Positions 1 to 64,000 of a DNA stretch of 64,000 nt are shown here, piece by piece; position 1 is the stretch's first letter, and the number at the start of each line of letters is the position of its first letter. The stretch covers positions 156,170 to 220,169 of the forward strand of contig CP060228.1 in NCBI GenBank assembly GCA_023898565.1, written 5' to 3'. The notes under the pieces were generated by a model, which saw only the letters and a program-made list of their open reading frames with translations, was not told where the DNA came from and did no database searches. This DNA comes from Candidatus Nomurabacteria bacterium (GTDB lineage Bacteria > Patescibacteriota > Minisyncoccia > Phycocordibacterales > UBA918). Position numbers and translations under genes: made by a program.

Positions 1-253
1 GAGCGCCAGCCTTGGCCATACGCTGCTTGAAGCGATCCACGCGACCGGCGGTGTCCATCACCTTTTCCTGTCCAGTGTAGAAAGGATGTGATGCGCTGGT
101 TACGTCTACCTGAACGAGTGGGTACTCGTTACCATCTGTCCACGTATCAGTAGCGTCTGTCTCGATAGTTGAACCAATCAAGATACGCTCATTTGATGAG
201 TTATCGTGGAAGATTACCATGCGGTAGTTTTCTGGATGAATATCTTTTTGCAT
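1..253 (-). CDS. rpmE: 50S ribosomal protein L31, type B (non-zinc form); 3' end runs off the window
   Basis: The minus-strand ORF starts at the ATG whose complement is cat at 251-253 and has no stop before position 1. It translates to [33 protein letters not shown]...[36 protein letters not shown]. The IHPEY, GST, DVSS.SHPFYTG and GRV.RF motifs match L31 type B, and the CxxC zinc ligands are absent. It is missing from the ORF track because it has no in-window stop. Confidence 0.7.
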
Positions 254-284
254 ATTTTCAATTACTTCGGCGAACCCAATGATT

Positions 285-317
285 GGACGGGAAAATCTTG
301 AAAAGATTTTCCCGTCC
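285..317. promoter_or_regulatory. Perfect 15-bp stem / 3-nt loop hairpin between the lytic transglycosylase gene and rpmE
   Basis: The sequence ggacgggaaaatctt-gaa-aagattttcccgtcc is read directly and is a perfect inverted repeat. It has no flanking U-tract, so it is not a classical intrinsic terminator. It sits in the 5' leader of L31, so it could be an attenuator or a protein-binding site. Confidence 0.35.
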
Positions 318-397
318 AATCTGGAATATAATAAGCAGGAACACCTAATTACTTGTGGCGACAACTATACCAGAAGATACTGGTTTAGCAACTTTTA

Positions 398-1759
398 CTA
401 GCTTCCCAGAATCTGAATTTCCTGTGCCAAGCGAGATTTACGATTCATTACCTGGTCACCATAGAAAGCATTGGCAGGATTTGAGGCCCCTCCCCAGCCG
501 GCATAGTATCGCAGCGCAGCCAGGCGGTCGCCACTATACGTGCCATTCGCGCCATTGTCGCGAAGCAAGAGCGCAGTCGCAATGAACGCGTCTTTATTAT
601 TGAATGGGTTTGCTGGACTATTAGTACCATTGATACGACGAATCGCATCAGAATTCTTATCGTACACCCAGCCACTACCATTATTTATAATGCCGCCATA
701 AATCGCCCAAGTAGACGGAATGAACTGCGATGGTCCCATCGCACCTCCCCATCCCACACGGGAACCGTTTTGCATAATTGGACATGACACCGTGCGAGTA
801 AATGGATCGAACCCAAGAATATCTGCAATCGCCAAGAAGACTGGCTCGTCACGCGTCGGATGCATTACTGGGCGAGCACTATGACTATCGGTAAAAAGGC
901 AGCTACCAAGGTTTGAGCCAATGTTGGTCTCTTGTTCGAGAATAGCCAAAATCAGTGCCGCATCAACTCCTGTCACCTTCGAGGCGTACTGTGCCAAAGA
1001 AACAGCCTCGGGGAACGGGATGCCACCACCTCCACCAAGCAGCGTAAAGAGTGCGTTTCGTAGCTGCGCAGCAGTCTTACGTTGTGACTCTAAGAGTGCT
1101 TGATACTGTGCCTCCTCCCCTTTTGTAACAGTCAGAATTTCATGTTTCTCAGCTTCCTTGTCCTCAATTTCTTCTTTCTGTAACTCCTGGATACGCTTCA
1201 TCTCAGCCTCGGTCTGCTGCTTATTTTCAAGGTCATTTTTTTGCTCGACAGTATCACGCCGAATTTCATGGAGTGCACCAAGGGATTCATTGAGTGATTC
1301 TTTGATTGACTGATATGTGGCGACGTCAGTAAAAAATTCTGAGAAACTTTGCTTACTCAGCATAACCTCTACCAAAGAGTACTCATCTACCAGTGCAGAC
1401 TTCCGTACTAAATCTGCAAGAGATTCTTGCTGCTTCTCCAGACGTTCAGCCAAGATATCGAGCACAACTTCCTTCTCACCAATTTGGTCAGAGAGTTGTG
1501 CGATCGCCAGTGAGCGCGCCTGAATACCAAGCTGCGCTTTTTTAATCTCACCTTCAATAATGGTAATGTCGCGCTCGAGCGATTGACGTTCTTGTTGCTT
1601 GTCTTCCACTAAGCGCTGTTGCGTGAGAATTTGCCGCTCAACATTCTGCAGCTCAGTCTCAAGACGCTTGCGTCGCTCTGCGTCAGTTTCGCTTGATGCG
1701 GTCGTTGGCGGCAGCAAGAATATTAAAATAAAAAAGGCGGCAGCAATCCTCTGTATCAT
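398..1759 (-). CDS. Secreted coiled-coil protein with a C-terminal lytic transglycosylase (SLT_2/MltB-like) domain
   Basis: The track ORF 398..2149 was trimmed to the internal ATG at 1759 (MIQRIAAAFFILIFLLPP..., a signal or TM segment), because the upstream part overlaps the pfkB gene on the other strand. The middle is a long charged coiled-coil (ELQNVERQILTQQRLVEDKQQERQ...). The C-terminal segment GWGGAMGPSQFIPSTWAIYG matches the GAMGxxQFMPSTW motif of MltB/SLT_2 transglycosylases. Confidence 0.55.
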   Translation of the reverse strand: MIQRIAAAFFILIFLLPPTTASSETDAERRKRLETELQNVERQILTQQRLVEDKQQERQSLERDITIIEGEIKKAQLGIQARSLAIAQLSDQIGEKEVVLDILAERLEKQQESLADLVRKSALVDEYSLVEVMLSKQSFSEFFTDVATYQSIKESLNESLGALHEIRRDTVEQKNDLENKQQTEAEMKRIQELQKEEIEDKEAEKHEILTVTKGEEAQYQALLESQRKTAAQLRNALFTLLGGGGGIPFPEAVSLAQYASKVTGVDAALILAILEQETNIGSNLGSCLFTDSHSARPVMHPTRDEPVFLAIADILGFDPFTRTVSCPIMQNGSRVGWGGAMGPSQFIPSTWAIYGGIINNGSGWVYDKNSDAIRRINGTNSPANPFNNKDAFIATALLLRDNGANGTYSGDRLAALRYYAGWGGASNPANAFYGDQVMNRKSRLAQEIQILGS

Positions 1760-1910
1760 GCCGACATTATACCAGAGGCGCGCCACAGCCAAACTCGACA
1801 AACCTATGGATAGCTTTTCTGCTGTACGCACTTGGGCGGAAGCTTCGCTTCCGCCCGTAGTACTCACCATCAAACCCTCCTCCGCACCCGCCCAGTGGTA
1901 TACTTTTTCT

Positions 1911-2915
1911 ATGTCACAACAATATGATTTCGTAGCCATTGGCGACATTTTGATTGACGCCTTTATCCAATTAAATAAAGACCAGGCTGATGTTTCCATT
2001 GATATGGACACTGGCCGCAAGACCTTGCAAATGCCCTTCGGCAGCAAGCTGCCGTACGACAACGTCGTGGTAGTGCCAGCCGTCGGCAACTCACCAAACG
2101 CTGCAGTATCGGCACACCGACTTGGCCTTGAGACCGCACTCGTCACCAACCTCGGTCACGATAAGTTTGGTAAGGAGTGTATCGATGCACTCCGACAAGA
2201 AGGGATTCATACCGACTTTGTGAAGATTCATGAAGACAAGGTAACCAACTACCACTACGTACTTCGGTATGGCCCAGAGCGAACGATCCTCATCAACCAC
2301 GAGCATTACCCGTACTCACTACCCGACTTCCCGGTAGCACCGAAGTTCTTCTACTTCTCTTCGGTTGGCGAACACGGTCTCCCCTACCATCATGAAATTG
2401 CCGAGTACGTAAAAAATAACGAGACCAAGCTCGCCTTCCAACCAGGCACCTTCCAGATCAAGGTAGGATACGAAGAAATTCGCGACGTCTACGAAGCTAC
2501 TGAAATCTTCTTCTGCAACAAAGAAGAAGCTCAGGAAATTCTGAAGACCACGGAACAGCACATCCCAACCCTCATTCGCGGTATCCGCGAACTTGGCCCA
2601 ACGATTCCGGTAGTAACGGACGGTCCGAACGGTGCCTTCACCGTAGACGCCGACGATCAGGCCTGGCACATGCCAATGTACCCAGACCCAGCACCACCAG
2701 TGGATCGCACCGGCGCTGGAGACTCATTCTCCTCAACCTTCACCGCAGCGATTATCCTCGGCAAAGACCCAGCCGAAGCCCTCGCTTGGGGACCAATCAA
2801 TTCAATGAATGTGGTGCAATACGTCGGTGCACAAGCCGGCTTACTCCCCCGCGAAGAACTGCTCAAGTATCTCGAATCACGACCAGAAGATTACGTGGCT
2901 AAGAAGATTGATTAA
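1911..2915 (+). CDS. pfkB-family carbohydrate kinase (ribokinase/fructokinase-like)
   Basis: The track ORF was trimmed to the ATG at 1911 (MSQQYDFVAIGDILIDAF...). It has the pfkB N-terminal GD motif and the C-terminal DRTGAGDSFSS motif (DTxGAGD anion hole). The upstream extension overlaps the minus-strand gene. Confidence 0.75.
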   Translation: MSQQYDFVAIGDILIDAFIQLNKDQADVSIDMDTGRKTLQMPFGSKLPYDNVVVVPAVGNSPNAAVSAHRLGLETALVTNLGHDKFGKECIDALRQEGIHTDFVKIHEDKVTNYHYVLRYGPERTILINHEHYPYSLPDFPVAPKFFYFSSVGEHGLPYHHEIAEYVKNNETKLAFQPGTFQIKVGYEEIRDVYEATEIFFCNKEEAQEILKTTEQHIPTLIRGIRELGPTIPVVTDGPNGAFTVDADDQAWHMPMYPDPAPPVDRTGAGDSFSSTFTAAIILGKDPAEALAWGPINSMNVVQYVGAQAGLLPREELLKYLESRPEDYVAKKID

Positions 2916-2924
2916 GACGTGCAA

Positions 2925-2967
2925 AATAATAAAACTGGCCTAAAGCCAGTTTTATTATTTTAAATTT
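2925..2967 (+). terminator. Rho-independent terminator for the pfkB kinase gene
   Basis: A 15-bp stem (aataataaaactggc / gccagttttattatt) with loop ctaaa is followed by a T-rich run (ttaaattt), 10 nt after the stop at 2913-2915. Confidence 0.5.
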
Positions 2968-3008
2968 ACTGTATAGTCAAAACAGACAACCGAGCAAAGG
3001 AGCTCAAC

Positions 3009-3164
3009 ATGGACAGAAAACCTGGACCTAATGACGTACCCATAAAAGGAACTGGTGGAAGATATAGCACACCTCCAGGCAATTTTATTGAAAGAATGTC
3101 ACGGGGCCGAAATCACAACCGACCGCCGAAAAAACCGGCAAGCAAAAAACCGCTCAAGGAATGA
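3009..3164 (+). CDS. Putative small basic protein of 51 aa (sORF below the 60-aa track cutoff)
   Basis: A consensus SD (aaaggag, 2996-3002) lies 6 nt upstream of the ATG at 3009. The translation is MDRKPGPNDVPIKGTGGRYSTPPGNFIERMSRGRNHNRPPKKPASKKPLKE. The TGA stop lies inside the loop-proximal arm of the 3147-3173 hairpin. There is no homology support. Confidence 0.25.
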   Translation: MDRKPGPNDVPIKGTGGRYSTPPGNFIERMSRGRNHNRPPKKPASKKPLKE

Positions 3165-3180
3165 GCGGTTTTTCTATTTC
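3131..3180 (-). terminator. Bidirectional rho-independent terminator at the 3' end of the transketolase operon
   Basis: The stem aaaaccgctca / tgagcggtttt (3147-3157 / 3163-3173) has loop aggaa. On the minus-strand RNA it is followed by uuuuuugcuugccgguuuuuu, and on the plus strand by tttttctatttc. Confidence 0.55.
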
Positions 3181-3187
3181 AATATAT

Positions 3188-4195
3188 CTATCCAATCACC
3201 TCTTTCGCCGCTGCCACAATCCCAGGCACATCCATACCGAAGTGCGAAATCAGTTCATCTGGCTCGCCAGACTCACCGAAGCGGTCCTTCACCCCAACTC
3301 GAGCAATCTTGGTTGGACGGACGCTAGAGAGATACTCTGCGACCGCGCTACCAAGCCCACCAGTAATCTGATGTTCTTCAACAGTCACGAGCGTCTTATG
3401 CTCATTCGCAAACGAGAGAAGCGCTTCAGTATCAAGCGGCTTAATGGTGGCCATATGGAGCACAGACGCACCAATACCAGCAGCGTTTAATTCTTCAGCT
3501 GCTTTAATCGCGTTGAAAAGGAGTGAGCCAGTCACCACAATACCGACCGTCTGCTCATGTGCAGCATCACGCAAATACATCACCTGTGCCTTACCAATCT
3601 CAAATGGCGTTTCAGGCGTAGTAACTACCGGCGTCGCACTACGTCCAAGACGGAAATAAACCGGGCCGTCATACTTGGCAGCAGCCAAGGTTGCCTTACG
3701 CGCTTCATGTACATCGGCTGGCGCAATTACCACCATGTTTGGAATGACGCGCATAATCGCCATATCCTCAATCGCTTGGTGCGTAGCGCCATCAGGACCA
3801 ACCGACACACCAGCGTGCGCACCAACCACTTTTACATTGCTGTTGTTGTAACAAATCGTCGTGCGGATTTGCTCCCAGCTGCGACCTGGAGAAAACATTG
3901 CGTACGATGCAATAAATGGAATCTTACCCATTGCCGCCATACCTGATGCCACTGAAGCCATACTCTGCTCCGCAATACCAACCTGCACAAAACGATGCGG
4001 GAATTCATTGGCAAACTTATGTGTCTGTGTAGACTCAGTCAGATCACAACAAAGTGCCACAATGCGCTCATCGCGTTTCCCTGCCTCTAAGAGCCCATCA
4101 CCATAGCCGTGGCGAGTTGGTACTTTTTCTACGTCTCCTGACGCAAGATTTGGTTGTAGATGTTCGGCGTACATATTATGAGTCTTGAGGTTCAA
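3188..4195 (-). CDS. Transketolase, C-terminal subunit (pyrimidine-binding and C-terminal domains)
   Basis: The sequence ...GYGDGLLEAGKRDERIVALCCDLTESTQT...FVQVGIAEQSMASVASGMAAMGKIPFIASYAMF...VVIAPADVHE... is a typical transketolase central and C-terminal section encoded as a separate polypeptide. It overlaps the upstream N-subunit gene by about 20 nt; an alternative start is M8 at 4174. Confidence 0.85.
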   Translation of the reverse strand: MNLKTHNMYAEHLQPNLASGDVEKVPTRHGYGDGLLEAGKRDERIVALCCDLTESTQTHKFANEFPHRFVQVGIAEQSMASVASGMAAMGKIPFIASYAMFSPGRSWEQIRTTICYNNSNVKVVGAHAGVSVGPDGATHQAIEDMAIMRVIPNMVVIAPADVHEARKATLAAAKYDGPVYFRLGRSATPVVTTPETPFEIGKAQVMYLRDAAHEQTVGIVVTGSLLFNAIKAAEELNAAGIGASVLHMATIKPLDTEALLSFANEHKTLVTVEEHQITGGLGSAVAEYLSSVRPTKIARVGVKDRFGESGEPDELISHFGMDVPGIVAAAKEVIG

Positions 4196-5102
4196 TAGTA
4201 TCTGCTAAAGTGCGGAGTTTTTTGAGCGCAACTTCCGCCTGCTCGCTGCGATCTACTCGATCTTCTGGCCCCTTCCCTGGAGGATTACCATGCCAGCGGA
4301 AGTCGCGCTCAAAGACATCAACTCCCTTAGAGGCAATTGTGTGTGCAATAATCACGGATGGCTGACTGTATACCGACTGTGCCTTTCCAATCGCGTCATT
4401 AACTGAGCGAATGTTGTGCCCATCCACTTCCTGCACATCAAAGCCAAATGAGGCGAGTTTTTCTGCAAGTGGCTCAAGCGGCATCACGTCCTTGGTGTAG
4501 CCATCAATCTGAATACCGTTACGGTCGATAATGACGATAAGATTATGGAGCTTCTCTTTGCCGGCGTGCATGAGTGCTTCCCATACCTGCCCTTCATTCA
4601 GCTCACCATCACCAGTCAGACAGTAGAAAAACTTTGATGAATACGGATTGTCAATACGCTCGGCAATTGCCATACCAACCGCCTGCGACAGACCAGAACC
4701 TAGCGGACCAGAGCTTGTTTCAATCCCAGGCAACGTACCGCGATGCGGATGTCCCTGGAGACGTGACCCGAGCTTACGTAGCGTTAGCAGCTCCTCAACC
4801 GGAAAGTATCCAGCATGCGCAAGCGTGGCGTACAACACCGGACAGATGTGGCCATTAGAAAGAATCACACGATCACGCTCTTCCCAATCGGGATTTTCTG
4901 GATCGTGCCGCAAAATCCCAAAATACAACAGCGTAAAAATATCTGCCATGCCCAAAGGACCAGCGGTGTGACCACTCCCCGCTTCCACTAACATCTCAAT
5001 AATACTTTGACGAATACTATTCGCCTTGCGCTCCAGCGCTGTTACTTCGTCTGACGTAAGGTACTGCATATGTACCACCAGTATAGCAAAAGCTCTCACC
5101 AA
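4176..5102 (-). CDS. Transketolase, N-terminal subunit (TPP-binding)
   Basis: The segments GSGHTAGPLGMADIF, RDRVILSNGH, GHPH, GPLGSGLSQAVGMA and LTGDGELNEGQVWEA are TPP-binding transketolase N-domain motifs. A split tkt is typical of archaea and CPR. Confidence 0.85.
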   Translation of the reverse strand: MVRAFAILVVHMQYLTSDEVTALERKANSIRQSIIEMLVEAGSGHTAGPLGMADIFTLLYFGILRHDPENPDWEERDRVILSNGHICPVLYATLAHAGYFPVEELLTLRKLGSRLQGHPHRGTLPGIETSSGPLGSGLSQAVGMAIAERIDNPYSSKFFYCLTGDGELNEGQVWEALMHAGKEKLHNLIVIIDRNGIQIDGYTKDVMPLEPLAEKLASFGFDVQEVDGHNIRSVNDAIGKAQSVYSQPSVIIAHTIASKGVDVFERDFRWHGNPPGKGPEDRVDRSEQAEVALKKLRTLADTIEPQDS

Positions 5103-5114
5103 TGACGGTGAGAG

Positions 5115-5771
5115 CTAGTTAATAAGTGCTACGAGCGCTGCGTGCGCCGCCTTGGGGTCTGGTTGTTTTACAATCGCCGAGCCGCACACGAAGCGATCCA
5201 CACCGGCCTCTTTAAGGCGCACGATGGTGTCTTTATTAACACTGCCATCAACCGAAATCATCATATCAGGAAACGCTTTTCGGAGCTCGCGCACCTTATC
5301 TAGCGTTGGTTCGTAAAATGGTAGCCCTTGTGCACCAATTTCATAGATACCCATCAGCTGAATGTAGTCAGCATGCTTCGCGTACTCAATAAGCTTTTCA
5401 AGCGGTGTGTCACCATGTGCACTTACTCCAAGTGACACATCAGTTTGTTCTGAAAAGGCTATAAAAGCCTCCAATGATACTGTCTCTACATGGAAGACGA
5501 GCATGTCAGCCCCCGCCTTAATCCACTCACGTGCAGCCGGCAGTGGCTCCTCTACCATCAAATCAACTTCAAGCGTATAGACATCAAGTAAGTGCTTTAC
5601 TGACACAGGGTCACCAATTGGTTGGTACGGCCAGCATACAGAAGAGACGAATTTTCCATCTACCAAGTCGAGCTGCAGCTCACGCGAAAACGCTAAATCT
5701 TTTGCATATGAGAGCACCGCTTCTTTGCTTTCAGGGATTATGGCTGGTACAACCTGGCTATACTTCATCAT
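5115..5771 (-). CDS. rpe: Ribulose-phosphate 3-epimerase family protein
   Basis: It is 218 aa with a TIM-barrel RPE-like pattern (LDLVDGKFV, DLMVEEP, VFHVET, ISVDGSV), and it sits between rpiB and tkt. Confidence 0.6.
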   Translation of the reverse strand: MMKYSQVVPAIIPESKEAVLSYAKDLAFSRELQLDLVDGKFVSSVCWPYQPIGDPVSVKHLLDVYTLEVDLMVEEPLPAAREWIKAGADMLVFHVETVSLEAFIAFSEQTDVSLGVSAHGDTPLEKLIEYAKHADYIQLMGIYEIGAQGLPFYEPTLDKVRELRKAFPDMMISVDGSVNKDTIVRLKEAGVDRFVCGSAIVKQPDPKAAHAALVALIN

Positions 5772-5776
5772 ACTCT

Positions 5777-6238
5777 TTAACGAATCTTCTTAGAGATATC
5801 TTCAATCTTAAAATTGCGGCGTTCATATTTTTCAGCGGTGAGCGCTGGTTCATGGAGCCATGTCCAAATCACTTCTTTAGCGAGATTTATATCTACAAAG
5901 CGCGCACCGATCGAGAGTATGTTCGCATCATTGTGTTGCCTAGAAAGCGGCACAATAGACTTGTCTCCTCCATAAAATACAGCCGCTCGCACGTGCGGAA
6001 ACCGATTTGCCATCATAGCCTCACCTTGCCCTGAACCACCAAAAATAATACCGCGGCTCGACTCTGCAGCAGCACTCACCGCCGCCGCAGCCTTTGAAAT
6101 GAAATCTGGAAAATCGTCATCAGAAACAAAATCCTTCGCACCATGATCTACCACCTCAAACCCCTCTTGCTCTAGCCATGCCAAAACCGCATCTTTATGT
6201 TCAAGTCCGGCATGATCTGTAGCAAGATGAATCACCAT
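5777..6238 (-). CDS. rpiB: Ribose-5-phosphate isomerase B (RpiB/LacAB family)
   Basis: MVIHLATDHAGLEHKDAVLAWLEQEGFEVVDHG ... GIIFGGSGQGEAMMANRFPHVRAAV is a classic RpiB sequence of 153 aa. Confidence 0.85.
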   Translation of the reverse strand: MVIHLATDHAGLEHKDAVLAWLEQEGFEVVDHGAKDFVSDDDFPDFISKAAAAVSAAAESSRGIIFGGSGQGEAMMANRFPHVRAAVFYGGDKSIVPLSRQHNDANILSIGARFVDINLAKEVIWTWLHEPALTAEKYERRNFKIEDISKKIR

Positions 6239-6244
6239 AGTAAA

Positions 6245-7270
6245 TTACGAAATGTACTTGGAGGCCTCTGCCACATGTTCGACAAGCGTTTGTGTGTAGC
6301 TGGTTTCGTTGTCATACCACGCCAGCACTTTCACCAGGTTACCACCAACCACGCGTGTGAATGACAGATCAGCAATTGAACCGACACGCGCACCAATAAT
6401 GTCAGTTGATACTATCGGCTCATCGGTTGCTGCTAAAATATTCTTCCAACGTGGATCAGCAGCCGCTTTACGTAATGCTTCATTAATTTCTTCGACGGTC
6501 GTTTCGCGCTTCGCGATAAAGGTAAGGTCTACAATTGAGCCAACCGGTACCGGAACACGCATAGCGATTCCATCGAACTTCCCTTCAAGTTCAATGTGCG
6601 CCTTTGTTGTAGCAACAGCCGCACCCGTTGTAGCCGGAATAATATTGAGAGCGGCAGCTCGTCCAGAACGCAAATCTTTCTTGGCCGGACCGTCCACTAA
6701 TGACTGGGTTGCCGTGTATGCGTGCACAGTGTTAAGAATTGCTTTCTCGATACCAATTGTTTCCTTGAGGACGGCCACTACCGGACTGGTCGCATTAGTG
6801 GTACATGATGCATTTGAAGAAATATCACAAGTAGCCAACTGGTCATGATTGACCCCCATCAAGACGGTTGCGCCGCGCACGCCAGATTCTGCTGGTTCAT
6901 CTTTAGCTGGTGCAGAAATGACCACACGCTTAGCTCCAGCATCCATGTGTTGCTTCGCACCACCAAACTTAGTGAAGAAGCCAGTTGATTCAACCACAAC
7001 ATCAATATTTAAATCTTTCCACGGTAGCTTAGCAGGCTCTCGTTCACTTAAGAACTTTACTTCCTTTCCACCCACCTTAAGACCACCTTCCATCACTTCC
7101 ACCTCAAACGGAGCACGGCCGTAGACTGAGTCATATTTAAGCAGATACGCCAAATTATCGAGACTACCGAGATCATTGACCGCGACAATCTCAAAATCTG
7201 AACGCCCAAAGGCAGACCGCATAAAGTTGCGACCAATTCGACCAAAACCGTTGATTGCTACACGTACCAT
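6245..7270 (-). CDS. gap: Glyceraldehyde-3-phosphate dehydrogenase
   Basis: MVRVAINGFGRIGRNFMR is the NAD-binding N-terminus, and the active site SNASCTTN is present. The protein is 341 aa. Confidence 0.9.
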   Translation of the reverse strand: MVRVAINGFGRIGRNFMRSAFGRSDFEIVAVNDLGSLDNLAYLLKYDSVYGRAPFEVEVMEGGLKVGGKEVKFLSEREPAKLPWKDLNIDVVVESTGFFTKFGGAKQHMDAGAKRVVISAPAKDEPAESGVRGATVLMGVNHDQLATCDISSNASCTTNATSPVVAVLKETIGIEKAILNTVHAYTATQSLVDGPAKKDLRSGRAAALNIIPATTGAAVATTKAHIELEGKFDGIAMRVPVPVGSIVDLTFIAKRETTVEEINEALRKAAADPRWKNILAATDEPIVSTDIIGARVGSIADLSFTRVVGGNLVKVLAWYDNETSYTQTLVEHVAEASKYIS

Positions 7271-7332
7271 ATATAAGAAATAAACAAATTAATTAACTCC
7301 TGTAACTATACAAGCAATCAGACAACTCGACA

Positions 7333-8961
7333 TCACGCGTTATCCTCAGTTCGTCGTTTATGCAGAAGGAATAGAATAAGCAGTACAAGTAACACTCCCA
7401 GCACAAGCGCAACTGATGGCCACCATGCAAAAAGTAAGTCTGGGAAAATCACCGGTGTTTTTGTTTCATCAATCGTTTCGATAAAGATTACTGGTGTTTG
7501 GTACGTACCAACTACAAATGCTTCATAATCGTAAATCTCTAAAATGAGCAGTGATTGACCCACTACAAACAAGGCCGGGATTTGTGCTTCATAGGCAGTT
7601 CGATCTCGATTGATGCGAAGCAGGAAAGAATACGTTTTTTCAGGATCGACTGGATTTTGAATCGTGGCAATAAGCGACTTCAAATTACCCGCGACCGCAG
7701 TCCGCGGCACAGACACGGTAAAGGCAGTAGCGGCATCAAGCTGAATTGGCGCGTCGGTAAACAAATACGTAAGATTCCCCTGAGCAACCAACACTTCAGA
7801 CAACAGAGGCATTTTCATTTCAACCGTGAACCGCTTAGTATCAATCGAAGACGTGGCATCATTCGTGTCCGGCACAGGCACTCCGATTATCGGCCCTTGA
7901 CCTGGTCCAGTCTGTTCAAAACCTGCGCCAGGAAATACAGTAGCCGCATATACAACAGCCACCGCTCCCGACGAAATATTGCCAAACTGATCATACACAA
8001 AAGCGGTGTAGTACACAGGCGAGTACTGATTAAGCACGCGCTCATCGGTGGCAGATTCTTTTATTCCTTGGTACACAATCGCACCATCCTGTGGATGTTC
8101 TGGGAACCCCAAATGACTGCGCACAATCCGAACGTGCGCAAGATCGGGCTGGCTAGGCAATTTCCATGAGAGCAGCACATTGGTGTCTACTGCAATCGCA
8201 CTAAATTGTTCAACGTTTGAAACCGCATATTGTCCTTCGTCTTTTACCGTAGTAAATGAACCTTGCTTGATTACAGTCGCAACTCCAAATGGAGTGTACC
8301 CAACAATTTCATACTCGTACTCGGTGCCTGGCTCAAGATCAGTCAAAAGCACCGTATGATCCATTGCAAATACACTACTCACCACATACCCAAGCTCATA
8401 CGATCCTGTTCTTCCCCATCGCACCTCGAGACGAGCCTGATGCGCAGTTGTCACAAGCAAACTAGTAGTAGACATACCGACATCAATCGCGATTGCTTCA
8501 GCTATTACACGCGCTGCGGTTCCACTCTGACCACTTACTGGTTCTGTAGTGGTGGCCACCGGCGGCACCACGGGTGGATTTGGTGTGGTAGTTGCTAGAG
8601 CATTTGAAGTAGACGAGTAATTAAATGATGGATCAAATGCTCGAACTACGTAGCTGTAGGTGGTGCTTGCAACCAAACCAGAGTCGGAATATGACAGTAG
8701 TGTAGTGGTCGCAATTGGGACGCCGTCACGCAAGACCGAATAACCTGACAACATGGTGTCGTCTGTTGCTGCAGACCAGGTAATATCAATTTGTGTCGAC
8801 GCAACCGGAATGACAGAAAGCAACGTTGGTGTAGTCGGCGGGTTAGCATCCACTCCACCGAACACACGCACTACAAAGGTTTCATCAGATTGAGCTGATG
8901 CAAAACTCGCGGCGGCAACAAAAAAGCAAACAATCAGTGCGCGTGTGATTAAATACTTCAT
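7333..8961 (-). CDS. Cell-surface protein with fibronectin type III-like domains and a C-terminal membrane anchor
   Basis: The start was set at MKYLITRALIVCFFVAAASFASAQ, a signal peptide (ATG whose complement is cat at 8959-8961). Fn3-like segments include TPTLLSVIPVASTQIDITWSAATDDTMLSGYSVLRDGVPIATT. The C-terminal hydrophobic helix WWPSVALVLGVLLVLLILFLL is followed by HKRRTEDNA. It is the last gene of the surface operon. Confidence 0.6.
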   Translation of the reverse strand: MKYLITRALIVCFFVAAASFASAQSDETFVVRVFGGVDANPPTTPTLLSVIPVASTQIDITWSAATDDTMLSGYSVLRDGVPIATTTLLSYSDSGLVASTTYSYVVRAFDPSFNYSSTSNALATTTPNPPVVPPVATTTEPVSGQSGTAARVIAEAIAIDVGMSTTSLLVTTAHQARLEVRWGRTGSYELGYVVSSVFAMDHTVLLTDLEPGTEYEYEIVGYTPFGVATVIKQGSFTTVKDEGQYAVSNVEQFSAIAVDTNVLLSWKLPSQPDLAHVRIVRSHLGFPEHPQDGAIVYQGIKESATDERVLNQYSPVYYTAFVYDQFGNISSGAVAVVYAATVFPGAGFEQTGPGQGPIIGVPVPDTNDATSSIDTKRFTVEMKMPLLSEVLVAQGNLTYLFTDAPIQLDAATAFTVSVPRTAVAGNLKSLIATIQNPVDPEKTYSFLLRINRDRTAYEAQIPALFVVGQSLLILEIYDYEAFVVGTYQTPVIFIETIDETKTPVIFPDLLFAWWPSVALVLGVLLVLLILFLLHKRRTEDNA

Positions 8962-8968
8962 CAACCCA

Positions 8969-9733
8969 TTATAACGGCAAAGCCGTGATTGTAGTGGTTG
9001 CGATATACACGCCATCTAATACCCCTGCCCCACTTCCGACACCCACTCGAAAGCGCACGGAAGTTGTCGCTCCACTTGGGTGGTTCGCTCCTGCGCCCTC
9101 CGCGATTACTTGAGCAGTCGTTGACACACCAGCCCAACACGCAAAAGCAGTATCTAGCGAGCCGGTGTTACAAATACCGCCGCCGTCTTTGAAAAACTGA
9201 GTTATATCAATCCCTTCGGGAGTGTATCCAAAGTACGCCTCGCCTGCCCCAACAGTGAAGGAGTAGTCTGGCTCAGCTCCCTCATTGTAATCGGCAATAC
9301 TATAGGGAGGGTTTTGCATAGCAGGATCGTTTTGTCCCTTGATTGTAAGCTGATAACCAGACGGACTATCAGTCACAACGGTAAACGTTGAGGATCCATT
9401 TGCTTCACCTCCGGTAATACCCGGAATTGACTGATCCATAATTACATTACCCGTGGTAGTCAAACCAATAAAGACCTCTTGCATTTGCTGATAGCCCGCT
9501 TTTAACATGTATGACGCGCTGCTCGATTCTCCTGTTGCAACTTCGCCAACGGTACTTTCACTGATGTATGAAGTAGACGTAGACAAACCACCACCCACAT
9601 TAAGACTATCACTCTGCAATTGATAGCTTGCGCTCGAGCGCACCTGGGCCAAACTCACATTCAGCAACAACAAGACAATCATTGTTGTTGCCCCCGCTTC
9701 AAATATGCTACGCAAAAGAACAGTTTTTTTCAT
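8969..9733 (-). CDS. Small secreted Ser/Thr/Gly-rich protein, paralog A of the surface cassette
   Basis: The signal peptide is MKKTVLLRSIFEAGATTMIVLLLLNVSLAQV. It shares a conserved framework with the 10826..11530 product: T.F.V.T....GY..TI..., then C..G......A..CW...STTA, then a C-terminal Y.ATTT. There is no confident family assignment. Confidence 0.5.
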   Translation of the reverse strand: MKKTVLLRSIFEAGATTMIVLLLLNVSLAQVRSSASYQLQSDSLNVGGGLSTSTSYISESTVGEVATGESSSASYMLKAGYQQMQEVFIGLTTTGNVIMDQSIPGITGGEANGSSTFTVVTDSPSGYQLTIKGQNDPAMQNPPYSIADYNEGAEPDYSFTVGAGEAYFGYTPEGIDITQFFKDGGGICNTGSLDTAFACWAGVSTTAQVIAEGAGANHPSGATTSVRFRVGVGSGAGVLDGVYIATTTITALPL

Positions 9734-9735
9734 GC

Positions 9736-10806
9736 TTACGCATCTTTTCGTTTAAATTCAAACGTACGGAAAAATGCTCTCACACTGAAAATTATAATAA
9801 ATAAAGTCAAAAACACGCCCCCGACAATCTTCCAAGGAAGCACCCAGAAGCTAACTGCCACCTCATCAACAATATCATTGTACCCACGATTAACCCGAGC
9901 AGTAACCGTATAACGTCCGAGTAAAAACTCTCGATTCCACTCAATTTCACGCACACGTAGCGATTTTGGCAATACAAACCAAGGTTCCAGCTCAACAAAT
10001 CCGACCTCTTCTCCAAACATGTTAGTGATTGAAATCTCACCGTATGGATTAAGGTGAACGGTACCAGTGTTTTCATATAAAATACCCATGTTAACCGGTC
10101 CCGACTCATACCACATCTTGTCATCAATCAAATCAATTGATTTAGTCTGTCCAGATTCATCGACCTCTCCTTTTACGCGAATGAAGAACAACGAACCAAC
10201 ACGAGCAATAATCGGAGAACGTGGCACCACTCCCTCGCCCTCTGCAGGGGCGGTCTGCACCGTAGATACCAATACGCTACCATAATACCCGCCTGGGCTG
10301 GTATTTGGTGGAACACTAATAGTGATCGGGATTCGTGCTCGTTCACCCAAATTAAGTCTCACCGTGTCTTCTGGGAATGAGATAAAATCACGCACACTAT
10401 ATGGCCCCTTTTTATCGCCAAGCAGCGTAACCGCTGAGCTTCCGTCAGCCGAACCCTCAACGTCCTCAATTTCTAGCAAATATTCTTTATCGTTAGCCAC
10501 ACGGTTGGCAACCGTGATTTCACGCACGACCGTTTGGCCCGGACTAAGTTCGATTTCTGTTCGACCAGGCCCAACCACAAAATCACCCACTTCGACATTA
10601 CCAAAAATACGTTCCACTTTATACCAATCAGTCACAGCTACTGTTTGTGTTGTAGTTGACGCGATAGCCTCGGTAGAGCTGGCAGCAGCCAGTTCATCTG
10701 CTACATCTGTACCGCCAATAGACTGCGCAAACACCTCTCCAAAGCAGAGAGGTGTGAGCATGAGAGTAAAAATAAACGCAACGAGAATCTGTGTTCTGGT
10801 AGTCAT
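9736..10806 (-). CDS. Signal-peptide plus C-terminal TM-anchored surface protein (central gene of the cassette)
   Basis: The start was moved to MTTRTQILVAFIFTLMLTPLCFGEVFAQS (ATG whose complement is cat at 10804-10806). The beta-rich ectodomain contains IELSPGQTVVREITVAN, an Ig or chaperone-like pattern. The C-terminal TM helix WKIVGGVFLTLFIIIFSV is followed by RAFFRTFEFKRKDA. The overall architecture resembles DUF916/DUF3324-type anchored proteins, but this is weak. Confidence 0.5.
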   Translation of the reverse strand: MTTRTQILVAFIFTLMLTPLCFGEVFAQSIGGTDVADELAAASSTEAIASTTTQTVAVTDWYKVERIFGNVEVGDFVVGPGRTEIELSPGQTVVREITVANRVANDKEYLLEIEDVEGSADGSSAVTLLGDKKGPYSVRDFISFPEDTVRLNLGERARIPITISVPPNTSPGGYYGSVLVSTVQTAPAEGEGVVPRSPIIARVGSLFFIRVKGEVDESGQTKSIDLIDDKMWYESGPVNMGILYENTGTVHLNPYGEISITNMFGEEVGFVELEPWFVLPKSLRVREIEWNREFLLGRYTVTARVNRGYNDIVDEVAVSFWVLPWKIVGGVFLTLFIIIFSVRAFFRTFEFKRKDA

Positions 10807-10825
10807 AGAGTGACTACAGAATAGC

Positions 10826-11530
10826 TTACTTAGCAATAACCGACAAGGTCACTGTTGCAGTATACCATTCTGCCTGTGGCACCGGAGTGGCACCACTCGG
10901 TACAGTGAGATTAAAGGTTACTGTTGAGGTGGCACCGGTCACCGCAGCAGCTGACGTGTCCATGATACGGAACGCTGTGGTACTCGGCGCCATCCAACAG
11001 CTTACTGCGCCGTTTTGTGAACCACCCAAGTTACAAGCGGCGCCGTTATTCAAGAATGACTGATCAAGATCTGAAGTAGAAGAAGCGGTCACGGTGTACG
11101 CAAATTGAGCTGAAGTACTAGCTACATAGCCGTAGGTTGGCTGTCCAATGGTGTATCCCTGGTAATCATGAATCGCATCACTAAGTGAGGTGTCTCCCTG
11201 CATTGCTTCCGCTGATCCATTATCAAAGAAATCGATCGTTACGTAATAGCCTGCCGTGTTGTTGGTTTGTACCACAAACTGTGTGGTACCGGTTGCTTGA
11301 CCACCAGTCACACCGTTCAGTGTACCAGCCATGGTTACGTTTGCTGGCGGCACCAAGAATGAGGTTTCGTCAGTGATCTGGGCTCGAACAGTAATATCTA
11401 CACTTTCGTCGCCGTGACTGATTGCCGGTTCGATTAGGAAATACGTCGCAAAAAGCGTCGCTACCATAGTGACACTAGCCCAGAAAGCAAATATTCCAGA
11501 CTGAGCAAAATGTTTAAGATTGTAATTCAT
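10826..11530 (-). CDS. Small secreted protein, paralog B of the surface cassette
   Basis: It has an N-terminal hydrophobic segment and shares the C...CW and STTA motifs and the C-terminal Y.AT.T ending with paralog A (AVSCWMAPSTTAFR versus AFACWAGVSTTAQV). Confidence 0.5.
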   Translation of the reverse strand: MNYNLKHFAQSGIFAFWASVTMVATLFATYFLIEPAISHGDESVDITVRAQITDETSFLVPPANVTMAGTLNGVTGGQATGTTQFVVQTNNTAGYYVTIDFFDNGSAEAMQGDTSLSDAIHDYQGYTIGQPTYGYVASTSAQFAYTVTASSTSDLDQSFLNNGAACNLGGSQNGAVSCWMAPSTTAFRIMDTSAAAVTGATSTVTFNLTVPSGATPVPQAEWYTATVTLSVIAK

Positions 11531-11632
11531 GATTAATTTGTTGCGTTTTTAACCTATTAATTATAGCAATTTTCTGCCACCTACGGCCCGTTTTGAGCTG
11601 TGCCTGTGTATAAAGTAAGCATACTATACACT

Positions 11633-14600
11633 TTAAATAGCCCCGCCGCCGCCGGCCCCGCCGCCGCCAACGTAGTGATACACCCGCACCTGAATCGCAT
11701 CAACCTGTACTGTATTGCTGGATGGATTACCCACAATGCGTACCGCAAAGTTAGCATTACTGAGCTGACCAGCACTCCAGCCATGGCCCCAGGTATCACT
11801 CGCACCGCCGAGTGTAATGACTTTATCAGCGGTCGTGAGTGTTGGTGTTGTCTTGGCACTAGTCCACGTGGTACCGCCGTCCCACGAGAGCTGAACACCA
11901 ATGTCGCCGGCGGCGGTAGTACCAGACACTTCGAGCTTCACTTCAATACCGGTCACCACACTACTGCCGCCAAGCGCATAGCCGTACGCTGAGTATGAAG
12001 AAGAGGCATTAGTGGTGTTGGTTGTCGCATAGGTGCCGTCGGTCTGGTCATAGGCATTGGCACCGGTAGTGAAGTCACCAGCATGAGCAGTTGGCCACTT
12101 GTAATTTGGATCATCCCCAATCTGTTCCCCTGCCTCTTCGGTGCCGCCAGTCTCGACCGAACGACCTTCTGGTGCCGAATCGCCGACAGCTGCACTACTG
12201 CCGCCTCCGCCGCTTTGATTGTTGCGATTGTGCTGCACTGAGTCGACAGTACCGTACACATCCTGTACTCCCACTTCATCCGCCACTGCCAGATCATCCG
12301 CATACAGCGCAAGCATCATAGCAGCGCCATTTTCCGGCGCATTCCAGTCTGCAATTACAAGGTAGTTCGTGGTAGTAGTAGAGAGGAAGTCAGTTGTGAA
12401 AACAATCGTGCCAGTCTTGTCATCAAGTGTGAAAACACCTGTACCACCAACCTGCTCATCGCCTCCGTCGTAGAGAGCGTCATTATTGTGGTCACGGAAT
12501 AAGCGAATATTTGAGAAGTCACTCGCATCAATCTTCTTCGCACCGCTGACGGTAATAGTGAGGTCGGTCACCGTAGCAGAACCACTCTCCGGGATAAGCT
12601 TGAAAGCAAAGAGTGCTTCATCAGTTTTGTTTTGGAAGTTAAAGGCATTATTCACTTGCGTGTCGTCATGATTTGTAATCGTGGTGGAACCAACAACGAG
12701 AGATGACGTGCTGAACGTCCAGTTGACATTGTTTCCGTAATCGACCGAATCAAGAGCAGCAACAGTCGACGAAGCGCCGCTGTCTTCTACATTTACATAT
12801 CGAACATTCAGCTGACTACCTGGAATATCGAGGTACCACTGCGTACCCTGCTCACTTGAGCGAAGCCACACAGGAGAAGAAGCACCGCCTTGCCAGTCTA
12901 CGCTCTCAAATGTACTCGTAGCGCCTGCCACAAACTGAGCAGATGTACTTGCAGTCATGGTAAACGTACCGGTTGTTTCTACCGGCATACCGAAAATGAC
13001 TGATTGGGTAGTTGTACCATCCTGCGACGTGTTTGAAATGGTGAGATCATAGAATGCACTGTCACCAGACAATGTACCCGTGGCGGTTTGTTGCGTAACA
13101 CCCGAGAAAATCACCTCTGAAGTAGAAGCTGCTAAGATGCCGTTGTTGGTATAATCTCCACCCACAGAAAGTGTCGCGTCAGTCAGGTTTAAGTAACCGT
13201 CGTTGGTCAGAGAATCTGAGACAGTTACTGTAGACGTACTAATTACAGTCGCATAACTGGTACTTGCGTTAGTCAGAGAATCAAGGCTTAATGCATCGTA
13301 GATTGTTAGCGATGGAGTCACGCTTCGCATCACATTATCATCACTCCAACCAACCGCCACAAAATAACTATCGCCATACACAACCGATTCCCAGCTGCCA
13401 AGACCCTCGCGAACAGTCCACGTAATACCATCTGGTGAGGTTATGACGCGATCTGCGCCTGCTCCAACTGCTACAAAGAGACCGTTGCCGTAAGCCACCG
13501 AGTTCCATGAGCCTGTTGTTGAACGCACCGTCCAATTGACACCGTCGGGTGAGGTCATGACGCGGTCGCCAGAGTACCCCACCGCTACAAAGAGACCGTT
13601 GCCGTAGGTGACTGATAGCCAGCTGTCGTTATTTCCGGCGGCTGAACGCACCGTCCAATTGACACCGTCGGGTGAGGTCATGACGCGGTCGCCGGAGCTG
13701 CCTACCGCCACGAAGAGACCGTTACCGTAGGTGACTGATTGCCAGCTGTCGTTATCCCCGGCGGCGGAGCGGACGGTCCAAGTGATGCCGTCGGGTGAGG
13801 TCATGACGACGTCGTCTGCGCCATTACTAGCCCAACCCACCGCCACGAAGAGGCCGTTGCCGTAGGTAACATCATACCAGTCATCATTATCCCCCGCAGC
13901 ACTGCGCGCGGTCCATGCCCCACCTCCACTACTCGGCGCCACCACCACATCTCCGAGTGCGTTAGCTCCCACCAAGTCACCCATCACGAGCGGATCTGGT
14001 CCAGTGAAGTAGGTTGTGCCACCGTTGTTATCAAAGGTGCCATTCTGGCTAAAGTCACCACCGATAGTCAGAAGACTTGGCGCGACCAGAGAGCCAGAGA
14101 TGGTGAGGTTTGAGGTAGACGCATTGTTTGAGGCAGTGTATGAACCCTCAATAGAGATGTCGCCTAAAGCTGAAGAGCCGGTGAGGGTGCCAGAGAGCGT
14201 TTTGCTGGTGCCGGTGAATTTTGCTAAACCACCATTATTATCAAACACTCCGCCGTCGTTATGGAATGAACCAGAGAAGGTAGATGACGCAGCATTTACG
14301 AAAGTGCTACTACTCCAAATATATAACTCCTTACCGTCTTCAACGGTAAGAGTGTCACCCGTAGTAGAGGCGGTGTATCCAATATCAGCATGTTGGCTTG
14401 CATCATACGTATCCAAATCAGCCAACGTAGTACTTGTTGCTCCCTCCTGACGTACAATTATCCGATTATTGTAGATATCAACGCCAGTTAGATTCTCAGT
14501 TGACGAGGCAAATTTTGACACAACAGTTCCTTCGTCAAAACCAGAATTCCAAATCCAGATAACAAATGGCGTGTCGACACCAACACCATTACTATTATCA

Positions 14601-14845
14601 ACTGTGAAACTAAAATTCCCGCTATTGTCTGATGAAGTCGCCTGCACGCTGACAGTCGAAGTACCAATTGCTAAAAACAAAGATTCTGCAAATGAAGCAG
14701 CTGTCGCACCTTCATCATCATAAATTGTACCTGAAATCGTAAATGTACCTGCCTCAGCCAGCATCGGCGCAAACACAATCACAGCACAACCAGCGACAAC
14801 CGCGGCTTTAACGTACTCAATGATGTTTTTAATGGCTACTGTCAT
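11633..14845 (-). CDS. Large secreted surface protein (1070 aa) with an Asp-box/BNR-like beta-propeller built of tandem repeats
   Basis: It has an N-terminal signal-like segment. At least six tandem units of about 41 aa have the form W.SVTYGNGLFVAVG....VMTSPDG(I/V)(T/N)WTVRSAAG.ND. S-x-D-G-x-T-W is an Asp-box-like motif. There are Gly/Asn/Thr-rich beta regions and a Gly-rich C-terminus ending GGGGAGGGGAI. Confidence 0.65.
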   Translation of the reverse strand: MTVAIKNIIEYVKAAVVAGCAVIVFAPMLAEAGTFTISGTIYDDEGATAASFAESLFLAIGTSTVSVQATSSDNSGNFSFTVDNSNGVGVDTPFVIWIWNSGFDEGTVVSKFASSTENLTGVDIYNNRIIVRQEGATSTTLADLDTYDASQHADIGYTASTTGDTLTVEDGKELYIWSSSTFVNAASSTFSGSFHNDGGVFDNNGGLAKFTGTSKTLSGTLTGSSALGDISIEGSYTASNNASTSNLTISGSLVAPSLLTIGGDFSQNGTFDNNGGTTYFTGPDPLVMGDLVGANALGDVVVAPSSGGGAWTARSAAGDNDDWYDVTYGNGLFVAVGWASNGADDVVMTSPDGITWTVRSAAGDNDSWQSVTYGNGLFVAVGSSGDRVMTSPDGVNWTVRSAAGNNDSWLSVTYGNGLFVAVGYSGDRVMTSPDGVNWTVRSTTGSWNSVAYGNGLFVAVGAGADRVITSPDGITWTVREGLGSWESVVYGDSYFVAVGWSDDNVMRSVTPSLTIYDALSLDSLTNASTSYATVISTSTVTVSDSLTNDGYLNLTDATLSVGGDYTNNGILAASTSEVIFSGVTQQTATGTLSGDSAFYDLTISNTSQDGTTTQSVIFGMPVETTGTFTMTASTSAQFVAGATSTFESVDWQGGASSPVWLRSSEQGTQWYLDIPGSQLNVRYVNVEDSGASSTVAALDSVDYGNNVNWTFSTSSLVVGSTTITNHDDTQVNNAFNFQNKTDEALFAFKLIPESGSATVTDLTITVSGAKKIDASDFSNIRLFRDHNNDALYDGGDEQVGGTGVFTLDDKTGTIVFTTDFLSTTTTNYLVIADWNAPENGAAMMLALYADDLAVADEVGVQDVYGTVDSVQHNRNNQSGGGGSSAAVGDSAPEGRSVETGGTEEAGEQIGDDPNYKWPTAHAGDFTTGANAYDQTDGTYATTNTTNASSSYSAYGYALGGSSVVTGIEVKLEVSGTTAAGDIGVQLSWDGGTTWTSAKTTPTLTTADKVITLGGASDTWGHGWSAGQLSNANFAVRIVGNPSSNTVQVDAIQVRVYHYVGGGGAGGGGAI
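13431..13925. repeat. Near-identical 123-bp tandem repeats (about 4 copies plus diverged flanks) inside the 1070-aa gene
   Basis: Units begin at 13554, 13677 and 13800, each with gtcatgacgcggtcgcc...ccgtcgggtgag, and match at nearly every base. A shorter 114-bp unit begins at 13440. They encode the propeller blades. Confidence 0.7.
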
Positions 14846-14859
14846 ACAATTTTTCTTTA

Positions 14860-17800
14860 CTACACAGCATCTTCGCTATGTGGAGACTCTGCTTCTACTT
14901 CCTCAGTTGCCGAAACGGGGTCGGCTTCCGTTGTATCTGCAGCCGGCGGCTCCGGTACTTCCAGCGACTCATCTTCCGTTATGACTATATTTTCTTCATT
15001 CTCTGCCACGACTTCGTCCCCAAGCCCTTCACCTGCTTCTGTCACAGGCACACCTTGCTCAGCTTCTGTTTCAGATGAAGAAGTAGCCGTCTCCACTGGC
15101 GCCGGCGGCTCTTCCGTGGTGGTGGCTACCTCGTCGGTGGAAGTGGCGGAGTTCGGAGGGAGCACCTCAGTTGGTGGCTCCGATACAGCACCTTCTTCAG
15201 AGGATTCGCTACCCTCTCCTGTCACTGGTGAGTTATTTGAACTCACTGGCGCGCTAGAATTTGTGTTCAGCATAGTACGCAAGTCATCAGCGGTGACACA
15301 CACTCCGTCGACACAGAGCTCACTAGTCTCAACCTTGTCTGCCTTAAGTGTAAAGACTGAAAGAACGCCGTCTACGAAGTTGTTGGCAAGTGTCACTAGG
15401 CGATCGAAGATTGTTTCGTCTTCATTATCACCAACCGTCTCAATCGATGAGGTGCTAAAGAGTGTGCCGAGCGACGCAAGCTGTGAATCATCAAACCAGC
15501 GGTAGCTTCGATCAACAAACATTACCACGCGACCGACCTTCACTGCCGTACCGTCCGCCAATCGCTTTGTTTCACTTCGCTCATCACGCAGCGCGTCCAT
15601 TTGCTCAGCCACACTCTCTGCTTCAGCGATGTGGTTTGCTTCATCAATCTGACCTTGTGTAGTGGTGGCCGAGAGCGGCACACACGGTTCATCGCCTACC
15701 GCATTACCACCACCGTAATAACAACCATCATCAAGTCGCGGATCAAGATTGGTATAAATTGGCTCATACACTGGCTCCACCATGTCGTCACCAAATTGAT
15801 TGAGATATGTTTCACTGTACTTGCGTGCATCATCAAAGTCCTCTAGAGCAATACCAATAGTTGCTCCCGTGCCAGTTGCCTTCATGGCTACGCCCGGCAG
15901 AGATGAAAGCATAAGTGAATCACCACGCTTAATTGGACCGTTTTCGGTTGAAAGCTTCACTGGCACACGTCCAGATAGCGCCAGTGGGTACCCACGCTCT
16001 CCGGCACGAAGTGAGGAATCGTCAAAACCAAGAAGCAGACCCGGCTTGGTAGAAACCACACCAAGAACCGGCATGTCACTTCCCTGTTCTGCACGATCAA
16101 TTGAAAGCTCACCATCAAGCACCACCACTTCGCCTGGCTCGAGATTGGTGCTGCTGAAATACATTTCTGCGAGGTCAGAATTTCCAGTCAGACTTTCTAC
16201 TGAAGTGATGCGCCCTGACGTAGAAGCAGTACACGAACCATCATTATCGACACAAATACCACCAAAACCAATCTGAAGTCCTGCAAGATGGTTGGTGGTA
16301 CCATCACCGATGGTAGTCGTGCCGTAGGCTGATACTGTAAAGACCGATGCGCCGCCGTTTTGGAAGTCGAGGTACTTAGATGTGGACGAAGAGAATGACC
16401 CCGTGCCATTACCAAAATTCATCTCAAGGCCGGTACCGGCGAAGGTTGAGCTTGACTGGAACAGTGAAAGCAAGCTGGCAGTAGTAAGCGTATCAGTATA
16501 CGCACGAATTGCATTACCTTGAGCAGTACCTTCGGTCTCAAAGAAACCAGCTGCTGGCTCGTAGGTATCGCCTGCTTCACCAGTCGTGACTGCTCGCACA
16601 CCAAAAGTGCGGGCGAAGGCTGAAATCGCCGTATTTTCACCGTACGTATTCGCACCGCGATTGGCTTGTACTTCAAGCGTACGCACCGTATTACCATATG
16701 TAGTATCGTCCCGCAGGCGAATCATACTCCCCACAATGGTGGTAGTGGCAGTGTTATTAGCATCGAGGAAAAATCGATTACCATACTGCACTGCTGAAAG
16801 AACACTGTTTTGTGTTTCGAGGTACTGATCAAGTCCAACCACTCCTGCTCCAGAAAACGCAGTATTTTGAATTGCCAATTTTGCCGCTGGTGAAGTGGTG
16901 CCAATACCAACCCTACCTGCGTTTGTAATATGAAAGAGCGCATCACCGGTTGATGACGCAACCGTAAGGAGCGGCTTGGTAGCATCGGTTGCGTCACCAA
17001 GCACGCTGAAGCGTGCCCAAGGCGAGGTAGTACCAATACCCACAGCAAGATCGGTCACACTACCCGCTCCATCAGATTCACCATACAGAGTAAGTAGTGA
17101 GTTACCATCAATAGCAGCAGTATAACTTTCGACAGTACCAACCGAAGCGCCAGCAGTGACGCCCATGTCAGTCCACGTCACCACTCCAGCATCATCCTCA
17201 AACTTCATGTTGCCCAACGCCAGGTTCTCAATAGTGGTCTGGTTGGTTGCTGCGTTATACGAAATTGCACCATTATTAACATCAAAGCCACCAGAGATAA
17301 GTGTATTTGCATACGAACCTGAGGTATCAATCCGGAAGATTGGCGACACTGAACTTGAAGTAGCGATAGTCCACGCAAAACTATCACCATTCACTACCGT
17401 ACTGGTGGCAGCAGTGAAGTAATGAAGAAGGAGTGAAGATGCACTTGAAGACGCGAAGTTAATCACGTTTGAGTCGAGCCAGGTGTTGCCGGCGACAGAA
17501 AGTTTTGCCGCTGGACTTGACGTACCCAGGCCGAGATTGCCACTGTTGGTCATGGTTAAGACACGACCGGAAGCATTGTCGAGTGTGAGAATATCTCCTG
17601 CACCTAGCTGTGTGATAGCAGCGGACGTTGCAGTAGTTGAACCAATGATGCTGAAGAGATTGTACCCGCGAGCGCTATCTGTCGTGATCGTAGTCCTATC
17701 CCATTCGTTGTAGCGAGTACTCGCACTCGCATCCGCGATGTAGTTTGTGCTGTTTGGATTTTCGAAATGATTTGAAGCAAGAGTCGTATCAACAGCACCG

Positions 17801-20800
17801 CTGGCAATTTCTATCAACGCATACGTCGACGTCGAATAAATACTATTTGCAACGATTGCGATGTTTGTGGTTTCTGCAATATCGATTGCAGGATGTGCAC
17901 CAGACAAACCTATTGAGTACAATTGGTTATTAGAAATGACATTGTTGGCAGCATTGCCGCCGTACCTACTATATGCAGCAATTGCGGCATGTCCAACATT
18001 CTCAATTTTGTTGTTAGAAATAGTGTTATCTGAAGCACCCCAACCTAGAAAGATACCGTTTGCACCAACAAAGCTGCCGAAGATGTTTCTGATAACATTA
18101 TTGCTAACAATATTATGTGAAGGAGCATAGCTATACGGAGCGTCAAAATAAATACCTGCACTAAGATTTGATAGCTGGTTACTCGAAATAACGTTGTACA
18201 TAGACTCCTCAGTTAGAGTAACACCCTTGCCAGTATTGGAGATAACGTTATTAGCAACATTAGAGTAAGTTATATTCTCGAAGTAAAGAGCACTGTCAGC
18301 ACTCGCCCACATTGTATTGTTCTGAATTGACAACCGACTCGAATTATATGCAGCTATGCCGTCCCAATTTTCACTAATGTTGTTACTAGCAACCTCCACA
18401 TCAGACGAACCGTCAATATCAATGCCTGCGATATTGTTATTCTTGATTCTTATGCGACTGGAAAGAAAAACGTTTATTCCATATATATGTTTATTATTTA
18501 TCACAAGAACATCAGTCGAATTGTTAACATCAGCACCATAGTTATCAACATTAACTACCTCAAGCTCAGATATGGTTGAGCTACTTGAATCACTGAGGTA
18601 CACCGCAGTTTGTGAACTAGATTGGTTTGCCTGATTACCATCAATTTTGAGACTAGAAATTGCCACTCGAGGAGTGCTGCTTGCTCTCAAAATAACCACA
18701 TCACCCAAATCGTTATTGTCCTTCAATTTAATCACAGTAGAAACTCCTTGCCCGATAAGCTGAGTGTTGGTCGCCATATTTATTGCGATACCTGGTGCGG
18801 TGGATGTAGAAACTTCAAAGTTACCAGCCAAGAGATACACCGTACCACCACCGCCATTGGCATACACATAATCAATCGCCTGCTGAATCTCAACTTCGTC
18901 ACTCGTACCATCAGCCACGTAGTCAGCATATGCCTTTTCTGCTGCTGGAGAGTCTGAGGCTGCCACCACCACGGAAGTGTCGCCTGCGGTATTGAGACAG
19001 TTTCCATCGGCAGTCTGGAAACATCCACCAGAGAGAGCGATACCATTGGTGAAAGTTGAGGTAGCTGTCGTAGATGCCACAATCGCTGTATTAAACGTAC
19101 TCGTCGCACTCGTAAATGCTCCAATCACATTCGCACCCACGGTGCTGCCAGTACCGAGCTTGAAAGTGTCGTCTGAATCATCAAGACCAAAGTAATAATC
19201 GAGTGCGTTACCATCAAACAAAGTAAAGGTGTCTTCAGCTAAGCCAGAGCCAAGCGTGTAGCCGCTCCCTGTTCCACCAGTAGAGGCGAGTGAAAGGATA
19301 CCAGAACTATCAACGCTCAGCTCTGCATAATTTGAACCATCATATGAAAGCCGGAGGCTGTTGCCTGCTCCGAAAATATCGAGCATCGCGCCAGGTGAAG
19401 CAGTACCCAAACCAAGATTGGTACCGTCGTACACAAAGGTGGAATCAAACGCGAGCGCTGAACCTGAGACATACGGAATCGCATTACTGGTATAAGACCC
19501 CGGCGTATCAGACAACCCTAAGAAAGTGCCATTACCAAGGCCGAGCGATGAGGTGGCAATGTCTGCCCAGGCGGTACCATTCCAGTAAAAAAGGTCACCG
19601 TAATTTTTGGTCATGGCCGCCACGTCAGACAATTCTTCAATAGAGTTGTCAGTCAAATTATCAGCCGTACGCGCTGTCTGTTGTGTTTCCCAAAAATTTG
19701 CTGAAGTTGTTGAGAAGCTATTAGCTATGTAATAACTACCCTCTTGACCATCGAATGTGCCCACCCAATCACCGCTCGTGTCGGACAAAAAGCCTAGACT
19801 AGAAGTTGCGACCCACTCCACACCCGCACCCGTAGTCTGAAGCACCTGACCAGTAGTACCTCGAGTAGCATTATTGTCATACACACCTCCCGTAAGAGCT
19901 ATATCGCCAGCTACTGATAGCTTGGCGTACGGTGAGGTGGTACCGATGCCGACGTTGCCAGTTGGAGTAATAACCGCTGCTGTACCAGAACCAAAAACAG
20001 AACTGTTGACATTAAATTCAATACCTTTTCCAGAACCTCCATGTATAGCAGTATTTGCAGTACTACCGTTATACCCAAACGCAGCACGATCATTAGTGAT
20101 ACCTATATAGTTTACATCCGTAATAGCACCGTAACGGTTGACATAGATATGCGAGCTAGTACTCGTTGTTTGTATACTACCTGACACGTCAAGCCTAGCA
20201 GTTGGTGTTGATGTCCCAATACCAACGTTGCCGCCCGAGGTGATGGTAAGCCGTGAAGTGTTATTGGTAATGAGTCGTAAATCATGATTTGAGAAGGTGC
20301 CTAGGAAGCCTTGGAAGTCCTCACTGCGTACATCAACTTTTACCTCATTGGTCGTATCAGTGAAGCGAGCGCCAGCATTTGTCGCGCCTGCAACATTTAA
20401 TAAGCGATCCATAGTAGTCGTGCCAATTCCTACTCTACCAGCAGCCGTCACTGTAAATAAATCATTCGAATTATAGTCCAGCAACGACAAAACATCGCCT
20501 GGTGCAATACTTCTAGTTTGCTGGATTGTTAATACTGGAGTGCCGTCAAAAGTATTAGCAATCATTTGATCAGCCTCATCGGAACGTAAGAAAGACGACG
20601 AGGCAACACCACCAAGCTTCATCGATTCGAAAGCGGCGGGCACTGCACCAAGTGGCTTGCGAGGTGACATCTCGCCGTCCCAGGCAGGCGCTCCAGTGCC
20701 GCCAATCTCCACACCCAAATAGAGCGTCTGACCGAAGTCGACACTAGTAAGCGGTGAAGTGGAGCCAAGCATTACGCTAAAAAGACCATTAGTGACTTGC

Positions 20801-21054
20801 ACTTGATCAGCGCCAGTGAGTGATTCGGTCCATACTGCCGACGTAGTAGCCTGACTGGTGCTCTGCAACAACCAAAAACGCATGTTGTACGAACCATCAG
20901 GCACTGCCACTCCTGAACTGTCGGTAAGCTTACCTTGGTAATTAATTTGCTGATTTGGCTCAGCAGATACAAAACTTACCGCAACAAACAAAGCAAACAT
21001 GGCAAGACTCATTGCCCTGGTCACTTTCTTGATTGTCGAATAAGCTAAAAACAT
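14860..21054 (-). CDS. Giant secreted surface protein (2064 aa): repeated GIGTTSP.AKL motif region, parallel beta-helix (pectin-lyase fold) repeats, and an acidic disordered C-terminal tail
   Basis: It has a signal peptide (MSLAMFALFVAVSFVSAEP). A motif is repeated at least seven times: GRVGIGTTTMDRLLNV, GNVGIGTSTPTARLDV, GNVGIGTTSPYAKLSV, LGLGTASPGAMLDI, LGLGTSSPAAKLSV, GIGTTSPWARFSV and GRVGIGTTSPAAKLAI. A long run of NNxI(S/A)xN beta-helix rungs follows (NNNIAGIDIDGSSDVEVASNNISEN...NNVISNTGKGV...SNNKIENVGH...). The C-terminal roughly 200 aa are rich in Pro, Glu, Thr and Ser. Confidence 0.65.
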   Translation of the reverse strand: MFLAYSTIKKVTRAMSLAMFALFVAVSFVSAEPNQQINYQGKLTDSSGVAVPDGSYNMRFWLLQSTSQATTSAVWTESLTGADQVQVTNGLFSVMLGSTSPLTSVDFGQTLYLGVEIGGTGAPAWDGEMSPRKPLGAVPAAFESMKLGGVASSSFLRSDEADQMIANTFDGTPVLTIQQTRSIAPGDVLSLLDYNSNDLFTVTAAGRVGIGTTTMDRLLNVAGATNAGARFTDTTNEVKVDVRSEDFQGFLGTFSNHDLRLITNNTSRLTITSGGNVGIGTSTPTARLDVSGSIQTTSTSSHIYVNRYGAITDVNYIGITNDRAAFGYNGSTANTAIHGGSGKGIEFNVNSSVFGSGTAAVITPTGNVGIGTTSPYAKLSVAGDIALTGGVYDNNATRGTTGQVLQTTGAGVEWVATSSLGFLSDTSGDWVGTFDGQEGSYYIANSFSTTSANFWETQQTARTADNLTDNSIEELSDVAAMTKNYGDLFYWNGTAWADIATSSLGLGNGTFLGLSDTPGSYTSNAIPYVSGSALAFDSTFVYDGTNLGLGTASPGAMLDIFGAGNSLRLSYDGSNYAELSVDSSGILSLASTGGTGSGYTLGSGLAEDTFTLFDGNALDYYFGLDDSDDTFKLGTGSTVGANVIGAFTSATSTFNTAIVASTTATSTFTNGIALSGGCFQTADGNCLNTAGDTSVVVAASDSPAAEKAYADYVADGTSDEVEIQQAIDYVYANGGGGTVYLLAGNFEVSTSTAPGIAINMATNTQLIGQGVSTVIKLKDNNDLGDVVILRASSTPRVAISSLKIDGNQANQSSSQTAVYLSDSSSSTISELEVVNVDNYGADVNNSTDVLVINNKHIYGINVFLSSRIRIKNNNIAGIDIDGSSDVEVASNNISENWDGIAAYNSSRLSIQNNTMWASADSALYFENITYSNVANNVISNTGKGVTLTEESMYNVISSNQLSNLSAGIYFDAPYSYAPSHNIVSNNVIRNIFGSFVGANGIFLGWGASDNTISNNKIENVGHAAIAAYSRYGGNAANNVISNNQLYSIGLSGAHPAIDIAETTNIAIVANSIYSTSTYALIEIASGAVDTTLASNHFENPNSTNYIADASASTRYNEWDRTTITTDSARGYNLFSIIGSTTATSAAITQLGAGDILTLDNASGRVLTMTNSGNLGLGTSSPAAKLSVAGNTWLDSNVINFASSSASSLLLHYFTAATSTVVNGDSFAWTIATSSSVSPIFRIDTSGSYANTLISGGFDVNNGAISYNAATNQTTIENLALGNMKFEDDAGVVTWTDMGVTAGASVGTVESYTAAIDGNSLLTLYGESDGAGSVTDLAVGIGTTSPWARFSVLGDATDATKPLLTVASSTGDALFHITNAGRVGIGTTSPAAKLAIQNTAFSGAGVVGLDQYLETQNSVLSAVQYGNRFFLDANNTATTTIVGSMIRLRDDTTYGNTVRTLEVQANRGANTYGENTAISAFARTFGVRAVTTGEAGDTYEPAAGFFETEGTAQGNAIRAYTDTLTTASLLSLFQSSSTFAGTGLEMNFGNGTGSFSSSTSKYLDFQNGGASVFTVSAYGTTTIGDGTTNHLAGLQIGFGGICVDNDGSCTASTSGRITSVESLTGNSDLAEMYFSSTNLEPGEVVVLDGELSIDRAEQGSDMPVLGVVSTKPGLLLGFDDSSLRAGERGYPLALSGRVPVKLSTENGPIKRGDSLMLSSLPGVAMKATGTGATIGIALEDFDDARKYSETYLNQFGDDMVEPVYEPIYTNLDPRLDDGCYYGGGNAVGDEPCVPLSATTTQGQIDEANHIAEAESVAEQMDALRDERSETKRLADGTAVKVGRVVMFVDRSYRWFDDSQLASLGTLFSTSSIETVGDNEDETIFDRLVTLANNFVDGVLSVFTLKADKVETSELCVDGVCVTADDLRTMLNTNSSAPVSSNNSPVTGEGSESSEEGAVSEPPTEVLPPNSATSTDEVATTTEEPPAPVETATSSSETEAEQGVPVTEAGEGLGDEVVAENEENIVITEDESLEVPEPPAADTTEADPVSATEEVEAESPHSEDAV

Positions 21055-21056
21055 AC

Positions 21057-21779
21057 CTACATATTTGAAGACGATACAGGCACCCTTACAAAAGGCACTT
21101 CATTACCGACTTGATTACCGCTTGCGTCCACCGGAACAATCACTTGCGAACCATCAGAAAGACTTCGAACCTCTACTGTGTCGGAAAATAATCGTTCTGG
21201 TCGTTCTGTATTGAGCCCTGCCGGAAAAAGAATGATTCCATGATCAATCTCGCCGAGCGATGCTTGCGTAAATTGAGCCGTATCTTTCTGAGCCTGAGTC
21301 GCCGGCCGCTTTGCTTCTGAAACAACCGGACTTACTTGAGTCAACTGGGCCGATTGCTGTACGGTCACCTTGTCGGCAAGTGACACGTGAGCATTCGAGT
21401 GTTTTAGTTGGTACGCCCCTTGCCCCGCAAGCAAACCAACCCCGAGCACAAATGCAGCGGCAAAGGCAGCCCGTGCGTTAAGGGAATGTGCCTTTTTAAT
21501 CTGTAGGGTGCGACGTTCTTCAACAGCCTCACGCAACTGACGCTCACGCTTCCTCTCTTGACTTAAAATCTTTTTTCGTACCTCTTGCTCAAGCGCAGCG
21601 TTTTCTGCGTACGACTTGAGTGAAGCGAGATCGACAAACCACTGTCGACCGATGTAAGAAGCGACAACTTTACCTTCACGAGCGAGGCGCGTGATGTAAT
21701 CACGCGAATACGTTGTCGACCGAGCTGCTTCCTTGATTGGATGCAGTACTTTTCCATCAATCTCGAGTGAGCTATTCAT
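21057..21779 (-). CDS. Membrane-tethered HTH protein (N-terminal excisionase/MerR-like HTH_17 domain, coiled coil, single TM, extracytoplasmic C-domain)
   Basis: The N-terminus IKEAARSTTYSRDYITRLAREGKVVASYIGRQWFVDLASLKSY fits the HTH_17 pattern (EaA..lgvs..tvyRl...G.lpa.kiGrrwrv....L). It is followed by a charged helix, a TM segment AAFAAAFVLGVGLLAGQGAY, and a tail of about 115 aa. It lies 2 nt upstream of the giant protein gene. Confidence 0.5.
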   Translation of the reverse strand: MNSSLEIDGKVLHPIKEAARSTTYSRDYITRLAREGKVVASYIGRQWFVDLASLKSYAENAALEQEVRKKILSQERKRERQLREAVEERRTLQIKKAHSLNARAAFAAAFVLGVGLLAGQGAYQLKHSNAHVSLADKVTVQQSAQLTQVSPVVSEAKRPATQAQKDTAQFTQASLGEIDHGIILFPAGLNTERPERLFSDTVEVRSLSDGSQVIVPVDASGNQVGNEVPFVRVPVSSSNM

Positions 21780-21862
21780 ATCGATTTAACTTTAATTATA
21801 AAGCTGAATCGACTACTCGAAGAACGTTTATATGTGTATAACTTTTACTACATTAATCACTC

Positions 21863-22975
21863 TTATTGACGCAAAAAATCGAGCAGGCTCGCCATCTGAA
21901 AAACAAGTCGAGAGTCAGAATTATCGTTCGTAACCGTAACCTGGAGGCTACTTAAAAATAGCAACACAACAACCACCAGTGCCATAACCGTGGCAATAAC
22001 CGGCGAAAAAAGCACCAAGCTGCTTGTGCGATAACTGGCTTCATCCAAAGTAACTGATTTTGGCGAAAATGAAGAGACCATCTTTTTATCAGGAACAGTG
22101 CCTACAACGTGAGGAATTCCTTTTTCAAGACTTACCTTGGTCAAAAAGTCTCCCGTCGGTAGATTTGCTGGAGTTTCAGCCATTTGCGCCTCTTGAACAA
22201 GATTTGCACTGTTCCTTATTCTTTTAGTTTTTCCAACCTTGGCTAAAGCTGTGTCAGTGCCATGAACATTAACATCCAAAGACTCGGTACTTACAGGTTT
22301 ATCAGATATATCTTTATTTTTAAAGATATTTCGTCTATCTGATGCGACATCTGGTATTGTCTCCGCTGATAAATCAGGCGCAGCAAGAGTCGCTTCTGCA
22401 TCAGGATAGTCTAGAACAGGTATTTTACCTGATAAAGCTACCTCTGGCATCTCTGTTGGAGCAAATGATGACATATGGTGTGCACGGCTGCTCGATATAC
22501 CTAGCTTTTTAGACTCAGCAGGTTGGATGTGAATGTACTTGGGTGGTCTTGTCTCTCGCTTAGTAAGCGTTGGGATAAGATTGCCGTGATCCGGTTCGTA
22601 TGTGACACGCAAGCTGCGCCTGGCACCATGCTGGCGTAGTTGCTGATCGGCTAGAATTTTAAGGGTGGCCGACTTCAAAGGAGTACCGGCGACGCTGCGC
22701 TGTAGAGATGGTTGAACCTGAGTGTGAGTGATATTAGCTGACTCTTCCGCTACAAATTCTGTCTGCTGCGTAGCCTCTCTTTTTTGGTGCCGACCCGCTC
22801 TGTACTCATCCATCGAAAGCGGATTAACATACCAGGAACGACCAACCAACCTAGCATCAATTTTCTTGTTACGGCAGAGTTGACCAACATAATCTGCAGT
22901 ATACCGAAACCGCTTGGCAATAACTGAAGCCCGCACATACTCAATACCATCAAGAACCACCTTGTCCATGTCCAT
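21863..22975 (-). CDS. Membrane-tethered HTH protein, paralog (HTH_17-like N-domain, long Ser/Thr/Pro linker, C-terminal TM)
   Basis: The N-terminus LDGIEYVRASVIAKRFRYTADYVGQLCRNKKIDARLVGRSWYVNPLSMDEY is paralogous to the 21057..21779 N-domain (GR.W[FY]V. motif). The TM segment VLFSPVIATVMALVVVVLLFL lies near the C-terminus. It is the first gene of the surface operon. Confidence 0.5.
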   Translation of the reverse strand: MDMDKVVLDGIEYVRASVIAKRFRYTADYVGQLCRNKKIDARLVGRSWYVNPLSMDEYRAGRHQKREATQQTEFVAEESANITHTQVQPSLQRSVAGTPLKSATLKILADQQLRQHGARRSLRVTYEPDHGNLIPTLTKRETRPPKYIHIQPAESKKLGISSSRAHHMSSFAPTEMPEVALSGKIPVLDYPDAEATLAAPDLSAETIPDVASDRRNIFKNKDISDKPVSTESLDVNVHGTDTALAKVGKTKRIRNSANLVQEAQMAETPANLPTGDFLTKVSLEKGIPHVVGTVPDKKMVSSFSPKSVTLDEASYRTSSLVLFSPVIATVMALVVVVLLFLSSLQVTVTNDNSDSRLVFQMASLLDFLRQ

Positions 22976-22984
22976 ATTTTAACA

Positions 22985-23020
22985 GAGAAAAAAATAATAC
23001 ACCTCTACTTAAGGTGTATT
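22985..23020 (-). terminator. Rho-independent terminator downstream of gatB
   Basis: The stem aatacacct / aggtgtatt (22996-23004 / 23012-23020) has loop ctactta. On the minus-strand RNA it is followed by auuuuuuucuc. Confidence 0.5.
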
Positions 23021-23045
23021 ACTTTCCAGCCTAGACGAGAAAAGC

Positions 23046-24455
23046 TTATTTTAAAGCCTTTTCCAGCAAACTTTTTAGTACCGCAGGATTGGCAGCGCCA
23101 CGTGTTTTTTTCATGCCCTGTCCAAGCAAGTACTGTAGAGCAGCCGCTTTACCCGCACGATATTCAGCCGCAACAGTTTCGTTCTCAGTGATAATTTCAG
23201 CAATAACTGACTCTAGTGATGCAGTATCAGAAACTTGTAGTAAGCCTTTATTCTCGGCGAGTACCTGCGGTGACACCTCAGATCCAAAAAGTTCCGGCAA
23301 CAAATCCTTCGCTACACGAGAATTTATTTCGCCTGCACTTATCATATGCATAAGAGAAGCGAAATCAGCGACTTTGAGATCTGATAAGTGTCGATCTCCT
23401 GCAGACAGAATTGAAACCACATCTGAAGTGAGGTAGTTTGCTGAAAGCTTGAGTATTGATTCAGATTGCCCCACTTCAGTGATAAGCAAGGAAAAGTAAT
23501 CGTCAAGGTTTTTATCGGATATAATTACCTCTACTTGATCACTCGGTAATCCGAGATTTTTATAATCTAGCCTTTTTTTACTTGGTAAAATAGGCATTTT
23601 CTCGGATAGACGATTTGAAGAAAACTCAGCATGTTCAGCCACGTTAATCTTTGGAATATCAGGATCTGGGAAGTAGCGGTAATCTTTGGCGGTCTCTTTT
23701 GAACGCTGACTAAATGTCTTGCTACGGTTCTCATCCCACCCCCGTGTCTCCTGCACTACTTTCCCTCCCTTTTCCAAAAGCTCAATCTGTCGAGCAATCT
23801 CGTACTGTATCGCTGCTTCAACTGATTTAAACGAGTTGAGGTTTTTCACTTCAACTTTAGTGCCAAAATGTTCATTAGGACTGACAGATATATTTGCCTC
23901 AACACGCATTTCCCCTCGTTCCATATTGGCATCAGAAATACCAAGTGTCCGAAGCAAAAGCTGTAACTCGCGTGCAAACTTTCCGGCAGTCGCAGCATCG
24001 TGAATGACTGGCTCCGTAACGAGCTCCATGAGCGGCACACCTGACCGGTTGAAGTCAACCAGACTTCCCTCACCCTTATCATGTTGACTGCGAGCAGTAT
24101 CTTCTTCCAAATGTACTCGAGTGAGCTCAACCTCTTCTAGCGAGCCACCACTCAAGAACGGGTAAGCATACTGACTGATTTGGTACGCTTTGGGAATGTC
24201 TGGATAGAAGTAATTTTTTCGGTCAAACTCTGAGTATGTCGCTGGCGTTGCACCAACCGCTTGACCAAACATGAGAACCATCTCAATCGCCTGCTCATTA
24301 GGAACCGGCAGTGTACCTGGGTGTGCCAAGCATACTGGACAAACATTCGTATTAGGTTCATTGTCATGTGGAGCGTTTTTGCAACCACAAAACATTTTAC
24401 TAGCGGTCTTTAGTTCGGCATGAACTTCAAGACCAATTGTCGGGGTGTAAGACAT
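23046..24455 (-). CDS. gatB: Asp-tRNA(Asn)/Glu-tRNA(Gln) amidotransferase subunit B
   Basis: The start was trimmed to MSYTPTIGLEVHAELKTASKMFCGCKN (ATG whose complement is cat at 24453-24455). GatB motifs extend along the full length, including the C-terminal YqeY-like domain. Confidence 0.9.
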   Translation of the reverse strand: MSYTPTIGLEVHAELKTASKMFCGCKNAPHDNEPNTNVCPVCLAHPGTLPVPNEQAIEMVLMFGQAVGATPATYSEFDRKNYFYPDIPKAYQISQYAYPFLSGGSLEEVELTRVHLEEDTARSQHDKGEGSLVDFNRSGVPLMELVTEPVIHDAATAGKFARELQLLLRTLGISDANMERGEMRVEANISVSPNEHFGTKVEVKNLNSFKSVEAAIQYEIARQIELLEKGGKVVQETRGWDENRSKTFSQRSKETAKDYRYFPDPDIPKINVAEHAEFSSNRLSEKMPILPSKKRLDYKNLGLPSDQVEVIISDKNLDDYFSLLITEVGQSESILKLSANYLTSDVVSILSAGDRHLSDLKVADFASLMHMISAGEINSRVAKDLLPELFGSEVSPQVLAENKGLLQVSDTASLESVIAEIITENETVAAEYRAGKAAALQYLLGQGMKKTRGAANPAVLKSLLEKALK

Positions 24456-24593
24456 GGGTTTCAACAGATATTTAGCTACTAAGTCTGTGCTCCACATTGT
24501 ACGGACAGACTCTTCAACTGACAAGCTGGCGCGCAGACTCACCAACAAACAGCTGCGTTTTGCAAACAGTGTGTTTTGAGTAGAATTCAAACG

Positions 24594-25568
24594 CTACCGT
24601 GAGCGAGATTGCAGATGCTGCATCAATGTATCTTGCAGTTTTTTGTAGGAATCAGGGTCATTTTGACCAACAACAAGAACACGTTTCTCATTTTTTTCAA
24701 GTCTTTTACAGACATCTCCAATATGATCTTGATTTACAAGGTCTTTTTTACTCAAAATTATCCATTCCTCCTTCTCTAGTAAACCATCTCCGTACTTAGA
24801 TAGCTCTTCACGAATGGCATAATACTCAGAGACAGGGTCTTCGTGCTCAAGCGAAACCACATGAAGGAGCATCTTTGTGCGTGATACGTGACGTAGAAAC
24901 TTATGACCAAGACCTTTTCCGTCAGCGGCGCCACTGATAAGACCTGGGATGTCTGCCAAGACAAAACCATACAACTCACCCAAGTGAGGCTCCAGTGTGG
25001 TAAATGGATACGCGCCAACACGAGACTGCGCATTGGTAAGTGAATTGATGAGCGTAGACTTACCAGCATTTGGCAATCCAACAAACCCAACATCAACTAT
25101 CAGTGCGACCTCGATTAAGAAATTTCCTTCTTCGCCAGGACGACCTTTGGTCGCTTCCTCTGGAGATCGATTTGTTGCGGACTTAAAGTGCTCATTGCCA
25201 AGTCCGCCACCGCCACCTTTTAAAATACGCTCTGTCTGCCCCACATCAGTCACTTCAAATACTCGCCGACGGTCAATGTCAGTAATTTTAGACCCAACGG
25301 GCACGTCAATGAATAAATCTTCGCCGTCTTTACCCTCACGGCTATTGTTGGCGCCAGCAGCGCCAGCCTCCGCCACGAATGACTTATTCCCCGTATATTT
25401 AGCAAGGCGATTAAGGTCTTTTACTGCGCGCACAAAAACATCACCGCCGCGTCCGCCGTTGCCACCAGCTGGCCCTGCCATTGGCTTAAATTTTTCATGA
25501 CGCCAGCGAACAACGCCGTTACCGCCGTTGCCTGCTTTTGCGTAAATTGTAATTTCATCAACAAACAT
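24594..25568 (-). CDS. obg: GTPase Obg/CgtA
   Basis: MFVDEITIYAKAGNGGNGVVRWRHEKF...GGNGGRGGDV is the Obg fold. The G-domain has GLPNAGKST and DIPGLI. The protein is 324 aa. Confidence 0.9.
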   Translation of the reverse strand: MFVDEITIYAKAGNGGNGVVRWRHEKFKPMAGPAGGNGGRGGDVFVRAVKDLNRLAKYTGNKSFVAEAGAAGANNSREGKDGEDLFIDVPVGSKITDIDRRRVFEVTDVGQTERILKGGGGGLGNEHFKSATNRSPEEATKGRPGEEGNFLIEVALIVDVGFVGLPNAGKSTLINSLTNAQSRVGAYPFTTLEPHLGELYGFVLADIPGLISGAADGKGLGHKFLRHVSRTKMLLHVVSLEHEDPVSEYYAIREELSKYGDGLLEKEEWIILSKKDLVNQDHIGDVCKRLEKNEKRVLVVGQNDPDSYKKLQDTLMQHLQSRSR

Positions 25569-25640
25569 ACTGTTTTGAGTTTCAAAACAGTACCTTACTT
25601 AGGCAAAATATGCAATTAAAATACGGTTTGGCTAGACTCC

Positions 25641-25991
25641 TTAGCGAGTGGTACTTTTGCCAATCCAGCGACTACCAACAGTACTCACCACACTCATAAG
25701 AAGTGACCCTAGAAGCGCATACCAGAAACCATCAACAGCAAACCCTTCGATGAACGAAGCTGCGAACAAAAACAGCAGCGCATTCAATACAAAAGCGAAC
25801 AGGCCAAGAGTGATGACCGTGATTGGTAGTGTCAGAACAAAAAGAATTGGCTTGATAATCGCATTTAAAAGACCGAGAATGATGGCAGCAATAAGTGCTG
25901 CGTAAAAATCGTCGACATGAATGCCTGCTACAAAATTCGCGATACACAGCAAGCCAAGTGCGTTAAACAGAAGTCTTAGAATAAGAGTCAT
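25641..25991 (-). CDS. DUF360 / Phage_holin_4_2-family four-TM membrane protein
   Basis: At 116 aa it has a duplicated pattern: ...GIHVDDFYAALIAAIILGLLNAIIKPILFVLTLPITVITLGLFAFVLNALLF...GFAVDGFWYALLGSLL. Confidence 0.55.
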   Translation of the reverse strand: MTLILRLLFNALGLLCIANFVAGIHVDDFYAALIAAIILGLLNAIIKPILFVLTLPITVITLGLFAFVLNALLFLFAASFIEGFAVDGFWYALLGSLLMSVVSTVGSRWIGKSTTR

Positions 25992-26029
25992 AGAAGCACA
26001 TTGTAAACTGCATTTACTATTTGAACAAC

Positions 26030-26057
26030 AAAAAAATCCCTCGCGGGATCTTTTTTG
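26030..26057 (-). terminator. Putative terminator downstream of secA
   Basis: aaaaaaatccc-tcgc-gggatctttttt is an imperfect AT-extended stem with one mismatch and U-tracts on both strands. Confidence 0.4.
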
Positions 26058-26065
26058 ACTAACTG

Positions 26066-28585
26066 CTACTTAACTAATTTCCACCCTTCTGCCAAGAGCG
26101 GTTCAGCTTTTTTAAATTTGAGCTCTTGTGTCTCTGAGCCATTGGTGATAGTTACCACATCATTACGACTGTGCGTCTTATTGGCCACAACCGGTGCGCG
26201 TTTCTTGCTCTGCGATTCTACTGTCTCACCAGCTGATTGCTGCGCAACTTCAGCTTCATGCTTTCGTTCTTCTTCTTCCTTGGCTACCACTTGTGGCTGA
26301 ATGCGTGGCAATACTTCTGAAAGTCGCACGAAGAGAGCTTGTTGCATTTCCTTGAAGAGACGAGTGCCCTCCTTGCGATATTCAATCAGCGGGTCACGCT
26401 GTCCGTAGGCACGCAAACTCACACTTGAGCGCGTATAACCCATAACTTCAAGATGTTCCACCCAGAGCATATCGATCATTTGGAGCGTGAGGCGACGAAA
26501 CACATCAGTGAAAACTTCAGCACCGAATTCTTGTTTCTTAGCCACAACCACTGCCTCTAACTCCGGGAACTCGTCAGTGAATTCCTCCATAACACTCTCC
26601 ACTTCGGCCGGTTCACCAGTGAGCAGTTTGCGTCGACGAGCATAAATAGCCTGGCGCTGCACATTGAGTACATCATCGTAGGCAAGCACCTGCTTACGAG
26701 CATCAAAGTGGAACCCTTCGATCTTAGACTGAGCGCTCTCTAACGTGCGGGAAATCATACCCATTTCAATTGGCTGATCTTCGGGAATCTTAAACGTACC
26801 CATGAGGCTTTTCACTCGATCGCCACCAAAGACACGCATAAGCGAGTCATCCATTGAAACGAAGAACTGGGTTTCACCAGGGTCTCCCTGACGACCAGAA
26901 CGACCACGTAGCTGGTTGTCGATTCGACGTGCCTCGTGACGCTCAGTACCGAGCACAAAAAGCCCACCAAGTTCTTTCACCTTTTTCGCCTCATCCTTGG
27001 ACGCATCAGGTCCACCAAGCTTAATGTCGACACCGCGACCCGCCATGTTGGTAGCGAGCGTCACCGCACCTGGGCGACCAGCTGCCGCGATAATCTCACC
27101 TTCATGTTCGTGGTTCTTTGCGTTAAGCATTTCGTGCTTAATACTAGCAGTAGCAAGCGCCGCTGAGAGACGTTCGTTTGACTCAATTGAAGCAGTACCA
27201 ATCAAAATTGGCTGACCCTTGGCATGCACCTCTTTCACTTTTTCAATAATCGCTGCGAACTTACCTTTTTCGTTCTGATAGATGAGGTCGTTACGATCAA
27301 TACGTTGCACCTCACGATTAGTTGGTACCGGAATTACTTCAAGCTTGTACACCGTATAAAACTCCTCTTGTGAAGTCATCGCCGTACCGGTCATGCCTGA
27401 CAACTTATCATACATACGGAAGTAATTTTGATACGTAATAGACGCAAACGTTTTTGACTCTTTCTGAATCTGTACAGACTCCTTGGCTTCAACCGCTTGA
27501 TGCAAGCCGTCAGACCAACGTCGACCAGGCTGCAAACGACCAGTAAACTCGTCGACAATAACTACTTCACCATCACGCACCACATATTCCTTATCGCGGG
27601 TAAAGAGAGCTTTCGCACGAACAGCTGTCTCAAGATGATGTACATACTTAAGACCTTTCTCGGTATAAATATTTTCAATGCCGAGCATCTTTTCAGCCGC
27701 CTCAATCCCTGCATCAGTGAGCGTTGCACTCTTGTGCTTCTCGTCAACAGTGAAGTGCTCTTCGATATTTAGTCGTGCGGCAATGGTGGCAAAGGTTGGA
27801 TATAGATTCTCTGTGTCTGAAGCCGGTGCAGAAATAATAAGCGGGGTACGAGCCTCATCAATCAGGATGGAGTCAATCTCGTCGATAATGGCATACGCAT
27901 GGTGCGGTTGGCGTAACTTTGCTGCGTCGTACTCAATGTTGTCGCGCAAGAAATCAAAGCCGAACTCGCTGTTGGTACCATACGTAATGTCGGCAGCATA
28001 CGCCTCTTGACGCGTACATGGACGAAGAAACTCATGTACCACCTTGTATGAACCTTTTTCATCACGCTCAGCATCCTTCTCCTGATGCTCAGGGTCGTAG
28101 AGATACGACTCTTCATGATTTACAATACCAACACTGAGTCCGAGCTTGTTGTACACCTGACCCATCCACACCGCATCACGGCGCGCAAGGTAATCATTAA
28201 CGGTTACCACATGAACACCCTTGCCAGTGAGTGCATTGAGCGTCGCTGGCAGCGTTGCTACCAATGTTTTACCTTCACCCGTACGCATTTCGGTAATTTT
28301 CCCGCGGTGCAAGATAACACCACCAATGAGCTGCACATCGTAATGACGCATACCCTGTGTACGCTTAGCCGCCTCTCGCACCAGTGCAAACACATCAGGT
28401 AAAACCGCATCCAAATCGTCTGGACCGGATACTTTTGCTTTGTTTGCTTGCAAACGAGACACTAACTCATCATCAGACAACGCAGCGATTGCCTCCTCTC
28501 GACTATTAACATCAGCGACAATTGGCTTGATTGCCTTTAGTTCCTTTTCGTACGTAGGACCGAAAAATCTATCCAAAAATGACAT
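26066..28585 (-). CDS. secA: Preprotein translocase ATPase SecA
   Basis: The start was trimmed to MSFLDRFFGPTYEKELKAIKPIV (ATG whose complement is cat at 28583-28585). It has DEAD motor, PPXD and HWD/HSD regions throughout, for example GEGKTLVATLPATLNALTGKGVHVVTVNDYLARRD. Confidence 0.95.
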   Translation of the reverse strand: MSFLDRFFGPTYEKELKAIKPIVADVNSREEAIAALSDDELVSRLQANKAKVSGPDDLDAVLPDVFALVREAAKRTQGMRHYDVQLIGGVILHRGKITEMRTGEGKTLVATLPATLNALTGKGVHVVTVNDYLARRDAVWMGQVYNKLGLSVGIVNHEESYLYDPEHQEKDAERDEKGSYKVVHEFLRPCTRQEAYAADITYGTNSEFGFDFLRDNIEYDAAKLRQPHHAYAIIDEIDSILIDEARTPLIISAPASDTENLYPTFATIAARLNIEEHFTVDEKHKSATLTDAGIEAAEKMLGIENIYTEKGLKYVHHLETAVRAKALFTRDKEYVVRDGEVVIVDEFTGRLQPGRRWSDGLHQAVEAKESVQIQKESKTFASITYQNYFRMYDKLSGMTGTAMTSQEEFYTVYKLEVIPVPTNREVQRIDRNDLIYQNEKGKFAAIIEKVKEVHAKGQPILIGTASIESNERLSAALATASIKHEMLNAKNHEHEGEIIAAAGRPGAVTLATNMAGRGVDIKLGGPDASKDEAKKVKELGGLFVLGTERHEARRIDNQLRGRSGRQGDPGETQFFVSMDDSLMRVFGGDRVKSLMGTFKIPEDQPIEMGMISRTLESAQSKIEGFHFDARKQVLAYDDVLNVQRQAIYARRRKLLTGEPAEVESVMEEFTDEFPELEAVVVAKKQEFGAEVFTDVFRRLTLQMIDMLWVEHLEVMGYTRSSVSLRAYGQRDPLIEYRKEGTRLFKEMQQALFVRLSEVLPRIQPQVVAKEEEERKHEAEVAQQSAGETVESQSKKRAPVVANKTHSRNDVVTITNGSETQELKFKKAEPLLAEGWKLVK

Positions 28586-28711
28586 AATGGGCGTAGTATA
28601 GCGCAATCTGACCAAAGATAAAGGCTTCTACTATTGCACTACGCAAAATCGCCCCAAAGGGCGATTATGCAATAAGTCGAACACGGAGGTGACGAACACC
28701 GTCCGTCCTAA

Positions 28712-28900
28712 CTACTTTTTTTTCGAAGCTGTCTTCTTCTTTGCGGTCTTCTTTACTGCTTTCTTTGCAGTCTTCTTTACCGCTTTCTTGGTAGCTTTCT
28801 TTGCAGTCTTCTTTACTGCCTTCTTTGCTACCTTCTTAACAGCCTTCTTTGCAACTTTCTTAGCTGGCTTCTTAGCCACCTTTTTCTTTGCTGCTGGCAT
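28712..28900 (-). CDS. Lysine/alanine-repeat histone H1-like small basic protein
   Basis: MPAAKKKVAKKPAKKVAKKAVKKVAKKAVKKTAKKATKKAVKKTAKKAVKKTAKKKTASKKK is encoded by imperfect 21-nt tandem repeats. The track ORF starts earlier at a TTG at 28966, and neither candidate start has an SD. The FFAVFF ORF on the + strand is its mirror image. Confidence 0.5.
   Translation of the reverse strand: MPAAKKKVAKKPAKKVAKKAVKKVAKKAVKKTAKKATKKAVKKTAKKAVKKTAKKKTASKKK
28730..28880. repeat. Imperfect 21-nt (7-codon AKKAVKK) tandem repeats inside the lysine-rich gene
   Basis: Units of the form ctttctttgcagtcttctttac recur with substitutions about 7-8 times. Confidence 0.6.
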
Positions 28901-29047
28901 AGCGTGATGAGAGATACTTGTATGAATAAAGTTCGACCGCAAGACCTTCTCATTTTCAAAGAACAAACCAGGAGAAGATTTTTGCTTACAAATATTATGG
29001 CGCGTTATTAATCGTTACACAATTTTTTTTACAACCATTTTGGGGAT

Positions 29048-29085
29048 AAAAAAATTTCTTTAAAAATTTTTTAAAGAAATTTTTT
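29048..29085. promoter_or_regulatory. 38-bp AT-only near-perfect palindrome at the murB stop
   Basis: aaaaaatttcttttaaaaa | ttttttaaagaaattttta, with the dyad centre near 29066/29067. It lies between the murB 3' end and the lysine-rich gene. Confidence 0.3.
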
Positions 29086-30202
29086 ACCCGTATTTTTTCT
29101 CGCGATCATTACTCAAAACAAAATGTACCTCTGGCTCAATCGTAATTCCAAACGTACTCTCAACTGAGCGTATAATTAAGGTGACAAAATCGAGCACATC
29201 GCTTGCTGTTGCACCGACTTCTGTCACCACTGAGAGTGAATGCCTAGGTGAAATGCCGACCACTCCTCTATATCGCTTCTCACCATACGTGCGCTTGTTG
29301 TATGCGCTACACTCAAGCAAAAACGCAGTAGAAATTTTTTCTTCTGCTTCAGAAACCTCCCAGTGCCAGGGAGACATTTTTTCATCAAGTTCAGAAAACG
29401 TTTCATGCACCACCGACTGAATTTCAGCAAACTGTTTTTTACTCACGATTGTGTTTTTGAAAAACGATCCCGCTGAGCGAAACTGTCCCGCGAGCATGCC
29501 AATGTTGCTGCGCACATGCAGAATCGCTGCACGGATATCTGCCAAGCCAGGCTCAGCAACACCTTGTTCCTCTAGATATCGCGCAATGCTTTGTGACGAA
29601 CTACGATACTGGAGATTTACTACCGCAGCTTTTGTCAGCAAAAACACCACTTCCAACACCACCAAATCAGCTCCCGCCGCATGTTTGAAAGTACTATCTC
29701 GATACCCAAACGCGCACTCCGCAGCGGTTAGTACTCGTTCAACTCCGGCCTGCACATCGTACACGCGCACCGCCTCAATCACATCAGCTACCTGTGCTCC
29801 GTACGCATTGATGTTCTGAATTGGTGCGGCACCGACAGTGCCCGGTATTCCTGAGAGATTTTCGAGACCTGACAAATCTCGCTCAACTGTTGCTGCTACA
29901 AAAGCGTCCCACGGCTCTCCAGCAGCAGCGGTGACGCGCACTATAGCGTCATCAGCGGTCGCCTCAAACGAAACTCCAGTAAGCTCATTTTTAATCACGA
30001 GTCGACCAATCACTCCATCATCGATAAGCACATTTGACCCTCCCCCAAGCACCCATATGGGCACTTTGTGCTCTTGTGCAAAAGCTGACAGTTCCGGCAA
30101 AACTTGTTCATCAGTGAGTCGATGAAAATACGCAGCAACACCACCTACATGTAAGGTGGTGTGCACATCCAACGGAATATTTTCTTCTACTCGTACTGTC
30201 AT
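29084..30202 (-). CDS. murB: UDP-N-acetylenolpyruvoylglucosamine reductase
   Basis: The start was set at MTVRVEENIPLDVHTTLHVGGVAAYF (ATG whose complement is cat at 30200-30202), which avoids overlap with the upstream gene. It has an FAD-binding domain (LGGGSNVLIDDG) and a MurB C-terminal domain (ECAFGYRDSTFK). Confidence 0.85.
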   Translation of the reverse strand: MTVRVEENIPLDVHTTLHVGGVAAYFHRLTDEQVLPELSAFAQEHKVPIWVLGGGSNVLIDDGVIGRLVIKNELTGVSFEATADDAIVRVTAAAGEPWDAFVAATVERDLSGLENLSGIPGTVGAAPIQNINAYGAQVADVIEAVRVYDVQAGVERVLTAAECAFGYRDSTFKHAAGADLVVLEVVFLLTKAAVVNLQYRSSSQSIARYLEEQGVAEPGLADIRAAILHVRSNIGMLAGQFRSAGSFFKNTIVSKKQFAEIQSVVHETFSELDEKMSPWHWEVSEAEEKISTAFLLECSAYNKRTYGEKRYRGVVGISPRHSLSVVTEVGATASDVLDFVTLIIRSVESTFGITIEPEVHFVLSNDREKKYG

Positions 30203-30206
30203 AGTA

Positions 30207-32429
30207 CTAACAACCCTCCTGCGGATCGTTACCGTTCTCAATGTTGCCAATGAAACAGTTGGCAGTGGTCTCGAAATCTGGCAACGCCTCCTTTGCCTCT
30301 TCTAGCACAGTAATTGCCTGCTCCGGCTCACTATTTTGGTAGTAGAGATACGCGAGTGTGGCCCATGTCTGTGGCTCTTCAGCCCACTTCTGTGCACCAT
30401 CTGGCGCAGCCTGGGTGCGATACTCGAAGAGTTTAATTGCAATGTCGTACTGCCCAAACTGATTGGCGGCGCTGATGAGGAAGTCGCTCGCTGCCAAGCG
30501 ACGCATAATTGCGTCATCGGTGATTCGATCATCAGCACTTATCATAAGTAATCGCGCTTCATCTGGCTTTTGCGCATACAAAAGTCCCGCTGCGTAATAC
30601 TCACGTGCCTCAAGATTGCGCACGTCGAGTTCAAAGGCGGTCTTAAAGTATTCGAGCGCCTCGTCATTCTTTCCTTCTGAGAGCGCCACAAAACCTTGCT
30701 GCTCAATAATGGCCTGCTTTAGCGGTGAGTATTCACGCGCGAGTGCCATATGCTCAGCTGCTCTCTCAAGATTACCAATCGCGCGATAGTAACTTCCCAC
30801 AAACACATGCACGCGCGCGTCACCAGGCTTTTCCGACACTAAGCGACTCAGTTGTTCTTCAGTGTAGGACTGATACTCGGCCCGTACCGCTTCAGGAATC
30901 TTTGTGTCACGCACCACACTCATAGTTTGCTGAGCCAATTGTTCAGTAATCTCTTGATGAGCAAATGATTCGCGACCAATCGCCTGCTTAAAGTATCCGA
31001 GTCGCTCAGCCGGATCTGCCGCACGAAAAGCCAAAATAATATCACCTGCCGCATGCATACCCGGCACATGCGCAAAGTAAATCACCGCCACCACAAGCAC
31101 GGCCATGACCGGCGCAGCAAATTGTTCAATGATTGACTTGTCTACCTTCCACTCCGCTACAGCCTTTGGCACGAGTCCAACTCGTGAATTAATCAAACCA
31201 AGAATAATTGCAAAGAAGATGTAGCTGACAATATTGTCAAACACTACGAGATTGTGGGTGAAGTACCCGGCCAAGATACCAAGGAGCACCCCACGCTCCA
31301 TCGCATTAAACGCATGATCCTCCTTGTCGATAAGTGGACGAACAAGCAGGTACCACACGCACCACCCAAAGATGCTGAGATACACCACCAAACCAAGGAT
31401 GCCGCCGGTCACCAGCCAATCCATGAAAATGTTGTGCGATCGATCAAACCACTGCTCTTGACCGTACAGTCGTGGATCATAGTATTTGTTAAAGACGTAA
31501 TTGAAGTTGCTCTGGCCATACCCAAGGACTGGACTTTCTTTCACCCCTTCCCAAGCAGTACCCCAAATGATAGTTCTGATTTCCAAGTCGCCCAGAGAAA
31601 TATTGGCGATACGTGCCAAGTTTGGGCTATTCTGCACAAATGCGGTATCACGAGCCGCAATAAACGTACCAACGCCAAGTAGTAGCACCACAAATGCACC
31701 GATGGCATACTTGCGATACTGCACAAACTGCTTGCCGAAGAGACCAATGTACGCTGCCATCACCATGATGCCAACCGCCAAACCAATTGCCGTACCACGA
31801 GTACCGGTCTCGATGAGCACAAAGGTAAACATGGCAGCCAGCACGCCATAGAGCACTTTATGGAACGTGACACGCGTCTCTACAAAGAGCCAAAACGCTA
31901 CGAAAATATGGAAGAGCATGTACACCGCCATGTATGCGGCATTACCCAAACGGCTATCGATACGACTGCTGCCATCGACAAATCCACCATACTGCGCCAA
32001 GCCATAAAACGCTACTGCAAACGCCACGAAGAGTGAGGTGTTGAGCAGTCGCTGCCAATGCTCTTTCGTTTGCAGCACACTTCCTGCCACCAGCATGTAC
32101 AAGAATGTGTGCACAAGCGATACGTAGCCATCCATACGCTCGAAGTTGCTCCAGAAGCTTACATTGCGATTGAGACCCCACCAGTCGGCCGCAAACATCA
32201 CCACCAAAAGCGCACCAAAGCTCCAGACAATACCCGAAACTTTCGGCCGATACTTTACTTCATACAACGCGAGAATTGCCCACGCCGCGAATGTTACATC
32301 GACAATAATGCGAAACCAAAAATTCTTACCAGTAATGTACGGGAAGAAGTAATCATTCTCCACGTACAAGGTCAAAAACGGCACGGCAAAAATACCTGCG
32401 TAGACCAACCATTTCATTACGTCTTTCAT
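30207..32429 (-). CDS. O-antigen ligase (Wzy_C) family polytopic membrane protein with C-terminal TPR repeats
   Basis: It has about 12 TM helices with a Wzy_C-like core (GTRGTAIGLAVGIMVMAAYIGLFG). The soluble C-terminal portion has TPR-like repeats (LERAAEHMALAREYSP..., EALEYFKTAFELDVRN...). Confidence 0.65.
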   Translation of the reverse strand: MKDVMKWLVYAGIFAVPFLTLYVENDYFFPYITGKNFWFRIIVDVTFAAWAILALYEVKYRPKVSGIVWSFGALLVVMFAADWWGLNRNVSFWSNFERMDGYVSLVHTFLYMLVAGSVLQTKEHWQRLLNTSLFVAFAVAFYGLAQYGGFVDGSSRIDSRLGNAAYMAVYMLFHIFVAFWLFVETRVTFHKVLYGVLAAMFTFVLIETGTRGTAIGLAVGIMVMAAYIGLFGKQFVQYRKYAIGAFVVLLLGVGTFIAARDTAFVQNSPNLARIANISLGDLEIRTIIWGTAWEGVKESPVLGYGQSNFNYVFNKYYDPRLYGQEQWFDRSHNIFMDWLVTGGILGLVVYLSIFGWCVWYLLVRPLIDKEDHAFNAMERGVLLGILAGYFTHNLVVFDNIVSYIFFAIILGLINSRVGLVPKAVAEWKVDKSIIEQFAAPVMAVLVVAVIYFAHVPGMHAAGDIILAFRAADPAERLGYFKQAIGRESFAHQEITEQLAQQTMSVVRDTKIPEAVRAEYQSYTEEQLSRLVSEKPGDARVHVFVGSYYRAIGNLERAAEHMALAREYSPLKQAIIEQQGFVALSEGKNDEALEYFKTAFELDVRNLEAREYYAAGLLYAQKPDEARLLMISADDRITDDAIMRRLAASDFLISAANQFGQYDIAIKLFEYRTQAAPDGAQKWAEEPQTWATLAYLYYQNSEPEQAITVLEEAKEALPDFETTANCFIGNIENGNDPQEGC

Positions 32430-32934
32430 ATGGGTGAAACTATACCACGTACGCCCGATAAGCTCCGACTAGACGAGGCCGAGATTTGGAGGTGTAGGCT
32501 ATACACAGAAAGACTGGTGGGCGCTTCACTACAAGAGTACTTCAATTTTCATAGTCGCTTCGCTTCTTGAAAATTTAGTCGCACGACCCACCGGTTTTAT
32601 CCTCTACCGTTTCTCTCCCTTTCTTTTCCCTTCTTTCTCGCGCAGCTCTTTGTGTCCACTGTCACCATTTCTCAATTGCTCTTGCAAGACATAAACTGCA
32701 GTCACTTTGCACATTTTTACGAGAAACAACACATCAAACTTAAAGAGACATCTTTAAAGGTTCTACTTATGGTTAACAATGTACTTAATTACTAATTAGC
32801 TGCTAATATTAACCTATGAGAAAGATGCAAAATTTTGGTTACACTATTTTGTAACTAATTACAAAGTATAACTGTTAGACACTAGATGTGGTCATACAGA
32901 ATTTGTAACATCGAATTCATTCTTCAGGAAAATT

Positions 32935-34161
32935 ATGATTGAAAAACTCTTAAATTTGATAAGGTCTCATCGGCATCATCTCACAAACGGTGGATTTTTA
33001 GCCTACTCCAATCTAATCACCTCAATCACAAGCTTCGGCATTGTCTATATATTTGCTAATTTTATACCGCAAGAAACTTTCGGTACATATAAATATGTTC
33101 TGTCGATTGCAAGCATTCTGTCCATTTTTACACTTCAAGGAATGAATACTGCGGTCGCGCAGTCAGTGAGTCGCGGCTACGAAAACGCTCTCAAAGAAGG
33201 TATCCGCACCAAAATGTTATTCGGAAGCATTGGAACAGCTATTGGTTTGACTATAAGTGCATACTACTTTCTTCAAGAGAACACCATACTGGGAAGCTCT
33301 TTTTTAGTCACCGCTCTTGCAATACCTTTTTTTGGCACCTTTAACTTATACCGATCATACCTCAACGGGAAGAAAGAATATAAAGCAATCGCTCGCGAAA
33401 CTACATTGTACAATATAGCTTTTTTTCTATTGTTCTCTGCCGTACTGCTCCTAACCAATAACATTGTCGTTATACTACTTGGTTACTTTTTATTTTCCGT
33501 TCTGCTGCAACTATATATCTACCTTAAAATTTCACGAACACTCCGCAACACCCAACAAACAACTGACCCTGAGATTGTCGGGTACGCAAAACACCTATCG
33601 CTACTCAAAGGACTTACCGTTGCCTCTGGCTCCATTGGCACCATAGCTCTTTGGCAAATCCTGGGCCCTCTTGCCCTCCCTGTATACACACTGGCACTCG
33701 CACCGATTGAACAAGTCCGGCCAATGCTTCAGCTAACTGAAAACCTACTCATGCCAAACATGGCTCAAAAAACATGGAGAACCTACTCCATTGGATGGTT
33801 TTTTAAAAAATCTGCAACTTTTCTTCTCATAATCTTGCTTCTTGTGGCCATTTACATTGGCTTAGCGCCACTTATCTATGAGCTATTCTTCCCAAATTAT
33901 GCAGAATCTGTCTTTCTTTCACAGGTGTTTTCAGTAAGCCTTCTGTTCACAGGCATCAACATCATCCTGATGACTATAATGAAATCAAAAAAACAAATCC
34001 GTAATCTCTATCTAAGTAACGGCATTCTTATTTTCTTTGACCTTTTGACGATACCCGCTATCTATTTCTTCGGCATTTTAGGACTTGTAGTTAATGTACT
34101 ACTCGGAAAAGCTTTTCTGACACTCGTTAGTTTATTCTTGATATTCAAACGAACTCGCTAA
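32935..34161 (+). CDS. Wzx-like oligosaccharide flippase (MOP/polysaccharide biosynthesis protein family)
   Basis: At 408 aa it has about 12 TM helices and an N-terminus typical of Polysacc_synt proteins (GFLAYSNLITSITSFGIVYIFANFIPQETFGTYKYVLS). It is the first gene of the AT-rich island. Confidence 0.7.
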   Translation: MIEKLLNLIRSHRHHLTNGGFLAYSNLITSITSFGIVYIFANFIPQETFGTYKYVLSIASILSIFTLQGMNTAVAQSVSRGYENALKEGIRTKMLFGSIGTAIGLTISAYYFLQENTILGSSFLVTALAIPFFGTFNLYRSYLNGKKEYKAIARETTLYNIAFFLLFSAVLLLTNNIVVILLGYFLFSVLLQLYIYLKISRTLRNTQQTTDPEIVGYAKHLSLLKGLTVASGSIGTIALWQILGPLALPVYTLALAPIEQVRPMLQLTENLLMPNMAQKTWRTYSIGWFFKKSATFLLIILLLVAIYIGLAPLIYELFFPNYAESVFLSQVFSVSLLFTGINIILMTIMKSKKQIRNLYLSNGILIFFDLLTIPAIYFFGILGLVVNVLLGKAFLTLVSLFLIFKRTR

Positions 34162-34166
34162 AATTC

Positions 34167-34934
34167 CTATTGCATAGGTTTCGTGGCCACAGAGATTACT
34201 CGACGACCTTTGTTATTTTCACACTTATTAAAATACTTAGGCCAGATACTAAGATTGTAATGACTAGAAAGCTTTTTAAGTGTCCAGATTTTATTGTCAA
34301 TCAACTTATCATAAATCTTAAGTGGATGAAAACCCATTTTGTCCTGCCCCACCACTTCTTTAACATCAAAAAAGGGACTTAGTGTGTCGGTCAGCTTTTG
34401 TGCTGAAAAATGCTGGTAATGCTTCGGTCCAGGAGGCAGCGCATCTGATGGAACAGTTACAATAAACTCACCTCCCGGCTTCAACATCCTGCTCACCTCT
34501 TTTAAGAGAGACGGTATTTCATCAGGGATGATATGTTCTAACGTTTCAATCATGAAAATAACATCAAAATAGTTACTCTCGCACGTAACTTCATTAGCAA
34601 TATTTTTAGATGAAAATGTAACATTAGGCAAAAGTAGTTTTGCAAACGATATTGCCCTCTCTGAATAATCTATACCATAAAGACTGTGTTGATATCGATC
34701 TTCTAATTCTTTTAAGAAACGTGCATCACCACACCCTAAATCAAGAATTTTCAAAGTACGAGATTCTTTCATTAAAGATGACTGTCTTATTGCAAGGTCA
34801 AGATAACCAAAGTACAAGCGACCCGAAGAAGTGGAACTTTTCTTACACCAGTGATATGGATAACTGTACTCATCTTCCTGTATTTGCTGCTCTAATGTTA
34901 AATCTTTTTTTGTCATATTTACGAAGTTTAGCAT
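34167..34934 (-). CDS. Class I SAM-dependent methyltransferase
   Basis: It has motif I ILDLGCGDARFLKEL and post-I motifs (FDVIFMIETLEHI, LKPGG). Confidence 0.7.
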   Translation of the reverse strand: MLNFVNMTKKDLTLEQQIQEDEYSYPYHWCKKSSTSSGRLYFGYLDLAIRQSSLMKESRTLKILDLGCGDARFLKELEDRYQHSLYGIDYSERAISFAKLLLPNVTFSSKNIANEVTCESNYFDVIFMIETLEHIIPDEIPSLLKEVSRMLKPGGEFIVTVPSDALPPGPKHYQHFSAQKLTDTLSPFFDVKEVVGQDKMGFHPLKIYDKLIDNKIWTLKKLSSHYNLSIWPKYFNKCENNKGRRVISVATKPMQ

Positions 34935-34937
34935 AGC

Positions 34938-35864
34938 TTAAACACGCAATGCTTTTTTATCGGCAATAAATCTCATTATTTTTGAAGAAAAAGGAAGTAC
35001 TGAAAAAGCAAAAAACAAAAAATATCTACCTCTCCATGAGTACAGAAACGCCTGCCAGGCGTTCCAAAGAGCCCTTCTTTTATTGCCGCCAAGAAGCAGA
35101 CCAACAGCAGCACCATATGCATGACCCGCATACTTATCGCGTGCATCTGCAACCAGATACAGATACCTATGTTTTAATAGGAAAGCGTCTAGAACGGGAC
35201 CCCTTTCAATTGAGAGCGCAACGTTCATCTTTTTCCTCTGAATTGTAAGCGACATTGAGTCTGACTCTAAAAATACTTCACCACAGGTTTCATTAATGTA
35301 GGCAATGTTGCTTCCAGATTTTTCCAATATTTCAATATAAAACATGAAGTCAATTCCTCTGGAACGAAACCGCACGTCATCTATCAAATTTCTTTTAACT
35401 GCAATAATTTCAGCATCTTGAGGCCTTCGTCCCCCAACCCAATCATATTTTGTTAAAAGACCCGTTTGACAACGCGGGAGCATTTGCGGCTCTCCATCAT
35501 TACGATAGAAAACAGTACTTGCACAAACGACCCCAACCTCAAATTTTTGGAAACCACTTAACAAAACCTCGAGAGCATTAGGCAGTAACAAGTCATCACT
35601 GTCCCATATAATTAAAGCATCTCCAGTCGCATGTTCTATGCCCGTATTCCTAGCAACTGTCGCAGCTCCGTAGTTTCTATTTAATTTGATGTATTTAATG
35701 CGCTGATCTTTAAATCTACCCATCACTTTCTGAGTATCATCCGTAGAACCATCATCTACAACCAGAAGTTCAAATTTTTGATATTTTTGGCTAAGAACAC
35801 TTTCAACACACTTTTGCAAAACCTTAGACCGATTGTAAGTAGCAACAATGATACTAAATTTCAT
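34938..35864 (-). CDS. Family 2 glycosyltransferase
   Basis: FSIIVATYNRSKVLQKCVESVLSQKYQKFELLVVDDGSTDDT is the GT-A N-terminus, and a DxD-like IWDSDD is present. Confidence 0.8.
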   Translation of the reverse strand: MKFSIIVATYNRSKVLQKCVESVLSQKYQKFELLVVDDGSTDDTQKVMGRFKDQRIKYIKLNRNYGAATVARNTGIEHATGDALIIWDSDDLLLPNALEVLLSGFQKFEVGVVCASTVFYRNDGEPQMLPRCQTGLLTKYDWVGGRRPQDAEIIAVKRNLIDDVRFRSRGIDFMFYIEILEKSGSNIAYINETCGEVFLESDSMSLTIQRKKMNVALSIERGPVLDAFLLKHRYLYLVADARDKYAGHAYGAAVGLLLGGNKRRALWNAWQAFLYSWRGRYFLFFAFSVLPFSSKIMRFIADKKALRV

Positions 35865-36595
35865 AAGCCAATATTTTTCCGTACTGATTTTAGTACACTC
35901 AAGAATCTGGTATGTCTCTCATAGAGATACTCGTCAACGATATCGCCACCAAAACCCAACTTAAATCTGTTAATCCCAGATTTTGACTCGTCGGTCATAT
36001 TAATGTATGCCAAATCTACATATTCAAATCCTCTTGCCCCGCCAAAGCAGCAAACTTCGTATATCAGCCTCTTACTTATATAGCCAATATCTTTCTGAGA
36101 AACGTTTTCATCATGCTTTCTTGATGAAAAAATTGAAATGACCTTTAAAACAGGATTAGCATCAATAAGATAAATGCCGGAAACCACCTTCCCGTTACAG
36201 CAACCAAGCGCCCAAATACCGTTTGCATTCCTTCTCTTGAGAGACGGGCGATTGCTTTCTTTTTCAAATACATCATACAAAGAGTAACCTTCCTCAGAAA
36301 AACCCTTAACTAGCTTAAACGAATAATTTTCTTTGTATGTTTTACGAATTTCGTTTCTATAATTCTTTTTAAATGAGAGTAAAATATCCTCGTCCGTCTT
36401 ACTTGTCAAAAAAATTCTTGTTGTTTTTTTAACTCGACTCAGTTTGAAATCGTCCGGCAAATTCATCGGAAGATAGGAATATACCCTCGCAGAGTGAAAT
36501 GAGTATTTTCTTATAACATCTAAAACAACGTTTTCACTTTCGTAATAAATCTCACACACTCTTATTAAATTGTAAACTGTTTTTTTTCTAATCAT
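35861..36595 (-). CDS. Hypothetical protein, possibly a FemAB/GNAT-like (Acetyltransf_6-like) acyltransferase
   Basis: The C-terminal region ...LIYEVCCFGGARGFEYVDLAYI... weakly resembles the BioF2/FemAB-like acetyltransferase fold. The gene is embedded in the glycan cluster. Confidence 0.3.
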   Translation of the reverse strand: MIRKKTVYNLIRVCEIYYESENVVLDVIRKYSFHSARVYSYLPMNLPDDFKLSRVKKTTRIFLTSKTDEDILLSFKKNYRNEIRKTYKENYSFKLVKGFSEEGYSLYDVFEKESNRPSLKRRNANGIWALGCCNGKVVSGIYLIDANPVLKVISIFSSRKHDENVSQKDIGYISKRLIYEVCCFGGARGFEYVDLAYINMTDESKSGINRFKLGFGGDIVDEYLYERHTRFLSVLKSVRKNIGL

Positions 36596-37257
36596 TTCTT
36601 GTTACGACAAACGAAATAGGTCGTCTTACTGAACCACGGGAAGAATCTGTAAATCTTATCTTTCCAATTTAAATTATCTTCTTTTGCCAATGAAATCTTA
36701 TGAATAATTTCTATATCCCTGAAATATTTTTTAAGTTTAAAAAAATCTGACGGGCTTGTTCTGTATGTTTTAAGTTCATGATAATAATCAAATCTACCAG
36801 AAAAAAAACGGTGCAACTTTTTTAAATATAAACGATTATGAGAACTAAAAATAAATACACCGTCTCTTTTTAATACACGCGCAGCTTCTGACACGGCAGA
36901 ATAGATATCTGGTTCAACATAATCAATGCCGTGAAAAGGAAAAAAAATTGTGTCAAACGTATCATCTTCAAATGCTAGTCGACTAGCATCCATCTCAAAT
37001 ACTTTTACTTGATATCCTGCCATTCTTTTTTTTGACTGGTCAACCATTTCAGGAACAATGTCAACTCCTGTAACACAGAATCCTAAATCATGCAGTGGCT
37101 TCAGAGTTCTCCCTCCACCACACCCAAGCACTAACACATTATCTCTTTTAAAGTGTTTCTTTGCTAAAATTTCCTCATCGTGCCCCCAATAATTTACTTC
37201 ACCATATTGACTGGCTTGGTGTGCATATACTTTCTTATTCTGTTCAGATATGCTCAT
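36592..37257 (-). CDS. Class I SAM-dependent methyltransferase
   Basis: Motif I is NVLVLGCGGGRTLKPLHDLGFCVTGVDIVPEMV, and LKRDGVF is also present. Confidence 0.7.
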   Translation of the reverse strand: MSISEQNKKVYAHQASQYGEVNYWGHDEEILAKKHFKRDNVLVLGCGGGRTLKPLHDLGFCVTGVDIVPEMVDQSKKRMAGYQVKVFEMDASRLAFEDDTFDTIFFPFHGIDYVEPDIYSAVSEAARVLKRDGVFIFSSHNRLYLKKLHRFFSGRFDYYHELKTYRTSPSDFFKLKKYFRDIEIIHKISLAKEDNLNWKDKIYRFFPWFSKTTYFVCRNKK

Positions 37258-38018
37258 CTCTTTAGCAAAAATTTAAATTTTTCAAAAGTCGTCCACGAAT
37301 ATACTCCTTTTCTGTTCAAATGTAACATATTCGAATTATCAACAGTAACTCTACCCGGCCTTGTGCCAAAAGCAACATCATAGTATTTCGCAACTTCAGC
37401 CTCTATACGCTCGCTCCTTTTACCTTTCGGGTAGGCAAAATACCTACAGTCTATGTTCAACTTACTATTGAGAGTTTCCCTGCTTTCTTTAAGCTCTAAC
37501 GAAAGAAGATCTAGATTGGTCACGTCTGGTAAAACAAGGTGTGATTTGGTATGTGAGCCAATAGTTACAAGTGGGTGAGCGGCAAGATTTATTAAGTGAG
37601 ACCAGTTCAAGAGAGGCAACGCTCCATCCACATTGTTCATGCTTCGACCCACAAAATCGGTTGGTACAAAAATCGTTGCTGGTATTTCATATTTTTCAAG
37701 CACCGGTAAAGCATTTTCAATAAAATCAGAGTACGCGTCATCAAAAGTTATAGCGACTGTTTTTAGGGGGATTTTTCTCTTTTTTTTCAACATCACAACA
37801 AGTTCCGGCAGTGACACAACATTCCATTTTTTATTCTTAATATACTTAAGTTGTCTTTCAAAGACTTTCTTACTCACAGTGAACGAAAAACCATTATCTC
37901 CAACTGAATGATACGTAAGAACTACAGCTCCAGACTTAGTCGGCAATAGCGCTGCTGCCATAAACCAATAGATTGATTTCCCAATGTTTAGAATCGCCTG
38001 TAAAAGTTTTATATTCAT
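37254..38018 (-). CDS. Polysaccharide deacetylase (NodB homology, CE4)
   Basis: KTVAITFDDAYSDFIENALPVLEKYEIPATIFVPT is the NodB motif 1/2 region, followed by a His-containing motif (GSHTKSH). Confidence 0.75.
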   Translation of the reverse strand: MNIKLLQAILNIGKSIYWFMAAALLPTKSGAVVLTYHSVGDNGFSFTVSKKVFERQLKYIKNKKWNVVSLPELVVMLKKKRKIPLKTVAITFDDAYSDFIENALPVLEKYEIPATIFVPTDFVGRSMNNVDGALPLLNWSHLINLAAHPLVTIGSHTKSHLVLPDVTNLDLLSLELKESRETLNSKLNIDCRYFAYPKGKRSERIEAEVAKYYDVAFGTRPGRVTVDNSNMLHLNRKGVYSWTTFEKFKFLLKR

Positions 38019-38030
38019 AGTAATGACTAA

Positions 38031-39182
38031 TCAAAGTTTTTGCTCAGGAACATTTTTTGACATAAACGAAATTATATTTTCAGCTCTCCTGCTCCATGTA
38101 TATTTGCTGGCCTGCTCTAGTAACTGGTTCGATACACCCGCCCTTTTTGCAATAACTTCACTAGCCACAGAAATAAAATCGCCCACATCATCAGGACTAA
38201 AAAAGTACCCTTCCTCTTTAAGCACTTCTCTAATTGATGGCAAATCAGAGGCGATTACAGGCTTCCCCATTGCCATATATTCAAATAGTTTAATTGGAGA
38301 CATGTAGTATCGATAGTGGTCAGTGTTTGGAAATGGAGCCACAAAAGCATCAGCTACGTTTAAATAACTCGCCATACTATGATGTGGAACTCTCCCGACA
38401 AAAAAGAATTTTTCTTTAACCGAATACATCTCAGCAATTCCCTGATATTCTGCGATATCTGCTTCAGACCCTCCAATCACTAAAAAAACGACCCCTGGAG
38501 GCAATTGTATCGCTGCTTCAATTAATAAACGAATTCCTTTGTCCATACCAAGCGTTTTAAGCATTCCTGCGTAACATATAATGTTTGCATCAATTGGTAT
38601 TCCAATTTTATCTCGTTTGACGGGAATAACATTAGGCGAGAACAGTTTTGGATCAAAACCGTTGGGAGCGGTTAAGACGTCAGAAACTGAAAGTCCAAAT
38701 CGGTTCACAACCTCTCTCTTCTTCCATTCGTTTGTAACTATGACAAGCCCTGCATTTTTAATGGCAGAGGTAAATAACTTCAAGTATCTCTCAGGAAAAT
38801 CATGCATTTCATAGAAGACACTTAAATAACGCCCAAAGAATAGTGCAAAAAAAATATCCCTAGTTACTACTTTCACGCCTTCGTTCTTTTTTTCCTTTCT
38901 AAAGAAGAACCAAAGTAACTGAAATAAAAATGACACTTCCAATAGGTAGTATCCAAACAACGTGTTGGGAAAAATAGTGACAATAGGTAAATAAGTAACT
39001 TTGAAATTTTTACTTACCCCATAAAATTCGAAAACATCCTCATTAAGGCTGTTTTTTCGTCTTGGAACAACCAAGTTAACCAAATGACCTTGTGCAGCAT
39101 AGGCCTCACACATTTTTGAGATTTGTAACCCATGAGCTTTTTCTGTCGGGATTCTTACATTCGCAACATAGTAAATATCCAT
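38031..39182 (-). CDS. Family 4 (GT-B) glycosyltransferase
   Basis: The C-terminal GT-B donor-binding signature is present: ...FVAPF...EYMAMGKPVIASDLPSIREVL. Confidence 0.75.
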   Translation of the reverse strand: MDIYYVANVRIPTEKAHGLQISKMCEAYAAQGHLVNLVVPRRKNSLNEDVFEFYGVSKNFKVTYLPIVTIFPNTLFGYYLLEVSFLFQLLWFFFRKEKKNEGVKVVTRDIFFALFFGRYLSVFYEMHDFPERYLKLFTSAIKNAGLVIVTNEWKKREVVNRFGLSVSDVLTAPNGFDPKLFSPNVIPVKRDKIGIPIDANIICYAGMLKTLGMDKGIRLLIEAAIQLPPGVVFLVIGGSEADIAEYQGIAEMYSVKEKFFFVGRVPHHSMASYLNVADAFVAPFPNTDHYRYYMSPIKLFEYMAMGKPVIASDLPSIREVLKEEGYFFSPDDVGDFISVASEVIAKRAGVSNQLLEQASKYTWSRRAENIISFMSKNVPEQKL

Positions 39183-39195
39183 ACGTAATTTTTAA

Positions 39196-40050
39196 TCACT
39201 CCAGCAGTGAAATTCCATATACACCAGCAACTAGACTCTTATCCTTACCAGTACTGCCTAACAAGTCAAGATTTTTGGCTTCCAGAGATTTTAACACTTC
39301 TAAACCGACCTTATCCTCAGCTACTAAACTATCATACAAGAAACGAAAAGCAGCCATATCCTTTATGAAACAAGCACCCCCTGCTCCACGACCACTCTTA
39401 TGAATCGGACTATTGTAATACGGTGACATCATAACGTCTTCGTCCATCATTTTTCTCACCGCTTCCCAGTCACCACCAGTTTTTTCACCTACCTCAAAAA
39501 GCAAATTAGAAAGAATCACTCTAAAGTAACCCTGTAGATTGTGCGCATATTTAAACAGTTCTGCCTCTTGAGCTAAAACTACGTGATTGTATTTCGACTT
39601 CGGGAACAATGACAACACTCTTTCAGCTGCCCCTTTCTGCTGCTCTGTGCTCAAAGGGTGACCAACTACATTTATAATCGGATTTGCCACATCATACGCA
39701 GCAGTCTTTTCGCACAAAAACTCAGGCGAAAATAGCACCGTAATACCTGGATACTTTTCTTGCAGTTTTTTTGTAGTGCCAGGCAGAATGGTTGATTTAA
39801 TAACGGCCACCGCTCCCTCAGTAACTAGCGCAAGAACTTCTTCGACAATACTATAATCGAAGCCCACAGGAGTGGTTGGTGTGGGGACGGCGATAAAAAC
39901 CACATCACATTCGGAGATCTTTTCCTCATTATGTACATACTCAGACTCTACAGAGTATCGAACCACCTCATAACCACGGTGTTCAAAATTATCAGCAATA
40001 TTTTTCCCGACAAAACCTTGTCCAATGCAACCGATTTTCATATACTTCAT
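39196..40050 (-). CDS. UDP-glucose/GDP-mannose dehydrogenase family protein, short form (C-terminal UDP-binding domain absent)
   Basis: MKIGCIGQGFVGKN is the NAD Rossmann motif, CDVVFIAVPTP is present, and GGACFIKD matches the catalytic GGxCxxKD. Only about 50 aa follow the catalytic Cys, so the usual C-terminal domain of about 100 aa is missing. Confidence 0.5.
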   Translation of the reverse strand: MKYMKIGCIGQGFVGKNIADNFEHRGYEVVRYSVESEYVHNEEKISECDVVFIAVPTPTTPVGFDYSIVEEVLALVTEGAVAVIKSTILPGTTKKLQEKYPGITVLFSPEFLCEKTAAYDVANPIINVVGHPLSTEQQKGAAERVLSLFPKSKYNHVVLAQEAELFKYAHNLQGYFRVILSNLLFEVGEKTGGDWEAVRKMMDEDVMMSPYYNSPIHKSGRGAGGACFIKDMAAFRFLYDSLVAEDKVGLEVLKSLEAKNLDLLGSTGKDKSLVAGVYGISLLE

Positions 40051-40142
40051 ATTAACACTCTAAATTTATTTTTAGTTACAACCAAAAGAATCAGGTGGCT
40101 TTTTAAAAATAAGTCAACAAAAAGCTCTTTAATTTAAACTAA

Positions 40143-40859
40143 TCAAACTTTCCTATATTCACTATTTTCTTTTACAAAGACAATATCAATCATTTTCAGC
40201 ACACCATTTTTATATGAATGTCCACCGAAGAAATCAAATACGACAAACGAGTTTTGTTTCATAAAACTAACGATAGTTGCAAAATCACTCGGGGTTGAAA
40301 CGCTACCTAGTGGATTAATCCAAGACTCCAACAAAACCACATCACACAATGCTAGAGTTTTAGTCGCCCCCCTCAAGACATCCATTTCAGCCCCCTCGAC
40401 ATCAATTTTAAGAAATATATTACCTTTAATATGATATTTTTCGCACAATGAATCGAGTTTCTTAACCTCTTTCTTAATAACACTAGAAGATTCACGATTG
40501 GCATATTTTGATGACAATCGACCGTTTTTATTTTCATAAAAATCAACAGTCCCATCCTCCGCGCCGCAGAAACAATTTTCAACATTAACAGTAGACATAT
40601 ATTGCTTTTCAAGCACATCCAGTGACTCACTATACCGAGAATCTGCCTCTACCAATAAGTAGTTATAATGTTTGAACGGGAAAGCATTGATTAACTCTGG
40701 CGTACCATCAGCAACACCAATGTCAATGACCCAATCTGGTTTTGATATTAACGTACTTAAAAACAAGAGTCCTTCACAATAAGGCTTCGCGGGAGCATGG
40801 TAATTAGTAATCCTTTTACCAAAATATCTGAATACTTTTTTGGTCATTTCTTTAATCAT
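40143..40859 (-). CDS. FkbM-family methyltransferase
   Basis: WVIDIGVADGTPELINAFPFKHYNYLLVEADSRY ... IDVEGAEMDVLRGA is the Methyltransf_21 pattern. Confidence 0.7.
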   Translation of the reverse strand: MIKEMTKKVFRYFGKRITNYHAPAKPYCEGLLFLSTLISKPDWVIDIGVADGTPELINAFPFKHYNYLLVEADSRYSESLDVLEKQYMSTVNVENCFCGAEDGTVDFYENKNGRLSSKYANRESSSVIKKEVKKLDSLCEKYHIKGNIFLKIDVEGAEMDVLRGATKTLALCDVVLLESWINPLGSVSTPSDFATIVSFMKQNSFVVFDFFGGHSYKNGVLKMIDIVFVKENSEYRKV

Positions 40860-40880
40860 ATGTATAACAATATCATTCGC

Positions 40881-41528
40881 TTATTTTGAAATTTTAAATA
40901 AGTAGCCCAATACATATTTATTACGCAAAGGTCTTCTCAACATAAAATACAGCCAATCAAGGCCATAGAATATAATCAAAAATACTGGCCTTAAAAATAG
41001 CGGCAAGCTTAAATTAAACATTTGAAATGAAGCAATGAAAGGACCCTCCTCAATTGGTATAATTTCTGTACACCTTGCTCCAGCACATTCAAATATTTTC
41101 CGCAACGATTCATCTGTATATCTAAAAAAATCAGAATGATCGGGGTGGTACCACATCAAAAACGGAACGAAACCTATAAGTTGTCCGTCATTTTTTGTTA
41201 TTCTAACCACCTCGTTTGCAATATGCTGATAATTAAATATGTGCTCCATTACGTTTAAAAAAAGTACAGTGTCGTACGAATTATCTACAGCAGGAAGAGT
41301 ATCGGTTTCAAAATTTACATTGTTTCCTGATTTTAAATCGAAGGTTTCAAACGTCACTCCTTCTTTCCTAGGAATAAATGAAAGGTATGATGATTTTCGA
41401 CCGCCGCCAATATCAATTGTTTTCCCTTTCAACTCTTCTTTCAAAAGTGCAAAATTAAGGTAAGCACGCGTTACACTTTTCCCACCACTAACTTCCATCA
41501 ATAAAAATTTAAATTTTGATAAATTCAT
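40881..41528 (-). CDS. Class I SAM-dependent methyltransferase
   Basis: KTIDIGGGRKSSYLSFIPRKEGVTFETFD..YDTVLFLNVMEHI is Methyltransf_11-like. Confidence 0.65.
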   Translation of the reverse strand: MNLSKFKFLLMEVSGGKSVTRAYLNFALLKEELKGKTIDIGGGRKSSYLSFIPRKEGVTFETFDLKSGNNVNFETDTLPAVDNSYDTVLFLNVMEHIFNYQHIANEVVRITKNDGQLIGFVPFLMWYHPDHSDFFRYTDESLRKIFECAGARCTEIIPIEEGPFIASFQMFNLSLPLFLRPVFLIIFYGLDWLYFMLRRPLRNKYVLGYLFKISK

Positions 41529-42532
41529 ACTTCAATTAATATTTTAGGTATTAGTTTCTCCAAACTATGAAATTCATTCACAAAGCCGATTTTTTTTTCT
41601 TCGATTGAGTTTCTTTCATCAAGGAATTTTATTATTTCATTAGAAAAATCTTTTTTATTTACAACTTGAGCAGCGCCGAGTTGCAAAGAGTTTGTGCCCT
41701 CAGCCATAGAGACCACAGGCAAGCCACAAGCCATCGCTTCGAGCACCGCCTTATCTAAGCTACCATTTTTTGCCGCCGTAACAAAAACTTTTGCTCTATT
41801 TAAAACGGCAGGCAATGAATTTTGATCGACTTTTCCAAGAAAATGAACTTTGTTCTCTAGTCCCTTTTTCGCAATACAACTTTTTAATCTTTCCAAATAC
41901 CTTTTTTCTGATTCAGTGACAGCCAATCCAACAATCGCCAAAGAAGCACTCGTCTTTTTGTTAACTAAGTTCAACACGTCGACAAGTACCAAAAGATTTT
42001 TAGATTCCGTAATTCTACCAACTGTAATCAGGTCAGTATCCTTTTCAATCTTTTGAGGCTTGAACAAATTAGTATCAATTCCGTGTCCAGTAACTACCAA
42101 TTTGTCACTAATTAGACGAAAACTTTCAACTGAGCCACTATAAATGGTATCTGCTAATTTCTCGGCTAAACGAAGTGAAAGGGGCACACTTCCGTGCATA
42201 TACCAAAAACCAATTCTTTTTCCTAAAATACGCCAAAGTGAGGCCCCTAAAATTACATAAATTTGATTCATGTGTACAAAAACTCGATCGTACTCATGCC
42301 GCAGACTCCAGATATACTTATAGAAACGCCACACATAGGTAAATCTCCCCTTCCCATCCTCTTTACCCAGGGAATGAACTGTGACATTGCTAGGCAAATC
42401 AAAATCACCTTGCCGCAAGCAAATGACATGTAGATGATCACAATGTTTCGCAAACTCTGCAATCCAACGATGGAAAAAGCCAAGCACTGGATGCTGCTTG
42501 TCTACCACCTGTGTAACGATAAGTAACTTCAT
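41525..42532 (-). CDS. Family 4 glycosyltransferase
   Basis: It has a GT-B fold: the N-terminus MKLLIVTQVVDKQHPVLGFFHRWIAEF and the C-terminus EAMACGLPVVSMAEG. It is the last gene of the AT-rich island. Confidence 0.7.
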   Translation of the reverse strand: MKLLIVTQVVDKQHPVLGFFHRWIAEFAKHCDHLHVICLRQGDFDLPSNVTVHSLGKEDGKGRFTYVWRFYKYIWSLRHEYDRVFVHMNQIYVILGASLWRILGKRIGFWYMHGSVPLSLRLAEKLADTIYSGSVESFRLISDKLVVTGHGIDTNLFKPQKIEKDTDLITVGRITESKNLLVLVDVLNLVNKKTSASLAIVGLAVTESEKRYLERLKSCIAKKGLENKVHFLGKVDQNSLPAVLNRAKVFVTAAKNGSLDKAVLEAMACGLPVVSMAEGTNSLQLGAAQVVNKKDFSNEIIKFLDERNSIEEKKIGFVNEFHSLEKLIPKILIEV

Positions 42533-42582
42533 AATCTATACAACTTACCACGACTACATGAAGTAACAATCGTAGCTAAATG

Positions 42583-43467
42583 TTACTTCTTAGCCACTAC
42601 ATCAAAGTGCACCGCACAGTAGTATTTGAGGAACGGTGGGGTGATTTTTTCGAGTAGAAAATTGAGCGGCTTCGCAACCACCACTCGCCAGACTGTGTCT
42701 AAAATATGCGGCAAAAAGATAATCGACTTTGGCAGCACTGCATACCCTACCGGCTTTAACTCCACTTCGGTAAACCCATCTAATAGATGGAGGACCTCAC
42801 GTCGTGTGTAATATCGTACTGGACCATTCTTAAACGGACGGCCGATCAGATTGAGTAGTGCTTGGTACGCAAGTCCTTGTATGCCCATAAGCGTAACCGA
42901 CCGCGGGAAAGATGAATACACCAGTAGCGTTCCGCCTGGTTTCAATACTCGCTTAATCTCACTCATTGCCTGCTCTACCACGCTCTTGTGATTATGAAGA
43001 AACACCGCTGAGACAATTGCTACATCAACACTACCATTCTTCAGCGGAAGCGTGTGGATGTCGGCATTGAGAAACAGCGCCGGCGTTTGCTGTTCTGCTT
43101 CATTGCCGTTATAGCGCTGCTTGAAGAGAGTGAGCATTTCGTACGCACTATCAACACCGATGTAGCCAGCAAGCGGCATATCAGGCAGTACGTACTTAGC
43201 CACGCGACCATAGCCAGTCCCACAATCAAGCAATACTTCATTGCCGGTGAGATGGCTTTTGATGTCGGCAATCTGGGTTTCTGATTTACGCTTCGCCTCG
43301 GTTTCATCCTTGGCAGAAATTACCGCGTGCGTAGGATTTTCGGTAGCAAGCTTGTCCCAAACGGTCTTTTCAGCGATTTCTTTTGCTATTTTGATGCCGT
43401 CTCGCTCAATCGTGGACTGCGGTTTAAGCAGTGTCTCTAATGTCTCTGTGTTCATAGTTCGGCCCAT
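42583..43467 (-). CDS. Class I SAM-dependent methyltransferase
   Basis: Motif I is LLDCGTGYGRVAKYVL, and LKPGGTLLVYSS is present. GC content returns to about 50% here. Confidence 0.65.
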   Translation of the reverse strand: MGRTMNTETLETLLKPQSTIERDGIKIAKEIAEKTVWDKLATENPTHAVISAKDETEAKRKSETQIADIKSHLTGNEVLLDCGTGYGRVAKYVLPDMPLAGYIGVDSAYEMLTLFKQRYNGNEAEQQTPALFLNADIHTLPLKNGSVDVAIVSAVFLHNHKSVVEQAMSEIKRVLKPGGTLLVYSSFPRSVTLMGIQGLAYQALLNLIGRPFKNGPVRYYTRREVLHLLDGFTEVELKPVGYAVLPKSIIFLPHILDTVWRVVVAKPLNFLLEKITPPFLKYYCAVHFDVVAKK

Positions 43468-43506
43468 AATACCACACTCATCTGCTGATACAGCAGCCTA
43501 TTTTAC

Positions 43507-44844
43507 CTACGTATGGTCTGATTCTGATGATTCACCAACGAAAAAAGCTTGTTCGATACTAGTACGGTAGGCCTCCTGATATTCACGCGGGTCGTGATGG
43601 AACTTTTCACGAATCATGTCTTGCGCATTTTCAATAAATTCCTCACGCTGCGGAACACTATTTAAAAGATCATTGACTCGGTCGGTAAAAGCCTGGACGT
43701 CACTCGGCTCACAGAGGTACGCGTCCTCACCATGTTCAAAAATATCAGCGCGCTTTTCGGTGCGTGACATAATCATCGGAATTCCAGCAGCGGCCCCCCG
43801 CAAGACAATTTCCTCACTTTCTGGATCGGTATCGGTCACGATAAGCATGTTGGCTGCCTTTAAATAAGGCAGCGCTTCTTCTGCCTTGGTCTCAAACACT
43901 ACCTGATGTTCAATCTCTAAAATTTTGGCGCGTTTTTCAAACTCCGATCGAGCTGGGCCATCACCAAGCACAATCATGCCCACTCGCGGATTACGTAAAA
44001 CAAACCGTGCTGCATCAAGTGCGCGAAAGAGCGTGCTTTGGTGATCTAAACGGCCGATGTATAGCAAGAAGAAAATGAACGGCTTGTACTTACTCTTAAG
44101 ATCAAGTGAAGACTCCGCGGTGATGAGTGCCTCGTAATTTTGGTACCGTGGCAAAAGTGCAATATCTGAAATAACGTATTTCTTTTGCAACCAAGTCAAC
44201 ATGGTGTCTGTCAGCGTACGCACACTCAGGAAACGCGGCACGGTGAAAATCGGCAAAAACAAACGCCAAAAATTACGGCGACTGCGGCGTAAAAAATCTG
44301 TCGTGCGATAGTCGTCAAGAATATGGAGCTGAGTTGGACGATCGTAGAGCTTAGCTGCCTGAAGCGCCACCACCGCTGACTCAAATGGATCACGAGCGAC
44401 GATTAAATCTGGCCGAAATCCTGAAGCAAACTCTAATTGGCTTTTGAGCATTTCCATACCAGCACGTGGTGTAAGCCACCACTGTGAGGCAGCAGCAGTA
44501 TAAATCCAAACATTTGGCGCCACACGCAAAACCGGATCCTTCGGTGCGATTCCAGTACGCAAAATCAGAATATGCACCTCATCGAACAGGTTACGAATAT
44601 CGATGTAACCATCGAGCGATTGCTGTGTAGGATTCAACAACTCTGTGTTATACGAGATAAAAAGTACGCGAGTAACGTTGCGATTTGATTTGAACTCGAG
44701 CATACGCTTAGAATGCAAAGCTTGCTCAGCGGTCACTCTACGCACAGCACCCTCCGCCGTTCGTTTTTCGTTACGGATGATGTACTGAAGCTCTGATGCT
44801 GCATGATCTGAAGCATCACGCTGTGAAAGATCTCGTCTCGCCAT
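43507..44844 (-). CDS. GT-B glycosyltransferase (GT4-like)
   Basis: The C-terminal half has the GT1/GT4 pattern (…GDGPARSEFEKRAKIL…EALPYLKAANMLIVTDTDPESEEIVLRGAAAGIPMIMS). Confidence 0.6.
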   Translation of the reverse strand: MARRDLSQRDASDHAASELQYIIRNEKRTAEGAVRRVTAEQALHSKRMLEFKSNRNVTRVLFISYNTELLNPTQQSLDGYIDIRNLFDEVHILILRTGIAPKDPVLRVAPNVWIYTAAASQWWLTPRAGMEMLKSQLEFASGFRPDLIVARDPFESAVVALQAAKLYDRPTQLHILDDYRTTDFLRRSRRNFWRLFLPIFTVPRFLSVRTLTDTMLTWLQKKYVISDIALLPRYQNYEALITAESSLDLKSKYKPFIFFLLYIGRLDHQSTLFRALDAARFVLRNPRVGMIVLGDGPARSEFEKRAKILEIEHQVVFETKAEEALPYLKAANMLIVTDTDPESEEIVLRGAAAGIPMIMSRTEKRADIFEHGEDAYLCEPSDVQAFTDRVNDLLNSVPQREEFIENAQDMIREKFHHDPREYQEAYRTSIEQAFFVGESSESDHT

Positions 44845-44863
44845 TACCAGCTAGTATAGCAGG

Positions 44864-46006
44864 CTATCTAGGGACACAAGAAGCGTAAGATTCCACTAAC
44901 TGCGTAATATAGGCTGCCTCATCCAGCGTCGTTTCGAGCGCCAGCTTGTGTCCTCGCACACCTTCAGTTGCTACGAGGCTATGATTTTTAAGATATACTT
45001 CCATTGCTTGTACATAGTGGTCACGGTCACCCACTAAAACCACCTGACCCGTTTCTCCACTCCTTACACACTCGCCGGCACAACCCACATCCGTAGTGAT
45101 AACTGGCATACCAGCTGCAGCTGCTTCAACCAGCACCATACCCCAACCTTCATGATTGGACGTAAGACAAAAGATGTCATGCGTTGCCATAATTGCCGCA
45201 ACGTTTTCAGTCCACGGGATAAACGTGACGCGGCTTTGTAAGCCAAGCGCAGTGATTTGCTTTTCAAGCACCTTCTGTAAAGAACCTCCACCAACAAGCG
45301 TAAGTGACGTATTTGGATATCGCACTGCCACTTGAGCAAACGCATCAATTAAAAACGGAAGATTCTTTTCCGGAGCAAACCGACCAACATATAAAAATGA
45401 GACTCTACCGCCCACTGCGTAATTTCTACTGACACCAACCGCCTTGAAAGCTGTGATATCTGAGAAAATCGGTAAGACGGTGATTTTTTCTTCCGATACA
45501 CCAAGCGATAGAAGTGAGCGCTTAATACGTGATGAAACGACGCGGATGCCGTCCGCGCGACGTACGGCCAAATGGCCGTACGTCGCGCGGACCCGCTGCA
45601 ATAAAGACACTTGATAACTCCGCGGATTAAATACGTCGCCATGAATTTGAATATGGTGGGTAGCGCAGTTGCCAAAGGCAACCGCGCTACCCACCACGCT
45701 CGTCTCAAACGGATCCTGACTCGATACCACCCAGTCACCACCCCGCTGCGCTAAAATCCGTCTACCAATTTTAAATGCTTGCCACATCATTCCTAATCGA
45801 GTACGAGTATTGGTGGCATACAAATGTAAATTACCATCCTGAACATACGCTGGGTATCCATCGTGTTTACGCGTAAATACAATAAGGTGATACTCACCCA
45901 TTGCTTCCGCATACGCCAACATACGCGCGCGCTCACGCGTGCCTGTCTCAAGCGCCCGCTTAGCGTAGCTGATTGCAATCAACCGCAACTTAGATTCGTC
46001 CTTCAT
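44864..46006 (-). CDS. Family 4 glycosyltransferase
   Basis: ...SRVTFIPWTENVAAIMATHDIFCLTSNHEGWGMVLVEAAAAGMPVITTDVGCAGECV is the GT4 EX7E region. Confidence 0.75.
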   Translation of the reverse strand: MKDESKLRLIAISYAKRALETGTRERARMLAYAEAMGEYHLIVFTRKHDGYPAYVQDGNLHLYATNTRTRLGMMWQAFKIGRRILAQRGGDWVVSSQDPFETSVVGSAVAFGNCATHHIQIHGDVFNPRSYQVSLLQRVRATYGHLAVRRADGIRVVSSRIKRSLLSLGVSEEKITVLPIFSDITAFKAVGVSRNYAVGGRVSFLYVGRFAPEKNLPFLIDAFAQVAVRYPNTSLTLVGGGSLQKVLEKQITALGLQSRVTFIPWTENVAAIMATHDIFCLTSNHEGWGMVLVEAAAAGMPVITTDVGCAGECVRSGETGQVVLVGDRDHYVQAMEVYLKNHSLVATEGVRGHKLALETTLDEAAYITQLVESYASCVPR

Positions 46007-47132
46007 AGATCGATGTAAGAAGTGAAACTATTTCTTTCACCACCTCTTCTTTAGCGAATTGTTTTGATCGACCACGAGCCGATTGCACTAATCGCTCGCG
46101 CGACTCAGGATGCCCAAGGACTCGCGCAATTGCTTCAGTCAGAGCATCAACATCGTTAAACTCCACTAAAAAGCCATTTACGCCATCAGTGATAAGCTCT
46201 GGATTGCCACCGGCATCAGTCGTCACAATTGGTGTACCAATATCCATTACCTCAATCAGCTGGTGAGAAAGTCCTTCATATGCAGTATTAAGTACAAAAA
46301 CATCAGCCGCTTTGATCGTAGCGCCGAGCGCGTCTTTGGTAATACTGCCAGTAAACCACACATGCTGTGCGAGCTTGAGCTGTGCTACCTTTTCTTCCAG
46401 TGCTGCGCGCTCGGCGCCATCACCCACAATAACCAACGCAATCTGCGGATATCGATCCTTTAGACGATGCACCACATCAATCAGTACCGAAAAGCCCTTC
46501 CAGGGCACCAGGCGCCCAGCCGAGACAATGGTTGGGTACGGGCACTCGAGCTCTTCGCGCAGTTCTTGTCTGGTTCCATGCACCTCGAGCGGATACAGTG
46601 CACTATAAATCACTTTTATCTTCTTCGAATCAATTCCCCACTGCACCACTACGCGCTTGAGATACTCACTCGGCACCACTACGCGCACGGCTTGTGACAC
46701 CACAAACGTCTGCACCTTCGCAAGCTGCCGCACCATAAATGGCCACGATGCCCGCTTCGTCAAAAAGACATCTAGCGTATCAGTCACTCCAAACCGCATC
46801 CGACCCTGCTCCCAAGCATAATCACCGCCCAGTCGGACCAAGAACGGCTTGTGACGCACTCTTGCTACCAAGTACGCAGCTAAGCCAACGCTGGTTGGAT
46901 CTAGCGCATAAATCATATCGGCACCTTTGCTTTCCCGCCAAAGCTTCCAAGCATACACCAGGTGTCGAAGCACTTTTGGATACTGTCTCACCCAGCCAAA
47001 CGGTACGGTGGTAAGCTCAAATCCATGTCCAGGCAGCTCCGTCTCAAGCATGGCAGCGTAGGTCGCTGGTCCGCCAATTTCCGGTGGATATAATCCTGTT
47101 GCAATCGTTACTTTCATATTCATTCTCATCAT
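45990..47132 (-). CDS. Family 4 glycosyltransferase
   Basis: MKVTIATGLYPPEIGGPATYAAMLE is the GT4 N-terminus, and EGLSHQLIEVMDIGTPIVTTDAGGNPELI is the C-terminal motif. It overlaps the downstream GT by 17 nt. Confidence 0.75.
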   Translation of the reverse strand: MMRMNMKVTIATGLYPPEIGGPATYAAMLETELPGHGFELTTVPFGWVRQYPKVLRHLVYAWKLWRESKGADMIYALDPTSVGLAAYLVARVRHKPFLVRLGGDYAWEQGRMRFGVTDTLDVFLTKRASWPFMVRQLAKVQTFVVSQAVRVVVPSEYLKRVVVQWGIDSKKIKVIYSALYPLEVHGTRQELREELECPYPTIVSAGRLVPWKGFSVLIDVVHRLKDRYPQIALVIVGDGAERAALEEKVAQLKLAQHVWFTGSITKDALGATIKAADVFVLNTAYEGLSHQLIEVMDIGTPIVTTDAGGNPELITDGVNGFLVEFNDVDALTEAIARVLGHPESRERLVQSARGRSKQFAKEEVVKEIVSLLTSIYEGRI

Positions 47133-47171
47133 ACCAATATCAGTCTCTTGGCAGAAGTAGACAGACTGCTT

Positions 47172-48194
47172 CTATAAGAGCCCGATGAGCTTCCGGGCTA
47201 ACTTTCGCGAATCGTGACGAATCAAGCTACGCTTAAGCACATCGCCTCGGCTTTTTTGTACCACCTCATCCGCCAGCAAATCAGCTGGAATAATTCGACA
47301 ATTCTCTGTCTCACAATTAAAGACGACCGGGTACTCGCCATCAGCAGCGTAGCGTGCCAGCAAATCAGCTGGCAGTGGTGCAGTATTAACCACCACGGCA
47401 TCTGGATGTCGTCCAATGTACCTGGTTATTTCTGACAAATGTTCAGCTAATCCCATACCTGCTGTCTGCCCCACCTTCGTCATGAGGTTTGAGACGTACA
47501 CTAATTTCGCTGTGGCGTGCCGAACCGCTTCGGACACTCCGTCCACGACACAATTTGCCAGTACGCTGGTATACAAATCGCCTGGACCGATTACAATCAA
47601 ATCAGCCTGCAAGAGAGCCGCTTCGGCCGCTTCGCTAATGGTGGCGTGGGGAGTGACCTCTAGCGCGATGATTTTGTGGCGCGCACGATCTTCGTCTGGC
47701 TCATCAATGCCGTGCTCTCCCACCAACTGTACGCCATCATCGTAGGTCGCCATAAGATTAACTTTTTCAGTAGTGACCGGAATCACGGCGCCACGCACAC
47801 CAAGGAGGCGACCGGCAGCGCGAATGGCAGCTTCCTCGCCGCCGAGAATATCAGTGAGCGCGACTAGTAGTAAATTGCCAAAGTTGTGCCCCGAGAGGCC
47901 GTGCCCTTTTTCAAACCGGTACAAGAACAGCTGGCGCACCAACTCTTCATATTCATCATCAGCACTCCCAAGGGCTGCAAGTGCCATACGCACATCACCG
48001 ACAGGCAGATAACCAAACTCATCACGCAGCCGCCCCGTCGAACCGCCTGAGTCAGCCATCGTTACAATCGCCGCGAGATCAACGTGCTTCTGATACTTTC
48101 GCAAACCTTTTAGTACGGTATGGGTTCCCGTTCCACCGCCAATAACAACCACTTTCTGTTTCTGCATCAGTGGACTATAACAGTAAATATTCAC
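47172..48194 (-). CDS. YvcK/CofD-like (UPF0052) gluconeogenesis-factor family protein
   Basis: KVVVIGGGTGTHTVLKGLRKY...AIVTMADSGGSTGRLRDEFGYLPVGDVRMALAAL is the hallmark YvcK N-terminus. The likely start is MQKQK at about 48167. Confidence 0.75.
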   Translation of the reverse strand: MNIYCYSPLMQKQKVVVIGGGTGTHTVLKGLRKYQKHVDLAAIVTMADSGGSTGRLRDEFGYLPVGDVRMALAALGSADDEYEELVRQLFLYRFEKGHGLSGHNFGNLLLVALTDILGGEEAAIRAAGRLLGVRGAVIPVTTEKVNLMATYDDGVQLVGEHGIDEPDEDRARHKIIALEVTPHATISEAAEAALLQADLIVIGPGDLYTSVLANCVVDGVSEAVRHATAKLVYVSNLMTKVGQTAGMGLAEHLSEITRYIGRHPDAVVVNTAPLPADLLARYAADGEYPVVFNCETENCRIIPADLLADEVVQKSRGDVLKRSLIRHDSRKLARKLIGLL

Positions 48195-48256
48195 CCCGTG
48201 TCACTTTACGTTTACAATAAATGTTTCTGAATAATACGTTATAATCAATCGATACC

Positions 48257-48793
48257 ATGAAAGTACTTATTATTACTCCACTTTTTCCTCCCGACACCGG
48301 TGCACCGGCGCCGTACTCTAAGCTACTGGCCAAACGACTCGCCAAACACGACGTAACCGTTCTTGCTCACGGCACCCTTCCCGAAACGGTACCGCACGCC
48401 ACTATCATTTCTATTCCTAAAAATTCTCTCAAGACTATCCTCATCGCAAAAACCCTGCGCCAACTATTCCTAGTCAAGACTGACCTTATCGTAGTGAATA
48501 ACGGACCAGCTGTTGAACTACCAATGCTCATCTATTCTTTTTTTGCAAAAACACCTTTCATTTTGATTGAGAGCGACCCAATTTCTCTCTCTCATAGCCA
48601 GACAGGACTGCGCGCATTGGTACACCGGAATCTACGAAAGCGTGCCCGCGGTGTATTACAACTGCCAACACACGAATCGGACTACCTGCCACTTGAAATA
48701 CTTCCTTTTAGGAAAATCGACACAGCGTGCCAAGCGGCTCAAGATGCCTGGTGGAATGAACACTGTAAACAAATTGAATCGTATGGGTCATAA
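48257..48793 (+). CDS. Short protein matching only the N-terminal (acceptor) domain of GT4 glycosyltransferases
   Basis: MKVLIITPLFPPDTGAPAPYSKLLAKRLAKHDVTVLAHG matches Glyco_trans_4-like N-termini. At 178 aa it has no donor-binding C-domain. It may be a split-GT partner or a remnant. Confidence 0.4.
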   Translation: MKVLIITPLFPPDTGAPAPYSKLLAKRLAKHDVTVLAHGTLPETVPHATIISIPKNSLKTILIAKTLRQLFLVKTDLIVVNNGPAVELPMLIYSFFAKTPFILIESDPISLSHSQTGLRALVHRNLRKRARGVLQLPTHESDYLPLEILPFRKIDTACQAAQDAWWNEHCKQIESYGS

Positions 48794-49883
48794 CACCGAA
48801 CAAACTTGGCGAGAATATGTCAGTGTGGAACTCGCGGTATTAGAACCGATTTTAGCTCGGCGTGGCATTGCATTGGATGATAATCAACCCCACATTAGCG
48901 GTGAACGCTTTCTCATGAGAAACATTACCACCACGAGCGGCACCAAATTAATCCTTATTGGTACTACACACACAGGAACACCTGTGGTGATAAAAGCAAC
49001 GCGAGACTATGCCGGCAAAGCTGAACTGCAGCATGAGCGAAAATGTCGCGAGCTGCTACATAAAATTAATTTTGCATATGAGACCTTCTCATCACCGGAA
49101 GAACTTGCCTTGTTTACTGAACACAACTTCTTAATATCAATACAGCGTTTTATAGAGCAGTCTTCAAGTTTTACCGAACGATCACTGCCAGAACAGTTCT
49201 CGTACGCACTAACCGGACTAAAAAACCAAGAAAGCGTGCACGCCACGACGCGCAATCACTATCAGCAAATCACCAGAATCTTTGGTGTGCGAACCAGCCA
49301 AAGCTACCAAGACTTATTTGATGGCTTCTCAAAATTTCTCGAACACAATTGCAGTTCAAAAGAAGTACGAACTGTTGTTGCTCGCGCGCACACACACTTT
49401 TGCAACAATCTTATCCGCGTCCAACAGTATTGCGGCTTTCTGACACACACTGATTTTGTTCCACACAACTTCCGTATTGCCGACGACAAACTATACCTGC
49501 TCGACTTCTCCTCACTCACGTTTGGCAACAAACACGAAGGCTGGGCACGTTTTTTAAATTTTATGACACTCTATAACCCTGAACTTGAAGCGCTGCTCAT
49601 ACGCTACGTTGAAGACAATCGAGCTCCAGAAGAACGCGAATCACTACAACTCTTGCGCATCTATCGACTCGCTGAAATCATCACGTACTATGTTCGCACG
49701 CTCGGAAGTAGCACGGGCAGTCTACACGATCTCAACACCGCTCGTATTCACTTCTGGCGTGATGTGCTCGAAGCAGAACTGGAAAATACGCGAGTTGATC
49801 ACACCATCGTAGCCGCGTATAAAAAACTTCGCGACACACTTCGTAGCGATGAAGAAAAAATGAGACAGAAAAACTTGCACTAG
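48783..49883 (+). CDS. Aminoglycoside/choline-kinase-like phosphotransferase (APH/ChoK fold)
   Basis: The track ORF was trimmed to MGHNTEQTWREY..., with MPGG at 48744 as an alternative start. The Brenner-type catalytic motif HTDFVPHNFRIADDKLYLLDFSSLTFG (HxDxxxxN...D) is present. It overlaps the upstream ORF. Confidence 0.55.
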   Translation: MGHNTEQTWREYVSVELAVLEPILARRGIALDDNQPHISGERFLMRNITTTSGTKLILIGTTHTGTPVVIKATRDYAGKAELQHERKCRELLHKINFAYETFSSPEELALFTEHNFLISIQRFIEQSSSFTERSLPEQFSYALTGLKNQESVHATTRNHYQQITRIFGVRTSQSYQDLFDGFSKFLEHNCSSKEVRTVVARAHTHFCNNLIRVQQYCGFLTHTDFVPHNFRIADDKLYLLDFSSLTFGNKHEGWARFLNFMTLYNPELEALLIRYVEDNRAPEERESLQLLRIYRLAEIITYYVRTLGSSTGSLHDLNTARIHFWRDVLEAELENTRVDHTIVAAYKKLRDTLRSDEEKMRQKNLH

Positions 49884-49919
49884 AAATGAGCGCGGCCCTT
49901 CGGGCCGCGCTCATTTCTA
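49883..49919. terminator. Bidirectional GC-rich hairpin terminator with UUCG loop between convergent genes
   Basis: agaaatgagcgcggccc-ttcg-gggccgcgctcatttct is a 17-bp perfect stem. The kinase TAG stop (49881-49883) and the HD-gene stop (complement of 49917-49919) lie in its two arms. Confidence 0.6.
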
Positions 49920-50462
49920 TTCCTCAAGTCCTTTCAACTGTTCAATTAATCTCCCGTATCGCTCCAAGAGTGGATGTTCCCAGTCTTTCTTTAGTTCAGT
50001 ATAGAGCAATTCTTCAAACCACAGCTTCTTCGCTTTGCCGCGATTAAACACATTCCAAACCGCGCGACCTTTGTGCTCGTAATCGTTTAAAATACTCTCC
50101 GCATTGTGAATCTTATCCGCAATTGAAACCGCGCGCACTCCTTCACCGGCCGCCACCACTCCCGCGACATACCGCTCTTTCCGCGCCTCCCACGACAAGT
50201 CTTTATCTTCACTCACTCCGTCCACCATCACTGCAACATCTTCACCAAGTTTCGCCGCCAACTCTTCCCGCGTCACTGACGTATCTTCAAGCACATCATG
50301 TGTAAAGCCAGCTGCTACCACAGCCTCAGAAAAACCGTACTCTTTAAGGAGCACGCCCACCATCACTGGATGTGTGATGTACGGCGAACCATCACTCTTT
50401 CGCACTTGGTCTTTGTGGGCGGCTGTGGCGAGCCGGAGCGCCTTCTCGGTTAGTGTCATCAT
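49917..50462 (-). CDS. HD-domain small alarmone hydrolase-like protein (RelA/SpoT N-terminal hydrolase fold)
   Basis: ...YITHPVMVGVLLKEYGFSEAVVAAGFTHDVLEDTSVTREELAAKLGEDVAVMVDGVSED matches the (p)ppGpp hydrolase HD domain (HP...HD.vEDT..t.eel...FG..Va.lVdGvtk). It is 181 aa and has no synthetase domain. Confidence 0.6.
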   Translation of the reverse strand: MMTLTEKALRLATAAHKDQVRKSDGSPYITHPVMVGVLLKEYGFSEAVVAAGFTHDVLEDTSVTREELAAKLGEDVAVMVDGVSEDKDLSWEARKERYVAGVVAAGEGVRAVSIADKIHNAESILNDYEHKGRAVWNVFNRGKAKKLWFEELLYTELKKDWEHPLLERYGRLIEQLKGLEE

Positions 50463-50463
50463 A

Positions 50464-51657
50464 CTAATCTACTACTTTGCTAAAGACTTCCTCACGCATC
50501 TTCTTCGCCACAGCATCCCAGTGATACTCCGTCTCCATGAGCTTTCGAGCATTGGCGGTCACTTCAGCCACTTTTTCTGGGTGCGTCAAAATATCCTCAA
50601 CCGCTTTGGCAATTTGCTCTGGCGCATCCGGCTCTACCACCCAAGCGGTTGGTGCTTTGTTTGGATTGTGCGCTTCGTCAAACACAAAATCTTTTAACCC
50701 ACCGACATTTGAAGCAATCACCGGCAAGCGGCCAGCCATAGCTGAAAGTACTGAGTTACCCAGCCCTTCCGAACGACTCGGGTGTACAAAAATATCGCTC
50801 ACAATCGTGTTGCGATACTTTGGCACATCGTCGCGCTCAAGCTGTCCTAAAAATTTCACTCGCTCGCTTACACCTAGCTCTGCAGCCAAAGCCTTGAGTA
50901 TGGCTTCATCAGGTCCGCCGCCGCCAATCAAAAAATGTACATTCTCTGGCAAAAGCGTCAGCGCTCGCACCACTGCATCAATTCCCTTCTGATACACCAG
51001 TCGCGCTGCAATAAAAAGGTACACGTCTCCCTCTTTCTTTCCGAGTGATTCTTTAACCGTTTCAAGCTCGGCATCACCGTAGTACTGGTCGAAGTTTTTT
51101 GGATTAGCACCATTACGCACCAGTACCACCTCACCAGTGTAGCCACGCTTTTCTGGCCACGTTGCCAGATATTCTGAGATAGCCTGAATAACTGCAGCAT
51201 TTTTAATGCCACTATCAATCAGCGGAAGCGCTGGCTTAATAAACCAGCGCTCAAAGACCTTATCGTATGGGTCACCATCTTGGAACGTCACCACATGTGA
51301 CACCTTCACTCCAATCCACCGCGCAAGCGTGAGCGGCATAGTCATGTAGGTCATCATCGCCCACATACCGGCAAGTGGCGATTCTGTGTGTAGCGCCCGT
51401 GCCGTACGTGCAGCCAAAAACACAAACAGAATTTTCGAAAGATACGCTCCACCAAACCCAACCCGGTGCACGGTCACATTTCCCATCACTTCAGTTCGCG
51501 GCGCAGTTGTATCAAAGAGTAGCGTAATGACGTGAAACTCAATATCTTCTGGACTAATCCTCTCGGTGATTTCTTTAATTGCCGCCTCCGCGCCGGAGAC
51601 ATGACATGGATAGTAGGCCAAGGAAAACACTGCTATTCGCTTTTTCATATAACTCAC
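50464..51657 (-). CDS. Family 4 glycosyltransferase
   Basis: It has a GT-B fold and the C-terminal segment ...FVHPSRSEGLGNSVLSAMAGRLPVIASNVGGLKDFV. Confidence 0.75.
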   Translation of the reverse strand: MSYMKKRIAVFSLAYYPCHVSGAEAAIKEITERISPEDIEFHVITLLFDTTAPRTEVMGNVTVHRVGFGGAYLSKILFVFLAARTARALHTESPLAGMWAMMTYMTMPLTLARWIGVKVSHVVTFQDGDPYDKVFERWFIKPALPLIDSGIKNAAVIQAISEYLATWPEKRGYTGEVVLVRNGANPKNFDQYYGDAELETVKESLGKKEGDVYLFIAARLVYQKGIDAVVRALTLLPENVHFLIGGGGPDEAILKALAAELGVSERVKFLGQLERDDVPKYRNTIVSDIFVHPSRSEGLGNSVLSAMAGRLPVIASNVGGLKDFVFDEAHNPNKAPTAWVVEPDAPEQIAKAVEDILTHPEKVAEVTANARKLMETEYHWDAVAKKMREEVFSKVVD

Positions 51658-51696
51658 TTTATCATAAAAGTAGCCCTCAACTTCGGACCATTTTTG

Positions 51697-52572
51697 CTAC
51701 AAATTAGACTGTGTATACTCAGACAACTCGTACTGCTGTTGCCAACCAAGAGCTTCAAGCTTACTCGTATCATCTGCCATACTAGAACGTGATGACTTTG
51801 TTGCGGGAGCATATTGCTTCTCCAGCCCAAACATATCGGCCAGTTCATTCAGTGAATACACTTCTTTGGCGCAAATTGCGTACTCATCGCGCATGCCCTT
51901 TTCGGCAATGAGAAGCAGCGCACTAACCGTGTCTGACACATGTGTAAACGCGCGCGTTTGTTCGCCGGTACCATTGATGGTGCATGGCTCGTGTTTTATG
52001 GCGCACTGCCTGAATGTTTCTACCACCGTACCATACGCACCAGTGTACTGCCCCGCACGTTCACGTGGTCCGTAGACATTATAAAAATACGCAATCGAAT
52101 ACTCGAGATTGTACCAGCGACCGTAGTTGTGTACCAGCTCTGAGTTCATTGCCTTAGAAAAACTATACGGCGCTCGATTGCGCGCTTCTATCTCACTGCT
52201 CCGCTCATCTTGCGTATGTTTGGTCGAGCTGCCAGCGTACACCAACTTGCACTGCTTCTCGCGCCAGAATTCAAGCACAGCCATTGTGCCAGCAGTATTT
52301 AAATCCCACACCAAGTGCGGCTCCGCCAGACTCGGCGCAATGCGAGAGTATTCACCAAGATGAAAAATCACCGTTGGTGTTTCAGAAATATGGAGCGCAA
52401 TATCCTTAGTGTGACCTTCGCGATACTCAACTCCAGGCACATGATTGTCTTTGGTACCTGAAAAGTAATTATCGAGTGAAATGACCGCATACCCTTCCTG
52501 CACCAACCGCTCACAAAGGTGCGACCCGACAAATCCGGCTCCGCCGGTCACGACTGCTAATTGCTGTTCCAT
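51697..52572 (-). CDS. NAD-dependent epimerase/dehydratase (extended SDR; UDP-sugar epimerase or decarboxylase-like)
   Basis: VVTGGAGFVGSHLCERLVQEGYAVISLDNYFSG is the Rossmann motif, and the YxxxK region is present. The protein is 291 aa. Confidence 0.8.
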   Translation of the reverse strand: MEQQLAVVTGGAGFVGSHLCERLVQEGYAVISLDNYFSGTKDNHVPGVEYREGHTKDIALHISETPTVIFHLGEYSRIAPSLAEPHLVWDLNTAGTMAVLEFWREKQCKLVYAGSSTKHTQDERSSEIEARNRAPYSFSKAMNSELVHNYGRWYNLEYSIAYFYNVYGPRERAGQYTGAYGTVVETFRQCAIKHEPCTINGTGEQTRAFTHVSDTVSALLLIAEKGMRDEYAICAKEVYSLNELADMFGLEKQYAPATKSSRSSMADDTSKLEALGWQQQYELSEYTQSNL

Positions 52573-52613
52573 AGTGGTTAGATAGTACCAAAAATACGTC
52601 TGTGATACGAGCG

Positions 52614-53999
52614 TTATTTTGAGTCGGTAAAAAAGGCGCTTTCAGCTGGTTTTGCTGGGCGCGGCGCCACGAGCACACCAAACGTGCCGACTACCAACAA
52701 TGCTCCAAAGGCATAGTATGGCCACGACTCACCGCCTGCTCGTGGCACCGCGCCTGCCGGTGATTGCGACGGCGCAGCAGTGACTTCACTCACCTCAACA
52801 GACTGAGCTAACGGAAACTCTGTGGACTTCTCTGGCATCTCATCACGTATCACTGGATAAAAAGTCACCGCACTATCAGCATACGCAAGTTCAATTTCAT
52901 TCTCTGTTTGCAGCTGCTTGGGAAGCTTGAGTGCCACACTCTCACCTTGTGCGTCGTACACCGCCAGCACCATATCAGTACTACCAATACGTTTTTTTGA
53001 GAGTGTAATGGTCTGATTCGGCAAGAGAATTGTTCGCGGCGGCAACAGCACCTCCTTTGCACCCACTACGCGATACCCAGACAAATCAAGTTCGTACGGC
53101 GAGTCATTATTGATTTGCAAATCACCCACCGAGTTGGTGGTAAGCGACAACGCAACCGGCAGCACCGTAATCGTGTGGCGCGCAATTTGTTCTTGCCGCT
53201 TAAAGCTAGCATACAAAACTACCGCGTACGTTCCTGGGTGCGTAAAATAGTGCGTCGTCTCACTCCCGCTACTCACTGACCCGTCGCCAAAATTCCACTC
53301 ATACAAAAGAGAGTCAATCAAATGATCCCCGATGCCGGAAGCGCTACTTAAAAAAGTGATATCCTGATTCACATACACCGTCTTTGGTGCACTAATTGCC
53401 AATTCCAAAGTGATGCCTGGTAAAACTAATTTTGTTTCAGTTACCTCAACCGGCTTCGCGAGTGGCCCACCATCAGTTTTTCGGACGGAGGCGGATTCAG
53501 ACTTCGCTTGGGCTACTTGTATCTCAGTTGTCGTAATTCCTCGCCCAGGAGTGGCTGCCGCTGTCACCCAGCCACTTGCGGTGTACTGCGCCGTTTCCTT
53601 CGTTACATTATCGCCTCCAATATTTTCCCAATCTTCTCCCCCACTCACTTGATCAACCAGACTCCCATCAACCCTAGCAAGACTCAAGGTCGCACCGGTG
53701 TTTACCAATGCTCCAGTGTAAATCATAAATGCAGAACCAGGAGCAGACGCATCACTACTGCGCTCTAAAACCACATAGCTGTCAGCTGCAATCACACCGC
53801 TCAACGTGATATCAAGATTCACACCATCATTCACATGCCACCCTGTAACGTCTATTGCCGCTCCATCATTATGCAACTCTATCCACTCATAATTCGCAGA
53901 CTCAGCCGAGCCCATCCAAGCTACTTCACTGATTGAAACCGCAGCTTGGACAGCCGTCGGAAACATACCTGTAAACAAGACCAACACCACCCGCCACAT
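52614..53999 (-). CDS. Secreted/anchored protein with a lamin-tail domain (LTD) and a PKD domain
   Basis: It has a signal peptide. The LTD is ISEVAWMGSAESANYEWIELHNDGAAIDVTGWHVNDG, and the PKD domain is YEWNFGDGSVSSGSETTHYFTHPGTYAVVL. The C-terminal hydrophobic anchor is YYAFGALLVVGTFGVLVA. Confidence 0.6.
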   Translation of the reverse strand: MWRVVLVLFTGMFPTAVQAAVSISEVAWMGSAESANYEWIELHNDGAAIDVTGWHVNDGVNLDITLSGVIAADSYVVLERSSDASAPGSAFMIYTGALVNTGATLSLARVDGSLVDQVSGGEDWENIGGDNVTKETAQYTASGWVTAAATPGRGITTTEIQVAQAKSESASVRKTDGGPLAKPVEVTETKLVLPGITLELAISAPKTVYVNQDITFLSSASGIGDHLIDSLLYEWNFGDGSVSSGSETTHYFTHPGTYAVVLYASFKRQEQIARHTITVLPVALSLTTNSVGDLQINNDSPYELDLSGYRVVGAKEVLLPPRTILLPNQTITLSKKRIGSTDMVLAVYDAQGESVALKLPKQLQTENEIELAYADSAVTFYPVIRDEMPEKSTEFPLAQSVEVSEVTAAPSQSPAGAVPRAGGESWPYYAFGALLVVGTFGVLVAPRPAKPAESAFFTDSK

Positions 54000-54005
54000 A
54001 GTTAC

Positions 54006-56066
54006 CTACTGGAATGGCGACCGGCCTTCAGGTGATTCTCTAAGCAGCTTACGAACTGTTGCGATATCAACACCAACATCACCAGACTCCTTAGTAAATG
54101 ATTTTACCTGTGCAGTTGATGACACCTCAGCACCTGACACAGGAATGGGTTTATCTTTACGGTACTCCAATACCACGCGCCTGGCATCGGCAGCTAGAGT
54201 ATTAGCCGGCTGTACTGGTGGCACAATTGATTCTGTTGATGTCGTAGAAGGAGTTGAGACAGATTCAGGTCTCGGAGCTGGCGCTGAAATCGTTTGTGTA
54301 GCAGAATCACTTGGCTGAACACTTTTTAGGGCATCAGCCAAAGCCATGCGAAGTGGTGATGCATCTTCTGATTTCTGTGGCCTTGGCTGCAGCTGCTCTT
54401 TCTTATCGCTATACTTATTTCTATTTCTAGCTGTCACTTCATTTTGTTTTTGGGAAGAGCCGGCTGCCGGCTCTTTTGGTTGTTCTGAAGTCTTTTGCTC
54501 TGCTTGCTTCGCTTCTTTTTTATCAGTATCAGAATCACTCGCCATCTTGGCAAGAATTTGGCGCAAATCATCTGGGCTTTTCTCAGGCGGCCGCTTGCGC
54601 TCATCGGAGCGCACGTCATGTTGCGAATCCCTGCTTCGCGGTGCCGCACTACCACGAGACTGACTGTTGCCAGCATTGTTTCCGAATCCTCCACTGTTGT
54701 TGCCTGAACGCTTTTGCCCACCAGCTCCGCCGCCTGGCTTTTTATCAAATCTCTTCGGTTCTTCGGTACGCTCCGGTGTGTGCAGCTCTGCCACGATCTT
54801 TTCTACTGCCTCACGCTCATTGCCGTATAGTCCTCGACTCGATTCCACCACCATCTCCCGACACGACACCTGCGGCATTGGCACCGGCGGGAGCGTCTTA
54901 GCAGAAAACGGCTGCGAACCAATCCCATCAATCATAAGCGTGAGGTAAATCTGCGCAAAGCCCAAGTTCACTAAGTCAGTCGCCTCAAAGCGTGGCGCGA
55001 AGACTGTTTCGAGCACTTCGGCATCGAACGGACCGACCCGAAATGCAATCGTGGTACCCACGTTTCCAAACACCGCGTTGCGCACGTCTTCCTCCATCTG
55101 CTCGATGTACTGGTGTGCAATGATGAGATTGAGGTGATATTTACGTGCCTCAGAAAGAATATTGGCGAAAGTAGCGTTTGCAAATGACTGAAACTCGTCG
55201 ACGTAAAAATAGAAGTTTGGCATCTGCTTCATCTGCGCTACCGGCAAATCGGCGCGACTCATTGCTGCCAAGTAAATACGCGTGGTGAGCATTGACCCTA
55301 ATAGATTGGCATTGGTTTCACCGATCAATCCTTTTGAAAGGTTCATAATGAGAATTTTCTTCTCATCCATGAGCTTTCGAATATCAAAGCTTGAATGTGG
55401 CTGCCCGATAATGTTACGAATGAGCGGATTGCCTGTAAACTGACCGATCTTATTTTGAATGGCTGGCAGTGCTTCAGCAGTGAAGCGGTCAGTGTAGTTG
55501 GCGAATTCATCCACCCAAAATGCCTTCACCGCTGGGTCTTGAATGTAGTCCACCACCTTCTTACGAAACTCCTTATCGACAAACAAGCGATTTACTGACA
55601 AGAGTGTAGTGTCTGGATACTCAATGAGTGCCAAGAGCGCATTGGTAAGGATGTACTCCATGCGCGCACTCCAGGCATCAACCCAAATCTTTTTGAAGGT
55701 CGACATGAGCCCAGACACCACCAAGTGCCGCTTGTCCGGACCAACGTCTTCCATGACGTTAAATGAAATTGGATGGTCTAAATCAAACGGCGCAAAATAT
55801 ACCACGTCCTGTACGCGATGTTCTGGCACATACTCAAGCAGGGTTTCAGCGGCGGAGCCGTGCGGATCAATGAAAGCCATCCCTTCACCATTTTGGATGT
55901 CTTGCGCGGCCATGTTTTCGAGCAAGGTGGACTTACCCATACCGGTCTTTCCCACCACGTACATGTGACGCTGACGATCCTTCGCCTTAATACCAAAAGC
56001 CACCTCCTGACCTCGAGCGTCAGTCTTAGCGAAAAAGGTAATCTTTTCCGGATCAAAAGCTGTCAT
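54006..56066 (-). CDS. TraD/TrwB/VirD4-like AAA ATPase (type IV secretion DNA-binding-domain family) with a long disordered C-terminal tail
   Basis: The N-terminus ...RQRHMYVVGKTGMGKSTLLENMAAQDIQNGEGMAFIDPHG has a Walker A motif and a coupling-protein-like context. FYVDEFQSF is a Walker B-like segment and IIAHQYIEQM is present. The last roughly 250 aa are low-complexity and rich in K, E, S, Q, P and G. No N-terminal TM helices are present. Confidence 0.5.
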   Translation of the reverse strand: MTAFDPEKITFFAKTDARGQEVAFGIKAKDRQRHMYVVGKTGMGKSTLLENMAAQDIQNGEGMAFIDPHGSAAETLLEYVPEHRVQDVVYFAPFDLDHPISFNVMEDVGPDKRHLVVSGLMSTFKKIWVDAWSARMEYILTNALLALIEYPDTTLLSVNRLFVDKEFRKKVVDYIQDPAVKAFWVDEFANYTDRFTAEALPAIQNKIGQFTGNPLIRNIIGQPHSSFDIRKLMDEKKILIMNLSKGLIGETNANLLGSMLTTRIYLAAMSRADLPVAQMKQMPNFYFYVDEFQSFANATFANILSEARKYHLNLIIAHQYIEQMEEDVRNAVFGNVGTTIAFRVGPFDAEVLETVFAPRFEATDLVNLGFAQIYLTLMIDGIGSQPFSAKTLPPVPMPQVSCREMVVESSRGLYGNEREAVEKIVAELHTPERTEEPKRFDKKPGGGAGGQKRSGNNSGGFGNNAGNSQSRGSAAPRSRDSQHDVRSDERKRPPEKSPDDLRQILAKMASDSDTDKKEAKQAEQKTSEQPKEPAAGSSQKQNEVTARNRNKYSDKKEQLQPRPQKSEDASPLRMALADALKSVQPSDSATQTISAPAPRPESVSTPSTTSTESIVPPVQPANTLAADARRVVLEYRKDKPIPVSGAEVSSTAQVKSFTKESGDVGVDIATVRKLLRESPEGRSPFQ

Positions 56067-56083
56067 TTGTATTTAGTATACCA

Positions 56084-57616
56084 CTAGCGTCCAAAGCGAT
56101 TTTGGACATACTCAAGCAAAGTCACAACATCGCCAGTCCGATCATCAGAACCAAGAATAATCACAATCAAAGTACGGACCTGACCCTGCAGCTCAACCTC
56201 GTGCAGTGAAATGGATGTTTTGCCAGCAGCCAAGGTTTCACCCACTTTACCGCCAACGAAATTATCCATATCTTCTACTTCATTGAAATTGATGAGGCCA
56301 TCAAACTCACCACCAACATACGCACTTGGGATTTTATCATTAGCAGTTATTTCTAAAATAAAGCTGCGATTACTACGAATGTACTTGGTCAACCGAAACA
56401 AATCACCAAGAGAAGAAACATTGTCAGCACTCAAACCCGATGGGTCAGCGAAGCGCGAATGCATCATGCCCAGCTGGCGCGCTTTTGCATTCATTGCTTC
56501 GATAAATTCAACCCGACCCATTTCACCAGCAATTGTTTCAGCTGCTTCGTTGGAAGATTCAACCAAGAGCAACTGTAATAAGCTGTACATTGATACACTG
56601 CTACGCTCAGACAAACGTGGGATAAGTGAGTGAACAAAGGTTGGTGACGTAATCTGCACACGACCATCAAGGTCGAGCTCTTCCGCTGTCACTACTGCGG
56701 TCATCAACTTAGTGAGCGATGCGATAGGTGCCTCTGCATCTAAGTCTGTTGCAGCCAGAATGGTGCCGTTATCGATATCCGCGATGAAGTAGTGCGGCGT
56801 GTCTAGATTTGGTACCTGTGGCTCATACACAAACACATCACGCTTCTGCTCTAACTTGGCGCGCACCAAGACCGGCAACCCTGCAGCAACATCTCGATAC
56901 AGCTGCTCAGCCTTATCATTAGCCAGCCGAATTCCACCACCAACAAAATCATCGGGAACTGCACCGCCTCCTGGATAGGTTGGTATACCATGAATAATGT
57001 AATTGCCACCAAACTTTAATTGCCAAGGAAATTCAACCTGCGCAATATTACTAAACTCCTCAATATCACGAGCTTCAATCTGGTACAAACCAGACGGTGT
57101 CTCCCACCAAGAACCAACTTCACCAACTGCAAGCACATCAGCACTAAAATACAAAACACCCTTCTTAAACAAGCGAACCTGCTTAGTACTTAAATCGACT
57201 TCAATAAAACTAAGTCCTGCCTCAATGAACGAATCTCTCGTACTGGCAAAAAATGACTCCTGCGCTAGAGCCGGTTGTGGACCGTACTCAAGATCAACAC
57301 TCACCTGACTGTACGGATTCACCACCGTTACGACTGGAGCTGCTAGATTTCGCTCTGAAACCAATCCGTATCCAGTCGCTCCCAGAATAAAAAGCGCACA
57401 TACGGCCATGATTGTAACAATCACTCGTGAAGCAGGTAAAAGCAACGGTGTCGGCCGAGCACTTTGTGGCGTAAAGGTGTGTTTAGGATGTACGGTTGCT
57501 TTTGAGCCAGTTTGCGGAATAAGCATCCCCTTTCCATTCTTAGGCACATCATCACTATACGAAAACAGCTTTACAGACGAATCTGGCTTTTTTGACATAC
57601 CACTATCATACCGCAC
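56084..57616 (-). CDS. Membrane-anchored peptidoglycan enzyme: YkuD (L,D-transpeptidase)-like domain apparently lacking the catalytic Cys, plus a C-terminal serine DD-carboxypeptidase (S11) domain
   Basis: It has an N-terminal TM segment. The YkuD-like segment is NYIIHGIPTYPGGGAVPDDFVGGGIRLANDKAEQLY, where the conserved (S/T)xGC(I/V)R motif appears as GGGIR. The C-terminal domain has SLTKLMT (SxxK), VESSNEA (SxN-like) and GKTS (KTG-like) motifs. Confidence 0.5.
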   Translation of the reverse strand: MRYDSGMSKKPDSSVKLFSYSDDVPKNGKGMLIPQTGSKATVHPKHTFTPQSARPTPLLLPASRVIVTIMAVCALFILGATGYGLVSERNLAAPVVTVVNPYSQVSVDLEYGPQPALAQESFFASTRDSFIEAGLSFIEVDLSTKQVRLFKKGVLYFSADVLAVGEVGSWWETPSGLYQIEARDIEEFSNIAQVEFPWQLKFGGNYIIHGIPTYPGGGAVPDDFVGGGIRLANDKAEQLYRDVAAGLPVLVRAKLEQKRDVFVYEPQVPNLDTPHYFIADIDNGTILAATDLDAEAPIASLTKLMTAVVTAEELDLDGRVQITSPTFVHSLIPRLSERSSVSMYSLLQLLLVESSNEAAETIAGEMGRVEFIEAMNAKARQLGMMHSRFADPSGLSADNVSSLGDLFRLTKYIRSNRSFILEITANDKIPSAYVGGEFDGLINFNEVEDMDNFVGGKVGETLAAGKTSISLHEVELQGQVRTLIVIILGSDDRTGDVVTLLEYVQNRFGR

Positions 57617-57648
57617 GAACCAACCTTATTTTGACACTAGCTCACACT

Positions 57649-59007
57649 TTACAAGGCCAGTCCGGTACTCGTGGCGGCCGGCAACAACGCCGCTTTGGTG
57701 TAGATATTAGATGGTGCCCAGATCATCCAGCTTTCCACCCCAGCGTCATAGCTCGCTTGAATCTGCGTACGCACATCAGCCGCGTCATAATCGCCACCAT
57801 AATCAAAGTCCTGGATCCACGTGCGGAGCTTTTCTGGGCCATATACTGGCTTCGTATACTTCCCGGTCGCAAGCGGCGTACCACTCGCATTGTAGGTAAA
57901 GAGCGGCTCGTGCAAGAAGCCATTCATTGGTGTCGTACTAGCTGCCAAGCGATCGACTCCGGTCTTCATGGCGTGATAGACCACTTCATATGGGTGATCG
58001 TTTGGATCCCCCAGACCAAGGTAATTATTCGGGTAGTGTGATGGATACACCATCGGCGCGATGAAATCAAAATATGGCACGGCCCGATCTTGCACTTGCC
58101 CAATCGAGAGGTCGTCGTAATTCGTAGTTGTCATACCAAAAAGATCAGCCGAGGTATACGGAGTGCTTGAAGCGCGACCAGTATTAGTATGTTTTTTAGC
58201 AGAAAATTTCGACTCGTCGTCGAGCTGCTCGTTGAGATATTTGAAAAACGCTTCGAGATTGGCCTGCCTGTCCATTCCATACTGCCCAGCTACGCTTTGT
58301 GGATAGTATGTATCGCTCATGTTGCCGTCTGACGGATAGCGTACGTAATCGAAGTTTAGTTCATCAAAGCCGATGTTGTATGAATCTACTGAGAGCTGAA
58401 TGATGTGATCCCAATATGGCTTCGAAGCCACATCAATAAACGACAACCCTTTCCCGTCTTTCCAAACTGTCTGCTGATCACTACGTAGCACTGCTAGTTC
58501 CGGATGACTCGGCGCATAGTATGGATCTTGAAAGACCGTAATGCGACCAATCACATAGATGTCATGGTCATGCAACATCGTAATCAGCTCTGGCATATCA
58601 CGCGTACCACAACGCGCGTCTACCCAAGCAGATTGCCACTCAGTGCTTTCTGGTGGGAATGAAATGGTACCTGAGTAATCCTTAATATCAATCACGACAG
58701 AATTTATCTCCGTCGCGCGAATCAGCTCCACCAGCTTCGTACGAAACGACGGCGTTCCGGCTACACACGAAGTCATATAGATAGCTTTCACCGCTTCAGG
58801 GAGTGGTACATGCTGCACTACTGGCCGTACGTCAACTGGCTCCGGCAGCGGTTCGGTTACCATCGCAGGCCCAGCAGTAGTGGTGGTTGAGCTAGACACT
58901 GCGCTTGCAGTCTGCTCAACGGTCACATCAAAAAAAGTAACCGGCACAAAACTCAAGACCGCAAATGCTACTGCAGCGAGAACCAGTGGTGTGCCATATG
59001 TATGCAT
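57649..59007 (-). CDS. Secreted putative glycoside hydrolase-like TIM-barrel protein (DUF4015/GHL-type)
   Basis: It has a signal peptide. The region ...ELITMLHDHDIYVIGRITVFQDPYYA...GFDELNFDYVRYPSDG fits the GHL/DUF4015 pattern. The assignment is tentative. Confidence 0.4.
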   Translation of the reverse strand: MHTYGTPLVLAAVAFAVLSFVPVTFFDVTVEQTASAVSSSTTTTAGPAMVTEPLPEPVDVRPVVQHVPLPEAVKAIYMTSCVAGTPSFRTKLVELIRATEINSVVIDIKDYSGTISFPPESTEWQSAWVDARCGTRDMPELITMLHDHDIYVIGRITVFQDPYYAPSHPELAVLRSDQQTVWKDGKGLSFIDVASKPYWDHIIQLSVDSYNIGFDELNFDYVRYPSDGNMSDTYYPQSVAGQYGMDRQANLEAFFKYLNEQLDDESKFSAKKHTNTGRASSTPYTSADLFGMTTTNYDDLSIGQVQDRAVPYFDFIAPMVYPSHYPNNYLGLGDPNDHPYEVVYHAMKTGVDRLAASTTPMNGFLHEPLFTYNASGTPLATGKYTKPVYGPEKLRTWIQDFDYGGDYDAADVRTQIQASYDAGVESWMIWAPSNIYTKAALLPAATSTGLAL

Positions 59008-59010
59008 ACC

Positions 59011-59253
59011 TTATTGTAGCGTAGAATCTTCAAAAAGCCGCTCGGTCGTTTCAACAAACGAATCTGTGCCGCGCTCGCCATTACCAAGGTCGAGCTGTCG
59101 TAAGTAGACCGCGCGCCGAAGCGCATAGCCAATCAGTATTAAAAGAATACCAAACCCAAAAATAATATATTGTCTCCAAGCTAACGGAATTCCGAGATAC
59201 GGCACAATCGTGAGTACAATCCCTGCAACAAAAACCAGCGTTTCTTTCGTCAT
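59011..59253 (-). CDS. Small two-TM membrane protein (80 aa from the ATG; the track ORF starts at an upstream TTG)
   Basis: MTKETLVFVAGIVLTIVPYLGIPLAWRQYIIFGFGILLILIGYAL... has no homology assignment. Confidence 0.4.
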   Translation of the reverse strand: MTKETLVFVAGIVLTIVPYLGIPLAWRQYIIFGFGILLILIGYALRRAVYLRQLDLGNGERGTDSFVETTERLFEDSTLQ

Positions 59254-59316
59254 ACGTAAATACAAGAGGCAGTATAACGCAAAATGCGAAATGATGCGAA
59301 ATGTGTATAAATCAGA

Positions 59317-60051
59317 CTATTTTGCAGCAGATGTGTCTACCACGACTACGAATTCCCCTTTTTGAGTAACCGGAGTTTCGGTTAGTTCCGTAAGCAGCTC
59401 CCCCGCCGCGCCGACATGAAGCGTCTCATGGAGCTTGGTCAGTTCTCGCGCGAGATAGACGGTCGCCTCTGGATACACGTCATTAAGCGCCTCAAGAGTT
59501 TTGAGAATGCGATGGGTAGATTCAAAGAAAACCACTGGCTGGACATGGGCCGGCAAACGTTCGAAGAACGTTTGCCGGCCCTTTTTCTGCGGCACAAAGC
59601 CAAGGAAAGTAAATTGATTACCGGGGATACCCACGAGCGATACCGCAGCCGTCACCGCTGACGGACCAGGGATGACCTCAATACGCGCGCCCGCTTCGCG
59701 GGCGCGCTGAATCAAAAGCACGCCCGGATCACTCACTCCCGGCGTCCCCGCATCGCTCACGAGCGCAATCCGCTTCCCTTCTGCCAAATCAGCGAGAATT
59801 TGCTCATGCGCCCCTTCGCTCGCGTGCGCATCATAACGACGAAGCTTCGCAACAATGTCGTACCGCTCCATCAATCGCCCAGTCACACGAGTATCCTCAC
59901 ACAGCACATAATCTACCTCACCCAAAATCCGCACCGCACGGTACGTAATATCTTCAAGATTACCAATTGGTGTCGCCACTATATATAACGTGCCTGTTTC
60001 CATATCGTCGTACAGTAGCACACAAAACATCGTTCCGCTCGCAGTTGACAT
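59317..60051 (-). CDS. rsmI: 16S rRNA (cytidine1402-2'-O)-methyltransferase
   Basis: GTLYIVATPIGNLEDITYRAVRILGEVDYVLCEDTRVTGRL is the RsmI tetrapyrrole-methylase-fold N-terminus. An alternative start, METGT, lies at about 60003. Confidence 0.85.
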   Translation of the reverse strand: MSTASGTMFCVLLYDDMETGTLYIVATPIGNLEDITYRAVRILGEVDYVLCEDTRVTGRLMERYDIVAKLRRYDAHASEGAHEQILADLAEGKRIALVSDAGTPGVSDPGVLLIQRAREAGARIEVIPGPSAVTAAVSLVGIPGNQFTFLGFVPQKKGRQTFFERLPAHVQPVVFFESTHRILKTLEALNDVYPEATVYLARELTKLHETLHVGAAGELLTELTETPVTQKGEFVVVVDTSAAK

Positions 60052-60107
60052 TTACTGACTTCATACTACTGTTACGTGCAGTTTTGCACCTTACAAGGAG
60101 ATGCCTC

Positions 60108-60887
60108 GTGGCCCTCACACCATATCTTGGACTATGCATTGGCATCGGCTGTTCAATTTCGCTTGATGTCTTTTTTGCCACTCTAGCACGACACAAAAGT
60201 GGAGTAAGCATAAAGAGCTGGGCCCTTCCCATTGCGGTAACACACACGCTGTTTCCAGCACTCACCTTTACCGCAGCCTGGCTTCTTGGACAACTGGGTC
60301 TTATCGCTGAGTTATTTATCAACCTAATCGGCTTTGCCTTCATTAGTCTCTTTCTCTATGAAGAGTTCTGCGAGAAAATTGGCGTCGACGCAAAATTTGC
60401 GATTGTTAGCAAGCTAGAAACCTTGCTCGGCCTTGAGAGAAAGACGGCCAGTAATACACTCGCAATCTTGTCGGTCAGTTGGGACGCTTTGCTCTTTGGA
60501 CCATCGCTCGTAGCTATCGGCAACACCAAAGGATGGAGCTTCGCCGAAACCGGGACAGCCTTTCTTATAATCGGCAGCACCGTATTTATCTGTACATCAC
60601 TCGCAATTGCGGCTGCAGCGCCGATTAATCAAAAGCTACACAAATCCGCTCAGAGATTTACCGGCACCGTAGCGCAAGCGCACTACTGGTCTGATCTGGC
60701 CAGCTTTTCCGTGATTGGCGGCTTTGGCATACTGTCACTCCTGCGCTGCGTCTCTGACGAAATTCAGCTTCTGCCGAGCATTGCTCTTTCTCTCATCATT
60801 TGGACAGCTCTCTTCTACCAACATCGTCATGTCATCATGCAACACGAATGTGACGAAGTGATTGAAAGCGTCTTGGATAATGAGTAA
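60108..60887 (+). CDS. Polytopic membrane protein (possibly MntP/DUF204-like)
   Basis: The track ORF 59967..60887 overlaps rsmI. An in-frame GTG at 60108 is preceded by a consensus SD (aaggag, 60095-60100) with a 7-nt spacer. The product VALTPYLGLCIGIGCSISLDVFFATLA... has about 6-8 TM helices. The family call is weak. Confidence 0.45.
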   Translation: MALTPYLGLCIGIGCSISLDVFFATLARHKSGVSIKSWALPIAVTHTLFPALTFTAAWLLGQLGLIAELFINLIGFAFISLFLYEEFCEKIGVDAKFAIVSKLETLLGLERKTASNTLAILSVSWDALLFGPSLVAIGNTKGWSFAETGTAFLIIGSTVFICTSLAIAAAAPINQKLHKSAQRFTGTVAQAHYWSDLASFSVIGGFGILSLLRCVSDEIQLLPSIALSLIIWTALFYQHRHVIMQHECDEVIESVLDNE

Positions 60888-60889
60888 CC

Positions 60890-60918
60890 AAAGCGCCGAC
60901 CCTACGGGTCGGCGCTTT
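60890..60918. terminator. Bidirectional GC-rich hairpin with UACG loop (convergent genes)
   Basis: The sequence is aaagcgccgaccc-tacg-ggtcggcgcttt. The stops of the membrane protein (60885-60887) and murC (complement of 60928-60930) flank it. Confidence 0.6.
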
Positions 60919-60927
60919 CTCTATGGC

Positions 60928-62223
60928 TCACTCCACCAACATTTTTGCCAACTCTGTGACACTCCCCGCTCCCATTACCAGCAACACCTCATGCGGTGTA
61001 AGCGTCTGCTTTAAGTACTGCTCAGCCGCAGCAAAATCTTCTACAAACTGCACATTTTTATTAAACTCGAGCGCGCGCACTGACAGCTCACGACTGGTCA
61101 CGCCACTGCTATTTTCTTCACGTGCGGCGTAAATCGGCAGTAGTAGCACCTCATCTGCTCGTCCAAACACCTTGGCAAACTGCTCAAACAACACCTTGGT
61201 ACGTGTGTACGTGTGCGGCTGAAACACTACAATTACTCGACGATCGGGGTAAAGCTCACGAGCTCCTTCGATCGATGCGAACATTTCGGTTGGATGATGT
61301 GCGTAGTCATCATACACAAGCGCGCCATTGCAATCTCCCTTGTATTCAAACCGACGCCACGTTCCGGCAAACTGAAGTGCTGCATCGTTAATGGTCTCGC
61401 TTTCAATTTTCTCATGCCTAGCGGCAGCAAACGCTGCGGCAGCATTGAGACGATTATGTACACCAGGAATCTTAAGTGCCAATTGTGGATCGAAATAGTC
61501 CATGTAGTCCACCACCTCGACCGGCGACCCTTCGATAATCGGCTTAACATTTGGATCGCTCGTATCCGCTACTACTACACCATTTTCATTTACTTGTGAC
61601 ACCAATGTACGAAATGCCTCCTGCACTTCTGCAAGATTTTTGTAGCAATCAACATGCTCAAGTTCAACGTTTGTAATTACTAAAATATCTGGCCGCAAAC
61701 TTAAAAAGTCTCGCTTGTATTCACACGCCTCTACGATTGCGTATTTGGTTTTCCCTGCGCGGTAGTTACTCTTTGTCTTTGCTCGTAGCGACCCGATCAC
61801 GGCAGTTGGATCTTTGCCTGCTGCTTCAAAAATATCAGTAAGCATAGCGGTAGTTGTGGTCTTGCCATGTGTACCAGCTACCGCAATTAAATAGTATGGA
61901 TTCATCGCCAGGCCGAGCGCTTCGAAATAATTCATCATCGGCACTCCAAGCTTTCTGGCTGCTTTCATTTCTTCGTGATCTGGCGACATTGCCTCGGTGT
62001 AGACCACCAACTGAATGTCGTCGGAGATATTCTCTGCTACCTGTTCACCAAAAATCTGTACCCCTTCGGCATCAAGTGCTTTTGTCAGCGGCGAAAGTGA
62101 GCGATCTGAACCACTTACTATTTTTTTCTCAGTCAAAAAATGACGAGCCAAAGCGGACATGCCGATGCCGCCAACGCCAATGAAGTGAATCCGCGTAATC
62201 TGATTAATATCTATGCTTGACAT
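60928..62223 (-). CDS. murC: UDP-N-acetylmuramate--L-alanine ligase
   Basis: The start was trimmed to MSSIDINQITRIHFIGVGGIGMSALARHF (ATG whose complement is cat at 62221-62223). Mur ligase central and C-terminal domains are present (GTHGKTTTTAML). Confidence 0.9.
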   Translation of the reverse strand: MSSIDINQITRIHFIGVGGIGMSALARHFLTEKKIVSGSDRSLSPLTKALDAEGVQIFGEQVAENISDDIQLVVYTEAMSPDHEEMKAARKLGVPMMNYFEALGLAMNPYYLIAVAGTHGKTTTTAMLTDIFEAAGKDPTAVIGSLRAKTKSNYRAGKTKYAIVEACEYKRDFLSLRPDILVITNVELEHVDCYKNLAEVQEAFRTLVSQVNENGVVVADTSDPNVKPIIEGSPVEVVDYMDYFDPQLALKIPGVHNRLNAAAAFAAARHEKIESETINDAALQFAGTWRRFEYKGDCNGALVYDDYAHHPTEMFASIEGARELYPDRRVIVVFQPHTYTRTKVLFEQFAKVFGRADEVLLLPIYAAREENSSGVTSRELSVRALEFNKNVQFVEDFAAAEQYLKQTLTPHEVLLVMGAGSVTELAKMLVE

Positions 62224-62282
62224 ACCTCGAACAAAGCATAATATCACAAATAGACCATTCTTTACATTGCCAGGAGATTGAG

Positions 62283-63023
62283 ATGATTGTTTATGAACGA
62301 GACTTAGTTGCACCTCCTTATAAATCCCAAGCGACAGTCGCTTTGTATCATGGCCAGTCGACCAGTAGTAATCCTCGCTATCTGGCAGCGCAAAAAGGAG
62401 CACGCTTAAAAAACATCTGCTTTATTCGGGCTGCCGCCACATTCGGACAACCGGGTTTTGGAGCAGTGAAGGAGCCAGTGTATGGACCAGTCGAACAATC
62501 AGGGCACGATATCGCAGCTGACGGCGTCCTCTTAAGCGAGGCTGGCAGTGCTGCTATCATCCGCACCGGCGACTGCCCAGCTGTAGCGCTGTTTGCGCCG
62601 GCTCATGGGAAGGCGGTACTTCTGCATGCCGGCCGAGCGGCTCTCACTCCACGTGGCAACTCGGACGAATTAAGCAATATCATTACCTCAGGTTTCAGCC
62701 GACTGACAAAAGAACTGCCTGCGTCACGAGTGATTGCGCTCATTACCGGATCAATCTGTGCCAACCACTTTCCGCACGACCTGCCAGAAGCGCGTGCGCT
62801 CGTCGAGCCTTTCACCGTATTTGGCGAACACGCCTTCATCGACTATGCGACCGGCAGGCTTAATCTGGTGGCGATTATTCGTCAGCAGCTTATTGACCTC
62901 GGCGTGGCTGAATCAGACCTCCACCATGATGGACTCTGTACACACGAACACGCGAAACTTGCCAGCAATCGACGTGATCCAGGGGTCAAGTTGAGAAACC
63001 CAGTAATTCTCGTTCTTCGCTAA
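62283..63023 (+). CDS. pgeF: Peptidoglycan editing factor PgeF (YfiH/DUF152, Cu-oxidase_4 family)
   Basis: The start was set at MIVYERDL (ATG at 62283) with an SD (aggag, 62272-62276) 6 nt upstream. TGDCPAVALFAP...AVLLHAGRAAL matches the (A/T)DC.PV...HAGWRG core. Confidence 0.75.
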   Translation: MIVYERDLVAPPYKSQATVALYHGQSTSSNPRYLAAQKGARLKNICFIRAAATFGQPGFGAVKEPVYGPVEQSGHDIAADGVLLSEAGSAAIIRTGDCPAVALFAPAHGKAVLLHAGRAALTPRGNSDELSNIITSGFSRLTKELPASRVIALITGSICANHFPHDLPEARALVEPFTVFGEHAFIDYATGRLNLVAIIRQQLIDLGVAESDLHHDGLCTHEHAKLASNRRDPGVKLRNPVILVLR

Positions 63024-63025
63024 AT

Positions 63026-63053
63026 AAACGGCGGCCCTACGGGCCGCCGTTTC
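63026..63053. terminator. Bidirectional GC-rich hairpin with UACG loop between pgeF and murD
   Basis: The sequence is aaacggcggccc-tacg-gggccgccgttt. The stop codons of both convergent genes abut it. Confidence 0.6.
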
Positions 63054-64000
63054 CTATTCTGATTTATTTACACAGGCCACAAACGCGTCGTTACGCTCGT
63101 ACTCGTTTTTGAAGAGCCCAAACGAGGCGAAGCCGGGTGAGAAGAGCAGCACGTCGCCGGGCTGGCCTACGGCCAGCCCGGCCGCCACCGCCGCTTCCAT
63201 ACTCTCCACCACCTCTGCTTCAAGCAAGCCTTTAATTACATCAGTACCCGTGCCTGGTAGCAAAACCACCTTTTTGCAGTAGCGACCAATTGCTTCAAGC
63301 AATTCAGCCGGATCAATATTTTTATTGGCTCCACCAGCAATCAGCACCACATTTTTATCATCAGCATTGCCGACTGCCTCTAAACCACGAATGGTCGCCG
63401 CCGGCGTGGTGGCATTGTTGTCGTTATAAATCTTCACCCCATCGCGCTCACCAAGATACTCTAACCGCCCCGGCACACCTGGGAACGACGCCAAGCCCGC
63501 AAAAATTTCTTCGTCTTCCAGACTGACCGCTTTCAGAGCTTCGTACGCTAGAGCAGCGTTTAAGCGATTGTGTGCTCCTGGCATTGAAAGAAGCGAGTCC
63601 TCAGGAATTACCGATTCATCAGCCAAAATCACTTCTTGCCCAATCTCCACCCCAGCCAACTGTTTGGCACGTTCGAAGACTGCTGGTGTGGTGATAAACA
63701 CCCCACTCTCTTCTTGATGTGTGAATATATTGGCCTTATCTTCAAAGTAGTGCCGCATTGCCTCCTCCTTGCTCACTCCATCGGCACCGTAGTAATTGAG
63801 ATGATCTTCCATGAAGTTGGTAAAAACCGCAATCTGCGGCGACATCTTCGCCCACCCAAACCCTTGAAGCTGCCAGGAATCAAGCTCCATCACACAGAGT
63901 GAGTCTTCTTTCACTTGTTTCAAAAGCTGCAAGTTGGACAACCCTCGCACATTGCCTCCCAGCAAAATTTCTTCTCCGGTCGCTTGTGTCAGTACGTGAT
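63054..64000 (-). CDS. murD: UDP-N-acetylmuramoylalanine--D-glutamate ligase, C-terminal about 300 aa (5' end beyond the window)
   Basis: ...CVMELDSWQLQGF... (compare ELSSFQL), AHNRLNAALAYEA and GVPGRLEYLGERDGVKIYNDNNATTPAAT are MurD central and C-terminal motifs. The reading frame continues open to position 64000. Confidence 0.85.
   Translation of the reverse strand, partial: HVLTQATGEEILLGGNVRGLSNLQLLKQVKEDSLCVMELDSWQLQGFGWAKMSPQIAVFTNFMEDHLNYYGADGVSKEEAMRHYFEDKANIFTHQEESGVFITTPAVFERAKQLAGVEIGQEVILADESVIPEDSLLSMPGAHNRLNAALAYEALKAVSLEDEEIFAGLASFPGVPGRLEYLGERDGVKIYNDNNATTPAATIRGLEAVGNADDKNVVLIAGGANKNIDPAELLEAIGRYCKKVVLLPGTGTDVIKGLLEAEVVESMEAAVAAGLAVGQPGDVLLFSPGFASFGLFKNEYERNDAFVACVNKSE

What the first reader, a model, noticed from the sequence alone, without database searches (positions are those of the whole stretch)
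7333..22975. 15.6-kb uninterrupted operon of eight cell-surface genes, including a 2064-aa and a 1070-aa protein, headed by membrane-tethered HTH proteins
All eight genes are co-directional with gaps of 2-102 nt. The order is HTH-TM paralog, HTH-TM paralog, giant beta-helix protein, Asp-box propeller protein, secreted paralog B, anchored protein, secreted paralog A, Fn3 anchored protein. This is roughly a quarter of the window devoted to one surface module. If the organism is an episymbiotic CPR bacterium, this is the obvious candidate for a host-attachment or host-recognition apparatus. I know of no described system with this gene order or with its own dedicated membrane-bound DNA-binding proteins.
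Basis: partly seen in the sequence, partly recalled or inferred. Interest (0 to 1): 0.75.

Follow-up and report, generated by a model that had tools for sequence, protein, structure and literature searches.

The report
Pam-like surface fibre locus, Kaiserbacteria
This gene block in an ultra-small (CPR) bacterium most likely builds a thin surface fibre, a stripped-down relative of the recently described CPR "Pam" pilus, next to very large, fast-changing sticky proteins and two membrane-bound DNA-binding proteins that may control it.

Summary
The block is not one uniform operon and is not without precedent.

It is a conserved core plus a variable slot. The core g5-g6-g7-g8 keeps the same order in 80 fetched loci from other species genomes of the Kaiserbacteria/Nomurabacteria/Paceibacteria group.
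- g7 and its paralogue g5 are small secreted subunits. g7 has a chaperone-usher-pilin-like fold, and all 80 g7 orthologues hit the NCBIfam model for the CPR pilus protein PamT.
- g6 is a two-Ig-domain, membrane-anchored chaperone homologous to Firmicute WxLIP and similar in fold to PapD-type chaperones.
- g8 is an Fn3 stalk with a C-terminal anchor, like PamR.

The giants g3 and g4 occupy a slot that is empty, differently filled, or moved downstream of g8 in other species. g4 also diverges between strains. In one orthologous locus, the g4 C-terminal domain is fused to the g7 subunit.

g1 and g2 are conserved HTH-plus-TM proteins. A conserved TTATACACA motif lies at fixed spacing upstream of the g5 promoter, and also upstream of the HTH genes.

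Verdict: a new, minimal variant of the Pam / WxL-type usher-less fibre. Filament formation, regulation and host attachment are all inferred, not shown.

The parts
21863..22975 (-). g1: 370-aa cytoplasmic HTH_17-like domain, long variable linker, single C-terminal TM (316-351). Paralogue of g2 in the HTH domain.
   Evidence: HTH_17 E 0.08, weak; shared HTH block with g2; invariant W47; hydrophobic segment. An orthologue lies between gatB and the module in 13 loci.
21057..21779 (-). g2: 240-aa HTH_17 domain (15-60), basic helix, TM (100-122), then an extracytoplasmic tail ending in the conserved FSDxVxV...PFVVVPV motif. This layout resembles a one-component transmembrane regulator.
   Evidence: HTH_17 E 3.6e-4; excisionase-type domain E 2e-3; 157 homologues; many carry PF12728 and are named 'excisionase family DNA binding protein'.
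14860..21054 (-). g3: 2064-aa secreted giant. It has a fibre-like N-terminus with GxVGIGT repeats, a parallel beta-helix (about 840-990), and an acidic E/S/T/P-rich C-terminal tail. No membrane anchor. It is mosaic: its N-terminal (1-220) and C-terminal (about 1374-1930) regions recur in other species, with different middles.
   Evidence: NosD/Beta_helix; weak Bdellovibrio MAT fibre N-terminal model; PDB 8ond bd2133, E 1e-4.
11633..14845 (-). g4: 1070-aa secreted giant with Asp-box-like repeats (about 300-510) and a conserved C-terminal region (about 717-1057) ending in a Gly-rich tail. No anchor. Hypervariable between strains.
   Evidence: C-terminal 717-1057 conserved in about 25 loci at 37-60% identity; N-terminal and middle parts variable; four SxDGxxW motifs; 91-97% nt identity between strains, against mostly 99-100% for neighbouring genes; the C-terminal domain is fused to the g7 module elsewhere.
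10826..11530 (-). g5: 234-aa secreted single-domain pilin-like subunit. It has a signal peptide, a conserved N-terminal beta-strand-like segment (FTIxQTITxEISFLV) and a pilin-like domain with one invariant Cys pair. Candidate rod or adaptor subunit.
   Evidence: paralogue of g7; family consensus; C166 and C178 invariant; mutual HMM hits.
9736..10806 (-). g6: 356-aa WxLIP/PapD-like chaperone candidate. It has a signal peptide, two Ig-like beta-sandwich domains and a C-terminal TM helix (325-354).
   Evidence: 66 of 69 orthologues hit PF06030 WxLIP_PGBD, best E 1.4e-7; AF2 pLDDT 82.6; Foldseek: E. faecium WxLIP 9i1y/9i25 E 2e-12; CU chaperones CsuC, CfaA, Caf1M at E 1e-8 to 1e-6; profile against PDB: EfmWxLIP1 E 4e-5.
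8969..9733 (-). g7: 254-aa secreted PamT-like subunit. It has a signal peptide, a very highly conserved N-terminal segment (30-86; SxNYxLQSDSxNxGGG...AGYQQMQE) that AF2 leaves disordered, and a pilin-like domain (109-254) with one invariant Cys pair. Candidate tip subunit.
7333..8961 (-). g8: 542-aa PamR-like stalk or anchor candidate. It has a signal peptide, a short conserved free N-terminal strand (FxIRV), a PPTTPT linker, an Fn3 domain, further beta-rich conserved blocks, a C-terminal TM and a basic tail.
   Evidence: fn3 E 1.3e-7; Pur_ac_phosph_N; 40-sequence alignment.
11560..11613 (-). Promoter-like region in the g4-g5 gap: the conserved motif TTATACACA (11613..11605), then 39 nt, then an extended -10 TGCTATAAT (11568..11560).
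   Evidence: 40 of 103 motif matches in 1.26 Mb lie just upstream of g5; motif in 42 of 66 loci; motif-to-(-10) spacing 39-41 nt in 23 of 30 cases, while distance to the ATG ranges 62-127 nt.
21795..21841 (-). Promoter-like region in the g1-g2 gap: TTATACACA (21841..21833), then 32 nt, then TATAAT (21800..21795) within the conserved block GCTTTATAATTAAAG.
   Evidence: motif upstream of g2 in 7 of 13 loci; the -10 block is conserved.
22989..23027 (-). 17-bp-stem hairpin followed by a T run, between the gatB stop and the g1 start. It is terminator-like and suggests a new transcription unit starts at g1. The arms contain AATACAC, which resembles the motif.
   Evidence: a similar hairpin is present in L014, L027 and L038.

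Best explanation
The block is a chromosomal surface-fibre locus of a Candidatus Kaiserbacteria (Paceibacteria-type CPR) bacterium. It has three layers.

(1) Core, g5-g6-g7-g8. This is an usher-less, sortase-less, chaperone-assisted fibre module of the Pam pilus / WxL-cluster kind. g5 and g7 are exported by Sec and held by the membrane-anchored two-Ig-domain chaperone g6. They are then joined by donor-strand-type beta-strand complementation. g7 (PamT-like) sits at the tip. g5 acts as rod or adaptor, using its conserved N-terminal strand. g8, an Fn3 stalk with a free N-terminal strand and a C-terminal TM, terminates the fibre and ties it to the membrane.

(2) Variable slot. Secreted, anchorless giant proteins (here g3, a beta-helix/tail-fibre-like protein, and g4, an Asp-box protein) are interchangeable, rapidly diversifying adhesin-type cargo. 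They are probably displayed on or next to the fibre. The conserved C-terminal domain of g4 probably docks at the conserved N-terminal peptide of g7.

(3) Control. The HTH-TM proteins g1 and g2 are membrane-tethered transcription factors. They probably act at the conserved TTATACACA element centred at about -55 to -60 of the g5 promoter, and upstream of their own genes.

Shown here: gene content, homologies and folds, synteny, slot variability, the fusion protein, and the motif with its geometry. Inferred: polymerisation, the order of subunits, giant-fibre docking, DNA binding by g1/g2, and any role in host attachment.
For: - Core synteny. g5-g6-g7-g8 keep the same order in the 80 fetched species-level loci where contigs allow, and also in L089, L091 and L092. 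The block stays intact when what follows g8 changes from gap to a g3-like giant (L059, L074, L083, L086, L089).
- g5 is a paralogue with its own conserved N-terminal strand and Cys pair.
- g6. The DUF916/WxLIP_PGBD model hits 66 of 69 orthologues. A profile search gives EfmWxLIP1 at E 4e-5. The model has pLDDT 82.6 with two beta-sandwiches plus a C-terminal TM. The best structural matches are WxLIP, including the WxLIP-WxL complex 9i25, followed by CU chaperones. This is the architecture the preprint describes for PamC/PamD.
- g8. Fn3 domain(s), a C-terminal TM and a conserved free N-terminal strand match the published description of PamR.
- Giants. Their termini are conserved and their middles variable. 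The slot is empty, or the HTH gene directly abuts g5, in 10 of 57 loci, and holds a giant in 36 of 57. g4 is 91-97% identical between strains, where the core genes and gap are 99-100% (rpe about 97%).
- The Pam preprint also reports a tail-fibre-like protein consistently co-located with pam operons.
- Control. An HTH-TM gene is present in every locus where the region upstream of the module is visible. The motif is enriched upstream of g5, g2 and g1, with fixed 39-41-nt spacing to the -10.
Against: - No filament has been observed for this clade.
- No two-domain major pilin like PamA or PamB is present, so the structure could be a short stalk or a non-polymeric complex.
- The PamT match is weak (45 bits against an equivalog cut-off of 240). 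It covers mainly the signal peptide, the N-terminal motif and the first strands.
- g5, g6 and g8 hit no Pam-named NCBIfam model. Whether such models exist is unknown to me.
- M. amalyticus Pam proteins could not be fetched for direct comparison.
- The flanking housekeeping genes are equally syntenic across the clade. Adjacency of g1/g2 and of the giants to the core could therefore partly reflect general genome collinearity.
- The motif also precedes one unrelated small membrane-protein gene in the window. It appears on the opposite strand after tktC in 9 loci, so it is not exclusive to this locus.
- The g1 HTH hit on its own is weak (E 0.08).
Confidence: 0.55

Rival explanations
1. A non-polymerising, WxL-cluster-like cell-surface complex. 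g6 (WxLIP-like) holds one copy each of g5 and g7 at the membrane or wall by inserting a strand into them, and g8 is a separate stalk protein. No filament forms. The complex serves as a static docking platform or wall-binding adhesin.
For: The closest sequence and structure relative of g6 is WxLIP. WxL clusters typically hold one WxLIP plus two WxL proteins, one small and one large with N-terminal binding domains (PMC10599100). That matches one g6 plus g5 and g7, and it matches the 'large' g7-family members. There is no PamA/B-like major pilin. WxL systems have not been shown to polymerise.
Against: None of the 80 g7 orthologues hits the Pfam WxL model, and g5 and g7 contain no W-x-L motif. g7 does hit the PamT model, which belongs to an experimentally visualised pilus operon. 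The g7 fold matches are dominated by polymerising donor-strand pilins. g5 has the layout of a classical single-domain pilin with an N-terminal extension.
Confidence: 0.25
2. The eight genes are neighbours but not one system. g5-g8 is a self-contained surface module. g1/g2 and the giants sit beside it only because gene order is highly conserved in this clade, and because long surface genes accumulate at a permissive site.
For: The whole region murB-secA-obg-gatB ... gap-rpiB-rpe-tkt is collinear across the clade. Giants are absent from the slot in at least 10 of 57 loci. The core has its own promoter-like element. The motif is not exclusive to this locus.
Against: The fusion in the orthologous g7 position links the g4 C-terminal domain physically to g7, and a 2187-aa g4-like giant ends in a g7 module. 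Giants remain adjacent to the module even when they move downstream of g8. The same motif lies upstream of the HTH genes and of g5. A tail-fibre-like protein is also co-located with distant pam operons.
Confidence: 0.12
3. A degraded prophage tail or tail-fibre cluster, or an S-layer locus.
For: g3 has tail-fibre-like repeats and short matches to phage tail-fibre and baseplate proteins. The g2 HTH resembles excisionase-type domains. The g8 Fn3 matches part of a phage 'major tail protein' family.
Against: PHROGs gave no hits for g3, g4, g5, g6 or g7. The phage matches cover only 5-11% of g3. IMG/VR holds no relatives of g7. No integrase, terminase or capsid genes were seen among the flanking genes scanned; the flanks are housekeeping genes and occupy the same position in the fetched loci where they are visible. 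The window has no tRNA. The S-layer idea was not tested directly: no S-layer model appeared among the Pfam or NCBIfam hits, but no dedicated comparison was made.
Confidence: 0.02

Closest known systems
Pam pilus operon of Candidatus Mycosynbacter amalyticus (Saccharimonadia); Troman et al., bioRxiv 10.64898/2026.03.03.709456
   Same: A CPR-specific, Sec-dependent surface fibre system without an usher or sortase. It has a PamT-type single-domain subunit (g7 hits the PamT model in 80 of 80 orthologues). It has a PapD-like two-domain chaperone that keeps a C-terminal TM helix (g6, compare PamC/D). It has an FnIII protein with an N-terminal strand and a C-terminal TM (g8, compare PamR). The subunits carry paired cysteines. 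A tail-fibre-like giant is encoded alongside.
   Different: There are no two-domain major pilins (PamA at 55 kDa, PamB at 39 kDa, or PamE); only two small single-domain subunits of about 196 and 225 mature residues. There is one chaperone rather than two. The gene order and neighbourhood differ (gatB ... gap instead of ATP synthase/CorB/MFS). The lineage differs: Kaiserbacteria/Paceibacteria, which the preprint's main text does not name. HTH-TM genes and a variable giant slot are not described there. Sequence similarity is confined to a weak PamT match.
WxL gene clusters (csc clusters) of Lactobacillales, Enterococcus and Listeria: WxLIP (DUF916+DUF3324+TM) plus a small and a large WxL protein (PMC10599100; PDB 9i1y, 9i25)
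   Same: g6 is a sequence-level and structure-level homologue of WxLIP, with the same signal / two-Ig-domain / C-terminal-TM architecture. One such protein is encoded with two small secreted paralogous partners. Family members exist with large N-terminal binding domains in front of the conserved C-terminal module. AF2 for WxLIP predicts strand insertion into its partner.
   Different: g5 and g7 are not recognisable WxL domains (0 of 80 Pfam hits, no W-x-L motifs). There is no LPXTG protein. A g8-type Fn3 anchor is present. The host is a CPR bacterium. DUF3324 was not detected by sequence in g6.
Classical and archaic chaperone-usher pili (Pap/Fim, Csu, CupE, CFA/I)
   Same: Fold-level resemblance of g7 to incomplete-Ig pilins and of g6 to PapD-family chaperones. 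The logic of a tip adhesin (passenger plus pilin domain), a rod subunit with an N-terminal extension, and a terminator subunit.
   Different: No outer membrane and no usher. The chaperone is membrane-anchored. There is no detectable sequence homology (no Pfam PapD or fimbrial hits).
Bdellovibrio mosaic adhesive trimer (MAT) fibres and phage tail fibres (for g3 only)
   Same: An N-terminal fibre-like region (weak NF053851 hit; PDB 8ond bd2133 E 1e-4). Mosaic architecture with conserved ends and variable middles. Short shared modules with phage tail-fibre proteins.
   Different: The score is far below the family cut-off (26 against 60 bits). g3 contains a parallel beta-helix and an acidic tail. 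It lies in a chromosomal housekeeping context beside a pilus-like module.

Membership tests
Pam pilus system (CPR-type pilus) | A PamT-family subunit recognised by NCBIfam NF058579 | tested here: inconclusive
   Significant homology: window g7 E 8.5e-12, and all 80 orthologues hit (best E 1.2e-14). The score is 45 bits against the 240-bit equivalog cut-off, and the match covers model positions 10-129 of 241 only. g7 is a homologue, not an equivalog.
Pam pilus system (CPR-type pilus) | Two-domain major pilins (PamA/PamB: N-terminal nine-strand sandwich, linker donor strand, C-terminal truncated Ig; 39-55 kDa) | tested here: not met
   The only pilin-like genes in the block are g5 and g7, which are single-domain (about 196 and 225 mature residues). 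HMMs of the g5 and g7 families find no other copy in the window. Direct comparison with PamA/B sequences was not possible.
Pam pilus system (CPR-type pilus) | A PapD/FimC-like two-domain chaperone that retains a C-terminal TM helix (PamC/PamD) | tested here: met
   The g6 AF2 model (pLDDT 82.6) has two beta-sandwich domains plus a helix at 325-354. Foldseek hits CU chaperones CsuC, CfaA, Caf1M, CupB2, DraB and EcpB at E 1e-8 to 1e-6. This is an architectural match only. Homology to PamC/D themselves was not testable.
Pam pilus system (CPR-type pilus) | An FnIII-containing protein with an extra N-terminal strand and a C-terminal TM (PamR) | tested here: met
   g8 has fn3 (E 1.3e-7), a conserved FxIRV strand directly after the signal peptide, and a C-terminal TM. 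This is an architectural match only. g8 appears to carry more beta-rich blocks than the two FnIII domains described for PamR.
Pam pilus system (CPR-type pilus) | Assembly into a donor-strand-exchanged extracellular filament | not testable with these tools
   This needs complex prediction (structure-prediction cap reached) or cryo-EM/cryo-ET.
WxL cluster (Firmicutes) | A WxLIP protein: DUF916 (PF06030) + DUF3324 (PF11797) + C-terminal TM | tested here: inconclusive
   DUF916 hits 66 of 69 orthologues (best E 1.4e-7), but the window protein scores 17.7-17.8 bits against the 27.3 cut-off. EfmWxLIP1 is the top PDB hit both by profile (E 4e-5) and by fold (E 2e-12). The TM is present. DUF3324 was not detected by sequence.
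WxL cluster (Firmicutes) | At least two WxL-domain proteins (PF13731, dual W-x-L motif) | tested here: not met
   None of the 80 g7 orthologues hits a WxL model. The window g5 has no WxL hit. g5 and g7 contain no W-x-L motif.
Chaperone-usher pili | An outer-membrane usher | tested here: not met
   None of the eight products or the neighbours scanned has an usher-like Pfam hit.
Chaperone-usher pili | Pilin with an incomplete Ig fold, plus a PapD-family chaperone | tested here: inconclusive
   There is fold-level similarity only. No sequence-family hit was found.
Prophage tail module | Several phage structural gene families in a phage genome context | tested here: not met
   PHROGs gave no hits for g3-g7. 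g3 shares at most 11% coverage with phage proteins. IMG/VR has no relatives. The flanks are housekeeping genes.
Bdellovibrio MAT fibre family (g3) | An N-terminal MAT domain at the NF053851 cut-off | tested here: not met
   g3 scores 26 bits against a cut-off of 60. There is a weak match to PDB 8ond (E 1e-4).

The most novel reading that the evidence does not exclude
Pam pili, Firmicute WxL clusters and this Paceibacteria-type module are one ancient superfamily of usher-less, membrane-anchored-chaperone fibres in bacteria without an outer membrane. In this minimal form, single-domain subunits (g5 as rod, g7 as tip) present separately encoded, hypervariable giant adhesins. These are captured non-covalently by the invariant N-terminal peptide of g7. 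In some lineages they are fused to g7 instead. The whole system is switched by a membrane-spanning HTH sensor (g2 type) that binds TTATACACA at about -55 of the fibre promoter and of its own gene.
Probability: 0.25. Interest if true: 0.8.

Novelty: new variant of a known kind. Interest (0 to 1): 0.6.

Why it matters
- Paceibacteria/Parcubacteria are the largest CPR class, and almost nothing is known about how they contact other cells. This locus is conserved at a fixed chromosomal position: 148 species genomes encode a g7 relative, and the 80 loci fetched share the gene order. It offers concrete candidates for a surface fibre, its chaperone, its anchor, its exchangeable adhesins and its regulators.
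- The locus extends the Pam pilus concept, described in 2026, to a lineage and a subunit composition that the preprint does not describe.
- Through g6 it links Pam-type chaperones to the WxLIP proteins of Firmicute WxL clusters. If that link holds, WxL loci would be reinterpreted as strand-complementation systems.
- The variable giant slot with strain-level divergence is a plausible determinant of host or substrate specificity.
- The conserved motif gives a directly testable regulatory hypothesis, in organisms where essentially no transcription factor-operator pairs are known.

Tried and rejected
- **Prophage or tail-module origin: rejected**.
- **tRNA, Rfam elements or mobile-element boundaries around the block:** none found. 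GC content of the block (0.45-0.53) is like the rest of the window, apart from the separate low-GC glycan cluster.
- **g5/g7 as WxL domains: rejected** at sequence level.
- **Pilin-like domain hidden inside g3 or g4, or inside giants of the 80 loci:** none found with the family HMMs.
- **Sequence search of g5, g7 and the g7 profile against the PDB:** found nothing useful, and no Pam pilin entry.
- **NCBIfam scans of the g5, g6 and g8 families for other Pam-named models:** no hits.
- **The motif as a protein-binding palindrome:** the inverted repeat GTGTATA...TATACAC in the window is not conserved in spacing or presence in other loci. I therefore treat the single 9-mer as the conserved unit.
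- **The motif as a generic promoter element:** it is absent upstream of most other genes in the 80 loci, although it is not exclusive to this locus.
- **Fetching the M. amalyticus pam operon for direct comparison:** not possible.
- **The 520-610-aa 'g6-g7' database proteins** look like read-through or merged gene calls. They retain the g7 signal peptide, so I did not use them as evidence of true fusion.

Full report
**1. Observation**

The eight ORFs are real and lie on the minus strand exactly where stated. Public gene calls for the identical DNA use slightly later starts for g6 (356 aa) and g8 (542 aa), which removes the apparent overlaps. The gaps are then gatB-70-g1-83-g2-2-g3-14-g4-102-g5-19-g6-2-g7-7-g8-62-gap.

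- g1 has a single C-terminal TM and g2 a mid-protein TM.
- g3, g4, g5 and g7 have only an N-terminal signal-like segment.
- g6 and g8 have a signal plus a C-terminal TM.

Pfam confirms a parallel beta-helix in g3 and Fn3 in g8. g4 has four SxDGxxW motifs at about 40-residue spacing. g5 and g7 are paralogues (E 7e-17). g1 and g2 share an HTH_17-like N-terminal domain.

Co-directionality by itself means little here. Nearly all long ORFs in the window are on the minus strand, and the GC skew is uniformly negative.

**2. Organism and context**

The exact g7 protein is recorded as a hypothetical protein of Candidatus Kaiserbacteria bacterium (MCA9358319.1, USN88947.1) and occurs on a contig of 951,832 bp. 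The identical locus is present in several metagenome assemblies. The flanks are housekeeping genes: murB, secA, a holin-family gene, obg and gatB upstream, and gap, rpiB, rpe and a split transketolase downstream. The window contains no tRNA and no Rfam element.

**3. Synteny across species**

A scan of one genome per species found 148 genomes that encode a g7 relative, and 80 loci were fetched. All but two carry CPR/Patescibacteria-type record names; the two exceptions (L058, L066) are labelled Acidimicrobiales and Nanoarchaeia.

ORF-by-ORF BLAST gives one consensus map: secA-holin-obg-gatB-g1-g2-[variable]-g5-g6-g7-g8-gap-rpiB-rpe-tktN-tktC. The core g5-g6-g7-g8 is invariant wherever the contig allows it to be seen.

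The giants are not invariant. Among 57 loci with at least 1.5 kb of sequence upstream of g5:
- 36 have a giant ORF next to g5 (25 g4-like, 9 g3-like, 2 unrelated);
- 10 have the HTH gene directly abutting g5;
- the rest have something else or nothing.

In L059, L074, L083, L086 and L089 a g3-like giant follows g8 instead. More distant loci carry a single HTH-TM gene of the g2 type.

The giants are mosaics. The g4 C-terminal region (about 717-1057) recurs at 37-60% identity in about 25 loci behind quite different N-terminal parts. g3-like proteins share the N-terminus (1-220) and/or the region 1374-1930.

Within the species itself, g4 drops to 91-97% nucleotide identity in assemblies where g5-g8 and gap are 99-100% identical (rpe about 97%). 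Several public contigs also break inside the giant genes.

**4. What the core proteins are**

*g7.* It hits NCBIfam NF058579, 'CPR-type pilus protein PamT' (E 8.5e-12). So do all 80 orthologues (best E 1.2e-14), although far below the equivalog cut-off.

That model derives from a 2026 preprint (10.64898/2026.03.03.709456). The preprint solved two filaments of Ca. Mycosynbacter amalyticus and defined a pam operon with these parts:
- two-domain pilins PamA, PamB and PamE joined by donor-strand exchange;
- a single-domain tip pilin, PamT;
- PapD-like chaperones PamC and PamD that keep a C-terminal TM helix;
- PamR, an FnIII protein with an extra N-terminal strand and a C-terminal TM.
It also reports a co-located tail-fibre-like protein.

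The AF2 model of g7 has a reasonably confident beta domain (residues 109-254, pLDDT 70-87). The N-terminal stretch 25-108 is disordered, even though residues 29-86 are the most conserved part of the family.

- Foldseek: PapA, the PapG pilin domain (probability 0.98), PapE, CfaB, FimF/G/A, CsuA/B, TasA and TLP;
The scores are moderate but the pattern is consistent.

*g5.* It shares the domain and the invariant Cys pair with g7. It replaces the g7 N-terminal segment with a conserved strand-like FTIxQTITxEISFLV.

*g6.* The model is good (pLDDT 82.6): two beta-sandwich domains and a C-terminal TM helix. Its best structural matches are E. faecium WxLIP, free and bound to a long WxL protein (9i1y, 9i25; E about 2e-12). 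RbmA follows, and then the chaperone-usher chaperones CsuC, CfaA, Caf1M, CupB2, DraB and EcpB. Homology to WxLIP is also visible in sequence: 66 of 69 orthologues hit PF06030, and the family profile hits EfmWxLIP1 at E 4e-5.

*g8.* It has a conserved short strand (FxIRV) right after the signal peptide, a PPTTPT linker, an Fn3 domain, further beta-rich conserved blocks and a TM.

Each of the four core genes therefore matches one role described for the Pam system. However, the two-domain major pilins are missing, and only one chaperone is present.

**5. Relation to WxL clusters**

WxL clusters typically encode one WxLIP plus one small and one large WxL protein. AF2 there predicts insertion of a WxLIP strand into WxL (PMC10599100).

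The parallel with one g6 plus g5 and g7 is striking. Even so, g5 and g7 are not recognisable WxL domains (0 of 80 Pfam hits, no W-x-L motifs, no LPXTG partner). The Pam preprint's main text does not mention WxL, HTH proteins, Paceibacteria or Kaiserbacteria. The g6-WxLIP link and this lineage are therefore additions to what that paper describes.

**6. Link between the giants and the core**

An exhaustive profile search with the g7 family found 1253 representative clusters at E <= 1e-3. Many are 330-670 aa, and some are giant (2187 and 1205 aa). In these, the g7 module, starting at about residue 30, forms the C-terminus behind unrelated passenger domains. In others, extra domains are inserted between the N-terminal motif and the pilin domain. 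This is the architecture of a tip adhesin: passenger plus pilin domain.

One such protein, P0318, carries a domain homologous to the g4 C-terminal domain directly in front of the mature g7 module. A profile of 28 g4 C-terminal domains hits P0318 at E 1.5e-13 with Z set to 1e6. In P0257 the same domain is inserted within the module (E 1.5e-7).

Its locus, L089, reads obg-gatB-HTH-g5-g6-P0318-g8-giant, so the fusion sits in the orthologous g7 position. This is Rosetta-stone-type evidence that the g4 C-terminal domain and the g7 N-terminus belong together physically. It does not prove docking in the window organism.

**7. Regulation**

Three features break up the 'single operon' picture:
- A 17-bp-stem hairpin with a T run lies between gatB and g1.
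- The 102-nt g4-g5 gap holds TTATACACA, followed 39 nt later by an extended -10, TGCTATAAT.
- The g1-g2 gap holds the same 9-mer, followed 32 nt later by TATAAT.

Across 1.26 Mb of related loci (both strands), the pattern TTATNC[AC]CA occurs 103 times. Forty of these lie just upstream of g5, and further ones lie upstream of g2 and g1.

With a slightly looser pattern, the motif is present upstream of g5 in 42 of 66 loci. Its distance to a -10-like element clusters at 39-41 nt (23 of 30 cases), while its distance to the start codon ranges from 62 to 127 nt. It is found upstream of g1 in 8 of 15 loci and upstream of g2 in 7 of 13 loci.

This is a phylogenetic footprint with fixed promoter geometry, spanning roughly -53 to -61. 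That position is typical of an activator site or an UP-like element.

The g2-type protein has a cytoplasmic HTH, one TM and a conserved extracytoplasmic tail. Its family is restricted to this clade and is often annotated as an excisionase-family DNA-binding protein. It is the obvious candidate binder, but this is inference only. The motif also precedes a small membrane-protein gene elsewhere in the window, and it occurs on the opposite strand after tktC in nine loci.

**8. Rivals**

- *Static WxL-like complex.* This cannot be excluded, because no major two-domain pilin is present and no polymerisation has been shown.
- *Mere neighbourhood.* General collinearity of the clade supports this reading. 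The fusion, the persistent adjacency of giants when they move, and the shared motif argue against it.
- *Prophage tail.* This is rejected. The S-layer alternative was not tested directly.

**9. Verdict**

It consists of a conserved four-gene fibre core related to Pam pili and WxL clusters, a hypervariable giant-adhesin slot, and conserved membrane-tethered HTH proteins with an operator-like motif.

I classify it as a new variant of a known kind. Interest is moderate to high, because of three points: it extends Pam-type fibres to the largest CPR class in a minimal form, it links them to WxLIP, and it yields directly testable hypotheses on assembly, display and regulation.

Noticed in passing
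window 11605-11613, 21833-21841, 59302-59310 (all minus strand); loci L007-L088: A conserved 9-mer TTATACACA (general form TTATNC[AC]CA) lies at fixed 39-41-nt spacing upstream of a -10-like box in front of g5 in dozens of species. It also lies upstream of the HTH genes. It is a candidate operator or promoter element in a phylum where almost none are known.
   Followed up: yes
window 59011-59253 (minus strand) and downstream genes 52614-59007: The third exact motif copy, followed by a TTATACT -10-like box, precedes an unannotated 80-codon ORF predicted to have two TM segments. After it come a DUF4015 glycosyl-hydrolase-like gene, an L,D-transpeptidase/D-Ala-D-Ala carboxypeptidase fusion, a TrwB/TraG-like coupling ATPase and an LTD+PKD surface protein. 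These could belong to the same envelope regulon.
   Followed up: partly
window about 32000-42600: A low-GC island (0.34-0.42, against 0.45-0.52 elsewhere) full of glycosyltransferases, methyltransferases and a flippase-like gene on the opposite strand. It sits next to a Wzy_C+TPR O-antigen-ligase-like gene (30207-32429). This looks like a horizontally acquired or fast-evolving surface-glycan cluster.
   Followed up: no
L002-L006, L087, L088 (contig ends): Public assemblies of this and related organisms repeatedly break inside the giant genes g3 and g4. This fits repeats and strain heterogeneity there. g4 is 91-97% identical between strains, while its neighbours are mostly 99-100%.
   Followed up: partly
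database proteins P0248, P0254, P0258 and others: Some 520-610-aa database entries join a g6-like and a complete g7-like sequence, including the g7 signal peptide. They are probably merged gene calls across the 2-nt g6-g7 gap rather than true fusions.
   Followed up: no
P0242, P0257, P0334, P0375: The g7 family tolerates large insertions between its N-terminal motif and the pilin domain. By eye, the P0242 insert looks like a LamG/DUF2341-type lectin domain, though no domain search was run on it. The module also occurs at the C-terminus of 1205-aa and 2187-aa proteins with Fn3-like or g4-like segments.
   Followed up: partly
window 25641-25991 (minus strand): A Phage_holin_4_2 family membrane protein (E 2e-33) is conserved between secA and obg across the clade. 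It is therefore a chromosomal gene rather than a prophage remnant.
   Followed up: no
window 3188-5102: Transketolase is encoded as two separate genes, for the N-terminal and C-terminal halves. This split is conserved in all related loci.
   Followed up: no
PDB 9i1y / 9i25 (released 2026-01-28): Solved structures of E. faecium WxLIP, alone and bound to a long WxL protein, exist. No paper describing them was found in the searchable library. They would allow a direct test of whether WxLIP-WxL binding is strand complementation, as in Pam and chaperone-usher systems.
   Followed up: no

Follow-up and report, generated by a model that had tools for sequence, protein, structure and literature searches.

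The window, by which we mean the whole 64,000-nucleotide stretch of Candidatus Nomurabacteria DNA, contains two genes for small secreted proteins that lie on either side of a gene for an anchored protein with Ig-like domains. This arrangement raises the question whether the products assemble into a surface structure and, if so, by which mechanism. A sequence-only reading of the region had taken it for a three-gene cassette and had compared it with loci that encode fibre subunits together with an anchored assembly factor. The genes were found to belong to a conserved four-gene operon, which probably specifies a minimal, membrane-anchored surface fibre.

Organisation and conservation of the operon

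The three reading frames described before were all present on the minus strand, but the unit is larger than a cassette of three: it continues past position 8969 into a fourth gene, p560, whose product combines FnIII-type domains with a transmembrane (TM) helix. This gene begins 7 nt beyond p254 and was co-conserved at nearly all loci, including those of the distant lineages L074 and L076. Within the unit p234–p366–p254–p560 the genes are separated by gaps of 19, 2 and 7 nt (Table 1). The p366 reading frame of 366 aa extends to a TTG at 10836; the most likely start codon is the ATG at 10806, which gives 356 aa and was also the choice of independent gene callers. Signal peptides of the operon products were inferred from hydropathy and A/Q-type cleavage motifs.

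Table 1. Positions of the operon, its elements and the adjoining giant genes in the window
Feature	Position	Strand	Description
p234	10826..11530	-	small secreted pilin-like subunit without N-terminal repeat extension
p366	9736..10806	-	signal peptide, disordered linker, two Ig-like beta-sandwich domains, C-terminal TM helix
p254	8969..9733	-	signal peptide aa 1-29, extension aa 30-87, pilin-like Ig core aa 88-254
N-terminal extension of p254 (aa 30-87)	9473..9646	-	three degenerate 19-aa repeats
p560	7333..8961	-	542 aa from M19; ORF reaches 9015
p1070	11633-14845	-	giant secreted protein directly upstream
p2064	14860-21054	-	giant secreted protein; parallel beta-helix; tail-fibre-type 'INYQGKLTD' N-terminus
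TGCTATAAT	11560..11568	-	putative extended -10-like element (weak), 29 nt upstream of the p234 start codon

Comparison of 61 genome loci revealed that the operon is genuine and conserved across the Paceibacteria, which are ultrasmall CPR bacteria. The order p234–p366–p254–p560 was kept in about 60 Paceibacteria genomes and also in L074 and L076. The exact operon of the window is moreover carried by the samples behind ERZ27248697, SRR12358675/6 and SRR7638775. The p234 gene lies directly upstream of the chaperone gene at approximately 55 of the 61 loci, and p366 was always encoded between the two subunit genes. Furthermore, the operon occupies a fixed position between GatB/HTH and GAPDH/RpiB at nearly all loci. 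Identity of p366 ranged from 37 to 68% across loci where GAPDH is 66-82% identical; in genomes with GAPDH identities of 73-82%, the values were 60-68% for p366 and 55-67% for p254. The families comprise 1,439 p366 homologues and, for p254, 1,223 clusters at 50% identity, and relatives were confined to Paceibacteria in one homology search.

The only sizeable intergenic gap of the gene run is the 102-nt gap in front of p234. It holds TGCTATAAT, which from its letters is a weak candidate for an extended -10-like promoter element. A scan for promoters and terminators around the operon yielded nothing convincing, and TGCTATAAT was absent from the output of the consensus scanner because it has no -35 element. 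Upstream of the gap, the giant proteins p1070 and p2064 displayed matches to Pfam NosD/Beta_helix and NCBIfam Bdello_MAT_N. Giants also occur at related loci; their presence, size and identity varied among the 61 loci, and they were missing in L004, L009, L014 and L015, where the HTH protein adjoins p234. The giants are variable cargo at this place and are possibly adhesins associated with the fibre. A pilin-like domain or extension was found in none of the giant proteins from the 61 loci. The idea that they plug into the fibre by their 'INYQGKLTD' N-termini was discarded, as these reached at most 2.3 bits against the extension HMM compared with 3.8 bits for shuffled controls. Wall and glycan genes are numerous in the wider window.

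Folds and homologies of the four products

The proposed paralogy of the 254-aa and 234-aa products was confirmed. BLASTP aligned p254 and p234 with 34% identity over 155 aa (E=7e-17), and the two family profiles matched in hhalign with a probability of 100% (E=1.6e-40). The shared motifs pointed out before, G-Y-x-[LV]-T-I, C-x10-11-CW...STTA and Y-x-A-T-x-T in the C-terminal region, were conserved in both families, although the exact spacing had been given slightly wrongly for p234. On inspection, GYxLTI is similar to GWxL and Y.ATTTxTAL to Y.TTLTWTL, a likeness for which hhalign gave no support. After its hydrophobic N-terminus, p234 has a conserved E-P and an AXA-like site.

Structural comparison assigned the Csu/Fim/Pap-type pilin fold to both small proteins, with polymerising pilins as structural neighbours, and the C-terminal Ig-like domain of each is of the truncated chaperone-usher pilin type. 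Chaperone-usher (CU) pilins scored higher than the proteins of chaperone-free fibres with the exception of TLP-1b. Sequence-only searches of the PDB with p254 returned nothing significant. A link to a known pilus was provided by the NCBIfam model NF058579 (CPR_pilus_PamT), which matched 41 of the 41 p254 family members tested. p254 itself reached 45 bits (E=8.5e-12) and the best family member 58.5 bits over HMM positions 7-206 of 241; as all 41 lie below the equivalog cutoff of 240 bits, these matches denote homology and not equivalog membership. By this profile comparison p254 is a distant homologue of PamT (WP_260763289.1). The small proteins are not a wholly distinct surface-fibre or anchoring family, since p254 matches a protein that a 2026 preprint describes and NCBIfam already models. 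p254 and p234 each consist of a single domain. N-terminal domains do occur in some relatives, where they are of the Laminin_G_3, DUF2341 or fn3 type, and in relatives the same module is fused to the lectin or adhesin domains Laminin_G_3, DUF2341, fn3 and MG2.

The N-terminal extension of p254 consists of 57 residues in three 19-aa repeats with the pattern xSxSxxYxLxSxxxxxGxG. Among 247 diverse p254 members its conservation equalled that of the folded core (2.52 versus 2.45 bits), and its pLDDT was below 50 in the p254 monomer model. The extension HMM gave no match in the p234 family, and p234 is a candidate for an acceptor-only (tip or cap) subunit. Long relatives have the extension either flanked by the adhesin domains and the core, or still at the N-terminus with a domain inserted behind it. 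DCA of the extension displayed internal hairpin ladders, while extension-to-core pairs accounted for only 2 of the top 100 compared with 39.7% expected. The extension thus looks like a three-stranded unit of its own rather than a single donor strand. Since it is internally structured and gives no extension-to-core signal, coevolution is uninformative for or against strand exchange. We consider the extension a candidate donor-strand module. In TLP-1 fibrils an N-terminus that is disordered in AF2 models forms the donor strand (PMC11494351), a precedent that supports a donor role of the disordered p254 extension.

For the middle protein a signal peptide and a C-terminal TM segment had been predicted, and both withstood re-analysis. 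The N-terminus of p366 contains a hydrophobic signal-like segment, and hydropathy placed the TM segment at residues 337-355 of the 366-aa ORF (Kyte-Doolittle 2.34), where AF2 models a helix. Apart from this helix, the AF2 model (pLDDT 80) consists of two Ig-like domains. Pfam WxLIP_PGBD/DUF916 (PF06030) matched 43 of 43 p366 family members with a best E of 4.4e-6; all these matches lie below the gathering score of 27.3 bits and hence denote remote homology, not membership at the Pfam threshold. The p366 family profile found EfmWxLIP1 of E. faecium among the PDB sequences (E=3.9e-5), and hhalign against eight Firmicute WxLIPs gave 95.7% (E=8.8e-9) over 106 columns covering the first domain only. 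In a family scan, the second domain showed no sequence match to DUF3324. The best Foldseek match was the solved E. faecium WxLIP, chain 9i25_C (E=1e-12), taken from a structure in which the WxLIP is bound to a WxL protein. Its alignment of 273 columns spans both domains, and the C-terminal TM helix is present. RbmA and the CU chaperones CfaA, CsuC and Caf1M followed, the latter three at E=1e-8 to 1e-6, and CupB2 was also among the matches. These profile matches show that p366 and WxLIP (DUF916) are remotely homologous. Most likely p366 is a membrane-tethered chaperone.

The fourth product, p560, comprises a signal peptide, a short conserved N-terminal strand, approximately three FnIII-type domains, a C-terminal domain, a TM helix (Kyte-Doolittle 3.02) and a basic tail. 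Pfam fn3 matched with E=1.3e-7 and a second fn3-like match was obtained, as were FnIII matches among PDB sequences. By analogy to PamR, p560 is a candidate for the fibre terminator and membrane anchor. A relationship of p560 to WxLIP was rejected, the hhalign match of 84% being too short (17 columns) and compositionally odd.

A model of fibre assembly and its alternatives

We lean, with somewhat better than even confidence, towards a surface fibre that a CPR bacterium with a single membrane (monoderm-type) assembles with the help of a chaperone but no usher, and that would be a minimal version of the Pam pilus in Paceibacteria. All four products would be exported by Sec, and the C-terminal TM helix of p366 would keep this protein tethered to the membrane's outer face. 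The two Ig-like domains of p366 could bind to the small subunits and stabilise their incomplete Ig fold in the manner of PapD/CsuC-type chaperones and WxLIP. p254 would then polymerise: through donor-strand exchange its extension would complete the preceding subunit's fold. Having no such extension, p234 would only accept and would hence occupy the distal end of the fibre. At the other end p560, with its N-terminal strand, FnIII stalk and TM helix, would terminate the fibre and anchor it through the wall. Where the same module is fused to lectin-like domains, as in some relatives, the subunit would become an adhesin, and the fibre might have a role in host contact.

The tight gaps and conserved gene order, the folds and homology of p366, the link to PamT, the conserved extension and the architecture of p560 all argue for a fibre. 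This reading is weakened by the almost complete lack of extension-to-core coupling, by a PamT similarity of 45-58 bits against a cutoff of 240, and by the presence of one chaperone and of subunits that lack the N-terminal beta-sandwich domain of Pam pilins. Moreover, a donor role of the p254 extension is in conflict with the description of PamT as a protein without donor linker (10.64898/2026.03.03.709456).

Unlikely in our view is a non-filamentous complex of the WxL type, in which p366 would be a membrane-anchored scaffold, a role proposed for WxLIP, and would keep p234 and p254 on the surface in monomeric or heterodimeric form. There, without polymerisation, the two would function as adaptors or receptors associated with the wall that might, for example, display or retain the giants. 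The WxL (Csc) clusters of Lactobacillales and Listeria encode a WxLIP (DUF916-DUF3324-TM), small and large WxL proteins and an LPXTG protein (PDB 9i25, 9i1y). With WxLIP, p366 shares the signal peptide, two Ig-like domains, the C-terminal TM helix and a DUF916-homologous first domain, and its best structural match is a WxLIP in complex with a WxL protein. One anchored protein that adjoins a pair of small secreted paralogues and is accompanied by large surface proteins parallels the commonest Firmicute cluster of a single WxLIP with a pair of WxL proteins (PMC10599100), and the gene order small protein to WxLIP is common to both. AF2 predicts a WxLIP strand inserted into the WxL protein, which amounts to a chaperone-like contact. 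The lack of extension-to-core coupling in DCA also speaks for a complex of this type. The small proteins themselves, however, gave no sign of WxL-domain homology: the best hhalign result against 12 WxL domains from 8 Firmicute plasmids was 0.5% (E=0.12) for a 28-column C-terminal match, Pfam found no WxL domain (PF13731) in the locus, none of 111 orthologues contained at least two WxL motifs, and the WxL chain of 9i25 was not among their top structural matches. Instead, their structural neighbours are polymerising pilins and their sequence link leads to the pilus protein PamT. In contrast to fibre subunits, WxL proteins are regarded as peptidoglycan-bound monomers. The LPXTG protein and sortase of typical WxL clusters are absent, with no LPXTG motif in the six locus proteins and no sortase among the neighbours scanned, and a FnIII-TM protein stands in their place. 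A WxL-type complex would leave this protein and the conserved 57-aa extension without a role.

Other features of the locus recall a core envelope module of the Paceibacteria that is built from pilin-like folds without being an adhesive pilus; it could, for instance, span the wall as a strut, anchor an S-layer or sheath, or form a surface lattice related to division or shape. The very high identities of p366 and p254 relative to GAPDH, the fixed position, the abundance of both families and the wall and glycan genes of the wider window speak for such a module. As this conservation is unusual for pilins and the operon lies among housekeeping genes, a core envelope role fits at least as well as that of a host-specific adhesin. 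We nevertheless consider it quite unlikely, as the lectin/adhesin fusions of relatives point to outward ligand binding, variable giant adhesin-like genes are inserted alongside and the homologous Pam system forms long free pili (10.64898/2026.03.03.709456). Highly improbable is a chaperone-free, self-assembling matrix fibre like TasA/TapA or the archaeal bundling pili, in which p366 would have an unrelated role. TasA/TapA, archaeal bundling pili, Tafi, cannulae and TLP-1 do resemble the proposed fibre: an N-terminal strand is donated to complete their Ig-like or jelly-roll core, and they occur in single-membrane organisms. Unlike the operon, in which p366 is invariably encoded between the two subunits, these systems have no two-domain chaperone gene of their own. 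TasA and Tafi rely on a dedicated signal peptidase, whereas a gene of the SipW/TafD type is absent from the operon. No TasA/camelysin or TafA/E-type matches were obtained for p234 and p254, and CU pilins outscored TasA-class proteins. Matches to TafC of the haloarchaeal Tat-fimbriae in six long relatives were due to shared laminin-G domains, not to the pilin module.

Relation to chaperone-usher, Pam and WxL systems

The sequence-only reading had likened the locus to WxL and Csu systems while stating that none of their diagnostic motifs is present. Motif scans agreed that a WxL motif, a sortase signal and a type IV pilin motif are absent. The general statement was too strong, since DUF916 homology of p366 is measurable. 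The profile-profile comparison advised at that time connected the p254 and p234 families with each other and p366 with WxLIP. What remains of the likeness is the WxLIP homology and CsuC-like fold of p366 and the pilin fold of the subunits; WxL domains are not part of it.

With the CU systems Csu, CupE, Fim, Pap and CFA/I, the operon shares the fold class of the chaperone, an N-terminal extension ahead of the Ig-like core and a C-terminal strand with G-x-Y-x-A-T. In contrast to these systems, there is neither an outer membrane nor an usher, the chaperone is membrane-tethered, and the p254 extension comprises 57 residues and three repeats instead of a single strand of 10-20 residues. Usher, PapD-family (PF00345/PF02753) and fimbrial Pfam matches were found neither in the locus nor among its neighbours.

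The Pam pilus of Candidatus Mycosynbacter amalyticus (Saccharimonadia) was described by Troman et al. (bioRxiv 10.64898/2026.03.03.709456). Like the operon it is CPR-specific and combines Sec-exported, truncated Ig-like pilins that carry paired cysteines with the lack of an usher. Compared with the published description, the two domains and C-terminal TM helix of p366 fit the PapD/FimC-like PamC/D (WP_260763277.1, WP_260763284.1), and the FnIII domains and C-terminal TM helix of p560 recall the RbmA-like PamR (WP_260763282.1), the proposed anchor, although p560 is larger, with about three FnIII domains and an extra domain. In both cases tail-fibre-like giants adjoin the operon, and the extension of the long relatives sits directly before the core, where the donor linker of PamA/B lies. 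In contrast, two-domain major pilins of the PamA/B/E type are absent here, and both single-domain subunits lack the N-terminal beta-sandwich domain that gives much of the inter-subunit interface in Pam. The operon has one chaperone instead of two, lies between GatB and GAPDH instead of next to ATP synthase, and encodes proteins far more conserved than reported for Pam pilins. Its host lineage, the Paceibacteria/Parcubacteria, is not mentioned in the preprint.

No part of the CPR is larger or less well understood than the Paceibacteria (Parcubacteria), whose contact with their hosts is hardly known. The operon would carry the just-described Pam-type machinery beyond Saccharimonadia and Microgenomatia. 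As a minimal set of four proteins, with two single-domain subunits, a chaperone and an anchor, it should lend itself far more readily to reconstitution than the operon of M. amalyticus. Moreover, the triple-repeat extension fused to lectin domains offers a sequence handle for CPR adhesins, all of which are now annotated as hypothetical. The homology of p366 to WxLIP/DUF916, a link not drawn in the preprint, ties CPR pili to the WxL clusters of enterococci, listeriae and lactobacilli and suggests that WxLIP may act as a chaperone. A bolder combination of three proposals, which we regard as doubtful when taken together, would carry this comparison further: WxL clusters, Pam pili and the Paceibacteria operon might form one ancient monoderm superfamily of usher-less systems with a tethered chaperone and Ig-fold subunits, of which the operon would be the minimal and most conserved member; p254 might polymerise via its three-repeat beta-module in an assembly mode not yet described; and the WxLIP/DUF916 proteins of Gram-positive pathogens might be assembly chaperones rather than passive scaffolds.

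A four-gene operon and its neighbourhood

The genes form an unbroken minus-strand run across 7.3-21 kb of the window. The three ORFs of the sequence-only reading, encoding the small secreted paralogues p234 and p254 and, between them, p366, are all real and lie on the minus strand. The unit it had described as a three-gene cassette, however, has a co-conserved fourth gene 7 nt after p254, which encodes the FnIII protein p560, so that the functional unit comprises four genes. The other two gaps within the unit measure 19 and 2 nt.

Features of the window
Feature	Position	Strand	Remark
p560	7333-8961	-	542 aa from M19
p254	8969-9733	-	ORF
p366	9736-10836	-	ORF; likelier start, also picked by independent gene callers, is the ATG at 10806 (356 aa)
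p234	10826-11530	-	ORF
TGCTATAAT			extended −10-like element in the 102-nt gap upstream of p234, the sole sizeable gap
p1070	11633-14845	-	giant, secreted, without recognisable anchor
p2064	14860-21054	-	giant, secreted, without recognisable anchor
Wzy_C protein	30207-32429		O-antigen-ligase-like, with TPR repeats; adjoins the island
Polysaccharide-biosynthesis island	32900-47100		low GC
CofD homologue	47172-48194		2-phospho-L-lactate transferase family, E=6e-82
Lamin-tail-domain + PKD protein	52614-53999		secreted; adjoins the TrwB-like gene
TrwB-like protein	54006-56066		type IV secretion coupling-protein homologue

A conservation scan with one genome per GTDB species yielded 61 loci, labelled Kaiser-, Nomura-, Taylor- and Vogelbacteria and Paceibacterota. 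The order p234–p366–p254–p560–GAPDH–RpiB was found in nearly all of them. In some of these loci p234 is preceded by an HTH protein, a 370-aa protein and GatB; in the others, one to several giant secreted proteins, differing widely in size, stand between the HTH gene and p234. More distant lineages also have the four families in identical order, for example on contigs L076 (Nealsonbacteria) and L074 (JGI), and the exact operon is present on 12 public contigs. The families are large and lack any annotation; 1,439 p366 homologues were found in a set of 5.8 billion proteins, and the p254 profile retrieved 1,223 clusters at 50% identity.

The giant p1070 has a poly-Gly C-terminus and carries the motif 'TSPDG-x-WT-x-RSAAG…YGNGLFVAVG' repeated about five times in tandem. 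p2064 combines a tail-fibre-type 'INYQGKLTD' N-terminus (NCBIfam Bdello_MAT_N) with a parallel beta-helix and a low-complexity tail that is acidic. Other genomes have quite different giants, or none, in the homologous slot. In L074 (JGI 3300029286 contig; 13374-19427) the orthologous cassette is followed immediately downstream by components of a diversity-generating retroelement, namely a reverse transcriptase (RVT_1), bAvd-like four-helix proteins and a 951-aa FGE-sulfatase/C-type-lectin-fold protein starting with the same motif as p2064. This retroelement suggests that hypervariable adhesins are associated with the locus. In both distant contigs the p254-like gene is separated from the p560-like one by an inserted small gene of the 23S_rRNA_IVP four-helix-bundle type (L074:11137-11523; L076:8818-9192), with several further copies nearby in L074.

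The polysaccharide island encodes a flippase, several GT2/GT4 glycosyltransferases, four methyltransferases, a polysaccharide deacetylase and a UDP-glucose dehydrogenase-like protein. GC falls to 0.34-0.39 between 34000 and 42000, and this compositional drop suggests horizontal acquisition. A monoderm-type T4SS has been reported for Patescibacteria, and the Lamin-tail and TrwB-like genes may belong to it. The CofD homologue, a strong match in a type of genome from which coenzyme F420 synthesis is not expected, probably belongs to the YvcK-like branch of its family.

Pilin-like subunits and the p254 extension

The paralogy proposed for p254 and p234 was confirmed by BLASTP (34% identity over 155 aa, E=7e-17) and by comparison of the family profiles, with about 55 orthologues each (hhalign probability 100%, E=1.6e-40). 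The shared motifs noticed earlier, a G-Y-x-[LV]-T-I strand, a C-x10–11-CW…STTA cysteine pair and a Y-x-A-T-x-T C-terminal strand, are kept across both families. As had been stated, LPXTG, WxL and type IV pilin motifs are absent from the proteins of the locus. Neither these two proteins nor p366 matched any enzyme family in Pfam and NCBIfam searches; for the small proteins, such an assignment was what the same reading had named as refuting.

In NCBIfam, the sole match of p254 was NF058579, 'CPR-type pilus protein PamT' (E=8.5e-12). The model was matched by 41/41 p254 orthologues and 47/60 diverse relatives, all with scores far below the 240-bit equivalog cutoff; the alignment of the Nealsonbacteria orthologue spans HMM positions 7–206 of 241. 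In the AF2 model of p254 the core (residues ~88–254) is confident (pLDDT above 90) and the N-terminal 57 residues are of low confidence. Lower-ranked structural matches included FimG/I/A, PapG/K/F/H/A/E, CS20, AggA, MyfA, cannulae, DUF1102 tubes, a bundling pilin and TasA, and Foldseek agreed with this ranking at weak E-values. By model and profile, the small proteins appear pilin-like rather than WxL-like. They were not filed as degenerate WxL domains because comparing profiles with 12 genuine WxL domains gave no support (E=0.12) and no WxL chain was among their structural matches.

Residues 30–87 of p254 have no counterpart in p234. This extension consists of three degenerate 19-residue repeats (xSxSxxYxLxSxxxxxGxG), and among 247 diverse family members its conservation matches that of the folded core (2.52 vs 2.45 bits per column). 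Many p254 relatives of 330–2,187 aa contain Laminin_G_3, DUF2341, FnIII or MG2 domains followed by extension and core, so the extension sits at the position of the PamA/B linker. In the orthologue of locus L033 it stays N-terminal, and a 350-aa lectin-like domain is inserted before the core. Mean-field DCA on the p254 family (422 sequences, Meff 329) recovered plausible core contacts. The top 100 pairs included 20 within the extension (5.8% expected), which make up hairpin ladders from one repeat to the next, and only 2 between extension and core (39.7% expected); the extension therefore behaves as a β-unit of its own. An AF2-disordered N-terminus can serve as donor strand in TLP-1 fibrils (PMC11494351).

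The signal-peptide h-region of the p234 family (p234 residues 30-41) ends in an invariant Glu-Pro (…LIEP…). The cleavage site predicted for the p254, p366 and p560 families is Ala|Gln in each case. The p366 signal peptide is unusually conserved (P-L-x-G-E-V-F-A-Q). These peculiarities may reflect a dedicated processing or recognition step.

p366 and its relation to WxL-interacting proteins

The description of the middle protein as carrying a signal peptide and a C-terminal anchor held: p366 shows a signal-like stretch at its N-terminus and a TM helix at its C-terminus. The single sequence matched Pfam WxLIP_PGBD (DUF916) only weakly (E=0.004). Evidence from the whole family is stronger: all 43 of 43 members tested matched the model (best E=4.4e-6). 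Among PDB sequences, the family profile found one significant match, the solved WxLIP1 of E. faecium (E=3.9e-5). Alignment with eight WxLIPs (WxL-interacting proteins) from annotated Firmicute plasmids gave 95.7% hhalign probability (E=8.8e-9) over 106 columns. This sequence-level homology is confined to the first domain; Pfam returned no DUF3324 match for the second, and hhalign aligned the first domain only.

The AF2 model (pLDDT 80) comprises a signal helix, a disordered Ser/Thr/Ala linker, two β-sandwich domains and the long C-terminal helix. Its first Foldseek match was 9i25_C, a WxLIP bound to a long WxL protein (E=1e-12), followed by RbmA and the chaperone-usher chaperones CfaA, CsuC, Caf1M and CupB2. 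Sequence profiles and model together indicate that p366 is a WxLIP-like, chaperone-like protein.

NCBIfam 'choice-of-anchor T', whose members carry alternative C-terminal anchors, was weakly matched by 4/43 p366 homologues (best E=6.2e-5), which may be another tie to Ig-like proteins anchored at the surface. In the 577-aa database protein P0249, a p366-like N-terminal part of DUF916 type is followed by a complete p254-like module including its signal peptide; rather than a true fusion, this probably reflects read-through or an assembly artefact at the 2-nt junction between the genes.

Proposed fibre assembly and relation to known systems

The best-supported model, which we hold to be somewhat probable, is a chaperone-assisted, usher-less fibre. 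p366 would capture Sec-exported subunits at the membrane, p254 would polymerise via its extension, p234 would act as an accept-only subunit capping the tip, and p560, which has FnIII domains, a strong C-terminal TM helix and a basic tail, would end and anchor the fibre. The WxLIP homology of p366 and the arithmetic of one such gene plus two small ones speak for a non-polymerising WxL-type display complex, which we regard as unlikely. That the operon encodes a core envelope structure and not an adhesin seems rather improbable. In favour of this reading, p366 keeps 60–68% identity in genomes where GAPDH keeps 73–82%, and the locus has a fixed place among the housekeeping genes. A chaperone-free TasA-like fibre is very improbable.

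The proposed chaperone-assisted fibre resembles the Pam pilus. A June 2026 preprint (10.64898/2026.03.03.709456) reported cryo-EM structures of PamA/PamB filaments of Ca. Mycosynbacter amalyticus, which assemble by donor-strand exchange, a linker strand filling the truncated Ig-like C-terminal domain of the neighbour. PamC/D are two PapD-like chaperones with C-terminal TM helices, PamT is a single-domain tip subunit and PamR is an RbmA-like FnIII protein with a C-terminal TM. The system was reported mainly from Saccharimonadia and Microgenomatia, and the preprint makes no mention of WxL, DUF916 or Paceibacteria (10.64898/2026.03.03.709456). The present operon has a reduced parts list of two single-domain subunits, an FnIII-TM protein and one chaperone, in contrast to the two of Pam. 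The putative equivalence of p366 and p560 to PamC/D and PamR rests on architecture and fold, set against the published descriptions.

This kind of system is already known from the Pam pilus, the WxLIP scaffold and chaperone-usher logic. The operon lacks at least one defining feature of each family compared. The most fitting description is that of a new, minimal variant, in a lineage from which it had not been reported before. Specialists may find two things new: the conserved extension with its three repeats and, as profiles and model suggest, the measurable homology of a CPR pilus-type chaperone to the Firmicute WxLIP/DUF916 proteins.

Follow-up and report, generated by a model that had tools for sequence, protein, structure and literature searches.

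A fairly old, probably recombining array of Asp-box-like propeller blades, likely carried on a replaceable allele, in a predicted surface protein gene of Candidatus Nomurabacteria

The stretch of 64,000 nucleotides of a Candidatus Nomurabacteria contig that was analysed here (the window) contains a gene for a 1070-residue protein (Table 1) identical to H6780_00805 from a Candidatus Nomurabacteria MAG (100% match, P0001). The genome that bears the array described below is assigned to Patescibacteria (Nomurabacteria/Kaiserbacteria). The N-terminal segment of the protein (aa 1-32) includes a hydrophobic core, AAVVAGCAVIVFAPML, followed by the predicted cleavage site AEA/G, and this signal-like N-terminus is combined with adhesin-like beta-helix and beta-sandwich domains that are apparent in the sequence and in the AF2 model. 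The product is probably a secreted, multi-domain cell-surface protein, a location predicted from the signal-like segment; the original prediction likewise spoke of a surface protein. A beta-helix-like stalk segment (aa 163-302) is located directly N-terminal of a propeller module in the AF2 model, and the C-terminal module (aa 514-1070), in which another beta-helix segment and two beta-sandwich domains are accompanied by a disordered Gly/Ser linker, marks out a patescibacterial family. The propeller module sits as an insertion between the beta-helix stalk segments of this probably secreted patescibacterial protein, and its putative role is the binding of a ligand or host.

The propeller is encoded by a tandem array of 609 nt that consists of five in-frame units of 114-135 nt each (roughly 123 bp), every length being a multiple of 3. 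TRF reports for the window a period of 123, 2.3-2.8 copies, 82-89% matches and scores up to 452, and a blade HMM recognizes five domains in the array with i-E values from 4e-19 to 8e-27; the tandem array far exceeds chance expectation. The original prediction placed the repeats at 13431-13925; their presence is borne out by TRF and by an exact repeat of 51 nt, but the array is wider (13307-13915). A six-frame scan of the whole 64-kb window with the blade HMM found zero blade-coding sequence outside the array, so a paralogous donor of the divergent patches described below does not lie within the 64 kb.

Table 1. Features of the 1070-aa gene and of its repeat array (window coordinates)
Feature	Position	Strand	Basis and remarks
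1070-aa gene	11633..14845	minus	ORF list and translation; 100% match to P0001; full-length AF2 domain map
N-terminal signal/anchor segment (predicted), aa 1-32	14750..14845	minus	Sequence; AF2 helix 5-19, low-confidence stretch after it
First beta-helix-like stalk segment, aa 163-302	13940..14359	minus	AF2 short-strand solenoid pattern
Tandem array, five blade-coding units, aa 311-513	13307..13915	minus	TRF, unit alignment, blade HMM, AF2 model
Unit 1 (U1), aa 311-355, 45 codons	13781..13915	minus	Unit alignment
Unit 2 (U2), aa 356-396, 41 codons	13658..13780	minus	87.8% nt and 92.7% aa identity to unit 3
Unit 3 (U3), aa 397-437, 41 codons	13535..13657	minus	Unit alignment
Unit 4 (U4), aa 438-475, 38 codons, 3-codon deletion	13421..13534	minus	Unit alignment
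Unit 5 (U5), terminal blade, aa 476-513, 38 codons	13307..13420	minus	Unit alignment
51-nt exact repeat, copy 1, end of unit 3 and start of unit 4	13520..13570		Lag 123
51-nt exact repeat, copy 2, end of unit 2 and start of unit 3	13643..13693		Lag 123
Switch zone, divergent 5' / near-identical 3'	13291..13413		17 mismatches to strain K, only 1 over the ~300 nt that follow
Conserved C-terminal module, aa 514-1070	11636..13306	minus	Alignment A1; AF2; dS 0.069 and dN 0.009 versus strain K
Gly-rich C-terminal tail GGGGAGGGGAI	11636..11668	minus	Conserved family-wide; TRF, CCG run 11640-11668

The similarity between the units is uneven. Units 2 and 3 are the closest pair (87.8% nt identity in the blade register and 91% in the best register, 13520-13642 versus 13643-13765), all other pairs show 46-74% nt identity (74%, gapped, for units 1 and 2; 66-70% for unit 4 against units 2 and 3), and the ten pairwise amino acid identities range from 47 to 93%, with a median of 70.8%. 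Unit 5 is without the SPDG motif and is only 46-47% identical to the other units at the nucleotide level. The claim of an almost complete nucleotide match between successive units is roughly true of a single pair, the units starting at 13554 and 13677 (85.4% identity, with 18 of the 123 positions differing), but fails for those at 13677 and 13800, where the ungapped identity is 30% owing to a 12-nt indel. The longest exact repeat in the array spans 51 nt, followed by repeats of 23, 21 and 21 nt, with all lags being multiples of 3; a crossover between the 51-nt copies would shorten or lengthen the array by exactly one in-frame blade of 41 codons.

The AF2 model of the array (pLDDT 84.8) contains five repeated blades of four antiparallel strands in a propeller arrangement. 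The closest solved relative is Ycf48/HCF136, a photosystem II assembly factor with a 7-bladed Asp-box propeller (PDB 2xbg, 5ojr, 8am5_S), to which homology is detectable both with the profile of alignment A2 (E=7.8e-4) and as the top Foldseek match (E=7e-10). Four-stranded blades of ~40 aa and, in a shifted form here, a Ser-Asp-Gly-Trp hairpin motif between strands 3 and 4 are common to both, whereas the sequence identity is 16-18%, the blades number five here as opposed to seven in Ycf48, and the context here is a probably secreted giant protein of a non-photosynthetic bacterium. Blades 1-4 carry T-S-P-D-G-[IV]-[TN]-W in the Asp-box position, and the HMM alignment to Ycf48 puts the Asp one residue off the canonical S-x-D-x-G-x-T-W; the motif, S-P-D-G-x-[TN]-W, is one residue shorter than the canonical one. 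Scans of the 1070-aa protein against Pfam and NCBIfam yielded no significant family, the sole weak match being EPTP (E=0.032), and the Pfam BNR and PSII_BNR models had no match in it, so that the repeat cannot be placed under a curated family. The proposal that the units encode Asp-box-type blades agrees with the model and with the profile and structure matches, and the five blades probably form a beta-propeller module that is Asp-box-like and related to Ycf48.

Five blades are unusual within a family built on sevens: among the more than 4800 homologs that were found, the blade groups overwhelmingly number 7, 14 or 21. About 210 residues of the AF2 model can be superposed on 7-bladed propellers, at 2.4-2.9 A, with a possible bias from the input alignment, which was derived from 7-bladed relatives, and no 5-bladed ring is among the best 60 structure matches to the model. 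The best-superposing PDB propellers suggest that the modelled module is an open arc of 5/7 rather than a closed ring, and the five-blade module may be incomplete or partner-dependent. If the ring were closed, the first strand of unit 1, WTARS, would act as its 'velcro' strand; in the full-length AF2 model, this strand and, generally, the predicted closing strands (velcro and last) have low confidence.

Comparison of synonymous and nonsynonymous substitutions does not bear out the very recent duplication that had been proposed. For units 2 and 3, dS is 0.49 and dN is 0.045, whereas between this strain and its closest relative, a sister strain (strain K), the values are 0.069 and 0.009 in the gene's conserved 3' half; the divergence of the two closest units is about seven times that of the strains, which implies that the duplication is not recent. 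The similarity of these two units does reach beyond the protein level, to synonymous sites, as originally claimed, yet 11 of the 41 codons differ synonymously. The dN/dS ratios, about 0.09 for units 2 and 3 and about 0.19 for the positional blades compared between the two strains, indicate that purifying selection on the blades continues. The array is fairly old, and only blades 2 and 3 are still close, linked by what is probably one short conversion tract.

The gene conversion or recombination that was suggested for the array has indeed left footprints. Synonymous differences are absent from the 16 comparable codons of the 51-nt patch but affect 11 of the other 26 (Fisher p=0.003). Unit 3 has a mosaic pattern: it agrees with unit 4 over its first 15 nt and with unit 2, or with unit K3 of the sister strain, over the remainder. 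K3 itself is a hybrid, with a 5' part like unit 2 and a 3' part like unit 3 of this strain (W2 and W3; max-chi2 permutation p=0.0025). Such a hybrid is compatible with one unequal crossover. In the positional orthologs, the nearest neighbour of each blade belongs to the same lineage; for example, the four blades of one locus (L032) share 85-91% nt identity, and blades 3 and 4 of another (L033) are 98% identical. The patch free of synonymous differences, the K3 hybrid and the lineage clustering of the blades, all patterns read from sequence, support recombination within the array.

The blade number varies between strains and orthologs, as had been anticipated, and is variable over evolutionary time. 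There are five blades here, seven in strain K, and 0, 4 or 7 in positional orthologs, the orthology of which is backed by synteny; the bladeless case is an ortholog-like protein (P0011). The contig of strain K (L001; assembly GCA_020428845.1) is 99.6% identical to the window over 5.7 kb of flanks, with no gaps. Within the gene, the identity is 98-100% in the 3' part and 60-92% in the array; the 5' part is unalignable and only 38% identical in amino acid sequence, a value obtained for the first beta-helix segment (aa 224-300, searched by blastp with the 5' peptide of strain K). The point at which the sequences switch falls in the last blade; the terminal blades W5 and K7 retain 88% nt identity, and the two arrays differ over their entire length. 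The 3' half, which is not repetitive, contains divergent patches as well (12638-12776). As a source of the 5' segment of strain K, gene fusion was considered and rejected: within the window, this segment matched nothing but its positional counterpart (38% aa identity), and the adjacent 2064-aa gene was not matched. The repeat number differs between the strains, but not by a clean gain or loss of units: as far as the alignments tell, the difference between five and seven blades is a replacement by a divergent allele that takes in the array as well as the entire 5' half of the gene.

A scan of genome and metagenome contigs with the conserved C-terminal module recovered 29 family loci and no further relatives above 61% identity, so the strain-level comparison depends on L001. 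The latter is a metagenome contig of 8.5 kb with only 264 nt upstream of its first blade, and because it is short and terminates near the array, a chimeric join is possible. Within the population of this strain, the same five-blade array is present in two independent assemblies, a 951-kb MAG contig and a MEGAHIT k141 contig; these two assemblies of the population (including ENA ERZ27248697) differ by 2 SNPs in 23,213 bp. The identical array in the two consensus assemblies hints at stability.

The explanation that we favour is that a very large family of blade repeats, normally arranged in sevens, evolves by cycles in which blades are amplified, exchange sequence through unequal crossover or gene conversion, and diverge under purifying selection. 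In the population, the array together with everything 5' of it would act as a replaceable allele, and recombination that broke within the last blade would have left two 99.6%-identical strains with different N-terminal halves and with five and seven blades, respectively. Recombination is the probable mechanism behind both the mosaics and the allele replacement. To this reading as a whole, that is, an old, recombining array of five Asp-box-like blades on a replaceable 5' allele, we assign a probability of roughly 0.7. The array is an ordinary case of a known evolving type of repeat protein, and rapid on-off switching has no support here.

It is unlikely that the strain difference is unreal, with seven blades collapsed to five in this genome or the contig of strain K joined chimerically through shared blade sequence. 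Seven blades are the family norm, contigs of relatives (L001 and L002) break within or beside the array, repeat collapse would also yield a hybrid unit such as K3, and the difficulty is acknowledged for repetitive propellers (PMC9218822). Nevertheless, the two independent assemblies that are 2 SNPs apart contain the same five-blade sequence, and, barring extra identical copies, the units are too diverged (at most 91% identity, longest exact match 51 nt) for a collapse at k=141. Furthermore, strain K differs along the full array and in the patches at 12638-12776, and a single chimeric join would hardly produce both.

A true contingency locus, at which slipped-strand mispairing or RecA-mediated crossover changes the blade number at high frequency in the population and surface variants are selected, is improbable. 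The lengths of the units and the lags of the exact repeats are all multiples of 3, near-identical strains differ in blade number, the K3 hybrid fits unequal crossover, and the 51-nt exact repeat is longer than the usual minimum for homologous recombination (the MEPS in Escherichia coli is about 20-30 bp). However, with only one unit pair above 75% nt identity and a single exact repeat longer than 23 nt, the array is a poor substrate for slippage or recombination, contrary to the original prediction; the closest units are diverged about sevenfold more than the strains at synonymous sites; the change from five to seven blades is accompanied by non-homologous 5' sequence and blades that are 60-92% identical, instead of a clean unit change; and the array is identical in the two independent assemblies (2 SNPs in 23 kb). 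Classical contingency loci of Neisseria, Haemophilus and Campylobacter consist of perfect repeats of 1-8 nt that cause reversible frame or promoter switching at ~1e-2 to 1e-5 per division. The only thing that the array has in common with them is the broad notion of a surface-protein gene containing a repeat whose copy number could change; its units are 123 nt long and imperfect (88-91% identity in one pair and 46-74% in the others), with in-frame changes, and the two assemblies of the population show the same array. Surface proteins with size-variable, in-frame tandem repeats, such as alpha C/Rib of group B streptococci, Esp, Bap, SasG/Aap and yeast FLO1, resemble the protein described here in being secreted (as predicted here), in unit lengths that are multiples of three and in strain-variable unit numbers. 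Repeats of the alpha C/Rib type, however, stay near-identical in DNA for hundreds of bases, and the structures that they build, beads-on-a-string or stalks, are open and tolerate any copy number; the units here are mostly diverged and are part of a toroidal fold, in which ring closure would limit the number of blades.

Least credible is a decaying remnant, that is, a non-closing and functionally inert deletion derivative of a 7-bladed propeller that drifts towards loss, with the bladeless P0011 as the end state: the five blades in a 7-based family, the 7-fold curvature without closure and the low-confidence velcro and last strands of the AF2 model, and the treatment of sub-median blade numbers as fragments (PMC9218822) would fit it, but purifying selection is ongoing (dN/dS as given above), the ORF is intact with all units in frame, the specialised terminal blade is kept between the strains, and 4- and 5-blade pieces of other propellers fold as oligomers (PMC6805158).

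Extending the favoured reading of a replaceable 5' allele, the N-terminal half (beta-sandwich, first beta-helix segment and propeller) might, quite tentatively, be a strain-level hypervariable recognition cassette that is swapped by recombination landing on conserved blade sequence, with the blade number (4, 5 or 7) being selected and altering the binding geometry or the oligomeric state, for example when the propeller is completed in trans. If so, the N-terminal half would determine the specificity for a host or partner in an episymbiotic CPR bacterium. Should the strain-level replacement itself be real, the gene would be one of few loci that separate near-identical strains of Patescibacteria and, in a group with a largely unexplored attachment biology, a candidate locus for the recognition of hosts or surfaces.

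The literature on tandem-repeat propellers at the surface of Patescibacteria yielded nothing specific. The closest known systems are the highly repetitive ('recently amplified') propellers (Pereira and Lupas, 2022; PMC9218822) and the earlier work of the Lupas laboratory on WRAP/PkwA (PMC6805158). Propellers are amplified continuously in all lineages, including Asp-box, and the blade numbers form a continuum around the family median; the catalogue includes the Asp-box supercluster (PMC9218822). Highly repetitive propellers are defined by at least two consecutive blades and a median pairwise blade identity above 60% (PMC9218822), and the array, with its median of 70.8%, falls within this class, sharing with it nucleotide-level similarity, homogenisation of blades within lineages and counts around a median of 7. 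No new mechanism is involved, given that repeat homogenisation, unequal crossover and variable blade number have already been described for repetitive propellers; to the evidence that amplification and reshuffling of propellers continue, the array adds an Asp-box case from an uncultured phylum. Within the class, the array is at the diverged end, with one close pair, and, unlike those catalogued, it is inserted in the beta-helix stalk of a probable patescibacterial surface protein and is of a repeat type without a significant Pfam or NCBIfam model.

The repeats lie in a 1070-aa ORF whose product is 100% identical to the hypothetical protein H6780_00805 of a Candidatus Nomurabacteria MAG (951,832-bp contig). 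They form a period-123 array (2.3-2.8 copies, 82-89% matches, score up to 452 in TRF), and gene translation with codon alignment resolves five in-frame units in succession, U1-U5, across aa 311-513, with the consensus WT.RS(A)AG.ND.W..VTYGNGLFVAVG..GDRVMTSPDG... The tandem array is therefore real and, with five units including one close pair, wider than the coordinates given originally; the original observation is confirmed in part.

Coordinates of the propeller gene, its blade units and domains, and the adjacent surface-protein genes (aa positions refer to the 1070-aa protein)
Feature	Position	Strand	Remarks
1070-aa ORF	11633-14845	minus	holds the repeat array
U1	13781-13915	minus	45 codons
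U2	13658-13780	minus	41 codons
U3	13535-13657	minus	41 codons
U4	13421-13534	minus	38 codons
U5	13307-13420	minus	38 codons
Signal-like N-terminal helix	aa 5-19		full-length model
Beta-sandwich	aa 34-133		full-length model
Beta-helix segment	aa 163-302		full-length model
Propeller	aa 322-500		low-confidence linkers on either side, aa 304-314 and 503-532
Second beta-helix segment	aa 535-690		full-length model
Beta-sandwich	aa 720-873		full-length model
Disordered Gly/Ser stretch	aa 876-956		full-length model
C-terminal beta-sandwich	aa 960-1059		full-length model
Gly-rich tail	aa 1060-1070; 11636-11668	minus	
Operon downstream of the propeller gene	7333-11530	minus	gene order kept in L001, L002, L032, L033 and L035 (homologous loci in other contigs)
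Adjacent 2064-aa protein	14860-21054	minus	NosD/parallel beta-helix repeats, acidic low-complexity C-terminus

None of the Pfam and NCBIfam models scanned matches the blades significantly. A profile built from the aligned five-blade stretches of 32 homologs matches one solved protein family, Ycf48 (E=7.8e-4), a 7-bladed Asp-box propeller involved in photosystem II assembly. The AlphaFold2 model from the same alignment is confident and all-beta, with four strands in each unit (pLDDT 84.8, pTM 0.85), and its top Foldseek match is again Ycf48 (E=7e-10), with 6-bladed Kelch, YWTD and designed propellers ranking next. At the Asp-box position lies the hairpin motif T-S-P-D-G-x-[TN]-W, with one residue fewer than the canonical S-x-D-x-G-x-T-W. 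The proposed identity of the units as propeller blades, in the form "Asp-box-like propeller blades", is thus supported by profile search and structural modeling. With a median blade identity of 70.8%, the array counts as a "highly repetitive beta-propeller", a known kind that includes Asp-box members and is defined by median identity above 60% (PMC9218822). The five blades may close on themselves, oligomerize as do WD40 fragments of 4 and 5 blades (PMC6805158), or represent an incomplete remnant.

The similarity between units is far less uniform than the near-complete nucleotide match originally predicted, which is approached only by U2 and U3. These two are 87.8% identical (15 differences; 11 synonymous and 3 non-synonymous codons), or 91% in the best register (13520-13642 against 13643-13765), versus 46-74% for the other pairs. 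Of the previously delineated units, those starting at 13554 and 13677 share 85% identity, and the one starting at 13800, which a 12-nt indel puts out of register, shows 30% identity ungapped and 74% once aligned. The sole long exact repeat spans 51 nt (13520-13570 = 13643-13693), the next being 23, 21 and 21 nt, which makes the array a poor slippage substrate. Nei-Gojobori estimates for U2/U3 are dN 0.045 and dS 0.49 (dN/dS ~0.09, strong purifying selection), and dS is 0.8-1.0 for the other pairs within the array. Between the window gene and that of the closest strain, L001 (GCA_020428845.1), dS is 0.069 and dN 0.009 over 557 conserved C-terminal codons; the closest blades therefore carry about 7 times more silent-site divergence than the strains. 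Judged by silent sites, the blade duplication is old, and the very recent origin suggested originally is not supported.

L001 is syntenic with the window, and downstream of the gene the two are 99.6% identical over 5,669 bp (23 mismatches, no gaps). Within the gene, identity shifts sharply in the 3' to 5' direction. The 3' 576 nt contain zero mismatches; mismatches then cluster at 12209-12320, 12638-12776 (23 in 139 nt) and 12923-12932, and these short patches in the non-repetitive 3' half, with identical sequence between them, suggest that several small tracts were imported or converted. In the last blade (13291-13413), 17 of 123 nt are mismatched, identity in the other blades ranges from 60 to 92%, and 5' of the array the DNA is unalignable and the protein 38% identical. 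L001 has seven blades, K1-K7, against five in the window: U5 pairs with K7 at 88% and U2 and U3 with K2 and K3 at 81-91%, and no close partner of U1 or U4 was found among the L001 blades. Given this blade divergence and the unalignable 5' half, stepwise gain or loss of units was rejected as the cause. The cross-strain comparison of repeat number suggested originally does show a difference, and the number also varies among positional orthologs (0, 4 or 7 blades), in agreement with the predicted variability; the strain difference most probably reflects replacement by a divergent allele whose breakpoint lies in the last blade, together with smaller patches, rather than unit steps. The N-terminal half of the protein may be a strain-specific recognition cassette. 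The original interpretation is supported in part; nothing at the array shows high-frequency variation within a population, the defining mark of a contingency locus. The L001 contig is short, stopping 264 nt upstream of its own first blade, and that of L002 is interrupted within its own array, so a chimeric join in L001 is possible; real recombination is favored by the divergent patches of the non-repetitive 3' half.

An independent MEGAHIT contig (ENA ERZ27248697 k141_170610) carries a gene for the same 1070-aa protein; over 23,213 bp it departs from the window at 2 SNPs, neither of them in the gene. The five-blade count is therefore shared by two assemblies of what is essentially one population. 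Further identical copies may be hidden in the array; with no exact repeat longer than 51 nt, the units present are unlikely to have been collapsed at k=141.

Recombination between blades is indicated by three observations, footprints either of gene conversion, as proposed originally, or of unequal crossover. First, synonymous differences occur in 0 of 16 comparable codons of the 51-nt patch versus 11 of 26 in the rest of U2/U3 (Fisher p=0.003). The patch straddles the unit boundary, so that U3 starts U4-like and continues U2-like; it fits the trace expected of a recent crossover or of a short gene-conversion tract. Second, K3 is U2-like at the first informative sites and U3-like at the last eight (pattern aaaaababbbbbbbb; max-chi2 permutation p=0.0025), with its last 69 nt identical to U3; exactly such a hybrid is expected if U2 and U3 undergo unequal crossover. 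Third, blades are homogenized within lineages: the four of L032 (protein P0018) share 85-91% nucleotide identity, blades 3 and 4 of L033 (P0005) share 98%, and the nearest neighbor of every blade in both loci sits in its own array, matching the concerted evolution or independent amplification described for repetitive propellers (Pereira & Lupas, PMC9218822). The arrays of L033 (3001-7515), in which the 98%-identical blades are adjacent, and L032 (3001-5784), which is complete, are much more homogeneous than that of the window and, as sites of ongoing copy-number change, would be more promising than the window array.

Blades of this type are very common: of the candidates scored, >4800 proteins, belonging to Bacteroidota, Patescibacteria and other groups, reach E<=1e-3. 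In the 120 best of these matches, a blade HMM made from 12 blades detects an overwhelming dominance of groups of 7, 14 or 21. Within a narrower patescibacterial family, whose members have the C-terminal module and Gly-rich tail in common, the blade region is a variable insert: 0 blades in P0011, 4 in P0018 (a complete protein), 5 in the window gene, 7 in P0002, P0005, P0022, P0026, P0040, P0108 and L013, 7+7 in P0014, and 24-27 in giant members. The positional orthologs are P0002, P0008, P0018 and P0005; the same genes, of ~234, 356, 254 and 540 aa, follow all four.

The domain map derives from a full-length model of the 1070-aa protein (pLDDT 68.6). The tail, GGG(x)GGGG[ADEPR]I-COOH, closes every patescibacterial family member, with no hydrophobic helix behind it, and is also found at the C-termini of P0002, P0008, P0011, P0018, P0039 and P0062 and of loci L003-L031; it is a candidate for an unrecognized C-terminal signal for sorting or attachment.

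The surface-protein cluster lies between ordinary housekeeping genes (GatB, Obg, SecA, GAPDH; 23046-28615 and 6245-7270), which places it on the chromosome and outside any obvious mobile element. The N-terminus of the 2064-aa protein matches NF053851, "mosaic adhesive trimer family chimeric fiber protein", below threshold (E=6.6e-6; 26 bits, cut-off 60). The downstream operon encodes proteins of ~234, ~356-366, ~254 and ~540-560 aa, all with N-terminal signal or TM segments; no Pfam family was found for them save an fn3 match in the ~540-560-aa protein, which has a C-terminal TM, and the ~356-366-aa protein has a C-terminal TM with a basic tail. The 234-aa and 254-aa proteins look paralogous, and the operon layout presumably resembles WxL-type surface-protein loci of Firmicutes.
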